A stretch of DNA of 64,000 bases from Macrostomum lignano. Lineage: Eukaryota. The notes under the pieces were generated by a model that was not told the DNA's origin, made no database searches, and saw only the letters and a program-made list of their open reading frames with translations. This document shows positions 1 through 64,000 of this stretch, one piece after another; position 1 is the first letter of the stretch, and every line of letters starts with the position of its first letter. The position numbers were made by a program, and so were the translations under genes. The stretch spans positions 1 through 64,000 of the forward strand of contig NIVC01002556.1 in NCBI GenBank assembly GCA_002269645.1, in the 5' to 3' direction.

Positions 1-127
1 CCTGCCTTTATCGCCAAGTGCTCCGCTACAAAATCCGCTTTACAAGAATTGACTTCAACTTATTTTGGGACTAAAACGGCCCTTTTAAGGGTCACCGCAT
101 AGCTGGCCGCTACGCAATAACGTGACA
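1..127 (+). repeat. 5' LTR (3' end only)
   Basis: Direct repeat of 3371-3498; ends in CA; followed by a PBS. Confidence 0.9.
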
Positions 128-133
128 TAATTT

Positions 134-150
134 TGGAGGTCCCACCGAGA
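134..150 (+). promoter_or_regulatory. Primer-binding site complementary to the tRNA-Gln 3' end
   Basis: TGGAGGTCCCACCGAGA is the reverse complement of TCTCGGTGGGACCTCCA, the typical metazoan tRNA-Gln 3' end; it starts 6 nt after the LTR. Confidence 0.85.
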
Positions 151-327
151 CTCCTACTCAGCACTGCCGGCTCGCAACTAAGTCAGCACCACCGAGACTC
201 CTACTCAGCACTGCCGGCTCGCAACTAAGTCAGCACCACCGAGACTCCTACTCAGCACTGCCGGCTCGCAACTAAGTCAGCACCACCGAGACCCCTACTC
301 AGCACTGCCGGCTCGCAACTAAGTCAG
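143..327 (+). repeat. 47-bp tandem repeat, about 4 copies, starting inside the PBS
   Basis: Unit CACCGAGACTCCTACTCAGCACTGCCGGCTCGCAACTAAGTCAGCAC. Confidence 0.95.
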
Positions 328-1150
328 TGCCATCAAGACTTCTGCTCAGCCCTGCCAGCTCGTAATCAGCGCCATCAAGACTTCTGCTCAGCCCTGCCAG
401 CTCGCAACAAGCGTCAGCAAGATTCTGCTCAGCTCTGCCGGTCTCGTGACTGAGTGCCGGCCTGCCACGTTTCTGCCTGACGGTCCGCAAGGCTACGAGA
501 GCCTGTGCCACGTCGTCAGGCCCAGGGGTCCTGACTGCTCGGCCGGTCTTCGCTCGTCGCCGCGAGTCGTCGCTGGTCGTCGCCCTGAGCAACGCGCGCT
601 GTCAACTGCGTTTGAGCTCGAGCTTACGCTCTGCCAAGATAGCTCCGCTGCGTGTGCCAAGCCACGCCAGGTTACGCTGTGCGCTGATTGTTTGTAGGGA
701 CTATTGCCTGACAGTTAGTCTGGGTGGTTTGCGTGATAGGACTCTCCCCTGTTATAGGCTTTTTGTGGTTCGCCCTGTCAGGCACGTATTTTTGTTAGTA
801 GGACGCAATCTCTCTCGTCTCTCTCGCGTCATCAACCTCAATTCGTTCTCTCTGGAACCTTACTCTCACTCGTGGTTGCTCCGTTCGCCTCACTCGGGCT
901 CCTGCCTGAGCTTCATCTCGCACAATGTCCGGCAACGGGGAAGACTTCGGCATGGCGCCTCCCGAGCCTGTGGCGGACCCAGTCGCCGCACAGGCAGTTA
1001 ATCCACCAGCCCCAGCCACTGAACCCAGACCCAGCTATGGGCGCCCCATCTGCCCACCCGTTAGGTACCGGCGTGCCAGGTGTCCGGCCTGCTCCAGCTG
1101 TAGGGTGGCAAGCATTAGTTTGCTCACGCCCTGGGCAAGGCGTTAAACTA

Positions 1151-1816
1151 CCTCCTGTGGCCCCGCTGTTCTCCGCCTTCCGCGCCGGTTCTCTCCTTCC
1201 TGCCTGTTGGGCGCTTCCGCGCTGGTCCTCTCCCCCCTGTCTGTTGGGCGCTTCCGCGCCGGTTCCCTCCCTTCTGCCTGTTTGGCGCGCTGCGCCGTTC
1301 TCCGCCTGGCGCGCTGCGCCGTTTCCTGCCTTGGCGCCCCTGCGCGTCTCCGCCTGGCGCGCTGCGCCGTTCCTGCCTGGCGCGTGGCGCCGTTTCCTGC
1401 CTTGGCGTAGCGCCGTTCTCTGCCTTGGCGCGTGGCGCCGTTCCCTGCCGTGGCGCCCTGTCGCCGTTTCCTGCCTTGGCGCGTGGCGCCGTTCTCTGCC
1501 TTGGCGCGTGGCGCCGTTCCCTGCCGTGGCGCCCTGTCGCCGTTTCCTGCCTTGGCGCGTGGCGCCGTTTGCCTGGCGCGCTGCGCCGTCCTCTGCCTTG
1601 GCGCTCTTGCGCCGTTCTCCGCCTGGCGCGCTGCGCCGTCTCCTGCCTTGGCGCGTTGCGCCTTTCTCCGCCTGGCGCGCTGCGCCGTTTTCTGCCTTGG
1701 CGCTCCGCGCCGTTCTGTCTCCGCCTTGGGCGCTCCCTTGCCGGTTTCTCCCTCCCGCCTGTTTGGCGCGCCGCGCCGTGTCCCGCCGCCCTTGGCGCTT
1801 GTCGTCGTTTGCCCGC
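1151..1816 (+). repeat. GC-rich degenerate minisatellite (units of about 25 bp) with a single A in 666 bp
   Basis: Recurrent GGCGC-GTG/GCT-GCGCC motif; the only A found by manual scan is at 1409. Confidence 0.9.
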
Positions 1817-2661
1817 AGTTGTCCGGACTGTGTCTCTGTTTCGTGCCTCTGCTCTGCATCTTTTGCCTCATCCGTCTTGTCACCTTTGTTCTGTGCTCCT
1901 TGCCTCATCTGTCTTGTCACCTCTGTTCGTCCTGTCGTTTTTTTGTGCGTTTGCGTGCCCGCGCGCTCCGCTCTGCGCTACTTTTGTAACCAATGTTATT
2001 CTCACTGCCATACCTACGTTGACTTTGATTTTCACCATTCATCTACCTGTATTCATTATTTACTGCAGTCTGTTCCTTTGTTTTCGTATTCCCCTTCAGC
2101 CTCTTCACTTCTTTTTGCGAGCGTGTGAAACATCCCATTTTGTTGCGGTGCCGGACCTCGAAAGCCGGGCGCCATAGGCGTTTTTCAACGCTCTTTCTTT
2201 TCTCTGTGCCTGTTTTTTTTTCTTTGCGCCTCTGTGCGCGTGTCTGGGCGGCGCCTGCGTCCCATTGGGGCGAGCCCATGCGGTCCACCGGGACCGGCCC
2301 AGCTGTTGAGCCGTTTGTCGGCTGGCTGCACCCTGCAGCGGATGCATTCTGCATCGTTTACACACCTTCACTCCACTGCTTCCCTCGCGTGCTAGCTCTT
2401 CTTTGTAATGTTCTGTAACTTTCTGTAATCCTACCACCTGTTCTGTAATTTGACTTCGATTATTCAGCCACTCATAAGCCTGTGGGTTAGTAATCCCTAA
2501 AGCCTCCAGTAATCATATGCTCATACAAACTGACTCAACCCCACTGTAATTCATTCTACTGTAATTTCATTTGCTGCGGTCATGCTGTGTTTTTCTTGCC
2601 GTCACCCCGCGTGTTGGTTTTCTTTTTGCGCGACCCTATCCTTTTTCGGAAGGGAGGCGAG

Positions 2662-3498
2662 TGTGACGTTGTCAGTTTAAGGTGGTCCCGAAAAGGGCCG
2701 TTGGACTGCTGGTTTTCCATAGTCATTCAACCCTTCAGTTTCACCGCTTCAACTAAACTTTTCCATTCGTTTATTGCGACGTTTACTTGTAGTAGTGCCC
2801 AACGATTTTGTGGCAATTTATAATTCATTGTATATTTTGCTATCCTCTCTCGCCACCGTATAAAATTGGCACGATCGATAATTTTAAGTTCTCTCGCCAG
2901 CCAATGAAATCACTCGTGTTCGCGCTACCCCCCTCTGCGCTCTTTTATTAAACCCCCCCCGCCTGGCGGCGGGCGCTCCCCTCGCTCTCTCTCGCTCCTC
3001 TCTCTCCGCTTGCTCCTTGTTTCCTTCCCTGCGGCCTCTTAGCTGTCTTATCTGTTTGTCTGGCTGCCTCGAGCCTCCTTATTTCTCACCACGGCCCTTC
3101 TGTCTGGGCCAGCCTGCTCACACGCTTACTTGACTGTTTCACGCCACGACCGACGCCTACTCACCACTACGTTTCACTGCCTTCACTGTGCTCATAGCCA
3201 CTGCTCACGTCACGTCGCCATTGTGTCATTCGCCTGCCACTTGACTTCATATCCAAATTATATTCAACCCATTGCTGCAGCCGCCAGTGCCCAGAAAGCT
3301 ATAGTCTGTTTATTGCCAGTAACAACCAAACTTAATACTGATATTAACAATAAAGACAACTACGGCAGTTCCTGCCTTTATCGCCAAGTGCTCCGCTACA
3401 AAATCCGCTTTACAAGAATTGACTTCAACTTATTTTGGGACTAAAACGGCCCTTTTAAGGGTCACCGCATAGCTGGCCGCTACGCCAATAACGTGACA
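2662..3498 (+). repeat. 3' LTR (837 bp), preceded by a polypurine tract (about 2648-2661)
   Basis: Starts TGTGACGTT and ends AACGTGACA (imperfect terminal inverted repeat); upstream GGAAGGGAGGCGAG; AATAAA near 3345. Confidence 0.85.
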
Positions 3499-4502
3499 AT
3501 TTCATGAATAATTAAAAATCATCGGAGTTATACTTATCTGTGTTTCCTCTCATCGGAAGGTGGCCCGAAGGGACGAACTTAAGTCTGCACGCACAATTCT
3601 GCAGATCGGATGAAACTCCCAGAAAGATACTTGCGTTTTCGCATGACTTCCCCACTCAGGATGAAAGCTACATGGTAGAAAACTCGTGACTGGACTGCAT
3701 CGCCATAGCAGCCATGCAGTAAACAGCCAGTAGAACAGCACCTACATGTACTCATGTACATGTAGTAAACGACAGCTGAGATCCCAGAGCCGCTATTTCG
3801 GGTTGCAGCAAGTAAGAGCACTTTATTACGCGTATGCCCAAATTATCCATTACTGCCGACTGAACAAAGGCGGAGAAGATTATTCAACTATTGGAATGTT
3901 TATTTCGACAAGCCCTCACTGGTAAGCAATAAGTTAAATATTTTGCATCAAAACACACAGTGTAGTCCATTGCTGTTTTTATGAAGGTAATTGCTGTCGA
4001 AAACAAATGGAAGTCAATAAATTAGAACTGGAATTAGATGCACACTCGGAAGACAAAATACGCATATGCACTGCACAGACAAAATAGAACTTCATGAAAA
4101 GATATTTTCATCGCAAGATGCGATTTTGGCAGGAGCCAGACACACCAAGCAGAGAAAAGTCCTTAAATGGAATACAGACGCTGAGGGCCGAGCTCGCATA
4201 TACGAATAGTCAGGGCTGCAATAGTTAGTGACAATTGGACTGACCTCCCTCCAAGTGCACATTTCTGTCTGGCGGCTAGAAAAAGATGAATAAATGGGGT
4301 GGCGAGCTGCATGAACAGCAGAGCTCGAGAGAATTTTTTACTGCCTTACCAAGTTGAGAAGTCCAACAACAGGTGTTGTTTACAAGTGTGCATCAGGTGG
4401 ATATTCACTAGAGCGCTTCATAGCAATCTCTTTGCGAACTCTGGCGACTCTTTCAGACTCCGGAAGGGAACCGTTAAACAGCCGTCGCCGCTGTTGCAGA
4501 CA

Positions 4503-5108
4503 ATGTCCGGCCCCTGCAGGTCAACGCCACCCACCAGACAGCCGAGGGCGCAGGCAAAGCCGCCTCCACTCCCCCAACGTAGCAACAGCGGCCGCGGCAG
4601 CGGCGGAGGCACTCGTGGAGTTACTCGTCAGCTGAGCGTGCAGCTCGCCCGGGGTGGAGGCCCCTTCCGCCGGACCCACTGCACGCTTCGCGAGGCTGCT
4701 GACGACAGCCAGGGCGGCTTCTTGGCTCTCCGAGTCATCCGCGAGCTCGCCAACTCAGCAGCAGTGTCGGCAGCATGCGCCTCTGACCGAGACTCCGGCT
4801 TTGCCACCGTCAACGAGGAATCCGGCGGCGTCTACGAGAGCCTCAGCAGCTCATCGTGTGATGCTGACGCAAGCAGCCTCGCAGAGGATAATGTCGTTGC
4901 GGCGACAGAAGGAATTTCGCGGCGGATTTTGCGACGTGGCAGCATGTGCGCCGCCCTCGGCAGTCGGCAATCCGCGATTGCAGGCGGATCAGAAGAAACT
5001 GCGGCCCGGCGCTGCCAGCGCCGGCCGTCTGTGCCGGACGGCATGGGCAGCCTTGCCAGGTCTGTGCGAGGGCCGATGGGGAACCTCTGGGATGGAAGGC
5101 CGGGATAG
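4503..5108 (+). CDS. Hypothetical low-complexity protein (201 aa); possibly an upstream part of the Shroom-like gene
   Basis: GC-rich ATG-initiated ORF inside AT-rich sequence; no recognisable domain; no in-phase donor to the 6351 exon was found. Confidence 0.35.
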   Translation: MSGPCRSTPPTRQPRAQAKPPPLPQRSNSGRGSGGGTRGVTRQLSVQLARGGGPFRRTHCTLREAADDSQGGFLALRVIRELANSAAVSAACASDRDSGFATVNEESGGVYESLSSSSCDADASSLAEDNVVAATEGISRRILRRGSMCAALGSRQSAIAGGSEETAARRCQRRPSVPDGMGSLARSVRGPMGNLWDGRPG

Positions 5109-6350
5109 GAAGTCGGGCAGAGTGATTACGAACGGAAGCCTTCTCTGGGGAAGCGAGATAATATTTAAACTTCCTATCGCTTAAATTGTGGCAAGGAACC
5201 TGAAAAACTTCCCACGTCGGTCAAGGGGCTCACGTGAAAATTCCGGGATTCCAGGTGGTCTCCATGGGAAATAAAACTGCGAGCTATATGGAAATCCAAA
5301 AGACGTGCGGCTTTCCATAAAACGAATAACTAGGTCAGCCCGGTCCTTTGACTGGCTATATTTTTACCCCTGACAATTGAAAGCTGTAAAAATGGCACAT
5401 TTTCTAGAATAAACTTGACTGGCGGTTTTGGCTCTCTGGACAGTGTATAATAAACCGTATATTTATGCACCAGGCAGACTTCGGTAATCATAAATTCAGT
5501 ATTCACTTTGCTCGATTCTTGTGCGTAAGTTTCACATTTCAATGTTCTTCGAAGGCTTTACTTTCGGAATGCTTATCCAAAGACACTACGAGTGTATAAA
5601 AAAGTTTAGCGACGAAAAAATGCATAAAATTATTGAAGTGAACAGAGTACGCTCGTAACAGACAAGCCTTGCTCAAGAAATTGAAGAGATTGTACTGTTT
5701 ATTTCTTGACATTCAACTTTGTTTAAAACAATAATCTGTGCATCCATAATGCATATCCTTAACCATATTGCTGATGACAGAGACAAGGAGACTAAAAAGT
5801 TAGCGAAGCTTCAATTAGCAAGTTTTTGATTAAATAGATCAGCCAGCTCTGCAGCCAGCCCAGCAAATTAGCAATCAGCCATGCGAGAATTTCTGTGCTG
5901 CGCAATGCAAATTCAATGTCCTCATTCGAGGTCCACCACGCCGCTTGCAGTTTCAAGCGAGCCCCTCATTCGCACTTTTTGTATTCAGCTCTTCACATTA
6001 GCAATGCATATTTTATGCTGTTCGAAATCAATTGCCCGCTTCCTATGCGCTGCTCTGCCAAGCTGTTGCCATGGGCCTGTCGTCTCCACCCGAGCTCCCT
6101 AACCACAGCGCCCCCTGCTCTGCTCTGCCTGTATTGCAAACCTCAGAGCAAATCCTGCCCGCCAATCAGGCGGTCATTTCTTCCGTCTCGTCCCTGCAAA
6201 ATCTCGAGCATGCAGAACTGTCATTTTCGCGCTCAAAATGGTGGGAAATACTTCCCGGAGCAATAATTTAAACTTTGTTAAAGATTCCTTCGCATTCCGA
6301 GGTCCCAAACTGCAGTCAACTGGCATCCCTTCCGTTGATCCGCCCAACAG

Positions 6351-6691
6351 GCCACCTCACAAAAAGCCGTCACCGCCTTTGCCGCCGAGGATGCCGCCAC
6401 CGCCGCCGCCCCGCCGCCGCCTCGTAGGAGACAGTCGGCCGGCACCGCAGCCTCCACTTCGGCCCCAGCCTCCGCCATCGCCTGTCCGGGACCGCCAGAG
6501 CCGAGGACGGCGGGCATTGATTCGACCATCCCACGCGCGACGTATGCCGAGCAGATCCGGCAGGCGCATCGACGGCTGCAGCCGCAGCAGAAGCACCCGC
6601 AGGCTGTCAGCCGGCACAGCTCCGTCAGCATCGTTACCTCCAGGCCGCCGGAGCTGCCGCCAAGAAGGTGCCGCCGTGATTCGCCCGCTAG
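6351..6691 (+). CDS. Internal exon (Pro/Ala-rich, contains PPELPPRR) of the Shroom-like gene
   Basis: CCAACAG acceptor and AG|GTGAGT donor; open frame; its phase-2 end joins in frame to the exon at 8381. Confidence 0.6.
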
Positions 6692-8380
6692 GTGAGTGCT
6701 GGGCTGTCAGAATCAGGAGTGGAAAACAACTGCAATGGTTTGGTTGCTGGATTTTGAACGGATAGAAGTGGATAAGTGAGGCGCGGAGCAGGATTTACCC
6801 ACCACACGCATAAGCAGGAAATCCAGCGGCTCAACGGAGCCAGAAAACTGCAGCAACTCTCAGGGCCTTTCTGGCCAGTGCAGATTCAATCGTCGCTAAA
6901 TTCTCCGAATGCCCAAATCGGGATCTGCGCAATGATCTAATGGGAAACGTGTCCTCAAGCCATATCGATGGGATATTTTTCCCAAGGGCTGGGGATTCGT
7001 TTCTCTCTTGAGCTCCGAAGCATTTAAAGTTTATCTGTGAAGCCGTGTTGCATGCCACTTGAGATCTGCCGTTCAATTTTAAGTGACTGGCCTCTCGAAA
7101 CTGCATTGGCGGTGCAAAAGAGAAATGTGCTTTGCTCCCCATTTTGCGTCGTTGATTTCTGGGAAGCGGCTGCCCCGCTGCTGCAGCGGGAGCTCAATGG
7201 GAAATCTCCCAACCTATCGGAAGGCGCCGCTAGCGTTGCGACCGAAGCAGGAAACTCTTTCAAAAAGAAACTTTCTTTACAGTGCGCCAAAGTTCAAGAA
7301 AATTCTACCGTCTTTCGGGCCTGATCAGTTTCCCGGTGGCAGCACAACAAAGTTTTGGTCTTTATAAAATCCATAGACATGCAGGATTTGCAGGATTTGC
7401 TAGACAGAGAAGCTTCACTATCTGAGCCACGATGTTTTTAAACTGGGGCGCTGCGATGAAAGCGTAAGTTTGCTCTCATTAAGTTTAATCCTGGCTCTCA
7501 AACACAATGTTCAATTTTCTATGGAATTTAATCCAATGAGGATGAAGAATTCAGGATAACGCAGGGCTATCACAATGGAGCGAATTATGACTGATTCCAC
7601 GGTCGGAGCACGAAGGCAGCCAGACGCGAGCTTGGGGAAACGAGGCGCAAGGGATAAAAAATCGCAATGGCGGTACGGCAGTAGAGTGTCTGGTAGAAGC
7701 ACTCACAATAATCGATTTACTATACAAAAAATAAGCGTTAATGCTGCAAGCGCAAGTGGCGATTGCTTTGCATTAAATGGATTTTAGGAAACAAAATATT
7801 TCCAGCTCTTTAGTAAAAAGAATTAACTTGGCTTTTGTGCATTGCCCGATGAATATTTTCACTAAGCTGATTGAGGAAAAAACACTGACTTGAAAAAATC
7901 TTCCCATTTTCTTGGCATCCCGATTTAAGCTGTTTTCAAGCAGCACTCTATCGGCGAGCTCTCCCGTGTCCGACGGGAAACAGTCTCGGAATTCGCATTT
8001 CCCAGACAGCAGGCCTGTGACAACTGCGCCTGTCAATCATGGCGCTCCCCAGTATCTCCCTCGGCATCTGCTGGTAGCGGCGTAATGACGGGCGCTAGTT
8101 CTGGCCGGAGCTCCCGGGAGACTTTTTCAGAAAATATTGATTCTTCGCGGATGTCGCCGGGGCGCACATAATGGAGATAAATGCGGTGTTCACTGACTGT
8201 CTTGTTTAGTGTAAAAATAGCTTCGAACTTTGCATAGGGCAGCTAAGCTTGATTTTCCTGCACTTTAGTTCCCTACGAGAATGATAAAAATGAGTCCCAG
8301 TTCACTCATAATTCACAGGATGGTTTTCATGATAGATGAATCATCACAAAACTATGCCTTTTCATCCAACATTTCCACAG

Positions 8381-9389
8381 GTTTCACCAGGACTCGTACA
8401 TCATGAACCGCAGTGGCTTTGCCAGAAGCGAGTCTGGAGGACAATTTCATCGACCAAAGCAGGACCGGAATGCCACGGGACTCGTTCCAGGTGCCCAAGG
8501 TGTCTCAGGAGCCACAAGTTCTCGAAAGCATGTCCACCAGCACCTTGTCAGCTCGCCCTCTCTGCCTGTGTCCCTATTGCAGCCTGATGTGCAGCCGCAA
8601 GCCCATGGGCAGCAACAGCCGGACAACTCCTTCGTTCGCTTGAGCCTTGAGTTTAACACAGAGCTGCGAGCGGCCCCAACTTTATCAAGCGACTCATCTG
8701 AGTCTCCAGAGTCGCCGAACTCTCCTTTCGCTAGTTTGCCACGTCCCTTTCCAGAGCTGGCAGAGCCCGAGGCCGCGGCGCCCCCCGAACCCGAGCTGGG
8801 CGATGACGCCGGTGGAGGCGATTCTGACGGTGACGGCGCGGAAGACGAGCTGCTGCCGTTGTCAACGCAGGATGCAGAGGAGCCGCACAACGAGTCGTTG
8901 GAGATGCTGCGGACAAACCTGGGCGACTTACGGCTTCGTCTTGCGCAAGCCGAAGCCAATCTTCTGGGCAGCTGGCGCCAACTGGTGATTGAGCGTTGCC
9001 AAGCAACCGGAGCCCTAGACAGCTATGATCGATACCTGAGTCGTCTTGGGCCCTTGGCTCGCCTGCGGTGCCAGCTCGACAGGCGTCGGCGTCGCCTACG
9101 TCAGCAACAGCAGCAGCTGGATGCAGCCGCCCTACCAGCCGAGATGGAGGAGCTGCGCCAGAGGACCTGCGAGTTGGAAAGGCAACTTGATGAGGCTCGG
9201 CAGCTGGCCGGGTCGGTGGGCCGCAATCGGCGTCGCCTGTTGGCCGAGCTACGTAGACGGCTTGCTCCAGGCGAGCTGATGAAGCTGCAGGAAGCTGTTC
9301 AGCACCGAATGCTGCTGGCCGAGCAAGCGGAGGCCACCCGCATTCGGGTGCTGTGCGCACAGGAGCACCACAGCCCCTGCTCTTGCTGA
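8381..9389 (+). CDS. shroom: Terminal exon encoding an ASD2 (Apx/Shroom domain 2)-like coiled coil; Shroom-family protein
   Basis: TTTCCACAG acceptor. The C-terminal 170 aa (LEMLR...NLLG...VIERC...LDSYDRYLSRLGPLARL...ELERQLDEARQL...RRRLLAELRRRLAPGEL) follow the helix pattern of Shroom ASD2 as recalled. Confidence 0.6.
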
Positions 9390-10650
9390 GTCATATTTAC
9401 TTCGATTGGACTATTTTTCGTCACTTTCTGCCCAACTATTTTTCAATCTTTCTCTAAAAGCTTTGCAAAATCGCATCAATCCTATGGAGCCCCGTCTTTT
9501 TATGCAAATAGACCCTGCTCGCATGTCAGAGCTTTCCAATCACAACTTGAGACGCCCGGTCAACGCTCTCACTTCACTTCCGGTCCGTTTGGGGCCGTTC
9601 GAAAAAATGTACAAATTAATAGACGGGAAAGGGAAACGCAAGCGGCATTGACTTCAAATCGCTTTGCTTTCGCTTCGTAAATACACAGTAGTTTACTAGC
9701 AAGCCTGAGTTTACAAAGAGCTCATTAACTTTAGAGCCCAGGCTCATGTAATTAACACAGTACGACTGCCCTACTTAGCTTTCTATACCGAAATACATGT
9801 AGCCACATAATCTTGAATGAAATATGCGGCAATTACTAGTGATTCATTTATTGTAGCCGAGAATTCAGAAGAATTCTACTGGCAGTAGTATGCAATGGTT
9901 GTGCACAATCCAGCAGTTGAGATGCTAGCCCTTGACTAGACCCGAGTTAATTAAACGCGTCAGGTGCCTCTTCTCAGCTTGCTACATGCAACAGCGAAGT
10001 TTCAACTGCGCAGAAAAATCGACTGCGCAAGAGAAGCAAATGGTTCCTCGCTAAGAAAGACTTGGCCGCGGGTTTCTTCATTAACGAGATGCGCTCAAAA
10101 TGCCTGCCTTAGTTTCGTTCGTTATGGCCCGCTACTAAATTAAAGTTTCGCAAACTTAAATGAAATTCACTTTTTACTTCATGTCCAGATTGCGGGACGG
10201 CCCGCATAAACTACCTTGAATTGCTTCCTGCTGTATGCCTTTCATCCCCTTTGGCAGCAGCAGAGACTCGGCACAGACCTGGAATTGGGGGACTGGGAAA
10301 CCCAGTTCCAAGACAGGGGGTCTGAGAGTCCCTCTGTGAGGCGGGCTGTGTTGGGGCCCAATGAAATGCGTCTGCGAAACAAATTTTACAGCAAAAATTT
10401 ACCATTTTACCATTACTCTATCCCTCAGGCTCTGGCCGTGCTGCAGCTTTCAGTTTCTTCAAGAAAAATCAATTCAAACTCTTGATCACACGAAAGAGAT
10501 ATTTTCGATACATGAAGGACTAAACTTGCAGCCGAAGCTCATAAAACGCGCAGCTCAAGTTAGAGAGACTTTGCTCCAGACAGGATCCACCTGCTTCCCT
10601 GCCTCCGTTTCGTGCAGCTGCAGGCTCTGCTTTTCGTGCAGCCGTGGATT

Positions 10651-13600
10651 ATGCAGAGGCTCAGCAGCGACAACCAGCGGGCAGTTGGCATGTTCGGTGA
10701 GTAGAAACCCCATGGCCCAGAGCCATTGCTATCCCAAATCGAACCAGAATAGAAACTATCTCGAGGCCTTGTTCCAAGTCAATCCCCAGAAAGCGCCGCA
10801 GCCCCTGCAGCGAATATGTTTTTGTATGGATCGAGCTCTGTGCGTCGGCATAGATCTTCATCATTGCCTCCCTTGCATGCGAGCGATGGCGGTGGAGCTG
10901 CGCAATTTGCGGCATCGAGGATTTTTACGTATTGGCCGTGGGTTTCTGCGCTCTCTGCACTCGATGCGGCTTTATAGCCCGGCTGGGTTCAACCCTGGCG
11001 AAGGAAAGGCAAGCGCGGAGGACAGCCAAAACTATCGCTCAAATCTTAGGCCAGACATTTTCCTTTTCGAATTACCAAACGGCTCTCAATCACGTCTTTA
11101 TCTTCAGTTGAAGAGCAGCAGCCACTGAATCAGCCACCGGTGGCTCAAGCTCTGTCCTGGATGCTGCCGTGGGGTGACTGCAGCCAGCCTCAGCAGCAGC
11201 ACCACCACCAGACACAACTGGCGAGCCGAACGGACGCGCTTCCTTCCGACGGCTGCTACAGCGGCAGCGGTGGCGCCAAGAGCACCGGAGAAGGTGGCAG
11301 TGGTACCGGGACTGGCACTCTTCCAGTTGGATTCTATACTGAGTGAGTCTGTTGTAGAACAGCGTGTAGCTCTGACAGGGCAGCAGCCAGTTGGATTCTA
11401 TACTGAGTGAGTCTGTTGTAGAACAGCGTGTAGCTCTGACAGGGCAGCAGCCAGTCGGATTCTATACTGAGTGAGTCTCTGTTGTAGAACAGCGTGTAGC
11501 TTTGACAGGGCAGCAGCCAGTTGGATTCTATACTGAGTGAGTCTGTTGTAGAACAGCGTGTAGCTCTGACAGGGCAGCAGCCAGTTGGATTCTATACTGA
11601 GTGAGTCTGTTGTAGAACAGCGTGTAGCTCTGACAGGGCAGCAGCCAGTCGGATTCTATACTGAGTGAGTCTCTGTTGTAGAACAGCGTGTAGCTTTGAC
11701 AGGGCAGCAGCCAGTTGGATTCTATTCTGAGTGAGTCTGTTGTAGAACAGCGTGTAGCTCTGACAGGGCAGCAGCCAGTTGGATTCTATTCTGAGTGAGT
11801 CTGTTGTAGAACAGCGTGTAGCTCTGACAGGGCAGCAGCCAGTCGGATTCTATTCTGAGTGAGTCTGTTGTAGAACAGCATGTAGCTCTGACAGGGCAGC
11901 AGCCAGTTGGATTCTATTCTGAGTGAGTCTGTTGTAGAACAGCGTGTAGCTCTGACAGGGCAGCAGCCAGTTGGATTCTATTCTGAGTGAGTCTGTTGTA
12001 GAACAGCGTGTAGCTCTGACAGGGCAGCAGCCAGTTGGATTCTATTCTGAGTGAGTCTGTTGTAGAACAGCGTGTAGCTCTGACAGGGCAGCAGCCAGTT
12101 GGATTCTATTCTGAGTGAGTCTCTAATGAAACTAGCAAAATCTGGAGTTACGGTGGGGCAGCGGCAGCACTTGCTGGGCACTATACCTAGAGTCTATCCA
12201 AGGTTTTTCATGCGTCATAAGGACTCAGCTTTGAATATCAGCCGCAATTAAGCAGAGCAGGGAAAAATAGAGCTTCACAGTAAAATCTGAGCAAAGCGGA
12301 GAATGCTACAAATCCACCCGACTATTTTCCCAACTCCTTTTAAAACCGACGCCAGCTCAGCACTCCCAGACCGTGACTCAGACACTGAATTTTTACTGAA
12401 AATTCAAAAAGTGCCTACTTGCCCACGGAGTCAGTCGTCCTTGATGAGGCGTAGTTGGGCGGACGCACCGCCACCAGCAGGCGCGCGCAGCCTACTTGGA
12501 GGACAAGCCGGCCCCCGAGCCGCCTGCAGTACCGATTTGACCCAGTTTTTGACACCCTGGCAACCCGAGTCCCACCGGGGCTTTCTACTTTCCCAAGACA
12601 TTCCCAGGAAAGGAAAGAAATAAAGTCGACACAGGCCGCCTTCGGAACTCTTTTTATCTGCTTTGGATTAAAATTTTGCTGGAGCACCGCATTCCTCTTC
12701 AACGTCAAACTGCCGCATTCAACGAAGCCTTTAAAACTCCCTTGCATGGAGTTTCCGCACCGAAGTAACTATCGAAATAATCAACACTAGGTTAAGATTG
12801 CCAAACTCCGCGATTGAGAAAGATTTTAAAGTATACGAGCTATAGGCCTAAGTATGCGGGTTCTGTCTGTGATCTCATGGCTCCGATATATTTTCAGAAA
12901 CGTCACTTCATGTCACCAAGGACACTGCGAGCATATTCACAAAAAGATTTTCGGCTACTTTGTTTGTTGCTTCCTAAACTTGAAGATCTGAACACCAAAC
13001 TGAAGATCTGAAAATATAGGATGTCTCCATTGTACAGGATTTTCTTGCATCTACATCTAGTGAGAAACTAAACTACGAGCTACTCGGTAGGGGACAAAAA
13101 TCTGAACAATCTGGCCAAAAAAGTAACCTTCTACATGCAATCGATTCGGAGATACAGACAGTTCAATGATCGGCCTTCAACTATTTTTGCACGAGTTGCA
13201 AGTTTTGCGTCCTTCTAGTCTAGTAGTCCTTGAGACGAAGTCGAACCCCGTAATAATAATATTATTGATTGTAACTGTCATAATAGGCGGATGTGTAACC
13301 TCAGCCGCGGCTATTTCGCAACGCATCTGAAGTCTTCAGTCCAAGAACTTGGATTGTCGCCACACACACACACCCTCAGTTACAGCTGGGTGAACTGAAG
13401 CAATGCAGAGTTAAGTGTCTTGCTCAAGGACACACATTGTCTCGAGTGGGTCGAGAATCAAACCCCCGGCCTTTCTAACACTAGTCCGACGCTCTAACAC
13501 TAGGCTAAAACTCCCCTCGAAGTCGAGCCCCGTAACTGCATTGCCAAAGCCCCAGTTATAAAATTAAACAAAAAGTCTCATCAGCTGTTTTTCTCAAAAC

Positions 13601-16140
13601 GGCTTGAAATTCTTTTGCAGAAAATGAACTGTGGGCACCGCATTTGGGCCGAAAGCCAGCTAGCTGCAGCAGGCGGGTGGTCCTGCGCGGATCTTCAATA
13701 CCCGTGCATTTCAGATGCAAATAGCGAAGGAGGCAGCTCGAGCCCCACCGCATGGCGCGACTGAAAAGTGGGGGAAAGCACGGCTGTAAAGACTTACACA
13801 ACTGGCATGGCTGACTCAAATATTAATTGATTAATTATGGGTTCCATTGTGAATCGGAATTCGAGGTCGAGCCCTCACTGGATAATGGTTTAGACTGCTG
13901 TTGCAGACCGTCTTAAGTTGATTTTTGTAACAATGTAGCATTGCTGTCTGGCCTGATAGAATTGCGGCCATATCGAATGCAACCAATGCGGATTCAGAGC
14001 CGCCAAAGGATTTAAATAGAGTACAGATCAGCTCAGCTCAGATCAGATCAGCTCTAATCATCCTCAACACACTGCATAATATTGGATTTCGTCCTTGAAA
14101 ATTGTAAAGACCGGCGCACATTACCGCCAGTAGCTACGTGGGAATAAGATTGTTCAAATTAATATGCAGTTCATTCTCAAAATCCTCCAACTCAAACGCA
14201 AAGCCTATTTACCAATTCCTGCGCCGCAGCCAGGAGATCCGCAGCATCTGGGACGGGCAGTTCGAGCGGCTGCGCCACCAGCTTTGCGTGGTTCTTCAAT
14301 CGTCGGCCGACTACGCTTCAGAGGGCGGGGTCTGGCTGGAATCGAACGCCGGTCTGAGTCGGCTCGACGATGAGACGGAGGGCCGCATTCGCCTGCTAAC
14401 GGGCGGCCTGCCTCCGCCGGGTGAGTACGGCAGCATGTGGGGCTCAGCGGCGCCGCTCACGCAGCAGCTGGTGCTGCCGCAGCTGCTGCCAGGGACCGCG
14501 CTGCTGATGCCGCAGTCGGTGCTGCTGCAGATGTCTGTGCTGGGCTATTCGTTCTATGACGGCGCCAAGGTCCGCTTCCGCTGCTCTGTGAGTCTCCTGC
14601 TCTGAAGCGGAGGAAACGAAATTAATAGTTGGATTTTATTTTAATAGCCCACCTATAATGTGTTACTGGGTCCCAACTCTTCGTCAGCAGCACAAGCAGT
14701 TGATCTACGAAGTCACCCGTGGACATCGAATTCTTTTGAACTATCTGTGCGAAAGTTATTAATGCATTCTAAGATATTTTCTTTACGTTATTTTCTCGCT
14801 ACTTCTTAGTGGGCGGTCTCTTGTAGACTGCATGTGCGGATCGTAAGGTATGCAAGGACCACTATGAAGTTACCGCGGTACTATACTTTCCTTGTGATGA
14901 GACAAAACTCTTGAGTAGTCTTTGCAGAAAAATTATGATTAAAATCAGTCAGCTTTGTCCAATTTGACATTACTTCAAACAATGCAGGCATTGCATATAA
15001 CACCCATCCCCCTCAGCAATGCCCGAAGGAGTGGACATCCATGAAAGGCCGCATCGTCTTTCACCTGTTCCGGGTGGAAAGTCCAGTGCCGCTGGTTGAT
15101 CCGCAGAACAGTGAGGTGCTGCTGCATACCGGCTACAATCTCTGCTTTAAGCTGTTCAAGCAGCAATGCCACGAGACCCGGGGCCACAGACAGGGCGACC
15201 TCACCGTGTTCGAGGAGCCGCAGTGGTACCCGGAAGAGATCGAGAAGGTGAGAGAGTCAGTAACTCGTTTTCAGCTGACAGGTTGCGTTTTTTTGTTTAG
15301 AGTATGTCTGCAACGTCAACAACAATACTGATAGTTGCAGGTGAATATTACCGCCCAAAAACCACCGCTAAAGTAACTCTGTCCACTGCGCTGACTCATG
15401 AGCAAGTATACAGACACCGCTTGTACGCATAGGGTTGTAGCCTAGTGTTAGAGCGTCAGGCTCAGGGGTTCGATTCTCGGCCCACTCGGAACAATTTGAG
15501 TACTTGAGCAAGACACAACTCTGTATTGCTTCAGTTCACCCAGCTGTAAAATGGGTGCCAGCAATTATCTGGGGTAATTGAGGGTGTGTGTGCCGACCCC
15601 AAGTCCTTGGACTGAACAGCCGTACGCAGCCTTCAGATGCGCCGCGCAATAGCTGCGGCTGAGCTGTCGGTTACCACATTTGGTCTAATTGGGGCAGGTG
15701 TAATCAAATAATATTTTTACGCAGGCTTAATACTTTTATCATAGCTTTTATCAGGTTATGTAAATCCCGCTATGCAACATCACAGTATGCAATTATCAGG
15801 CTATGTAATCCGGCTATGCTATTATCAGGCTATGTAATCCGGCTATGCTATTATCAGGCTATGTAAATCCGGCTATGCAATTATCAGGCTATGTAAATCC
15901 AGTTTCCATCCGCAATTCAATCCCATTTGATGATTGATTGGCAGACGATAAGCCGACCCTTCCTTCCACTCGCAGGTGCTGTACAATGTGTTCTGGCGTA
16001 TCGGACAGACCCTCTACCGAGTGAGCATCGGCAGCAAGCATGTGCAGATGTGGCGCAGGGCCGGCAACCCCAGCCAGCAGCATGACAAGACTGGCTGCCA
16101 GGCCTGCCAGCTCGGCTTCTGTCAGGGAAAGTCGAAGTGA
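10651..16140 (+). CDS. 3CxxC-type zinc-binding domain protein (RTP-like), 5 exons: 10651-10696, 11108-11342, 14230-14587, 15017-15247, 15976-16140; 344 aa
   Basis: All four introns are GT-AG with matching phases (1,2,0,0). The spliced product contains RFRCSQCPKEWTS...FKLFKQQC...EPQW...VLYNVFWRI...HDKTGCQACQLGFC, the zf-3CxxC pattern of RTP proteins. Confidence 0.8.
11323..12122 (+). repeat. 64/66-bp tandem repeat (about 12.5 copies) that duplicates the exon-2 donor junction
   Basis: Unit CCAGTTGGATTCTATACTGA|GTGAGTCTGTTGTAGAACAGCGTGTAGCTCTGACAGGGCAGCAG; the first 20 nt are the end of exon 2. Confidence 0.95.
13254..13517 (-). mobile_element. tRNA-derived SINE with a CORE-like central domain
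   Basis: On the minus strand: A box (TAGCCTAGTG), B-box-like GGTTTGATTC and GTGTCCTTGAGCAAGACACTTAACTCTG...CAGTTCACCCAGCTGTA, with an AT-rich tail. Flanked by an 18-bp TSD CGAAGTCGA(A/G)CCCCGTAA (13236-13253 and 13518-13535). Confidence 0.8.
15431..15713 (+). mobile_element. Second copy of the same SINE family
   Basis: TAGCCTAGTGTTAGAGCG, GGTTCGATTC and TTGAGCAAGACAC...TTGCTTCAGTTCACCCAGCTGTAAAATGGG; colinear with the reverse complement of 13254-13517. Confidence 0.8.
15748..15900 (+). repeat. 29-30-bp intronic tandem repeat, about 5 copies
   Basis: TTATCAGGCTATGTAATCCGGCTATGC(T/A)A units. Confidence 0.85.
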
Positions 16141-16489
16141 GCGTTGAGTGCGACTGTTCAAGTGAGTTCTGATGGGTGAGCCTTGTACGACTCTTGTACA
16201 TGAAGTTCGTACACGTAGGTGAGCTTTGGCGACTCGCACGAGTGTACAGTGCGCGTACATGCATGCATAGGTGAGCAATGTCATGTGAGCTGCTGGTAGA
16301 TGAGCTACGTGAGCAACTACAGTTGGACGCTCTGCTATACCGGAGGACTCCTGCAAACCTTGAGATCTGCATGTATAAAACCTGTGTCACCTGTTGTTAA
16401 TTGTTTCGGAGTTTAATACATTAATCATTAGCCCCTGATCTACACGTGTAGCTACAACAGCGATAGAACAAACTAAATAGCTGAGCATT

Positions 16490-16615
16490 CACCAAACTCA
16501 TTGCAGACATTCTGGAGCACAGCTACGCGAATCACCAAACTCATTGCAGACATTCTGGAGCACAGCTACGCGAATCACCAAACTCATTGCAGACATTCTG
16601 GAGCACAGCTACGCG
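16490..16615 (+). repeat. 43-bp tandem repeat, 3 copies
   Basis: CACCAAACTCATTGCAGACATTCTGGAGCACAGCTACGCGAAT at 16490, 16533 and 16576. Confidence 0.95.
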
Positions 16616-17860
16616 TATCTGAGACCCAGAGGTCAGAGACACGTGAAACAAAATAATATTGAAACAGTATTCGCTTAGAGTGCTGTACAGCCTGCGGCTT
16701 TTTTTGCGTAAAATTCACACCACGCAAACTGATGGCGCAATTTAACTAGAATTCAGTTTTAACAAATGTGATTCGCATGCGATTTATTGATGCTTTGGTT
16801 TTTAATTGTCAGAGCTTTTTGAAAGACTTGATGGCTACAGTTGTGAGCGAGTACGAGCTACCAGCAAATGCGCAAATGCATGCAGCTGCATGAATGTGGT
16901 CTGTTCAATAACTAGTACGTACGAGCCTTTGGCTTACATATTCAGCATGTTACATCTGTAGCGACCAGATCCATAGATCTTATATTCCCTAGATAGGCCA
17001 CTCTCAATGCATTCAATAAAAAAGACCTACCACGCAAATTGCAAGAAAAATGTTTATCCTTTCTTGCATTTCGTTTACATGTTTAACTGTTTTGTTTGAA
17101 TAGCAATTTCAAGTGAAATGTACATCATTTGCAAGCATTATACTGAAAATACAAGCTACTGACCAGATACCGTGGTCGCAAATTAATTGTCAACAAAGAC
17201 AATTGTTTGTGATCGCTGAGTGGCTTATCTAGGGAACATAAGATCTTATGGTAGCGGCATTAACAGAGTTACGTGAAGCAAATGCTTTTGAGCAAAGTGT
17301 GAATATGGACTGTCTTATTTACGCATGTACACCATGTACACTCATGTACACCCATACACTATTGCATATATACACTGCACAATGTTAAATTTAATTTAAT
17401 ATGCCTACCAGTGCAGGAAGGGCCGAATTTGCCTGGTTTTCCTCCAACTTCTGCTCTGCTAATACACCTTTATGTTCTCTTTTACCTGTTAGATTTGTTT
17501 TCCCTACATGTAAATATTATTATTGTTGTGAAATTGCGCTGTAATTCTGAAAATAGAACGTGGCTTTGATTTCGCGCAAGTCACTGTAGAATGACTTTGC
17601 TATTCGTCAATCCAATCCTGAGATCTCAAAGATTGTTACAGTAATGAGCTCGATCCCAGGACAACACGTGCCGCTGTTAGATCTTGCGACTTTCACACTT
17701 CTTATTTAAGAAAGACACTATCCAATTGTTGCATGAATAACAGCTCACTGTGAGAGTTAAGCCATGGATTGTATATCAGTCAAGCAACTCTCTCTGAGTA
17801 CCACAGGCGAACGATCGGCATGTAGCAAAAAGCCACGAGAGGGAGTAAAAACCGTCGGCA

Positions 17861-18155
17861 GAGAAGCGCCCAACTCGTCAGCAGTGAGCTATCAATGCCA
17901 CCCATCAGAAAAGAAGCGCCCTACTCGTCAGCAGTGAGCTATCAATGCCACCCATCAGAAGAGAAGCGCCCAACTCGTCAGCAGTGAGCTATCAATGCCA
18001 CCCATCAGAAAAGAAGCGCCCTACTCGTCAGCAGTGAGCTATCAATGCCACCCATCAGAAGAGAAGCGCCCTACTCGTCAGCAGTGAGCTATCAATGCCA
18101 CCCATCAGAAGAGAAGCGCCCTACTCGTCAGCAGTGAGCTATCAATGCCACCCAT
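17861..18155 (+). repeat. 50-bp tandem repeat, about 6 copies
   Basis: (G/A)AGAAGCGCCC(A/T)ACTCGTCAGCAGTGAGCTATCAATGCCACCCATCAGAA. Confidence 0.95.
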
Positions 18156-19290
18156 GCAAGCTTTCTCCCACCAAAGCGGTTTTTTGTTGCTGCAAATTTA
18201 ATAACATTATGAGCGTAAATGAAAATATAAAATGTGTTGAGGGTTCCGAAATTCCTACAGACTGAATTCAAATGAAAGGCATCGGTATTCGAATGACTTG
18301 AAGCTTTCTCTGAAAGTGCGAAACAAAGTGTATTGAGATTAGCTTACACACGACCTTTATGGACGGTCTTGTACATCGTACATACCTCACACTATAGAGC
18401 GCCAACAAGGCTGAAAAACTGCAGCATATTTTTTAGCAAAGTTGGCGTCAGAAATCTTATGCATTGTCTAAAATTCAGACTTTGTAGTAGTTTCGTACCA
18501 ATTACAATAATCATGCTACATAAGACATACGCTCGTATAATATAATACGATCATATTTCGTGTGATCATACAGCTTGTGTGCGTATTTTCTTTGCTTTGC
18601 ACGAGCGTACATCAGTTTTGCGATCTGATGGCTTATTTAGTGGCGTTGTGAACGAGTCTTTTATAGCTACGTGCATTGCTTACTGTCCCACGCTGTATCC
18701 GCATTATTCCACCCTTCGAAATACTCGTAATCATTTAAGGATACTAAAAATGCCTTCGTGAGTCAATGGGTGGTTAGACGAAGGTCAGAACTCGGGATAA
18801 TGGGTGGTGGCACGAGTTGGCTAAATTCAGCAACGAATAGATCACGAGTCCAAGAGGCGGTCAATTTCGCTAACGCTCATCCAAATGGCAAGAACATCTT
18901 CGTGATGCAAAACTGCACGTGCAACCAATTCAGTCTGTGAGAATTAGTGTGCAACTGACATTACAAGCCAAAATATTTCGATAGACTTTAGCCCTTTTGA
19001 AATTTGACTGTATTTTTTGTGTTTCTTGTCACCATTTTGTTTCTGTGCATTGTTAATTGTCTTGTATTGTTACTGTGTGGTATGCTGTTTTTCTGAATTA
19101 GTTGTGGAAATTCTCCACAAGTCGCGGACATTATCCAGAACTCAATGACATTATCCAGAAGTGACGCTAGAACCACAGGCTATAAAGTGAATTAAAAGTT
19201 GCAATAGTTTTTACCATTACATGTAGACAAAATATTACGAGTATCTAAAAGCACTGACTAGCAACAATGTGTCTGTGCGTATGGTTTTGG

Positions 19291-19491
19291 CAGGGACTAC
19301 TCAAACACCGGGACGGGAAACTAGGAATTTTCTACGAGGCTGGTCTTTTAGCAGCAGTAGAAAATAACCATAGACAACAAAGTAACACAGCATCGCTCTA
19401 ATGAAAAAAGCGAGCCAGCCTCCTCAGCTGCTAAAAGACCAGCCTCGTAAAAAATTTCTAGTTTCCCGTCCCGGTGTTTGAGTAGTCCCTG
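19291..19491. mobile_element. hAT-type MITE (201 bp)
   Basis: 65-bp TIRs starting CAGGGACTACTCAAAC (about 2 mismatches); perfect 8-bp TSD GGTTTTGG (19283-19290 and 19492-19499). Confidence 0.9.
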
Positions 19492-20122
19492 GGTTTTGGT
19501 TTGTTTGACTCCGAAACCACATAAGACACAATCGAAAATTGTCCATAAGACACAGCCTTGGCGTACTGACAAACTCAACTGGCCATTATTTCAGCTTTAG
19601 CAGGCGTTTGAACCATAGACGATTAGTTAACTATGCATTTATTAACTGACATAAGGGAATAATCGCAAACAGTCTACATGGCATTCTGAATTACACTGAA
19701 AAAAGGATAGTCAAGACATTTTAGCTCAGTCAAGACAAACGCGCGCGAGCCATAGACAAATCGTTGTCACGTGCTGCGACCGCTGATTCTTTGCATTGTT
19801 TTGTTTGCTACCAGCGCTCGCAAAACAATCGTTGTCACGCACTGAGGCCGCTGTTTATTTACTCATTGTTTGTCTGTAGGATCGTCAAACAGAAAAACAA
19901 TGCAAAGAATTGTAGTGAGCGAGAGAAAGCCAGTCAGGTTTAGTCCAACAAACAAAATTTAAACCCTCACCCGAAGGGTGGAGCTATTCTTATATTTACT
20001 CGAGAACGCATGTACATATACAAACAGAGCGCGCATGTACATCACATCCATTGACCCCCAAACACCAACTAGCAAAACGAACCAGTGAGTAAACTCACTT
20101 TACAACATTCACCCTCCTCCTT

Positions 20123-21311
20123 AACAGTCACTAATTCCCTTCACAGCTGGCAATCAATGCGTCACGACCTGGCCGTACCACAACGGTGGTGCCCGCAGTC
20201 GCGTACTGCGCCGCAGCTCCGCGTCGGCCTCAGCGGTCGCTGGCGGCGGGTCCGTCGGGCCTTCTGGCGCTGCCGGCTCTGCAGCCACTGGCGGCTGTGG
20301 CGGCATTGCCGTTGCCGAAGTCGTGCTGGCACCCTCGGGCTCCGCATGAGGCATACAGAGGCTGGTGTGCCACCTTGAGCCGTCCTCTAACCTGACGATT
20401 GTCTGGCTGATTATGTCGCTGACCCGTAGAGGTGGTGACACGTGGCTCTGCAGCTTGCCTCGCATCCGCGGAGATCGCACTCGCACCAGGTCGCCGACCC
20501 GGAATTGGGGCGGTCGGGTTCTTTTGAGCCACTTGAACTTCTTTTGAACCGACTCTCTTAAGCTGAGCGGCACTCTGCGCAACGGTTGAGCAGTCGGTTG
20601 CACCGCGGGGTTGACTCGCGGACTGTGCTGAAATCCTTTGATGTGTCCGAGTCCCTGAGTCAACTGGTCGAACCGTCCTGGGATCCAGTCAGGCAGGGCT
20701 CTGGTGCCGACTGTCTGCACTCGCTCACCGTCTGCAGTGACGATCCACAGTCCCAGCTGATCCATGAGGTCGCACCCAGGATGTCAGATCCGGTATTGAC
20801 CACGCTAAGGTTGACGTAAGGCACTACTTTGTCCTTGAGTTGCACCGAGGTCAGGATGTCACCAAGCACGCAGATCTTGCTGCCGTTGAAAGCGACCAGC
20901 TTCCGTGATGACGCCTACAGGGGCACGTTCGACAGAAGTCTGTTGTACGTCGTCTTGGTGATGATGGAGACTCGCGAACCGGAGTCAATGAGCAGCTTGA
21001 CAGGCCTCCCGTTCAGCAGCACTTCGCAGTGCTTGCTTGCTGCCGCAGCTGTCGACACAGTGCAGATGGAGTACTCATCCTGAAGCTGTCGCACTCGGTT
21101 GCCGCTCCTGCAGACTCTGGCAAAGTGCCCGCGCTTGCCGCAGGACTTGCACTTCTGCCCCTTCGCTGGGCAAGTCTGTCCACCTAAATGCGCCGCTGAG
21201 CCACAGTAGCCGCAGCTCCGGCCGTCGGTTGTCGGCTTCAGTGCCTCGTGCTGTCTTGCCGCTGCTCCACTGTTCTTGGCCTTGCTGATCTGCTGGACTC
21301 CACAAGAGCTG
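20123..21311 (-). pseudogene. Gypsy A remainder: two zinc knuckles, protease, start of RT and post-integrase tail; RT/RH/IN core deleted
   Basis: CGYCGSAAH...C and CKSCGKRGHFARVC knuckles; LIDSGS protease; TAG at 20915-20917 and a frameshift. PLRRVPLSLRESV is fused directly to FRVGDLVRV near 20540. Confidence 0.9.
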
Positions 21312-21316
21312 CTTGG

Positions 21317-24300
21317 TGTTAGATGTATTAATTTGATATAGACTTTTATCTATGGCTTGACCGCCACTAGCATTACAGTACAACTTGAATGAGCGGTGCC
21401 TCGTTCTAAGGCCACAATCAATAAAAGTGATATTGAGAGCTGCTCAACTGGAGCACTTAAGAAATTACCGAGTTAGCTAAAGGCTACATCAAAATTGGTG
21501 TTATAGTGTCTGTGCATCTAGAACCAACACTGGCGACGAGGATGGGATGATTCCAATCGAACCCCTGGAGACAGACGTGCCTGCCGAGGTCAGCAGATGG
21601 CTACAGCGATTCGAGGCTATAGCCAAAGTCAACAAGTGGAACGACGACGTGCTGAAGTATGCGTTCATAGCACAACTGGGAAAGAAGGCGTTCAACCTTC
21701 TGGCTGACGCTTCACTGCCAGCAAAGCCAGAGGAAAAGACCTTCGATCAGCTGAAGACGCTACTAACAAACGAAACGAAAGCATCGAAGTCGGGACTGGC
21801 CTATAGATACGCTTTCCACCACATGAAGCAGGAAAGCGGAGAAGACACGTCGGCCTATGCTAGGAGACTTCGACAAGCCGCGGACGACTGTGAATTCACG
21901 GACCTAAACGACAGGTTGCGCGACCAGTTTGTGTTTGGCTTGTCGAACAAAGACATCGTGAGGAAACTGCTAAGTGAAAAACTCGCAGATCTCACCTGGG
22001 AGAGGGTGACGTCCGTGGCAAGCGCATGCGAAGCCGTAGCGCGTGGTGAAAAACAGATGAGCAGCAGCGAAATTTTATCGGTCAAGAGGGCGGATCGACC
22101 GCGTTTGCCAGAGACTCGACAGAACGATCGCAAAGCGTGGCAGCCAACCGGGTACGGCAAGTGGAATCAACAAAGCCATCGCGACCAAACAAAATGTTTC
22201 TTCTGTGGCAAGGATGGACACCGCAAGGACGTCTGCCAGCACCGTTCAAAGACCTGCCTGAATTGCGGAAAGACTGGCCATCTGAAAGCTGTGTGTAAGT
22301 CTAATACATCAAGACCTGCTCAAGGGTCAAGACAGACTGTCAAGGTGAGAGCGATCGAACCGCAGAAAGATTCTTCAGGACCTGTAGGAGCACAGGACAG
22401 CATCTTCTCCGTAAATGGCAGCTGTGAGGAGCCCAGCAGGCGCAGGATAACAAGGCTTCAGCTGGTCAATGGGGCCAATCTTCATATGATTATGGACACG
22501 GGATCCGTCTCATCATTTGTACCTCTAAAGGTGTATCAAGGCCTTCCGTTAAAATCCAATTTAAGACCGACGGCCCAACGATTTACAGCATACCAAGGAG
22601 ATCCGGTGCGTGTTTTAGGAGAAGTTACTGTCAGAGTAGAGCGTGGCGGCGCAGTAGCAAACCTGCCATTGTTTGTCGTAGACCACAGAGATGTGGAGCC
22701 CATATATGGTTTGGACTGGATTGCAGAGCTGGAGCCGGAGCTTTATGTCGCCATAACCCAAGGTGGTAATGCTGACGCCACAGAAGAAAGGCAATCAAGT
22801 CGCATGTCTCCAGTCGACACCGTGAAGGCGTCACTATCGATCAGGCCAGGCGCAAAACCTGTTTTCTGCAAGCCAAGACCGATTCCATATGGTATTCAAG
22901 AAGACGTAAAGAACGAGCTACGAAGAATGGAATCTGAAGGACAGTTGGAGAAAGTGCAATCGAGCGAATGGGCCACGCCTATAGTGTGTGTCAGAAAGCA
23001 ATCTGGAAGTATCAGGATTTGTGGCGACTATAAGATAACACTGAACCCAGTCTTGAAAGACATGGTATCGACAACGCCATCGATAGATGAAGTGATGTCC
23101 AGATTGGGTCGAGCCCGGAAATTCTCCACGCTAGATCTCACAAATGCATACTTGCAGGTACCAGTCGACGCCGAGACAAGTCAGATGCAAACTTGGAGCA
23201 CTCCCTTTGGCCTGTTTCGTCCAACCGCATTGGCTTTTGGAGTAAAACAAGCACCCGCTATCTTCCAGTCACATATGGATAAACTCCTGCTAAACCTCGA
23301 CGGCGTGATATCCTACCAGGACGATATCCTCATCTGGGGCGAAAGTCAGACTGATCACGACGAAAGGCTCAACACCGTAATGAAGATCCTGGAAAACAAT
23401 GGACTTCGCATAAATGCTGAAAAGTCTGTACTAAACAAGTCGTCAATACGATTCCTGGGCTACGAGATCAGTGCAGATGGAATTTGCCCTCTAAAGGAGA
23501 AAGTGGAAGCCATTGCCGGATTAAAAGAGCCAAGCGACCTCAAACAACTACAGGCATTCTTGGGAATGGTCGATTTCTATGGACGGTGCATTCCTAACTT
23601 GGCTACGTTAAAAGAGTCATTGACCAATCTAACCAGGTCAGGTGTGCGATGGACCTGGGGAAGGCAAGAACAGAAGGCATTTAACACAATCAAGGAAAGA
23701 TTGCTCAACGCCGGACTTCTAAAGTCATTCGATCCAGCTGAAAATGTTATACTTACGACTGATGCATCACCGGTGGGACTGGGAGCCGTGTTGGAGCAGT
23801 CGTCCGGTCCTGTTCTATTTATCTCCAAGACGTTGACACAGGCTGAGAGAAATTATGCACAGATCGAAAGAGAGGCGCTAGCCATAGTCTGGGCGGTTAA
23901 ACGCCTCCACAAATATCTGCTAGGACGCAAGTTCGTGCTCAGGACGGACCATCAACCACTGAAATTTTTGTTCAACCCGGGAAAGGCCTTGTCTACAGTT
24001 GCTGCTGCTAGGCTACAGCGATGGGCGATCACACTCATGGAGTATGATTACGTCATCGAGTATAAGCGTTCCGAGGAGATCCCTGTCGCTGATGCCCTAT
24101 CTCGATTGAATAATAGTGCCGCGGAGAGCGAACAATTCGACGTCAACTCGATTCAGGACAGTCTACTTGATATACCAGTTGACAAGCAGCGGCTTAGGCG
24201 CACGTCAATGCTTGATCAGGAGATGCGACGACTGTTTGCGCTCGTCAAGCATGGCTGGAAGCCCGAGGAATCAAGGAGCTACCAACATACGCTCGAACTC

Positions 24301-25620
24301 GTGACGAACTGGTGATCGAGAACGGTCTTCTTTACAGAGGAATACGCCTGCTGATCCCGGAGGAGGAGCGACAAAGAGTTCTTCAATTATTGCACGACGG
24401 CCACATAGGCGCGGACAAGATGAAATCCATCGCCAGACAATGCGTATGGTGGCCAGGAATAGACGCTGATGTCACTAGGCATACCAAGCAATGCGTCGCT
24501 TGCCAGACAAATAAAGACTATGGAGCATCAATCCAATGGGCATCTTGGCCAGAGGAAAGCGAAAAGTGGTGCCGTGTGCACGCAGACTACGCTGGACCGT
24601 TTAAGGGCAACAAGTACCTGCTCGTAATAGTCGATGCCTACAGCAAATGGGCAGAAGTACATGTTACGCAGTCAACTACATCGGCAGAAACTATCCGACG
24701 TTTCCGAAGAACGTTCTCGCAAGAAGGTGTTCCCGCAACATTGGTTACTGACAATGGTCCACAATTCACTTCAGTGGAGATGGAGGGCTGGCTCAAAGGA
24801 AACGGATGCAGACACGTGCTCACGCCTCCGTACCACCCACGATCAAACGGCCTTGCGGAAAGGTTTGTGAGAGACATAAAGAACCATGTGGCGGCATCAG
24901 GAGGCGAAGACGATCTACAAACCAGTGTCGACCGCTTCCTTCTACAGTACAGGAACTCCCGTCACTCCACGACAGGAAGGGCACCTGCAGAGTTAATGCG
25001 AGGACATCTGCTTCGGACGGCAACGTTGACCTTGGCCAAAGAACCGGTGTGGGTAAAGACCTACAGGAACGAAACCGAGAAATGGAAGCCCGGTGAAATC
25101 GTTGCTAGAGAAGGTAAGAAAATTGTGGGCGTACAATTGGAAGACGGAAAACACGGCCGATATCATCTGGAGCAGACAAAGCCAAGGATTCCCGTTGAAA
25201 CTAGCGAGCCTCAGGAGAGCTCACAGCAAGGTGTTGCTGACCAGAACACAAGTAACCCGATAGAAGAGCCTGGACAACCTGAAAGAGGTCATCGCTGCCA
25301 GCGCACGCGGAAGGCACCCGACAGACTGAACTACTCAACTTTAGGAAGCCCGGATTGCGCGTGAACTGGAGTGAACTCGGACAGTTGCAGAAACTATCGG
25401 GAAGGAGTGTTAGATGTATTAATTTGATATAGACTTTTATCTATGGCTTGACCGCCACTAGCATTACAGTACAACTTGAATGAGCGGTGCCTCGTTCTAA
25501 GGCCACAATCAATAAAAGTGATATTGGGAGCTGCTCAACTGGAGCACTTAAGAAATTACCGAGTTAGCTAAAGGCTACATCAAAATTGGTGTTATAGTGT
25601 CTGTGCATCTAGAACCAACA
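21317..25620 (+). mobile_element. Ty3/Gypsy LTR retrotransposon B (Mag-like), nested in the gag of element A in opposite orientation
   Basis: 213-bp LTRs (21317-21529, 25408-25620) with 1 mismatch; 5-bp TSD CTTGG; PBS TGGCGACGAGGATGGGAT (tRNA-Ser GCU); PPT GGGAAGGAG. Confidence 0.97.
21547..25364 (+). CDS. Gag-Pol polyprotein of Gypsy B (2xCCHC, PR, RT, RNase H, IN), with one single-base frameshift near 24270
   Basis: CFFCGKDGHRKDVC and CLNCGKTGHLKAVC; MDTGS; YQDD; TDAS/EREALAI; HDGH...CVAC; integrase D-D-E. The alternative frame KELPTYARTRDELVIENG restores continuity. Confidence 0.95.
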
Positions 25621-25625
25621 CTTGG

Positions 25626-26303
25626 GTCTGTGTGGCTGCCTCCCTTGATGGCCTGGGCCTCCAGCAGTCCAGTTTCCAGTCGCTCCGCCAATTGCATAGC
25701 TGTCGCCAAGGTCAGCTCCGACTATATAAGCAGTCGCTCCCTGATGTGGTTGCTGAGCACTTTCTCGACGAGCTGGTCACGCAGCATCTCCTCCTGGAAG
25801 GTCTTGAAGTCGCAGTTCGAAGCCAGGTTTCGCAGCGCGGCAACGAAGTCGCTGATCTTTTCGCCCGGTCGCTGAGCTCTCTGTCGGAATCTGTGCCTCT
25901 CAGCAACTACGTTGACCTTGGGTCCGAAGTGCGTGTCCAGGAGCTTCAGCGTGTCATCGACTGTTGATGGCGGTTGCTCTCCTTCCTCCTGATTGCTGCT
26001 GGCCTGTAGAGACATGTAGATGTTTTGTCCCTCTGCACCCAAGCAGTGGATGAGCAACGCTTGTTTTCTTTGCTCTGGCAGATCGATGGCTCCCGATGCT
26101 AGCAGGTAATTGCTGAACATTGCTTTCCATCGGTTCCATTCAATCAGCGGTGCTCCAGCGGCTGGCAGAAACGGCTGCGGTGGCGAGATGTTGATACTCA
26201 TTCTGTTGGCTGCATCTCTGCTTGACTGTTGGGCTGCTGCTTGTTGGGACCCTCGCTGTGGGTCGCCAATCGCACTTGCATTTGCGCCTTCTGTGCTGCT
26301 CAT
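25626..26303 (-). pseudogene. Gag (N-terminal part) of Gypsy A, with an in-frame TAG at 25722-25724
   Basis: W..WKAMF...LLIHCLG...ERHRFRQRAQRPGE...LRNLASNCDF...LRDQLV gag motifs; the frame resumes after the stop and runs up to the nested insertion. Confidence 0.9.
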
Positions 26304-27296
26304 GGCTTGGCAGATTTTAGAGTTCGCGCTTGTGCTGAATCACGCTGGCACAAATCAATTGATTTCTCCGCGCGACGCCAAATGTAGTGAGCGAGAGAAA
26401 GCCAGTCAGGTTTAGTCCAACAAACAAAATTTAAACCCTCACCCGAAGGGTGGAGCTATTCTTATATTTACTCGAGAACGCATGTACATATACAAACAGA
26501 GCGCGCATGTACATCACATCCATTGACCCCCAAACACCAACTAGCAAAACGAACCAGTGAGTAAACTCACTTTACAACAAGAATCAGTGGTCGCAGCACG
26601 TGACAACGATTTGTCTATGGCTCGCGCGCGTTTGTTAGCTAAAATGTCTTGACTGTCCCTTTTTCAGTGTATTCCAGAATGCCATGTAGACTGTTCGCAA
26701 TCTACAATCTACAATCTACCGGCGCTCGCAAAACAATCGTTGTCACGCACTGGGGCCGCTGTTTCTTTTCATTGTATCGCTATTGGACGATCAAATCGTA
26801 TGAACTGTCTGTGGCATAGAAAAGTGAGACGCTCGTAGCAGGGGGGTGTGAAGAAAACTTGAAGAAAACTTTGATGTCTATGGTAGAGTGTATTCATACC
26901 CTTCTCTCTAGCCTATTTGACGATATTAGCATTGAGGATTACCATAGACAAAACTTGTATTGCAACGCACAAAAACAAACAAACAATGAATTTTAACGCA
27001 TAAAAACTACAAATAATGATCGTCAAATTGCTATACAATGCATTTTTGTAGTAATGGTATATTATACTGCAGATGAGTGCATTGACTAGCGTTTCCCTAT
27101 AGGCTAGCAGTCTATGGTCAAGAAAGACAATAACACGCAGTCTCGTAAGAAGTCTCTTTGGCCATAGACAATTTGAACAGAACAGTCATTTAAGCGAGCA
27201 TCAGTAAGAACTGTTTGCTGCGAGATATAAAGCTTGGGCAAATGCTACTTGAGTATGCAGAACTAAATTAATTAAAAGCGAGACGAGCGAAACTGT

Positions 27297-28084
27297 TTGC
27301 GGCGAGTTGTAGATGCCTATGGTCGCGAGTATTTGGCCATGCCGTCCCTACCATCCAAGAACCGGACAGCTGACGTTGACCATCCGGAAAAAGTATTGAC
27401 GCGAAGCATGCTCGTATTTACAACACGGAGGTCATTGATGTCTACGAAAGTCATTTACCATCGGCCGCTCAATCTTATTTGCCAAAGCCCCTTAAAGGAC
27501 TGCCTGGTCAACAGTTCCGGTTCTCTGAGAAATGTGCACGGGGATTTCGATTCCTACAAGATTTCATGAAGACCCTGAGTGCTAAAGCTGGATTGAGTAA
27601 AAATTACACTAATCACTGTATCCGGTAAGTGTTGACCTCTGTTCAAGAATGATAAATGTTTTACAATATTCGTTCAATAATTATTTATTCTATAACTTTC
27701 AGTGTCACTAGAGTATGCGACCTTGAAAGCCGTGGCCATTCGTTGCAAAGCATTATGATGGTAACGGGACACAAATGCGAAAAGACCGTGAAGCGATACT
27801 TAAGCACGCGCCGCGATCGGAGTTTGTTTAAGAGTTCCGAGGCCGCACATGATGCATTGCATCGTGACATTCCAAGCGCTGGTGAACAGGCCTCTGGTTC
27901 CGGCTTGTGTGCTGCTGAAAAATTTGATAAACCTACCGCCTGCACATCCGTGTTGACTGTCGCCAGCAGCAGTGTCGCTACGGTATCGTACAACAAACCT
28001 GTTCAAATCCAAGCTAGCCCGGCAAAAAAAATGCGTGTCAATATCGATGGCGGTAATAATTTGATAAGTATTGAATTTGAGTAA
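27297..28084 (+). mobile_element. Crypton-type tyrosine recombinase, C-terminal part, with a 78-bp intron (27625-27702) and a frameshift near 27388
   Basis: Spliced reading: FMKTLSAKAGLSKNYTNHCIR|VTRVCDLESRGHSLQSIMMVTGHKCEKTVKRY, containing HxxR, the GH motif and the catalytic Y. GTAAGT/TTTCAG junctions are in phase. Confidence 0.85.
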
Positions 28085-28549
28085 CGACTTTTTTGACAAG
28101 GATTTTAAACAATTTGTTGCTCGAAAAGGCTATTAACAAAAAACGTTTAATTGTGTTAAATACGTTTTTTAACTCCGTATTGTTTGCACGTTTGTCAGTT
28201 TTTCGTTATTATGAAATAAAAACCATAGACTATAACTTGCATACATGTTGACTTTTAATCTATGGACAATAACACGCAAGTGTGGACAATAACACGCATC
28301 CCGCGTGCGTGTTAATGAGTAGCGAAGTGCTTGTCAATGGATTGTTCTGCATTTTACCATGACCTTTGTGCCTGCTGGGCACTTATTCTTGCCTTTTAAT
28401 GCCATAGACTACATTTAAGCCCGCTTGCAGGACTTCAATGCTTTAAACTTACTTTACAATGCAAATTAGCGGGCAGTTAATGACATTTAACGCCCGATTA
28501 TTCTGTCCCACTTTGTCAAGGACAAAAATGTCTATGACACAATAATATA

Positions 28550-29129
28550 TACCTTTTTGCGATCTAGTTTGCCAAAGCTGCAATCAATTTTGCCCGCGGT
28601 AAATATAGCAAGATCAATGAATGGCCCAGAGTGGACCTTATAACAGGATTTCAGCGAAGGACCGGCAGCGATTGATTCAAGCATATCAGGATGGAGAGGA
28701 CTGGCAAGATTTTGGTAGGCTGTTGGACATCTCACGAAGAACCGTGGCTTACCTTGTTGGACAATTCAACGCAACCGGTCGTATAGAGCCTCTGCCTCGC
28801 GGAGGTGCCAAGCGGAGGTCCCTTAACAATGCTATGATTGAGAGCATTTGTGCCTACGTCTACCATTATAAACTCGCTGTTTATTGTTCACTGTTACAGT
28901 TTATTTCATCACACTTTTGAATTGATTCTCAATAAAAATTCTTCTTGGCTTGCTATGGGCAAACTAGGTTGCAGTTTTGGCAAAATTGATTGCAGTTTTC
29001 AAAGAGTTGTCTGTGGCTGAAACTCTGGTCATGACTGAGCAGACTTGGCCTAGACAGCAAAATTATAAGTGATATTTTTCCGCGGGCAAAATTGATTGCA
29101 ATTTTGGCAAACTAGATCGCAAAAAGGTA
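28550..29129 (+). mobile_element. Internally deleted Tc1/mariner (IS630-like) element, 580 bp
   Basis: TIRs of about 55 bp (TACCTTTTTGCGATCTAGTTTGCCAAA...) flanked by TA. ORF 28621-28920 encodes only an N-terminal HTH (ISRRTVAYLVGQFNATGRIEPLPRGG); no DDE domain. Confidence 0.9.
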
Positions 29130-29852
29130 TAGTAATACCACGGCGCCCTCTGGTTTTCCCATTAACGCCCTTAAAGCATGGGTATTAATGTACTATTAAA
29201 AATGTGAATAATGATCGTCAAATTGCTAAACAATGGAAAACGCGCACATTAAGCACAAAAACAACACAGTAGTCATAGACTGTTCATCAGAAGCTGCTCA
29301 TTAAAACTGAGACGTGCAATTCTTGAAGTGGCAGTGCTCGAAGAAGCGAACTGCGCGTTCCGAATCCATCCGACCTGCAGATTAATAGACAATGTAAAAA
29401 TTCAGTTTCTATATAGCCATTCGTATGGCCACTAATTTACTTACAATGATGATATATTATACTTACCATGCTTCACCCGCATCTTCTGTGTCATCTCCAC
29501 TGAAGCATAGGTCGCACGGTTCGTTCAGTCGTCGACAAGAAGATTTTTTCAATTAATAAGCGGGGCTGTTTGACGAGATGCACCAGCCAAAGTTGTTTGA
29601 CAAGAGAAGTAGCTTTCACTCGTACTCTACCCGCTTTCCTGATTTCTTGCAGGACACAAACGAAATCAGCACTCATCACAGTGTGTCCATGGTCAAACTA
29701 AGACACATCTCAGTCGTCTATGGGTAAAATAACTCACAAAACAGCCAATTAAAGCGTGATAAGAGTGTGAAATAATGACCGCTTCCGGCACGCTGAAATA
29801 ATGGCCGCCAGACTTCGCTATGCTGAAATAAAGGCCTCTATGTGTCTTATAG

Positions 29853-29960
29853 ACAATGACGTTGCGTAGTAGGTAAGGGTCTGAGGTGCGCTATGGGGCG
29901 TAGCGCACTCGTGTTTGGCCATTATTTCAGTCCCTTACCTACTACGCAATCTACCATTGT
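29853..29960. repeat. Nested hairpin (arms of about 32 bp with an inner 8-bp stem), possible transposon end
   Basis: TTGCGTAGTAGGTAAGGG(T/A)CTGA inverted arms; inner GTGCGCTA...TAGCGCAC. Confidence 0.75.
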
Positions 29961-30141
29961 TCCAGTCGATGCTTTTGCAAGGTAAAATTTCAATTTCATT
30001 TTGCCGTTACTGAGGCAAACAGACCGATTCTAGAACATACAAAGGGTTAACTTGTCTATGGCTAGAAGTTGGCTTTTGTCTATTAAAAGTAGAAGCCAAT
30101 TTCCCTCAGCACGCCCGCTACACAGAGCGGTATAGTCGAGC

Positions 30142-31014
30142 ATGAGTTCAAGAAGCTTCGTTCGATCAGAGCAGCGGTGCAGCTCAGTGCGCACAGCATC
30201 TCCGCTAATGCCAGCAGCAGTGAAGCAGAGGGCGGACATGCCGATTAAAAGCCGGTCACCGACGCGCCACAAGGCAAAGACCTCAGCTTCAACATCAACT
30301 TGGAAATCGGTCGGCATCGTCCGCTACGACATTCAGAAATCCCGCCTACTGCTCCGTAAGCGGCAGCCGCAGCAGAGGCCCAGACGGCTGCACCAGTCAT
30401 CCTGGACCTACCTGCCGCTCTGCAGCACCTCTAGGACGGCCTCAACCGCAGGGCGCAGTCACGGCAGCAGTGGCTACAGGACCGCATCGGTAGAGGCCGA
30501 GCTTTCTTCTTTGGCAGCCAGCCAGTCAGCTCGGGTGGCGTCCAACAGTCGCGAAGGAACCAGCCAGCATTCCATCTGCATCACCATCTGCAGCAGCGGC
30601 TGCAGTGGTGTGAGCAAGCCAACCAGCTATGCAACTCCCGCAGCGGGTGGCACTACCGCCGAGATGAGCTGCAGTGATTCAGACCGGATGTCGGGGCAAA
30701 CCGTCTTGGCCGTGGCACTGCCACCTGCGGCTGATGTCTACGAGACAGTGAAGACTCCTGTCAGTGATGAAGCGGACAATGAGAACAGCTTTGTGATTGT
30801 GAATCAGGAAGGCGGGATAAGCGTCTCGGATTCCAAGATTCAGAAGGCAGTAACTGTAGCTGCGTCCTCCCGCAACCAGACGGCAAACGTGGAGGCTCAA
30901 GGACTCGGGAGGGAGGAATTCAGCGTCAAGGCCGGTGAAGGTGTGAATGGCGTTCTCAATAGACTTCGAAACTGTCTCGCGGAGTTGTTGACGCGGTGCC
31001 TCAGGACCCCGTGA
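30142..31014 (+). CDS. Hypothetical Ser/Ala-rich protein (290 aa)
   Basis: 873-bp ATG-initiated GC-rich ORF in AT-rich surroundings; no recognised domain. Confidence 0.4.
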   Translation: MSSRSFVRSEQRCSSVRTASPLMPAAVKQRADMPIKSRSPTRHKAKTSASTSTWKSVGIVRYDIQKSRLLLRKRQPQQRPRRLHQSSWTYLPLCSTSRTASTAGRSHGSSGYRTASVEAELSSLAASQSARVASNSREGTSQHSICITICSSGCSGVSKPTSYATPAAGGTTAEMSCSDSDRMSGQTVLAVALPPAADVYETVKTPVSDEADNENSFVIVNQEGGISVSDSKIQKAVTVAASSRNQTANVEAQGLGREEFSVKAGEGVNGVLNRLRNCLAELLTRCLRTP

Positions 31015-31942
31015 TACGGTTGTGCATTTCCTGCAGGCTGAGGAATGCATCTTCGAGGCGAAATAATTTACACCACAAATGCCAAAGCTTCACGCCGCTC
31101 ATAGATTAAGTACAGGGAAAGTAAGTGTATAAATGTATATGCATGTAAATATGCACGGAAACTTTCTTTAGTTTACCATTCTGCTATTAGCGTGTTATTA
31201 GCTGTTGAGGAATGACTGTGCAGTTGAGCCTGCAAGCCTATTCTCCTCAGTTTGTTCACTAGCTTTCATGCGTATTTTGGTGCATCTTGAGTGAGGTGCT
31301 GACGAGCCCGCTTTGAGTTATTTCCCTTTGTTTGTATCTCTTATTGCAGCATTTTTATTTCTGTAGCTTTTTCTCATTTCTAAGTTTACACATGGCTTAG
31401 GAATGTAAGCGAAGTGCCTCTTATGCGAGTGATCAGTTTGCAGTAGCTGAGACGGCTCGACTGTACATACATTTAGCATTTTAAGAGCTCTTTAAGCCGT
31501 CTATAAGAGATCGCAAGCAGCAAGCAGCCGCTGCAGTTTTGCAGCTCTCTTTGGTTTTATCTGCGACTTCAAGACCAGAATTGATGGATTTTTTCTTTGG
31601 AACGAATCTAACATTATTCGAATTAACGATTCTGCTTTCAGCGGATCCTGAATGGGAAAACAGTCATTAGCGTTTCTGAGGGAAATTTTCGAAGATTCTA
31701 AGGGTGTTAAGGTGACATAAACCTAAGGATTAAAATATAATATTTAACATACGCTCCTATCAGTGAGTTGTCAAAGAAGTGACTAGAGATCACTGCAGCG
31801 CCAAGGAGTTATATGAAAAGTGAGAACAAGTCAACCTCCTCATGAGTTGATGAGGCTATTGGGGTGGTTAAAAGTTGGTGACAGAGGCCAAGAGTTGGTG
31901 GTAAAGTTGACTAAGAGTCGTTGAAGTTGGCTAAGTGGCCAA

Positions 31943-32730
31943 GAGTCGGTGAAGGAGGCAAAGAGTCGGTGAAGAAGGCAAGAGTCGGTGAAGAAGGCAA
32001 GAGTCGCTGAAGAAGGCAAGAGTCGGTGAAGAAGGTAAAAAGTCGGTGAAGAAGGCAAGAGTCGGTGAAGGAGGCAAAGAGTCGGTGAAGAAGGCAAGAG
32101 TCGGTGAAGAAGGCAAGAGTCGGTGAAGAAGGCAAGAGTCGGTGAAGAAGGTAAAAAGTCGGTGAAGAAGGCAAGAGTCGGTGAAGAAGGCAAGAGTCGG
32201 TGGAGGAGGCAGAAATCAGTGAAGAAGGCAAGAGTCGGTGAAGAAGGTAAAAAGTCGGTGAAGAAGGCAAGAGTCGGTGAAGAAGGCAAGAGTCGGTGAA
32301 GAAGGTAAAAAGTCGGTGAAGGAGGCAAAGAGTCGGTGAAGAAGGCAAGAGTCGGTGGAGGAGGCAGAAAGTCAGTGAAGAAGGCAAGAGTCGGTGAAGG
32401 AGGCCAAGAGTCGGTGAAGGTGGCCAAGAGTCGGTGAAGAAGGCAAGAGTCGGTGAAGAAGGCAAGAGTCGGTGAAGAAGGTAAAAAGTCGGTGAAGGAG
32501 GCAAAGAGTCGGTGAAGAAGGCAAGAGTCGGTGAGGGAGGCCAAGAGTCGGTGAAGGAGGCAAAGAGTCGGTGAAGAAGGCAAGAGTCGGTGAAGGAGGC
32601 AAAGAGTCGGTGAAGAAGGCAAGAGTCGGTGAAGGAGGCAAAGAGTCGGTGAAGAAGGCAAGAGTCGGTGAAGAAGGCAAGAGTCGGTGAAGAAGGCAAG
32701 AGTCGGTGGAGGAGGCAGAAAGTCAGTGAA
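31943..32730 (+). repeat. Purine-rich 19/20-bp minisatellite, roughly 40 copies
   Basis: GAGTCGGTGAAGAAGGCAA and variants. Confidence 0.95.
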
Positions 32731-33948
32731 AGTGATAAAGTCAGGGACAGTGTTGAAGAACAAAGCAATTTAGCAAGGCAACAACTTGTTCGCTTGGAAG
32801 CGTTTTCGATTTTTGCTCGCGGAGGCTTAGCAAAATACTCGGCAAGCAACACAGCTAGGCTATTCTGTGTATTTTCACGCAATGAAGGGAGCGCTGGGCA
32901 CAGTCCAATGAGCCAACCTAGGTGCGCACCTACTAATGCCTAATTTCTACATTTCTAGTACAAAAATGAATAAGCTGAGCTCCCTAAAATGCGTACCAAG
33001 TTGCTTCTTGAGAGCTGAGCCATACTGATTTGTCTACAGGGAAAATTATGGAGTCAATTTCGAAACGAGTTTCAGAACTAAATAAAGCTTCCGAACTCGA
33101 TGTCATTGAAGCCGTGGCAGCCTCGAGCAAGCGACTATTAAAAATAGAGACCCTAACCCTAGTTGCTATGCTCAGAATACACTGTTTTAGGCAGAATGAG
33201 AAAAGATGAGGGGCTAGATAATTTGAGCGAATCGGGAGCTAAGCGGTGCGGGCCAATATCGAGCCCAACATGAGGAGCGATGAGCGACGCTCTGCTGCTT
33301 GAGGCAAGAGCAAAAATCATGAAAGAACAACAGTAAAAAAAACTATTTGTATTTTGTAGACAGAAAATCTAATAGGACTCAGCCTAAGGCCGAAAAATTC
33401 AATTTAAAGAGCAGTTGGCCAACACTTGGGGGGCAAACAAGTTGCAGTCCGTTTCGTCCTGCATCATTGGTAAACATTGAACTATTCGCAAGAGCCACAC
33501 TGAGTGTTAATGAAGAGTTATACGCGTTGATGGCTTCGTACAGACGAGGTTAAATGAGGTCACACCAATGGCAAGACTGGGGCGGGAAACTATAGGAAGC
33601 TGACCGGAACAATGAGGATGCATCGAGTAGCTCAGAGCTGCGATGCTCTGTGGCTGCTGCGAGCGCCTCAGCCTGTAAAGCTAAAACTCGTGATACTGAA
33701 AGTCATTCACCAGGGCTGAAGGACAACTCGGGAAATTAATTTTACAAGGGCCAGACATTTTTATGGAGCAGAAGAGGGAAATAATATGGAGGGTGGGGGA
33801 GAAATTCAAGTAAGATTCGACTCGAAACGAAATCATCGCATTTAACATCACAGCGACATATTTCGCATGAGGAGATTCTGAATCTGTTAGGGCACTAGGG
33901 ATGGGATTCGGGAGGGTTGGTCACTTGAGCTTGAGCCCTGCCTGCAGC

Positions 33949-34996
33949 TCACAAAAAACGCGAGCAGGCGGGCCCGGTGGTGCCGCCGCCGCTGACGGTG
34001 TTGACAGCGAAGCAGTCGAAGGCGTAGTTCTCGCCGAAGTTGTTGTCCCAGAAGGTCTCTCCGCCGATGCAGTAGCGAACGCAGAGGAAGACCCGGTCGC
34101 CCACGCCGAAACTCTGCGGCAGCGGCAGTGTGAATGAAAACTGGTCCGTGGCGCCGGTGCTGGAGCCCTCGACATAGACGGCGGGCACGTCGATGCAGCT
34201 GCGCCAGCCATCGAAGGTAGCGTGAGCCATCACGGACTTCTCGAAGCCCAGGTTGGCCACGCGCACGAGGCCGTGAATGCGACCGCTGGGCTGCGTAGCG
34301 CTCGCCCGCTCCAGCACCACCCGCTGGGCCAGCACGCGCGACATGAAGCTGGCGCAGCCACCGGGCTGAGCGAAGCATGGGCTACTGAACAGGCGTCGCT
34401 CAAGAGGCTCCGGCCTGCTTCAATGCAGTTTATTAGAAAGCGAGTTATAGAAATGAAATAATTGGGAACACAGAATTCGCGGCTCACCGGAGACGGGAGA
34501 TCGCGGCAGCTGTAGCTTCGGGCAAATCAAGGTCCCGAGTAGCCTGCGGTGGGATCACCGGCGGGTTCTCGGTATCGAAAACGTGCTTCACGTAAGCCAG
34601 GTCGAGCCCGAACGCATCGGCAAAGCGGACGACCTTCTTCATCTGGTTCGGCGTGCCCGGCGGCGTCTTCTGGGACTTCATGGAAGAGGAGCGACGCTGC
34701 TGCTGCAGCTGCTTGCTAGCACCGACCGGCTTCTGGCGTTGAGTCTGAATGGCCAGCGGCTGCGGTGGGGGAAGCTTCTCGTAGCGCAGCTCCTGCAGCG
34801 CCAGACTCAGACTGTCCAGCTTCTGTGCCTCATCGCTCGGCGCGTCCTCGCTGGCAAAGCTGAGCGTCTCCGAGGAGGCCACGAGGCTGTCCTGCGATGT
34901 GGCGTAGCCCTCGCTGCTGGAGCCGCAGTCTCCAGCCGGGCAGCCGCTGCTGTCCCTGGCCTGCGGCAGCGCGGGCTCCGAAATGCCCTCGTCCAT
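33949..34996 (-). CDS. PPP1R3: PP1 glycogen-targeting regulatory subunit (PPP1R3 family, CBM21); exons 34996-34488 and 34414-33949
   Basis: KKVVRFADAFGLDL (RVxF); FAQPGG; GLVRVANLGFEKSV...TFDGW...TDQFSF...WDNNFGENY. The 73-bp GT-AG intron is in phase. An extra 5' exon cannot be excluded. Confidence 0.92.
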
Positions 34997-37149
34997 GCCA
35001 ACCTGGGTTCTCACCGGGGTGCCGGCAGGGCCGGGGTGGCAGTCCGAAGGCGAGTCCAGCGCATCCGGGCTCGCTCAGCTGAGGTGACAGTTTATAAAAG
35101 CATTGGCATTTGAGTCTTTGGAGTGCGCAAGTGGAGTTCACTCCACAAGTACCCCATTTAGCTGATCGAAAGCTCAGTCAGTTTTTGTTCCGTTCGTGTC
35201 GGACTGGTCACTCAAACTGCTATTAATTCTGATGAAATAACAAAAAACGGTTGCTGATTCTTAGGCCCAGTATTAATGCATTACAAATCTTAAAGCTTAC
35301 AAATAAAAAGATTGAAGCTGAAAATTCGAAAAACAGAATCGATTACCTTGAGCCTTCAGCTCACTTCGCGGTCAAGAAGCTTGTAACTTTCCTCGCCTTC
35401 CTCTCGGTCAAAGAGCCAAACCGGTTCCGCAAACTTCCCTGGCTCGCGGCAGACTGAGGAAGGGAAGAACTGAATGCAAGGCTATGGGGCAGGCCGTGTG
35501 CGGTCTTAAATGAAGGGCGGGTGGGTAACAAGAGAGGAATGAGCGAGTGTGTTCATTCCAGAGTGTACAGCGGGTTGTGCGTACACTGATCACGAAATGT
35601 GCGGCCGCCCAGCTGCTATTGGCTGGCGCCAAGGTCGCATAAGAGCTTTCCTCTGTCAGCCTGTACACTCGGATTCAAACTTCATCTGCTTGATCCCCAG
35701 GCTTTTCTGGTTAGTGGGTTTAACATATTGTATTGTAATCATGCAATGCATTGCACAAGCCTGCCATTCATGTCTGTCTTTTGTTAGTCACAGGCCTCGC
35801 TACAAAGCTTATACATAGCATTGGTACGATCTACGCAATCGTTTTGGGCTTGGCCAGCGCTGTGTTACATAATTGCTGGCGAAGCTAAAATCTGAATATG
35901 TGGCTCACCTTTGCCAGCCTGACCTCCATACTATATTACTATTACCACTGCCTTCACTCGTGAGTCGTGACAGAGTATTCCAAATGCGCAGATTTTTCGA
36001 GCAAAGTTAGTAGCACTCCCACATTTTGTTAACATCCATTGAAATTAGAAATTTGACCAAAATTTACGAGTATTTGCTTCTTTCCGCACACTCGAGACGG
36101 TTCATTCTTTTCTGTTAACTTAATCATATTCATAGAATATATACTCAGATAACTCAGCAACATTGAAAACCGCCAACCCAACCCAGATACCCATGGGTTA
36201 AGAATTACAGTATTCTGCGGCCTGTTTTGCAAATAATCAGGTCAGAAAGATTATTTAGTAAGATAGTGAGAGAGTTGCGTGACTTTTTGGCAACTTGTGA
36301 CCACAAGCGTATCGCAAGTTGAAGCGGGGGTCGGGGCTGAGGGGTTGGGATTGGAGGAGTCGGGAAGCCATCCGCGGGCAGTGAAGGCACAGTTCCAGCT
36401 TCTGCTTGGGTCCCAGTTAACGGTTTACAAAGTGCAAGCTCGTCTCAACAGCTCGATACAATCCCCCTTACTTTTCTACTCCTCTCTGCTCCTCTTCCTT
36501 CCCTTCCCTTTCCAGGGCTGCTCACTATCAGTACTTCAAGGCTTTCGAAGCACTGTTCAAGCATACTCGTAGAAATGTACTAGCTTACATGTACACTCGT
36601 ATGGAATTGAAGACTTTTTTGGACTTTAACATAACCGGGCCGAGTTGAAAATACGCGTATAGGATTATAGGAGTATAGGAATTCCCATTGAATTCCATTC
36701 CCGCAGTGCTTTTTCTGTTTAAAGCTGAGCAACGACTAATTTTGAGTTCAAATTAGTATATGGACTTGGAAATTAAACTAATTGCATCATTATTGCAGTT
36801 ATTTTACTTCTATTAAAATAAATTCTTTCTTGGTGAATGAGTCCACTCTTCCAGTGGAAGATTCAATACGCATGTTATGTTAGGATGAATCTCATCGAGT
36901 ATTAGATTCACGCTGCACTCTGCGATCGGCAGTTCCTTACTTTGCAGGTGAATGTACCGCTCGTCAGACACCAGGGTCCACAGAAAGAGGACTAGAGATC
37001 GAAATCAACCTTCTAATTGAGGGCAGTGTCAGCACTCCTTGGTTCAATAGCGCCTGAAAGCAGGATGCAACACTGACAGCATCATGGCAAACTCTGGCTG
37101 TTTTGAACACGTCAGCTTCACTCATTCTCATAGCAGAGAACAGTCTCAG

Positions 37150-37230
37150 TATCACTCGGACAGTCTCAGTCTCAGCCTCACTCGGACAGTCTCAGTCTCA
37201 GCCTCACTCGGACAGTCTCAGTCTCAGCCG
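37150..37230 (+). repeat. 26-bp tandem repeat, about 3 copies
   Basis: TCACTCGGACAGTCTCAGTCTCAGCC. Confidence 0.8.
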
Positions 37231-37432
37231 ACATCTCAGTCGCCAATCCAGCCGCTGGCCTCGACCTTGTCACTCTCGTCATCAGCCTGGGAGCCTGCGA
37301 TTTGAATGCGGAGTTTCTCCGTGTTGGCCTGCGCCATGGATTCTCCATCGTCAACAAGCCAGCTCAATCAGTCTCTGAAGCGCTAGCTGAGAAAGGAATT
37401 AGCACTAGCTGAGGAAATTGTTGCACTAGCTA

Positions 37433-37695
37433 CTTGCTATCTGGGGGATGCTTGCTATCTGGGGGATGCTTGCTATCTGGTGGATGCTTGCTATCTGGTG
37501 GATGCCTGCTTATCTGGGGGATGCTTGCTATAGAGGGGGGATGCTTGCTATCGAGGGGGGATGCTTGCTATCTGGGGGATGCTTGCTATCAAGGGGATGC
37601 TTGCTATCAGGGGGATGCTTGCTATCAGGGGGATGCTTGCTATCAGGGGATGCTTGCTGTCTGGGGTGCTTGCTATTTGGGGGGTGCTTACTAGG
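37433..37695 (+). repeat. 18-19-bp G-rich minisatellite
   Basis: GGGGGATGCTTGCTATCT and variants. Confidence 0.9.
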
Positions 37696-38710
37696 GGAAT
37701 TGCTGAGATGTCAAGGCTTACTGGGGAATTACTGAGATTTCAGTGCTCACGAGGGAGTCGCTGAGATGTCGAGGCTTACGGGGGATTGCTAAAAAAGACA
37801 GGTGCACTCGGCATTTCGTGGCTGATGCCGGCGCCCCGGACACTGCAGGCAGTGCCGCCTACATCCGCGCCCAGGCTCTGAAACGCGCCCTGTGAATGTC
37901 GTTGCCTCTCTTGACTCAGCCGACCCTCTTGAACCCCTGGATCCGCCAGTAGTTGCCTTGTACTTTTATAATCTGTATTTTGTAGAGCCATTTTTAAAAT
38001 GTGAAGAAATAAAAAATGACCGGTTTGAATTGCATCCCACTGTCTATTGCAGCCACTTCTAGACCATGCAGATGCCCGGTTCCAACACACAGAAAAGTAT
38101 TGCAAAGGCACCATGCATGGCTTATGCCAGTAGCGCCAACGGTCCGTGGGTGCCTCTGCAAATGCGTGTCTCTCTCAGTAATAGATAGTCTCGCACATGA
38201 TAGCATTCTCAGTGCCCTAGAAAATATTTTCCTTTCTATCGATCGTAGAGGCAGGGGGGCAAACGGCAACTTAAACCGAGGGACTCTGTGACATCCGCCA
38301 GCTTTTCGTTTTTCGAGGAGGCTCTTCCCCCTCCTTTTCGTTCTGGCCTGGCGTGGAAGCGGCTAGCTCCCTCGTCTTGGTCTGCTGGTGGGGGACGGAT
38401 CCCCCCTGCTGCTTTTTTGCGGGGCAGGTGGCTGCTAAGTAGTTGGCTGCTGGCTAAGCGCCAACTACCCATCGACAGCCCTTAGTTGCAACTGGTACCA
38501 CACGGGTTCTCGAGGGCCGCTCTTGTGGGGAGGGCTCGGGCGTCGGCTGTCAACTCGACCTGGCGCCTGTGTCCCAAGCCCGCAGCCGGCCTCCCGCCCC
38601 CTGATCTTGCAGAGTGTGGACCGGGGGCCCGCCGGAGCCTCGCCTGGGAGCAATCCTGGGATAAGACGGCAACCCAAAGCTTCTCTGCTGTTTACCGTGG
38701 CAGAGGGTAG

Positions 38711-43540
<4,830 letters not shown>

Positions 43541-43860
43541 TCCTTGTGCTCTTTTACCTTGGGGTTGCGATAGGGGCCTCGCGGCCTATTCGCGGCGCCT
43601 GCGCCCCCCGTCAGTAGTAAGTAAGTAGATCGTAGAGGCATCTCTCGCGCAAAACAGAAAAACAAAAGCCTGAGCAGCATGTCTATGGCCAATCCTACCG
43701 ATTTCCCACGCGAAAATTCAGTCTCTCGCCTCCTAACAGTAAGTGGAAAGAGCAAAGCATAAGAACTTTCAATTACTGAAGCTTAGAGAACTCAATCATC
43801 TCATTCTCTGCTTTAGTGTGGCTTTGATCACTGGGTCTCGTTTTTCACTCGCCTTTGAAG

Positions 43861-44984
43861 ATGTTGACGCTTCTGTATCTGCTGCTTGGAGTTCTGCTTG
43901 GTGAGTAAATGATGCAGATACGAACTCGATTTCTATTGCAATATTTGAAGCGAAATTTATATAAATATATTTGCCAACCCACAGCCGCGACTCAGACTGC
44001 TGAAGCCCTCACGTGCTACACAGGCAACCACTCGACTATCGGTGTTGACTTTCCTGCAGAGGCCCACACATGCCAGGCAGTTGGAAACGCTTGCGTTGAG
44101 AAGCGCAGGATAAATTGGGAAACAAATCCAGGATTTTTCGTGAGTCGCGCTGCATGAATTTATTTCAGAGTTAAAATTCAAGAGACTACAGCTGAATCAC
44201 CATAATTTATGCTTATACTCGTAGGAGATGTACTTCGGCTGTGGCAAGTGCGGAAAATTCGATAAAAACAGCGTTGAGTGCCGCGAGTGCTTTAAGGACC
44301 ACTGCAACGTCGAGTATGGCAACGAGCTCAAGTCAAACGTTACGAAGTATCTGCTATGCTACAACTCCCTCAATACTACAATCGGCCCGCTTCCTGTGCC
44401 TGTCTTGTGCCCGAAAGATATGCCATGCATCTCCAGCCCCAACCCGACCGATGCAGAGGTGAGACTGAGATGGTTCATAGAAAAGGGATCATAGAAATGA
44501 GTTGGGGTTTATCGAAGAGTACTTTTTTGAAAATTGTACTTGGCAGTAGCAATAATTCAGAGATTCCTTTCCCCTCGTTTATTTTCTCCTTTCAAGTTTT
44601 TCAAGCTTTTTTCACGATATTCATCCAGTATTCTACTACAGAACTCCGCGCACTCTACTTTAGCACTTCCTGGTCGGGTGCCAACTGCACTGTGACAAAC
44701 TGAACTGGCAGAACTGCAAAACATGTGACACCGATCTGTGCAACCTTAAAGACAACTCCAACAGCCCGCCTCTGCCGCCGGTAAAGATTGAATTGCCGCC
44801 GTCGCCTGCGCCACCCCCGCCGTCTCTGGACTCGTTCACCCCATCAAGTAAAGAGAAAGAATCGGCGTCCTCCACGGCAGATCAGACAGCCAGGCCATTC
44901 GCGCTGTCAATCGCCTTTGCTGCAGTGGCTGTGGTGGCCCTGGTTTGCCGTCTGGTCTCTCCGACCAATGCTCTGGGCGTCTGA
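43861..44984 (+). CDS. Secreted/GPI-type protein with two 8-Cys three-finger (Ly6/uPAR-like) domains; exons 43861-43900, 43985-44139, 44225-44458, 44664-44984; 249 aa
   Basis: Signal peptide MLTLLYLLLGVLL; two domains, each starting LxCY and ending C..C..DxCN; Pro-rich stalk; hydrophobic C-terminus. All introns are GT-AG and in phase. Confidence 0.8.
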
Positions 44985-46442
44985 GTTGATCAAGCAACGA
45001 CTGCTTCGCTTCGACTGTTGGCAATGATAGTCTCTGACTGACTCAGCCCACTGCGAACACATTGAACTGCTTTATTTGAACTGCTTTATTTCTCAGATCA
45101 GTCATAGTTAGCTTTTATTTGAAAACACATCTCTGAACCACGAAGCAGTTTTCTCAGCTAATGCAACAAAACAGCGAGAGCTTTTTGTAAGCAATTATTA
45201 TTTTTTAACCGCGGGATTGCTTTTGCAGCGATTAAATAAACCTGATGGAATAAGAAAGATAAATACGAAACAAAGTGTAGAAACAACAAGGACTTGTGTC
45301 AGTATCGGCGTTTTTTGGTTTAAATTCAGCAACCTGTTTATTTAAAAATTCTTTAAGCCACAGTAATTTTTCTGTCCAAATCAAAGTCTATATGCACTTG
45401 AGCTTCGGAGCTTCGGAGCGTCAAGCGGAAGGTAGACATAGCTCGTATGATGGGATTTACGGCGAATTCTCGTGCCTCATTGAGTCATTGGGGACAGAGA
45501 TCTTCGGCACCTTTTTCATTTTTCTTGTACTACTAGCAAAATAGTTGCGATGAGTAGCATACATAGGTTTGTAATTTTCTTGTGAGTGACGTTAGCCCAC
45601 GCAAATCGGCCTACAGTGCATGAATTTTTTATGTAGATCTTGGGCCACAGTCCATAAGCTTCCGTCTAGGTCCTACGCAAAAGCCCACGCAGTTCTGTGC
45701 TATAGATCTGGCCGGCATGATTGCAAATTTTCTGGCAGGGGTTGAAAATGCTCATTTTCTATTGGCTTCAATGTAGGTGAATGCCAGAGCTCTGGCTTTG
45801 CTAACTAGATTCCTTCCTAGCCTGAGAATGAACCGAGACAGCTAGAAGCATCATGGTCTTGCAAAGTCTGACCGTTCAGCTTCGTGATCATCACGCCACT
45901 ATTCTTTGAATGTGTAGCGGCCTCTGTCATTGAGCGAGAATGGGAGGGCGACAGCTAGGCTGATAATGAGGTGAAGCAGTCTATTGAATGAGGCAATTTG
46001 TTGTACTCAGAGATTGTGTAGTTGAGGGGCAGAGGAAAGAACTCAGAGAGAGAGAGTGCGGAGGGAGCGGGCGGTCTGAATTGGTCGCTGCATGAGGAGG
46101 GGCGGAGTCCGGAGCAGAACCACGCATTGCGGTCTGGTTGCTAAGGTGAGAGAGGTAGAGGTAAGAGATATGGAGGCAGAATGCGCGATGCGAGAGAGAA
46201 ACTCCAAAAACTAAAGCATGGGCCGTCTACCAATCCCGTCAAAACAGAGAAAGTGGACAGCAATTGAGAGAGACAGTACAGTGTGCTGGCTTCATAGTGA
46301 GCGAGACTGAGAATCTGGTGTTTCTGGTGCAAGGGCCGGCAGAAACAGGCAAACACTGGCGAGTCAAGCTGACCTGTGCAGAAGCGGAATAATTAAAATT
46401 AATGCCCCGCTAATGCAGGGCTAAGCGTTGACTCACTTTTCA

Positions 46443-48869
46443 ATGCTGCCAACTCGGCCTCAAACCTGCAGTGCAGCGGCCCGACCGCCAATCCGCCGGC
46501 TGCCCTTGTCCCCATCTTCATCGCAGGTATCGCTGGCCCAGCCTCATCGGACTACATCGATTCCTGCAGCAACTGATGAAGACTGTAGCAGTGTCGGCGG
46601 CGATGGCAAATCCAGTGTTGGCAGCAGTCACCAGCGGCGGAGAAAGAGAATTTCTATTAACCTGAGTGCCTGCAAGTTCGCTGCAGTGCAATTGGCGGCT
46701 GAGCGAGCCGGGTCTGTGCGCTGCCACGATGACGACTTCTCTTCAGCAATGCTGGTGTGGAGCGACGCACCTGTGCCTGTGGACCGCATCTCGGAGCTGA
46801 AGGGATACCAGCGGGTGAACCACTTCCCAGGCATGGGGGAGATCAGTCGAAAGGACAGTTTAGGCCGAAATATGGCTCGGGCTGCGCGGCTGCAACCGCT
46901 GGAGTTCAACTTTGTGCCGCAGACTTGGTGTCTGCCACAGGAGAGTGCACAGTTCCAGCAGTTCCTAAGAGACTCCAAGTCGGCTGGGAAGCGGCCAGTG
47001 TTTATCAGCAAGCCGGCGAACGGGGCCATGGGCCACGGTATTCGTGTCTACAGGAGTGGTGAGCAGGTACCGGTCACTCCCGAAAGCAGTTCCATAGTTC
47101 AGCGCTATTTAGACAAGCCCTTCCTAGTAGATGGCTTTAAATGTGACCTTCGCATCTACGTCCTGGTGACTTCGTGCGATCCGCTGCGTATATTCTTTTA
47201 CAATGACGGCCTCTTGCGACTCAGCACAGAAAAGTATGAGGATCCTCGCGGGACTGCAACTGACCGGCCGTGCATGCACCTGACCAACTATTCGATCAAC
47301 AAGCGCAGCGGCCAATACGAGAAAGGCGCAGACGATAGCACAGGAAGTAAAAGATCCATCCGATTTCTTAATGAATACTTGCAGCAACGGGACCATGATG
47401 TGGCGAAGCTGTGGCGAAGCATCATTGACCTTATCATCAAAACAGTGCTGGTGGCGTACCCTCAGGTGCTACTGCAGTACCGTCTGTGCCGACCTGGTGC
47501 ACCCCCCGGAGCCAGGTCCGTCTGCTTCGAAATTCTCGGCTTTGACATCATGCTGGATCACAAGCTGAAGCCCTGGTTGTTGGAAGTCAATCGATCGCCC
47601 AGTTTTGGCATTGATGAGCCGATCGACAGGAAAGTAAAGCTAGGAATGTTAGAGGAGGCGCTGAGCTTATTGAACATCCGGCTATCAGACCGGCGGCGCA
47701 ACCAAGCTGTTCAGAAGGCGGAGGCCCAGAGGAGATTGCTGCAGTGCGGTAGCGCCGCGACACCAGAGTCAGCTCATCGACGCCAGCTGATAAGGCGTCG
47801 AGCAGACTTGAGTGCTCAACTGCAGCGGCTTCGCAGGGAGGCTCAGGCAGAAGACCGCGAGTCGCGGACCTGCCATCGATTCCGCCGCGTTTTTCCTTGC
47901 GATGACCGGATGCGACAAGAGAGCTACACTCGACTATTGATGCAGTTGTTTGTCTCGGCAATGGAGGGCCGAGCTCCGACTCTGCTTAAAGAACTGGAAA
48001 GTAGATACAATTCAGCTAGTCCGGGTGTTGACGAACTTGCAGAAATGCTAGCCGAGCTGAATGGAGCTCCGGTTGACGATCCGAGTGCCAGTTCTGAGTC
48101 CGAGTCGGAAGACTCTATCTTTTCTACCAGTTGCGACAATGACACCAGTGAGACGAAACCCCTGGATCGACAAATGAGGCGACCTCCTACCTCGCGGACG
48201 GTGTCAACTTTTGGTTCGAGAAGCTTTCAGTCTCGCCCTTCTACTTCCCGTTTCCCGAATGTGCGTCTTTCAAGTCGAAGCAAAGGCCAGTCTACCGCCA
48301 CATCCGATTTGAGGCAAAGCAATGCTTCCCAACAGCAACTTACGGCTGTGCTAGAGACGCAGTCAGAGCAGAAATCTGCTGCTACCTCCTCAGATGAAAC
48401 AGCCCGGCAACTGTTGAAGCAAATAACCGAGGTCAGCATCCAATTTCCTGGAAAGTCACCAGCAGAGGCTGCTGAAATACTGCAGCAGATTCGGCAGAAC
48501 TGGAAGTTCTACCGGCCGAAGCTAGCTGCTTTCTGGCTGGCGAAGTTGGACTCAGCTAAGCGCCGGCAGATTCTGGGCATCGTCAAGCAAACCGTTGCCA
48601 CTGCCGTTCAGCGGTCAGCTGCCGGCTCTCACACGTCGCTATTGAATCGCCTGTTCAGTCGGATGCTGGCTGCCAACGGGCAGGGCTTGTGGAACACTTT
48701 CAGCACCACCGGTGCTGGCTGGGAGGTTGCACTCACGCAGAGCCAGACTGAGCTTCTCTGCTGCAGGCGCGTAGTGCGACTCTGCCAGGACTGCTTGATT
48801 ACCACATTTCTCTGCTCCGATCATGAGACAATAGAGATCGGGCGGCGGTCCCGTATGCAGCTGTTGTGA
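46443..48869 (+). CDS. TTLL7: Tubulin polyglutamylase TTLL7-like, single exon (808 aa from the first ATG)
   Basis: VNHFPGMGEISRKD, KPANGAMGHGI, KCDLRIYVLVTSCDPL, HLTNYSINK, FEILGFDIMLD, LLEVNRSPSF, and the TTLL7-type DRRRN...AEAQRRL tail. Confidence 0.9.
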   Translation: MLPTRPQTCSAAARPPIRRLPLSPSSSQVSLAQPHRTTSIPAATDEDCSSVGGDGKSSVGSSHQRRRKRISINLSACKFAAVQLAAERAGSVRCHDDDFSSAMLVWSDAPVPVDRISELKGYQRVNHFPGMGEISRKDSLGRNMARAARLQPLEFNFVPQTWCLPQESAQFQQFLRDSKSAGKRPVFISKPANGAMGHGIRVYRSGEQVPVTPESSSIVQRYLDKPFLVDGFKCDLRIYVLVTSCDPLRIFFYNDGLLRLSTEKYEDPRGTATDRPCMHLTNYSINKRSGQYEKGADDSTGSKRSIRFLNEYLQQRDHDVAKLWRSIIDLIIKTVLVAYPQVLLQYRLCRPGAPPGARSVCFEILGFDIMLDHKLKPWLLEVNRSPSFGIDEPIDRKVKLGMLEEALSLLNIRLSDRRRNQAVQKAEAQRRLLQCGSAATPESAHRRQLIRRRADLSAQLQRLRREAQAEDRESRTCHRFRRVFPCDDRMRQESYTRLLMQLFVSAMEGRAPTLLKELESRYNSASPGVDELAEMLAELNGAPVDDPSASSESESEDSIFSTSCDNDTSETKPLDRQMRRPPTSRTVSTFGSRSFQSRPSTSRFPNVRLSSRSKGQSTATSDLRQSNASQQQLTAVLETQSEQKSAATSSDETARQLLKQITEVSIQFPGKSPAEAAEILQQIRQNWKFYRPKLAAFWLAKLDSAKRRQILGIVKQTVATAVQRSAAGSHTSLLNRLFSRMLAANGQGLWNTFSTTGAGWEVALTQSQTELLCCRRVVRLCQDCLITTFLCSDHETIEIGRRSRMQLL

Positions 48870-49699
48870 CCGACAGCAATCAGGTTTCTTCAAATTGTTT
48901 CAGTTCAGATTCTGTGATTCCCCTGAGTTACATGTACGTGTAGCTCTGCCGCGCACAAGTAGCTTTTATTTATTAATTTATTCACTATATTTAAACTGAC
49001 ACGGATCTTTTAACAGCTGTTCATTTACGCTAGCAATTCCACTGTATTATGTGCTCTTTGGAGTGTTTGCAGTTGCAGGCTTGTAGTTTTTTACTTGTAA
49101 ATAATCTGGCTTTTTTATGACTGGCTTATTTAAAAAAGCGAAAGCTGCATCTTCCGGCTCTATTAATTCAGTCCTGTGCGTTATCTAAAATAAATTTTCA
49201 ACAAATAAATAATCAGAGAAAAATTTACATGCATATGAATATTCTGCTTGTTGAACTCATAATAAGCTTCGTGATTATTTCTTCTTTTTATTCGCAAATA
49301 TTCGCTAGACAGTAGAGCCGGAATTCATTAGAAACGGGCTCCTTGTGTCCTCCCTGCAACTGAACAGATCACCCAGGTCCTTTCAGCATCTCAAGGAATT
49401 AGGCTCAGGAGGGCTTCCAGCACCCCAAGGAAGGCTCAGGGGGCTTCCAGCGTCTCAAGGAGCTGCTGTGCGTGCAGACTGGCTCCCACTATCTAGATGA
49501 AGGGCTTAGTCCTTGGCACGAATTCAGCGCGGTGTGTCGCGCCACAGAAAAAGTGGCAATGGCATAAGGCATGGCCAGCCAGGCCAACCTCCCCTCCCCC
49601 CCCCCCAATTAAAATTCCTGGCTACGCCACTGAGAATGAGGAGATTCATAGAATATACAAATCTTTGTATTTTACTATTTTTATTTTTGAATTAGAATT

Positions 49700-52060
49700 A
49701 TTTTGTTTTTGGCGTAGATTTTCAGGAAAAATGTTAAAAGCCCCATTGCTTATAATTTGGTGTCTTACTTATCTGATAGATATCGCGATTTTACGTTCAA
49801 GTGGACTTTCTTGGAAATTTTTAGTCGCTCATTTATCAGGACCTCAGAAATTATTTACATAATTTTTGTATCAAAATTGTAAGTGCTTAATAGCTCAAAC
49901 AATGTAAATAAGCTTTGAAAAATGGCTTTGTGTATATTTAAATGGTTTTTTCGACCTATACTAGCTCCAGTGACCAGTTTTAGTGACTTTTTGACCCCTT
50001 TTCAATAAAGATTTGCCAAATATTAATTGATGCTTGCTCCATACTTGAACTTGTCTTCTCTCTCACAGCTATTCTTCTGGAAAAGTATAACAACTAGCTC
50101 TATTTATTTCTCAAGGTGGCAATGGCAATTACGATTTTTTTATACTATGCACCCTCACCCACAATGCCACAACCCACAGACATAGAAAAATATCCACCCT
50201 GATCTAGTGAGCCATTTCTCTCCTATCGAAATGGGCATCCCATCCCCCATGTGGCGAATGGTACTATGGTAGTAGTAGTAGTCTGCTTAACTGCTGTAGA
50301 ACTATAGGAACTATCTAAAGTGTGAAATTAAAAAAGTAAACATTTAAACATTAAATATTTATTTAATAATTAAATAAATCAAACAATTCTCCATAGCCAT
50401 GTGCGATGCTTAGTTGCATAACTTGCAGTTGCAATTGGAAAGAAATGGCTCAGTACCACTAGGTTGGGGTATAGGTATGGATCCAAAAAATTTTGAATGG
50501 GAGGCATAGATTACTAAGTTACATGTGTATGATATATGGATATATACACAATATGTATTTTCTATATAAAGATAAAAAATTCTAACTTGACAAGGGGGGT
50601 GCATACCCTGTGTGCCTCCTCCTTAAATCTATCATTGTCAGGGTAGATGCTTTTCAATGCCTATGAATATATATTCAATATTTGGTAGTCTTCTTAAATT
50701 TTAAATAGATACATTAGTTTTAGATTTGATATCATCATAATTTTATCTCTATTTGCATGTATCACTAATCAGGCCTAAGGGTTTTTATTGTATTGATTAT
50801 AAATTTAAGCTTTATTTTTAGATAGCTTCAATTTAACTATATCTATATATAGCTTAAAGTCAACCACTAGGGCTTAAGGGAGTTTTAGGGTAGGGAGATT
50901 CTATATAAAGCAATTGATTTTATATATAACTAAATATAAATAGATATAAGGTCTATTAAAGATTAAGTAGATAAATTCTCAGGTTAAGAGGATAGGCCTA
51001 ATAACAAACTAAAAGTTTAATGACCAATAACTAAGGCATAGGAAATAAGGGGTTTTTGCTTTTAGGGTAAGTTTTAGGGTTAGGGGTTTTAGCATTATCA
51101 ATAAGGGTATTTTTTGCAGTTTTTTATTTTATAAGGTATGTCATTTCGGATACCTTCTGATTGTCTAGCAAAAGTTCCAGAAAAATCAGAAAATTGAAAG
51201 CATTTTATATATCTAAAATTCAAAAAGGTCCACCTAGCTCACTTAGCCAATCTAGCTAGGTGATAGAGCTATGTTAAAAATCAATCAAACAAGCATAAAA
51301 AAATCATATGGCACTACAAACAAAGATGCAATATAGAAAAATAGAAAAATGATAAACTTATAAAATTAGCATTAGCTAAATAAAGTTTAAAATATCAACA
51401 TTGTGCATTTTTATATAATACATCTATTAGAATATTGGCATTGAAAGACTTTTAAATTCTAAGTTTATATTTCACATCTTAAAAGTATTAAAGTATATTA
51501 AATTTTATATAGCTTTACTTTTCTTACCTGTTTTACATATTGTATAGAACAATGCACTTATGAGCAACAACTTCTATGAGCTAAAATTTATAAAAGTATT
51601 CAGTATCAAAATATGTTTTAGATCATCAAATTGATCTGTTAAATATATCTTTTGAATTTTATCTATGTATGTATAATATATTTTTCTATGAAAATGCTAA
51701 ATATCTAAGACTAGAATTTTTTTGCAATGTAAGCTTTACTAGAAATACAATTAAAATATGACTACATTTTACTGTTTTGTGCTATTTTAAATAACTTATA
51801 TTTATTTCTAGTAGTTTCCTAGACACTATTCTGAATTAAGCTGAATAGCTAGTTGCTTGCTTTCAAAATACTTAAAATAGCACTTAATGATATTGTAGTT
51901 AAGTATGTTAACATGTTACAAGTATGCATGCAATACTTTAGCTCTATTTAATTATTTTGTATAAATAGTTGAACTATACCAATAGTAATTATTAACAACA
52001 TATATATATTAACATATATATTAACAGGTAATATGCCCACACATGAGGCACCAGCATACA
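49700..52060. other. Very AT-rich, CpG-depleted block, probably a decayed repeat
   Basis: Manual scan found one CpG (51147) between about 50410 and 52060. Confidence 0.6.
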
Positions 52061-52833
52061 TGCGCAACCCCCCTGGTTTACACCATGCGACTTCTTTTTG
52101 ACCAAAAATGCGACTTACCTGTGAAAGAAACCCTAAAGCAACATTGGGCAACATAGCAATTTTGGGTATACGGCAGGAGTAACTATGACTGTCCTATTAG
52201 GGCTAAATGCGTCGTCATCTAATTAGTACTACGTCTGTATTATTTGGGGTGGGCAGTTTTGCGACTCACCACTGGTCCACCACAATTTACGGTGGTCAGA
52301 TCGGCCAGGTCGGCCAGCAGTTGCACATGTATGACCCACCAGCCTCTTGCTTGCCAACTTGCTATTCAGCTTGCCCTATGGGAGACTCTGCTAGGGCTTC
52401 CAGCATTATTCTGATACTTTTCTTGCAGGCTTTGGGCCTTAGCTTTTACTTTTCAACTAGGCTAGGCTCAGCTGTTTTTCAGACATGCATGTAAATTTGT
52501 AATTAGATCTAACTCTCTTGAATTTGTTGCAGAAAGCAATTAAGTGTTCATTTTTATATGCAGAAAATAAAAAATCTTTTTGCTCAGTTACTATCTTGCA
52601 TTTCAACTAGACTTCATTTTGCTCATTGCAGCTCAATTTCTGCTGGGCTTGAGACGGATCGCTGTTGATATATTCACCTTTCACTGGTTTTCCTACTCAT
52701 TAAGGAAAGTGACAAAGCCCGGCTTACTTGGGATCACTTCTGTCCTGATCCCAAACACTCACAGCCTCTCTTCACCTGCTTCATGCAGCCAATCCGAAGC
52801 CCGCGAATTCTGTCACCATCACCGGCACCCTTA

Positions 52834-54695
52834 ATGGCCCCCAGCTTTCGTGATGAGGCCGCGCACGTTGCTGGATGGTTCGGCAATCTGAGTGGCCCAG
52901 AACAGGTAAGATTAACAGTGAATCATCCCAATTCCCAGGTGTCAGTGATTGCCAGTCCATCCCAATTACCAGGTGTCAGTGATTGCCAGTCCATCCCAAT
53001 TCCCAGGTGTCAGTGATTGCCAGTCCATCCCAATTCCAGGTGTCAGTGAATACCAGTCCATCCCAATTCCCAGGTGTCAGTGAATGCCAGTCCATCCCAA
53101 TTCCCAGGTGTCAGTGAATGCCAGTCCATCCCAATTCCCAGGTGTCAGTGCTGGCCTGCCTGCTGCGCCATCTGCGGCCGCTGTATTCGGGTCTGGCTGC
53201 GGGCATCGCAGAGGCGGCCCAGTCGGGCGGGCAGCTTCATTTCGCCGAGCTGGAGTTCCGCGCCAACAGCGCCTGCGCTATGCAGGACCTGCTGGCCTCC
53301 TCGGCGGATTCGGCGGAGTCGGCGGCCAGGGAGATGCTGTCGCTGCTGCCTCTGCTGCAGGCCGGCAGCGAGGCGGCCCAGGCTCATGCCAGCCTGATGG
53401 AGCGAATTCTGCACTGCGACCGCACGGACGAGGCCATCCGCCGCAGCCTGGCCAGCCTTGCCCTACTGCACCCGGCGTTCACCGGACCGGAGCGGGCCCG
53501 GTTCGCACAGGCCCTTCGCTCTCATCCTCCATCGCAGCCGCACCAGCAGTTCAGCCTGCTGTCGCCGGGTGGAGGCGCTGGCCAGCAGCAGCTGTGCCCT
53601 AACCGCCTGTCGCCCAACTGCAGTAGCGGGTTCGCTAGCGCCGAGCACAGCCCCCTCTCTCCGATCGGGATTCCGACTGCAACAGCTGCAGTGGCCACCG
53701 CCGATGCTTCATCCGAGGAGGCGTCGAGTGCCTGCAGCATCTCCAGCTGGCGTGCCGGTATGCGAGAGGTGCCCGCCTGGCTGAAGAGCCTGCGGCTACA
53801 CAAGTACGCTCACCTGTTCCAGGCAATGACCTACTCAGACATGCTGCGGGTCAGCGAAGACTGGCTGGAGGCCCGTCTGGTCACAAAGGGTGCCAGGAAT
53901 AAAATCCTGCTCAGCTTGCGCCGACTGCGGGATCGCCAGCTGCTGCTACAGGCCTGTGACCAGGTCCTGGCGTCTGCGGAGGCCGGGCAGGGCGCGCTGA
54001 GCGGCTGCCAGATGCGCTCCCTGCTAGCCGACCTGCGGGGCGCCATCGCAGCTCCGGTTGACCCGGAGTCCGACCTGCCCGACTTGCTGGTGGCCTGCCT
54101 GCACCGGGTCTGCTCCCAGTTGCTGCTCACCCGCTACAAGGACGACATCTACGCCGCCTTCGCCGGCCTGCTAGACACCGTGGCCGGTCACTCTGGCTTC
54201 TGCCAGCGTCAAAAGTCGCTTTGCGCCTCCTGGAAGCCGCAGTTGGCCGCCGTGCGAGGCGGGCCCGCTCCCCGCTTCGCTCGCTCCGCTGCCGCCGCTG
54301 CTGCAGCTGCTGCCAGCGCGGTGGCCGTCGTGGCATCGGCCTCTGCCGGGCCACCTCCGCCGCAGTGGTCGCAGTTCCCGCCACAGAAATCTGCTGCAGC
54401 GGCGCCCGCCGGCGCAGGTCAGGTGCAGAGCCTGCCGCTGCCGCTGCCGCACACGGGCAAGTGGTACCAGCAGCAGGAGCAGCAGCAGCAGCTCACGATG
54501 AAGCATAACTCATTCGCTGGCGTGGGTGCCGCCCCTTCGCCGCAGTCGCTGCTGCCACCAGCTGAGCAGCCGAGACGGCCGGTCGAGCGGACGCACTCGG
54601 CACCGCCAAACCAGCGCGAGATGGAGCTGGCTATCGACACCGACCTGGAGCAGCTGGCCAGGCAGGTCACCGAAGCTGCTCTTGATGCAGAGTAG
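52834..54695 (+). CDS. smg: Smaug/SAMD4 RNA-binding translational repressor; exons 52834-52905 and 53142-54695; 541 aa
   Basis: FRDEAAHVAGWFGNLSGPEQ|VSVLACLL resembles the SAMD4 N-terminus; SAM domain GMREVPAWLKSLRLHKYAHLF...VTKGARNKI. Confidence 0.93.
52921..53150 (+). repeat. 34-bp tandem repeat filling the Smaug intron and duplicating its acceptor junction
   Basis: GTGTCAGTG starts at 52939, 52973, 53007, 53040, 53074, 53108 and 53142, each preceded by CCAG. Confidence 0.95.
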
Positions 54696-54786
54696 GCGGA
54701 TGCTGCTCTGTTTAACTGTTGCTAAGGCATTGGGAGCGCTCGTTTTCGATGTTATGAAATGCATAATTCGGTCATTAATTAGTTTG

Positions 54787-55520
54787 GCTGTCACCGGTTC
54801 CCCAATCCCCAACTTCTGCTGTCACCGATTCCCCAATCTCCAACTTCTGCTGCCACCGGTTCCCCAATCCCCAACTTCTGCTGTCACCGGTTCCCCAATC
54901 CCCAACTTCTGCTGTCACCGGTTCCCCAATCCCCAACTTCTGCTGTCACCGGTTCCCCAATCCCCAACTTCTGCTGTCACCGTATCCCCAATCCCCAACT
55001 TCTGCTGTCACCGATTTCCCAATCCCCAACTTCTGCTGTCACCGGTTCCCCAATCCCCAACTTCTGCTGTCACCGGTTCCCCATCCTCAACTTCTGCTGT
55101 CACCGATTTCCCAATCCCCAACTTTTGCTGTCACCGGTTCCCCAATCCCCAACTTCTGCTGTCACCGGTTCCCCAATCCCCAACTTCTGCTGTCACTGAT
55201 TCCCCAATCTCCAACTTCTGCTGTCACCGGTCCACCCCCCAATCCCCAACTTCTGCTGTCACCGGTTCCCCAATCCCCAACTTCTGCTGTCACCGGTTCC
55301 CCAATCCCCAACTTCTGCTGTCACCGGTTCCCCAATCCCCAACTTCTGCTGTCACCGGTTCCCCAATCCCCAACTTCTGCTGTCACCGGTTCCCCAATCC
55401 CCAACTTCTGCTGTCACCGTATCCCCAATCCCCAACTTCTGCTGTCACCGGTCCACCCCCCCCCAATCCCCAACTTCTGCTGTCACCGGTTCCCCAATCC
55501 CCAACTTCTGCTGTCACCGT
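54787..55520 (+). repeat. 31-bp minisatellite (about 23 copies) 92 bp after the Smaug stop codon
   Basis: GCTGTCACCGGTTCCCCAATCCCCAACTTCT. Confidence 0.95.
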
Positions 55521-56924
55521 ATCCAGAACCACAGGCTACGCTGTTCCCCGATTCCCAGCTAAGGCCCGAACTCGATGCCAGCAGCGTGATTGCCGGGTAT
55601 TTCAATATTTTCAGTCGCAATTTTTAAGTCTCAAATTTGAATTTGGCCCGAAAATTTTAACCTCTGCTTTTACATGCCGAGTTACTGCTGTCTGAATCGT
55701 GGCTTTGGATTATTGAGTCCTATATTATTAATATATTTTGGGAGACATACGAGTATCATGCCATTCCACACTTATTTACTCGTACACAAAATATTATACA
55801 TAATTGTTGTAGCAATTTCATTGACTCTTGACTACTGAAAATGTTTGAATATAACCCAAGATCTGTCTGCGTTCAGGAAATACAGGTATTTGTTATGAGC
55901 TCTGCTTGTTGGCTTTGCCGCTCCTGCTGCCGGTCTTTGTTCGATTCCAGATTGGAGTAGTGCGGCTCGCTTATTTTTCTGCGTCAGTGTCCTGTCTGCT
56001 CGAGCTTGCTCTTCTGCCTCCAGCCATGCTGTAAATTTCCATGCTTTTAACCCTCGGCCTTGCTTGAGAGAATGCTTTGGCTGTTGGGGGCTTGGCCCAA
56101 TGTAGCCCCATCTGGCATGGGGACTGACCTCTGGCCTCCCATCCGGTTCCTGATCTCAGGCACCTCCAGATGAGGCTGCGTCTGCGGTCCTGGCTTTCAC
56201 TTGCGCTTTTCGGTCGATGATCCGTGGTCAGTCAGTCAGTCTTATTACATTATGCTGTTTATTGCTATGTAGCCATATGATTAAAGCTTATAATAGTAAA
56301 CTTGTGCTCAAACTGTTGAGTGCGACTCGCAAATGCATATTTTGTGCTTCTCTTTGCATCCGAAATAAACCGCGCTCGCTCAGCCGAGGTGTCTGCGCAG
56401 ACTGGCTCTGCCGCTCGCTTGTCCGCCGCGAATCTCTACTCAAACTCGAGCCGGTCTTTGCAATAGAGTCGTAAAATTTCATTTGGTTTAATAGCCAAAC
56501 GGAGTTCAACCAATCTTATCAGCGATGCAATCAAGGACCACTGGCGGGCGAATTCAAGCAAAATAATAATTCTTTCTACAGCACTACAATTAATTCATTT
56601 TAAAGTGATTTTTCTCAACAAATGGCTTCTTTTCAGCCCTAGCAACTGTCAGATGCGAAACAAACTTGATGCAATGCATCCCATTTTATAAAAAAAACTG
56701 CAAAACAAAGTTAAATACTACTTGTTGCAGGTCTCCAATGGTATTTTCTAAATTTGACATGGGAAATGCTATAAATTAACCACCTCGTACACTCGTACAA
56801 AACAGCTCTATAAGCATTTAGGCAGTTAAGGCAACTGATTGCAAAACTTATAGCTAGTGCATTTCGAAGCGAAATTAGACCTTCCAATGAAGCCCCGCGA
56901 ATTCGGAGTCCTTTAAGACAGTGA

Positions 56925-57873
56925 CCAGAATGTACGCGACCGGCAAGCACAGCCACACTTTAAACCCCCCCCCCACCTCTGTCTAGCTGAGGTGGGGTGG
57001 GTGCACTACCAGACTAGCCGGCTCGCTAATCCGAGGTTGGCGAAGTTTATCATGCTACCTTTTCGCACCTCCCTAGGCCCCTCAGCCTAGGCATCTATTG
57101 AACTCAAAAGCCTTCCGCCTCATTGTCATTGGTGAGCTCGACGCCCAGCGCGGAACGCCCTGGTCAGCTCTGTGCGGTCCTGGCAGCCAACCCACCTTGG
57201 CCGACAGCAGCACGGCAGCCCAGCAGCCACGGCAGTAACCCGCAGCACAAATCGGCTCAGTCAGCCCGCCCCCCGTAGCTCCTGGGGTTTCGCCTTTTGG
57301 CCCCCGCGTTGGACCAACCACCGCCACGCTGCAGCTCATTCTACGAGCTACATGTAGGTTAGAACCGCTGTTGCTAGCCTAACGTCCCCAGCCTCTGTGC
57401 AGGAGAATCGACCCGGCTCACGGTGGCAACTGACTGTCGACTGCCGCGCCCCGGCTGCATGTGTTCTGCGCCCTGCTGCCTTCGGCGCCCGCCTCGCGCC
57501 CCTGCCGCCTTGTTGCCCCTGCTGCTTTCGGCGCCCGCCTCGATCCCCTGCCGCCTTCGGCGCCCGGCTGACTTCGTCGCCCGCTCCTCAGCACTCTCGC
57601 TGCCTCGACTATCACCCGACGTTCGGGCCTAGCTCGGTGCTGGGAGGAGCTGTGTGGCGGCCAGAATGTACGCGACCGGCAAGCACCAGTGCAGCCACAC
57701 TTGAAACCCCTCAACCTCTGTCTAGCTCTGTCTAGAATACCAGACTAGCCGGCCGGCCACCCTTTTGCACCTCCATCTCAATCTCGCGCTGTTTGTAAAT
57801 ATAATTATACGCGCACAGCAGCACAAAATGTTTGCTGCCATTTCATCTATTGAACTTAAAGGCCTTCCGCCTC
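56925..57873 (+). repeat. Diverged direct repeats of about 200 bp (56925-57121, 57661-57873) flanking a GC-rich core
   Basis: Shared blocks CCAGAATGTACGCGACCGGCAAGCAC, CTCTGTCTAGCT, ACCAGACTAGCCGGC and CATCTATTGAACT...GCCTTCCGCCTCA. Confidence 0.65.
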
Positions 57874-58324
57874 AGGTCCTTGGTTAGCATGAACTTCACA
57901 GCAAAAAAATGATTAATTTTACCGGTTATTAACGAATGAGCCATTATTGATTCTTTCTTATAAAAACGTGGGGTCGATCAAGTGATGCATTTATTGTAAA
58001 TTTATTAAAGCAAAATTGATTACACCAATCTGGAGTATCACAGCGCATTGAAAATCTAAAACTCGGAAAGAAGCGAATTCACATAAAAACTTATATTACA
58101 ATCAATACTTTTGTGAAAGACGAGAAATTTGATTTACAACGAAGGCAAAAATTAGTTTTGCGTTGTGAATTAAAATTGATGCTGAATATCAGATAGCGCG
58201 CAGATAAACATTTGGTTCATAGGAAACCGCCCAAGTAATCAAAATGGTACACAATTTCCCCGAGTCGGCTAACCGTTGGCTAGCAGGTGCCAGAATGCAG
58301 AACTGAACTCGCACGAGTCACGGC

Positions 58325-61316
58325 TCAGTCAGTCACCGTGAGCAGCCATTTGTGACTCCTGTTTGAGAAATTGTTGTTGCGAGTGCAGATGAACTTGAAC
58401 TGCCCGGCCCGGTCCAGTCGGATGAGGAGGCCCGGAAAGCTGGCCGGCGCGGCGTTCAGCTCCGGGTCCAGCGGCGTCTTCGCCTCTTCGCTGTCAGCGC
58501 CACAGGCAGCCTTAGCAAAACAGCGATAGTAGCCAGCCGAGGCCAGCGCCAGGCCGAAGTCCCGCGGCGCCAGCCCGTCCAGCTGGCCGTGCCACGCCCA
58601 CACAGCGCGGCCGGCACCGTCGTTGAGGAAGCCGGACGCCTCCCAGGGCAGCGGCAGGTTGTCGTTTGCGTGGCCGGCCTCTGCCAGGTTGCTGCGGTCC
58701 GTCCCGCCGGCCCCGGCGCCGTCATCGCCGGCTTGGCCGTCACCGGCTGGGGCGCCGTTGTTGTGCGAGTTCGAGCCCGACCACTGCAGGAACAGGTGAT
58801 CGCCGACCCGGGCCGACAGCCGCGTTGGCGTAAAGTCGTACTCCACTGCCGGGTACACCTGCACTATGTTGCCTGTGGATGAGATGGATTGGTGCACCTG
58901 CACTGTTGCCTGTGGATGAGATGGATTGGTGCACCTGCACTGTTGCCTGTAGATGAGATGAACTGGTGGACCTGCACTGTTGCCTGTAGATAGGGATGAA
59001 CTGGTGCACCTGCACTCACCTCGCTTGCCGCGAACCCCGACATGGTGCAGATTGCTGGCCACAGGCACCGGCACCCGATGCAGCTGGAAGACGTGGCTGC
59101 GGTCCTGAAACACCCGACCAACTTGGTTGCTGTTGACCGCCAGCTGCAGGCCGGGCTGCACAAGTGGATTCTGACGGATTAGCTGCTCCGAGTCCGAGGA
59201 GGTCAGATTGTAGCGCAGCCGCAGGACGCAGCGCTGAGCGTCGCCGGATGGAAAGTTGGGCAGCTGCCAGTCGTAGGCCACGGGGCCGCCGCCCAGCTTG
59301 TCTCCCAGGTGGTTGTCGCGGGTTGTCGGAGCCAGGCGGCAGTCCAGGGGCGGCGGCGGCACCAGACAGGCCGGCTGCAGGCTCGAAAGGCGGTGCCGAT
59401 GCGGCACGGCCCAGCGGTAGCCGCGGGCTGAGCAGGCGGCCTCGTTGTCTATGGCCGAAGCTACCTGGTGGGGGCGAGTTCTGAGCACGTAGAGATACGT
59501 GACGTACAAATGGGTGGGCCCCGAATAATAATATGGACAAGACTGGGCAAGTTTTAAGTCAGCAGCATTCAAGACCATCGAGATGTTTAGCGACTGCATT
59601 CAGCTCGGGAAAAGTCTGACTATTAAGAGTTCTTGAGTGATTCGCTTGGCAGTTAGTGTTGCAGTCAATAAAGAAATCGATTGTGTCTATAAAAAAACCC
59701 ACCAGCTCACCTCCAGGTAGGGGTAGAAGGCCACAAAGCGGCCGCCGTTTTTGGCGCAGTCGAACTCGTTGTTCTCCGGCACCGCCCAGAGCCGCCGGCC
59801 GCTGTCCGCAGCGAAGGTCCGCACGCAGGCATGGGTTGGCGCGGCCGAGGCGGCCACGAGCGCAGGACACTCGGCCAGATTGTCAGTGAGGACGGCCACG
59901 TCCAGCCAGGGCGTCGGGTGCCAGTAGGGATAATAATCCCGCTCCTCGGGACACTCGTAGCCGCGCCTGGTACCTGCGGGGTTCTGCCTGGTGTAGACGG
60001 CGCTGCCGCCCCGAAGTCGCTGGTCCGCGGTGAACAGGCCGCGGTTCCGCTCCCGAGCGTTACAGGCGTCGTACCTGGTTCCAGCGCGCGAGTTTTGAGA
60101 TTAAAGGCTAATTAGAAGCAATTCATTGCACTTGAATTTTCTGCGCGAACAGCCTAGGCAACTCAAAGCATTTAACGCCGCATCACCCTAGACAACTCAA
60201 CGGTTATCACAAAAATCAGACAGTGAATACAGAGCCCACTTTGGTCCCTCCACAAATCTAGGTCTCTCAGGACACCAAAGACCAAAATGTCAGTTTGTGG
60301 ACACCACAGACCAAAATGTCAGTTTGTGGATACCACAGACCAAAATGTCAGTTTGTGGACACCACAGACCAAAATGTCAGTTTGTGGACACCACAGACCA
60401 AAATGTCAGTTTGTGGATACCACAGACCAAAATGTCAGTTTGTGGACACCACAGACCAAAATGTCAGTTTGTGGACACCACAGACCAAAATGTCAGTTTG
60501 TGGACACCACAGACCAAAATGTCAGTTTGTGGACAACACAGACCAAAATGTCAGTTAGTGGACAACACAGACCAAAATGTCAGTTAGTGGACAACACAGA
60601 CCAAAATGTCAGTTTGTGGACACCACAGACCAAAATGTCAGTTTGTGGACACCACAGACCAAAATGTCAGTTTGTGGACACCACAGACCAAAATGTCAGT
60701 TTGTGGATACCACAGACCAAAATGTCAGTTTGTGGACAACACAGACCAAAATGTCAGTTTGTGGACACCACAGACCAAAATGTCAGTTAGTGGACGCGGC
60801 AGGCTTATCGCTAGTTCCTCACCACTCGAAAGGCTCGTGCAGGCCTCGTTGAGCGGTGGCGGAGGCCGCCTTCCTGGCCAAAAAGCTGTCCACGGTCTCG
60901 TCGAGCGGCTTGGCAGCTGCCTGAAACCCCTGCGTTTGTGTGGAGTTGCCGTTCCGCAGCGTGTCGAGGCCGGCGCCCGCCAGCGGCTGGCACATGGCCT
61001 GCACCACCACCCGGCAGCCCTGCCGCCCGTCCCTGCATCCGTGCTGCATCGTCCACTCCACAGAGAGGCGGCTGGCGCCGCCGGACCCGTAGAAATATTT
61101 CTCGTCGAACTGCTGAGCACCGAATTCGCCAACATTGTAGCCGCCCCTGTTGTTGTTCTGCGAGTCGAATAGGCGATTAGCGTTGGTCCGCGCCGCCGAT
61201 GTCTCGTTCAGGCGGTTGTTGGAGCCACGCGGATAGTGCAGGTAAATATCCGCCTGGCAACCGGCTAGCAACAGCCCGGCAACTGTTGCTAAGGTGAGCA
61301 GAAAGCGCCCTTGCAT
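58325..61316 (-). CDS. DD3-3-like secreted protein; exons 61316-60823, 60075-59711, 59464-59020, 58872-58325; one extra base near 60060 shifts exon 2
   Basis: Signal peptide then DIYLHYPRGSNNRL, DSQNNNRGGY, EWTMQHGC, RERNRGLFTADQ, GYECPEERDYYPYWHPTPWLD, VGRVFQDRSH, GKRGNIVQVYPAVEYDF, GDGQAG, DRSN, CTRNNNFSNRSHK. Confidence 0.88.
58861..59016 (-). repeat. 37-bp tandem repeat filling DD3-3 intron 3 (58873-59019) and duplicating its acceptor junction
   Basis: Minus-strand units GCAACAGTGCAGGTGCACCAATCCATCTCATCCACAG; the exon starts GCAACATAGTGCAGGTGTACC. Confidence 0.92.
60270..60795 (+). repeat. 29-bp intronic minisatellite, about 18 copies
   Basis: GTGGACACCACAGACCAAAATGTCAGTTT. Confidence 0.95.
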
Positions 61317-62205
61317 GCTGACAGGACAGTGTGAAGCAACCAGCTGAAGCAGAAATTTACACCAGTCAATGAAATAGTCAAAGAAAAATTATCTCCAAGC
61401 AACACCAAAAGACTGGCTGATTTTTGATGTTCTTATGAAGCGTTGGGATCACTTCTTGCTGCTGGGTGAAGCAACCTTTTAGGGTGCAACGACAATGTTG
61501 GGGTGGGGAATGTTGGGAGGCTGTGTGGGGGGCAATGTTGGGAGGCAGTGTGGAGGGATGTGGGGGAGGGCATTGTGGGGAAAATGTGGGGGAGGCAAAA
61601 TTGGGAAGTAGTGTGGGGGGCAGTGTGAGGGAAGGTCAATGTGGGAGGGGGTAAGATCGAGGGGGCAATCAATCCTCGAGATGTATGCTCATAATGCGCA
61701 TGGTCTAACCAAACCGTCTTTTGCGCAACAAAAGAGCAACCACAAAGGTGCTGTTATTGCGTAAACATGAAAGTTGAGCAAAAATGTTACGCAAAAAAAT
61801 TCCTACCGGTTTCGTATTTATTTGCCTAACAGTGGCTATTCCTGGAGCAATTTAGGGCTATAAAATTAATTAACTGGTAAAGCGCGCGGTGACTGCAGGG
61901 CCATGGGGAATGAGAATTTATTCGAAAACCGAGGCGAAGGGGTTTGCAGCAAAACTGGGAGGGTGGAGGTCGGGCACAGTAGAGAAATGCCGCTAGCGGC
62001 GATCTGCTTGGCCAGAAAATGTACTTTAAAATAGTTTGGGAGCCGCTGCCAAGCGGAGGGAGATAACAGGCTCTGAGCAGGTCAGGGCGCCGCTGGATAG
62101 CTAGGGACTGCACAGAGCAGGCATGAACACGGAGCAAGTGCTGAACAGAAAGAGATAAAGAGATAGCAACAAGCGCTGTTCTGGAGTCACATTGCAGCAC
62201 TGCGC

Positions 62206-63394
62206 TCACTGGATCCCGGCCAGGTAATCTTTGATCTCAGAGGGACTCAGCTTCTTGAAGCCATCTTGCTTGCATATGCCGACTTCGATATTGTCCTCAG
62301 TCATCTGGCCCTCGAAGCTCTCCTTCAGCGTCAGGATGGCCGTGTGCACCGCGTCCTCCAGTTCCAGCTCCTCGTTGTACCTGGGCGGAGCGAAGGGAGA
62401 AACAATGGTCTTTTTCATTAATTTTTTATCTCAAAATCTATTCAAGAAAAATTCGGGACCTCTGAGCTACTCAACGATTGCTCAGAATAAATGCCAGCAG
62501 AATTCGGGACCTCTGAGCTACTCAACGATTGCTCAGAATAAATGCCAGCAGAATTCGGGACCTCTGAGCTACTCAACGATTGCTCAGAACAAATGCCAGC
62601 AGAATTCGGGACCTCTGAGCTACTCAACGATTGCTCAGAATGTTGAGCAACCCTTCCGCACTATAAGAGATTCGCTCGCATTTTTTGCTACTCTTCAGTA
62701 GGCAATCATTTCTCCAAAGAGGATTACATTGCGGACTTTAGCTGAAAGCTAAAATATGTTATGACCAGCGAACAAGCGCACCTCTTCTCCAGGAAGGTCT
62801 TCCCATTGACGTGGTTCTTGCCCAGCGCCGTGGACTTCCAGGCAAAGTAGGTGCCGGACGGGTCGGACTGAAACAGCATTGGCCGGTTGGTGTCGCGGTC
62901 CCAGCCAGCCAGCAGCACGGAGATGCCAAAGGGCCGGACGCCACCGCTCTGCGTGAACTCCTGCATGAGGGCGGCCACTCGCTGCACCAGCTGTTCTGGC
63001 GGGATCGCCTCCCCGTAGGCCAGCTGGTAGGCCACAGCGGACCGGCGGGCATCTTGCAGCACTACGCGGAAGTCGGGGCCAAGGCCGCTGTACACCAAGC
63101 CGCAGTGGCTGGTGACGGCCTCGATTCTGCAGGGTGGGCAGTCGGGTGGCGAGGACATAGATTTTACTGCAGAGAGCAGATAAGGGAGCAAAGAATTGAT
63201 GCTCACCTGTGCAAAGAGGCGGCATCAATCAGAGCGGAAGAGAACTTCTTCTCCACAGCCAGTACAACACCGTTGGTAGCCTTGATTCCCACACTGGGAG
63301 CGCCGGCCTCCACAGCCTTCAGTGCGTACTCGATCTGCACCAGCTTGCCACTGGGGCTAAATGTAGTCAGTGAGAATCCGTAGCGTTCGGACAT
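62206..63394 (-). CDS. PSMA2: Proteasome subunit alpha type-2; exons 63394-63207, 63126-62782, 62380-62206; 235 aa
   Basis: [80 protein letters not shown]; GT-AG introns in phase. Confidence 0.98.
62450..62639 (+). repeat. 51-bp tandem repeat (about 4 copies) in PSMA2 intron 2
   Basis: GAATTCGGGACCTCTGAGCTACTCAACGATTGCTCAGAATAAATGCCAGCA. Confidence 0.92.
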
Positions 63395-63455
63395 TGCTGT
63401 TGCGAAAGGGAGAAAGCCGCAGCGGGGTCAAGAGAGCGCTCAGTTTGTGCTTTGG

Positions 63456-63741
63456 GTAGCCGGGACTGACAACTAGCCAAATTATGAGTAGCCGGGACTG
63501 ACAACTAGCCAAATTATGAGTAGCCGGGACTGACAACTAGCCAAATTATGAGTAGCCGGGACTGACAACTAGCCAAAATATGAGTAGCCGGGACTGACAA
63601 CTAGCCAAATTATGAGTAGCCGGGACTGACAACTAGCCAAATTATGAGTAGCCAGGACTGACAACTAGCCAAATTATGAGTAGCCAGGACTGACAACTAG
63701 CCAAATTATGAGTAGCCAGGACTGACAACTAGCCAAATTAT
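63456..63741 (+). repeat. 32-bp tandem repeat (about 9 copies) about 60 bp upstream of the PSMA2 start codon
   Basis: GTAGCC(G/A)GGACTGACAACTAGCCAAATTATGA. Confidence 0.95.
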
Positions 63742-64000
63742 AGTAGCAAGTAATGGAAGTATCTAAGTAAACTTACAGTCTCCGGTCATTGCTACACATA
63801 CTACTAATATAGTAGAATGATCTACTATACTATCTTAGGTTTCTGTTGAGTGTGAATTAGAAGCCAAAGACAGATAGCCACAATAGCCAGTTCTAAGTTA
63901 CATAAACACACGCGTATTATATATTTTTAATTTACTTTGCTTCAAGACAATGAATAGCCTGTTAGACAATGAGATAAACAGAGCAAGAGAAAAAAGATAC

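Follow-up and report, generated by a model that had tools for sequence, protein, structure and literature searches.

In three unrelated genes of Macrostomum lignano, 3CxxC, Smaug and DD3-3, a large part or all of one intron consists of head-to-tail units that carry the intron's own splice junction. The window, that is, the whole 64-kb stretch analysed (scaffold NIVC01002556.1:1-64000, Mlig_3_7 assembly), was searched for tandem arrays with TRF, and in all three genes a splice junction used by the gene model falls within the repeat unit, so that the crossing of exon-intron boundaries proposed in the original prediction is borne out by TRF and the deposited models together. The units of 64, 34 and 37 nt form high-identity head-to-tail copies (92-97% matches), and the exon-derived stretches within them (9-21 nt) are repeated 4-13 times, far beyond chance. 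As minisatellites should be, the arrays are non-coding, the deposited proteins skipping them exactly in all three genes.

Junctions in all three genes are supported by exact matches to GenBank or UniProt models, and the GenBank annotation of M. lignano is derived from RNA-seq-guided transcripts (PMC5730564). In every case the deposited models use the outermost copy of the junction, and hence the whole array is excised; residues encoded by the units appear neither in homolog alignments nor in these models. With a slash marking the junction, the resulting mRNA reads CAG/GT in Smaug, GAG/GC in DD3-3 and TGA/CC in 3CxxC. The predicted copy numbers of 13 (3CxxC), 7 (Smaug) and 4 (DD3-3) are correct, and the many intact decoy sites foreseen for each intron amount to 12, 6 and 3, respectively. 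Each array also has a fractional extra copy; array 1, for example, contains 13 copies of one part of its unit and 12 of the other.

Gene structures and junction-spanning arrays

In Smaug, the array accounts for the only intron and the repeated junction is the acceptor:

52783-52905, + strand: Smaug exon 1, 41 codons ending in ...GPEQ (exact match to PAA56931.1)
52906-53141, + strand: sole Smaug intron, 236 nt (PAA56931.1)
52924-53150, + strand: array 2 (TRF 34 nt x 6.7, 96%), reaching across the acceptor and 9 nt into exon 2
52939, 52973, 53007, 53040, 53074 and 53108, + strand: first bases after the decoy acceptors
53142-54695, + strand: Smaug exon 2 to the stop codon, with the SAM domain (PAA56931.1)

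The intron opens with a 33-nt segment, GTAAGATTAACAGTGAATCATCCCAATTCCCAG, and continues with six units of 33/34 nt, each of the form GTGTCAGTGA...CCCAG. Seven identical acceptors CAG/GTGTCAGTG result, one real and six decoys, and the spliced model reproduces PAA56931.1 letter for letter.

The third intron of DD3-3 is built similarly, again around the acceptor:

59020-59464, - strand: DD3-3 exon 3, ending in ...GKR(G), CGAG/GTGAGT
58873-59019, - strand: DD3-3 intron 3, 147 nt (PAA56932.1)
58852-59016, - strand: array 3 (TRF 37 nt x 4.4, 92%)
58984, 58947 and 58910, - strand: first bases after the decoy acceptors
58325-58872, - strand: DD3-3 exon 4 to the stop codon, beginning (G)NIVQVYPAVEYDF

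Array 3 covers intron 3 except for its first 3 nt, plus 21 nt of exon 4. The intron is made up of a 36-nt first unit starting with GTGAGT and three 37-nt units, each terminating in ACAG ahead of GCAACA, and has four acceptors, one real and three decoys. It is in frame and without a stop codon, but the 49 residues it encodes would interrupt the invariant RGKR and GNIVQ of eight aligned homologs; removal of 59019-58873 gives exactly PAA56932.1 (622 amino acids), and five of five M. lignano DD3-3 models read RGKRGNIVQ.

In 3CxxC, the repeated junction is the donor and the array occupies only part of a longer intron:

11108-11342, + strand: first coding exon, ending in ...TATACTGA, phase 2
11323-12122, + strand: array 1 (TRF 64 nt x 12.4, 97% matches)
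11343-14229, + strand: intron 1, 2887 nt (junction 11342/14230 from A0A1I8FVX8)
11407, 11471, 11537, 11601, 11665, 11731, 11795, 11859, 11923, 11987, 12051 and 12115, + strand: decoy donors
14230-16140, + strand: rest of the gene (exons 14230-14587, 15017-15247 and 15976-16140; stop codon 16138-16140)
15786-15896, + strand: array internal to intron 3, touching no junction

The first exon follows an acceptor-like ...tcttcag at 11107 and has its ATG at 11161; A0A1I8FVX8 (P0133) and its paralog P0131 begin with MLPWGDC... and continue to ...PVGFYT(D). The UniProt entry A0A1I8FVX8 agrees fully with the window sequence and passes from ...PVGFYT (11342) to D/QEIRSIW (14230), from which it follows that the first GA/GTGAGT of the array is the donor in use and that intron 1 runs from 11343 to 14229. 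Each unit begins with the terminal 20 nt of the exon, continues with GTGAGTCT and closes with a further 36 nt; 12 full copies and a partial 13th are present, with a higher-order period of 194 nt. The 13 donors are identical, one real (GT at 11343) and 12 decoys, and use of any decoy would lead to a stop at codon 61. The array takes up 800 of the 2887 nt, and the intron is not a whole number of units.

The spliced 3CxxC protein, rebuilt from the downstream exons, matches PF13695 (Zn_ribbon_3CxxC, E=2.5e-15), and the motif FRCS/QCPKEWTS is restored across intron 2. The acceptor before 14230 was found by a search with the exon alone; another at 14169, although in frame, was rejected, as none of four N-terminal variants of the model built on it is present in the protein collection and the real acceptor precedes 14230. 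The collection holds a truncated model only, the full 311-amino-acid gene being absent. A word-indexed homology search with the concatenated 3CxxC exons gave no matches, with an index that also missed existing M. lignano DD3-3 proteins, so that a blank result there carries no weight.

Copy number in the homeolog and the chance of spanning a junction

The Smaug and DD3-3 arrays are also present on an independent scaffold carrying a homeologous region (L001), 93-97% identical to the window, with copy numbers that differ markedly: Smaug has 22 units there versus 6 in the window (TRF copies 22.7 versus 6.7; intron 781 versus 236 nt) and DD3-3 has 14 versus 4 (TRF copies 14.4 versus 4.4; intron 525 versus 147 nt). 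Splicing of the homeolog at the same junctions yields models of 557 and 625 amino acids. Array copy number thus sets intron length, since the homeolog has more units and is spliced alike, and the idea that array expansion lengthens introns holds for both genes. Up to 22 near-identical decoy acceptors are found in the homeolog, ~20 of them with AG intact; decoys are mostly intact overall and a few are mutated in the homeolog, as drifting copies should be.

Two further intronic arrays served for comparison:

60270-60795, - strand: 29 nt x 18 (TRF), inside DD3-3 intron 1 (60075-60822)
62450-62641, - strand: 51 nt x 3.8, in intron 2 (~62381-62781) of the proteasome alpha-2 gene, with no junction

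The first of these begins 27 nt after the donor and stops 195 nt short of the acceptor, clear of both junctions. Both, together with the array at ~15786 in 3CxxC, are intronic without touching a junction, as had been noted from the outset. The proteasome alpha-2 structure comes from tblastn with a human PSMA2 query; enumerating GT-AG models of the gene gave 2696 solutions and was uninformative. The 5' acceptor of this gene lies outside the array upstream of it. A 30-nt array in a neighbouring gene (L006 3613-3844) was set aside, being an in-frame coding repeat and not an intron.

All six of the large arrays common to the window and the homeolog differ 2-3.5-fold, whether or not they touch a junction (window versus homeolog for the other four: 18.1 versus 9.9, 3.8 versus 9.8, 23.3 versus 9.3 and 9.2 versus 30.2), and the copy number of junction arrays is as variable as that of the others. 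Under a geometric null on seed position, applied to the six intronic arrays in the window only, 1.7 junction-spanning arrays are expected and three are observed (P(>=3)=0.17). The suggestion that three cases in 64 kb betray a junction-anchored process is not supported by this test or by the like variation of the two kinds of array. Tandem and simple repeats make up 9.8% of the window and 15% of the M. lignano genome (PMC5730564). The Smaug and DD3-3 introns reduce to ~40-50 nt when collapsed (unique first segments of 33 and 36 nt), and at that size a duplication of 34-37 nt is likely to include a junction.

Origin of the arrays

The pattern is most simply a by-product of the very high tandem-repeat activity of this genome: the arrays are probably intronic minisatellites whose founding duplication straddled a splice junction by chance. 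M. lignano would tandemly duplicate short segments at a very high rate, with such arrays persisting only in non-coding DNA. Where a duplicated segment held an exon edge and its splice signal, the extra copy would fall inside the intron, slippage or unequal exchange could then multiply it, and selection would presumably be kept only on the copy abutting the real exon. Judging from the deposited models, splicing would run from the first donor to the last acceptor and the array would leave as one intron. Four points count against this reading. The Smaug and DD3-3 introns each comprise a whole number of units and occupy positions that are intronless in outgroups, which purely secondary expansion does not predict; the fractional extra copy in each array is not the product of a single clean duplication; the junction-spanning case in 3CxxC has a chance of ~4% under the geometric null; and the ancestral intron implied would be 33-36 nt long, when the shortest intron identified here is ~75 nt.

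Intron birth is unlikely as an overall account but would explain the first of these points. A short insertion or duplication bearing splice signals at an exonic AG/G would have been tolerated as spliceable, and tandem expansion would then have built the intron. It is supported by a published model of comparable kind, put forward for tandem-repeat genes in human, in which repeat units that contain splice sites expand (PMC10809524). No intron is present at GKRG/NIVQ of DD3-3 in Capitella or Xenia, or at EQ/V of Smaug in Mactra or Cynoglossus; the Smaug intron is 7 units long (23 in the homeolog) and that of DD3-3 is 4 (14 in the homeolog); and the first unit departs from the others at its 5' end only, where the donor sits. 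Moreover, the Smaug junction is CAG/GT with each unit running GT...AG, and within the first DD3-3 unit 13 nt (GTGCAGGTGCACC) duplicate exon sequence lying 8 nt downstream of the insertion point, which has the look of a templated insertion. The intron gain originally envisaged is thus consistent with the absence of the Smaug and DD3-3 introns from two outgroups each, but these are very remote outgroups, and Capitella likewise lacks DD3-3 intron 1, the one with an internal array, while introns common to the outgroups have also been lost in M. lignano. Novel intron positions are hence a general feature of the lineage, not one peculiar to junction arrays. Local alignment of the intron-only halves of the Smaug and DD3-3 units with the flanking exons gave no significant similarity (p=0.27-0.99), on which ground an origin by exon duplication was rejected. 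The DD3-3 unit boundary, AG/GC, allows no dual donor and acceptor role, and in 3CxxC the array is part of a 2.9-kb intron with 2.1 kb of non-repeat sequence. If intron birth were true, these would be recent, datable examples of introns born by repeat expansion, a mechanism for which direct evidence is scarce. We regard as rather unlikely the broader proposition that tandem amplification of a short junction-bearing module is an active way of making and growing introns in Macrostomum, in which introns of the Smaug and DD3-3 type would start as a ~35-nt insertion with a copy of the adjacent exon edge and expand unit by unit, the outermost sites being reliably picked among up to 22 identical competitors.

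Two other origins were considered. Dispersed elements find no support within the 64-kb window, where none of the three units has a copy outside its own array. A general descent of introns here from decayed arrays was discarded, because DD3-3 intron 2 and 3CxxC intron 2 show no periodicity even at a TRF score threshold of 30.

The closest published parallel is the model of dual-specific AG/GT site expansion, in which introns within tandem repeats are spliced at unit boundaries, as in human UBC and VCX3A (Duan et al. 2024, PMC10809524). Smaug and DD3-3 resemble it in having the intron within the array, a whole number of units and splice-site sequence in each unit. In the published cases, however, the units are coding and retained in the mRNA and one AGGT acts as both donor and acceptor, whereas here the units are non-coding except for the exon edge of 9-21 nt, only the outermost sites appear in deposited models, and the donors GTAAGA or GTGAGT occur in the first unit only, the others beginning with GTGTCA or GCAACA. 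The Rogers model, in which an exon segment with AGGT is duplicated in tandem in the genome and an intron is gained (examples in PMC3265369, PMC4974935 and PMC2891723), is alike in that a duplication carrying a junction-like sequence doubles the sites, splicing out what lies between them restores the original mRNA, and the positions are lineage-specific. It invokes a single duplication, in contrast to the multi-copy arrays found here, and predicts an intron made of flanking-exon copies, whereas here the match to the exon is confined to the exon-edge part of the unit (9-21 nt), the remaining 15-44 nt being dissimilar (by alignment for Smaug and DD3-3, by eye for array 1). Intronic minisatellites or VNTRs, catalogued in human, vary in copy number and can influence splicing (PMC10078293). 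The arrays described here share with them head-to-tail units of 29-64 nt, a position within introns and copy numbers that differ strongly from one gene copy to another, but ordinary VNTRs lie inside introns, whereas here the unit contains a functional junction and every copy is hence a full-strength decoy.

Choice of the outermost site

With intact decoys present and only the outermost site in the models, some form of site selection is needed, as the original prediction had argued. Under the minisatellite reading, the decoys would most likely be ignored through exon definition, only the authentic site lying in a real exon context; the 'exon' following a decoy would be just 9-21 nt long before another intron-like module. 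The first decoy acceptors lie just 33 nt (Smaug) and 36 nt (DD3-3) from the donor. Looping out of decoys by RNA structure was rejected, as no unusual structure was detected in the introns (z=+1.35 and -0.19). Low-level use of decoys, or decoy products that decay rapidly, is possible. Zhuo et al. (PNAS, 2007) reportedly described human introns from tandem arrays, many of them small and alternatively spliced; those arrays, too, are genic, minisatellite-like repeats with splice signals in each repeat, but in contrast the deposited models here use none of the internal sites.

It is improbable that the sites are kept for a function, be it regulation by unproductive splicing, stepwise (recursive) removal or the soaking up of splicing factors. 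Nearly all decoy sites are intact, but high unit identity is expected from array homogenisation without selection, and the homeologs differ in decoy copy number by a factor of more than three, much as in nearby neutral-looking arrays. The reading frame stays open when one DD3-3 decoy is used or the DD3-3 intron is retained, yet no alternative isoforms are found among the deposited models. Clean-up of decoy products by NMD, one of the solutions offered originally, is unlikely for Smaug and DD3-3 by the usual exon-junction rule of EJC-dependent NMD, because their decoy-derived stops fall in the last exon. Recursive splicing, another, is formally possible for Smaug only, whose GT...AG units have the AG/GT form required for stepwise splicing: as at the ratchet points of long introns, the acceptor abuts GT and stepwise removal would give the correct mRNA. 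The steps would be just 34 nt, however, and the regenerated donor GTGTCA is poor, being off consensus at positions 4 and 5. Against the recursive consensus AG/GTRAGT, the unit boundaries read AG/GTGTCA (weak) in Smaug, AG/GCAACA in DD3-3 and CAG/CCAGTT in 3CxxC; the last two lack the motif and regenerate no splice site.

That the arrays or junctions are errors of long-read assembly or gene modelling in repetitive DNA is most improbable: window 57252-64000 does recur at the end of the contig as an inverted copy with 99.9% identity, indicative of assembly redundancy problems, and spliced alignment within repeats is inherently ambiguous, but the independent homeologous scaffold has the arrays with different copy numbers, two independent annotation sets agree on the junctions, and those of DD3-3 and Smaug are fixed by protein homology, independently of RNA mapping.

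If the arrays are chance minisatellites, they provide a clean natural experiment in splice-site choice: a real site is set beside 12 perfect decoy donors or up to 22 near-identical decoy acceptors, in numbers that differ threefold between two expressed gene copies, in an animal amenable to transgenesis and RNAi. The case also illustrates how minisatellite dynamics can triple the length of an intron with the mRNA untouched. At junctions of this kind, placement by spliced aligners and gene predictors can be ambiguous.

Anatomy of the junction-spanning arrays

The predicted tandem arrays across an exon–intron boundary, at the donor of the 3CxxC gene and at the acceptors of Smaug and DD3-3, are real: TRF recovered all three where predicted, copy counts (13, 7 and 4 respectively) were correct, and the three arrays described as clear of junctions were confirmed as such. 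The Smaug and DD3-3 elements are:

52783-52905 and 53142-54695, plus strand: Smaug exons, together encoding 558 aa identical to PAA56931.1
59019-58873, minus strand: DD3-3 array intron, made of one 36-nt unit that opens with GTGAGT and then three more of 37 nt

PAA56931.1 is encoded on NIVC01002556.1 at exactly these coordinates by identical DNA, which fixes the window as 1-64000 of that Mlig_3_7 scaffold; another M. lignano protein, a cluster-mate of PAA56931.1, matches the spliced Smaug protein at 99% identity. GenBank gene models of Mlig_3_7 derive from transcript assembly guided by RNA-seq followed by ORF calling (PMC5730564). The 236-nt Smaug intron comprises a 33-nt segment (GTAAGATTAACAGTGAATCATCCCAATTCCCAG) and then six 33/34-nt units, each starting GTGTCAGTGA and finishing CCCAG; exon 2 starts GTGTCAGTG, which makes seven equivalent acceptors. 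For DD3-3, the 49 residues encoded by the array would sit between RGKR and GNIVQ, invariant in eight aligned homologs. Among the intron combinations enumerated, only removal of 59019-58873 reproduced the annotated length of 622 aa, giving exactly PAA56932.1. The array periodicity extends 21 nt into the next exon.

With the 3CxxC array-bearing exon as sole query, two M. lignano proteins were matched. One, A0A1I8FVX8, matches the window exactly: it begins with the ATG at 11161 and runs from ...PVGFYT at 11342 straight on to 14230, so that the donor in use is the first GA/GTGAGT of the array, with twelve identical donors after it. Three downstream exons, when spliced, rebuild the Zn_ribbon_3CxxC domain (E=2.5e-15). 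The A0A1I8FVX8 model reads through the donor at 14587, ending VSLLL*, and the complete 311-aa protein (11161-16140) is absent from the protein collection; in public annotation the gene thus seems either cut short or absent. Its array (11323-12122) has a 194-nt higher-order period of three units that T/C and CT-insertion variants set apart, and its last seven copies share an A-to-T change, a pattern that suggests growth by block duplication.

If used, every Smaug or 3CxxC decoy, that is, each extra copy of the real splice site within the array, would introduce a premature stop. Of the three DD3-3 decoys, two would cause a frameshift and one would lengthen the protein by 37 in-frame residues. 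Stops in a final exon do not trigger nonsense-mediated decay by the usual exon-junction rule; since the array intron is the last of the gene in both Smaug and DD3-3, their decoy-derived stops fall in the final exon and by that rule would not trigger decay.

Copy-number change in a second gene copy

Scaffold NIVC01000543.1 carries a homeologous copy of the Smaug/DD3-3 region with the same gene order and 93-97% identity. Its Smaug intron is 781 nt (22 units) and its DD3-3 intron 525 nt (14 units). The proteins deposited for it (557 and 625 aa) have the same junctions as the window copies, and the five M. lignano DD3-3 models, which stem from two annotation efforts, all contain RGKRGNIVQ. The arrays therefore predate the divergence of the two copies; unit numbers have shifted by a factor of more than three since then, and splicing removes each array completely at any size. 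The DD3-3 array intron is stop-free and a multiple of 3 nt long in both copies, and its retention would insert 49 (window, 147 nt) or 175 (homeolog, 525 nt) in-frame residues without truncation.

The other four large arrays common to both copies differ two- to threefold in copy number: two lie inside introns away from any junction, a third closely follows the Smaug stop and a fourth precedes the proteasome gene. Junction arrays thus vary like all other shared arrays. The third (54787-55519, 31 nt x 23) lies ~90 nt beyond the stop codon and the fourth (63456-63747, 32 nt x 9) 44 nt before the annotated start; both have very different copy numbers in the homeolog.

Chance expectation and origin of the introns

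In M. lignano, 15% of the genome consists of simple and tandem repeats (PMC5730564). Six of the nine definable introns in the window hold an array, and three of these six arrays span a junction. Under a null in which each array was collapsed to one unit and a randomly placed seed unit counted if it had 8 nt or more on both sides of a junction, 1.7 junction-spanning arrays are expected (P of three or more = 0.17; a crude null and a tiny sample of six arrays). Once reduced to a single unit, the Smaug and DD3-3 introns measure about 40-50 nt, a length at which a 34-37-nt duplication would probably take in a junction; the 3CxxC case alone is improbable in its own right (about 4%). The three cases of the original prediction stand, but their number is not demonstrably beyond chance, and a genome-wide junction-anchored process may or may not lie behind them. 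No unusual RNA structure was found in the introns, nor any unit copies outside their own arrays within the 64-kb window. Most probably, the arrays arose because minisatellite activity, general in this genome, acted on short introns, and splicing picks the outermost sites.

The array as a route to intron lengthening, also proposed originally, fits the data, as array size tracks intron length (236 versus 781 and 147 versus 525 nt); a role of repeat expansion in intron birth, a model put forward for human tandem-repeat genes (PMC10809524), we consider unlikely. It is kept alive by two facts: the Smaug and DD3-3 array introns measure whole numbers of units, and they are absent at those positions from two distant outgroups each (EQ/V in Smaug of Mactra and Cynoglossus; GKRG/NIVQ in DD3-3 of Capitella and Xenia). 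However, those parts of the units that are purely intronic show no resemblance to the exons on either side, DD3-3 intron 1, with an array clear of junctions, is likewise missing in Capitella, and introns common to outgroups are lost in M. lignano, so that novel intron positions are a general trait of the lineage. The single intron of M. lignano Smaug (52783-54695) compares with 11 in the fish ortholog and with a clam gene 55 kb long; DD3-3 (58325-61334) lacks the QWTG/SN intron common to an annelid and a coral. Such comparisons indicate heavy intron loss plus new intron positions in this lineage.

Other features of the window and scaffold

Relative to the homeolog, 38252-43627 is a 5.4-kb insertion whose endonuclease, reverse transcriptase and RNase H domains identify it as a LINE-type retrotransposon; its gain or loss postdates the split of the two copies. 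About 20000-25500 is taken up by an LTR-type retrotransposon whose pol region (RT, RNase H, integrase) has long open reading frames. At about 15425-15500, in 3CxxC intron 3, a tRNA-like stretch (GGTTCGATTCTCGGCCC) in which ARAGORN called no tRNA may for that reason be a SINE fragment. The scaffold end (119-133 kb; 7341-14085 of L006, a stretch of the scaffold beyond the window) holds an inverted copy of 57252-64000, 99.9% identical, covering the DD3-3 and proteasome region with identical arrays. Such a copy points either to inverted duplication in the very recent past or to an assembly artefact. Within a neighbouring 924-aa gene (L006 3613-3844), a 30-nt array of 7.7 copies, 97% identical, is an in-frame coding repeat (ETQATEAEAMQ-like), and exons evidently tolerate arrays with a period that is a multiple of three. 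A 19-nt array of about 41 copies (31940-32730) lies in a strongly purine-skewed region.
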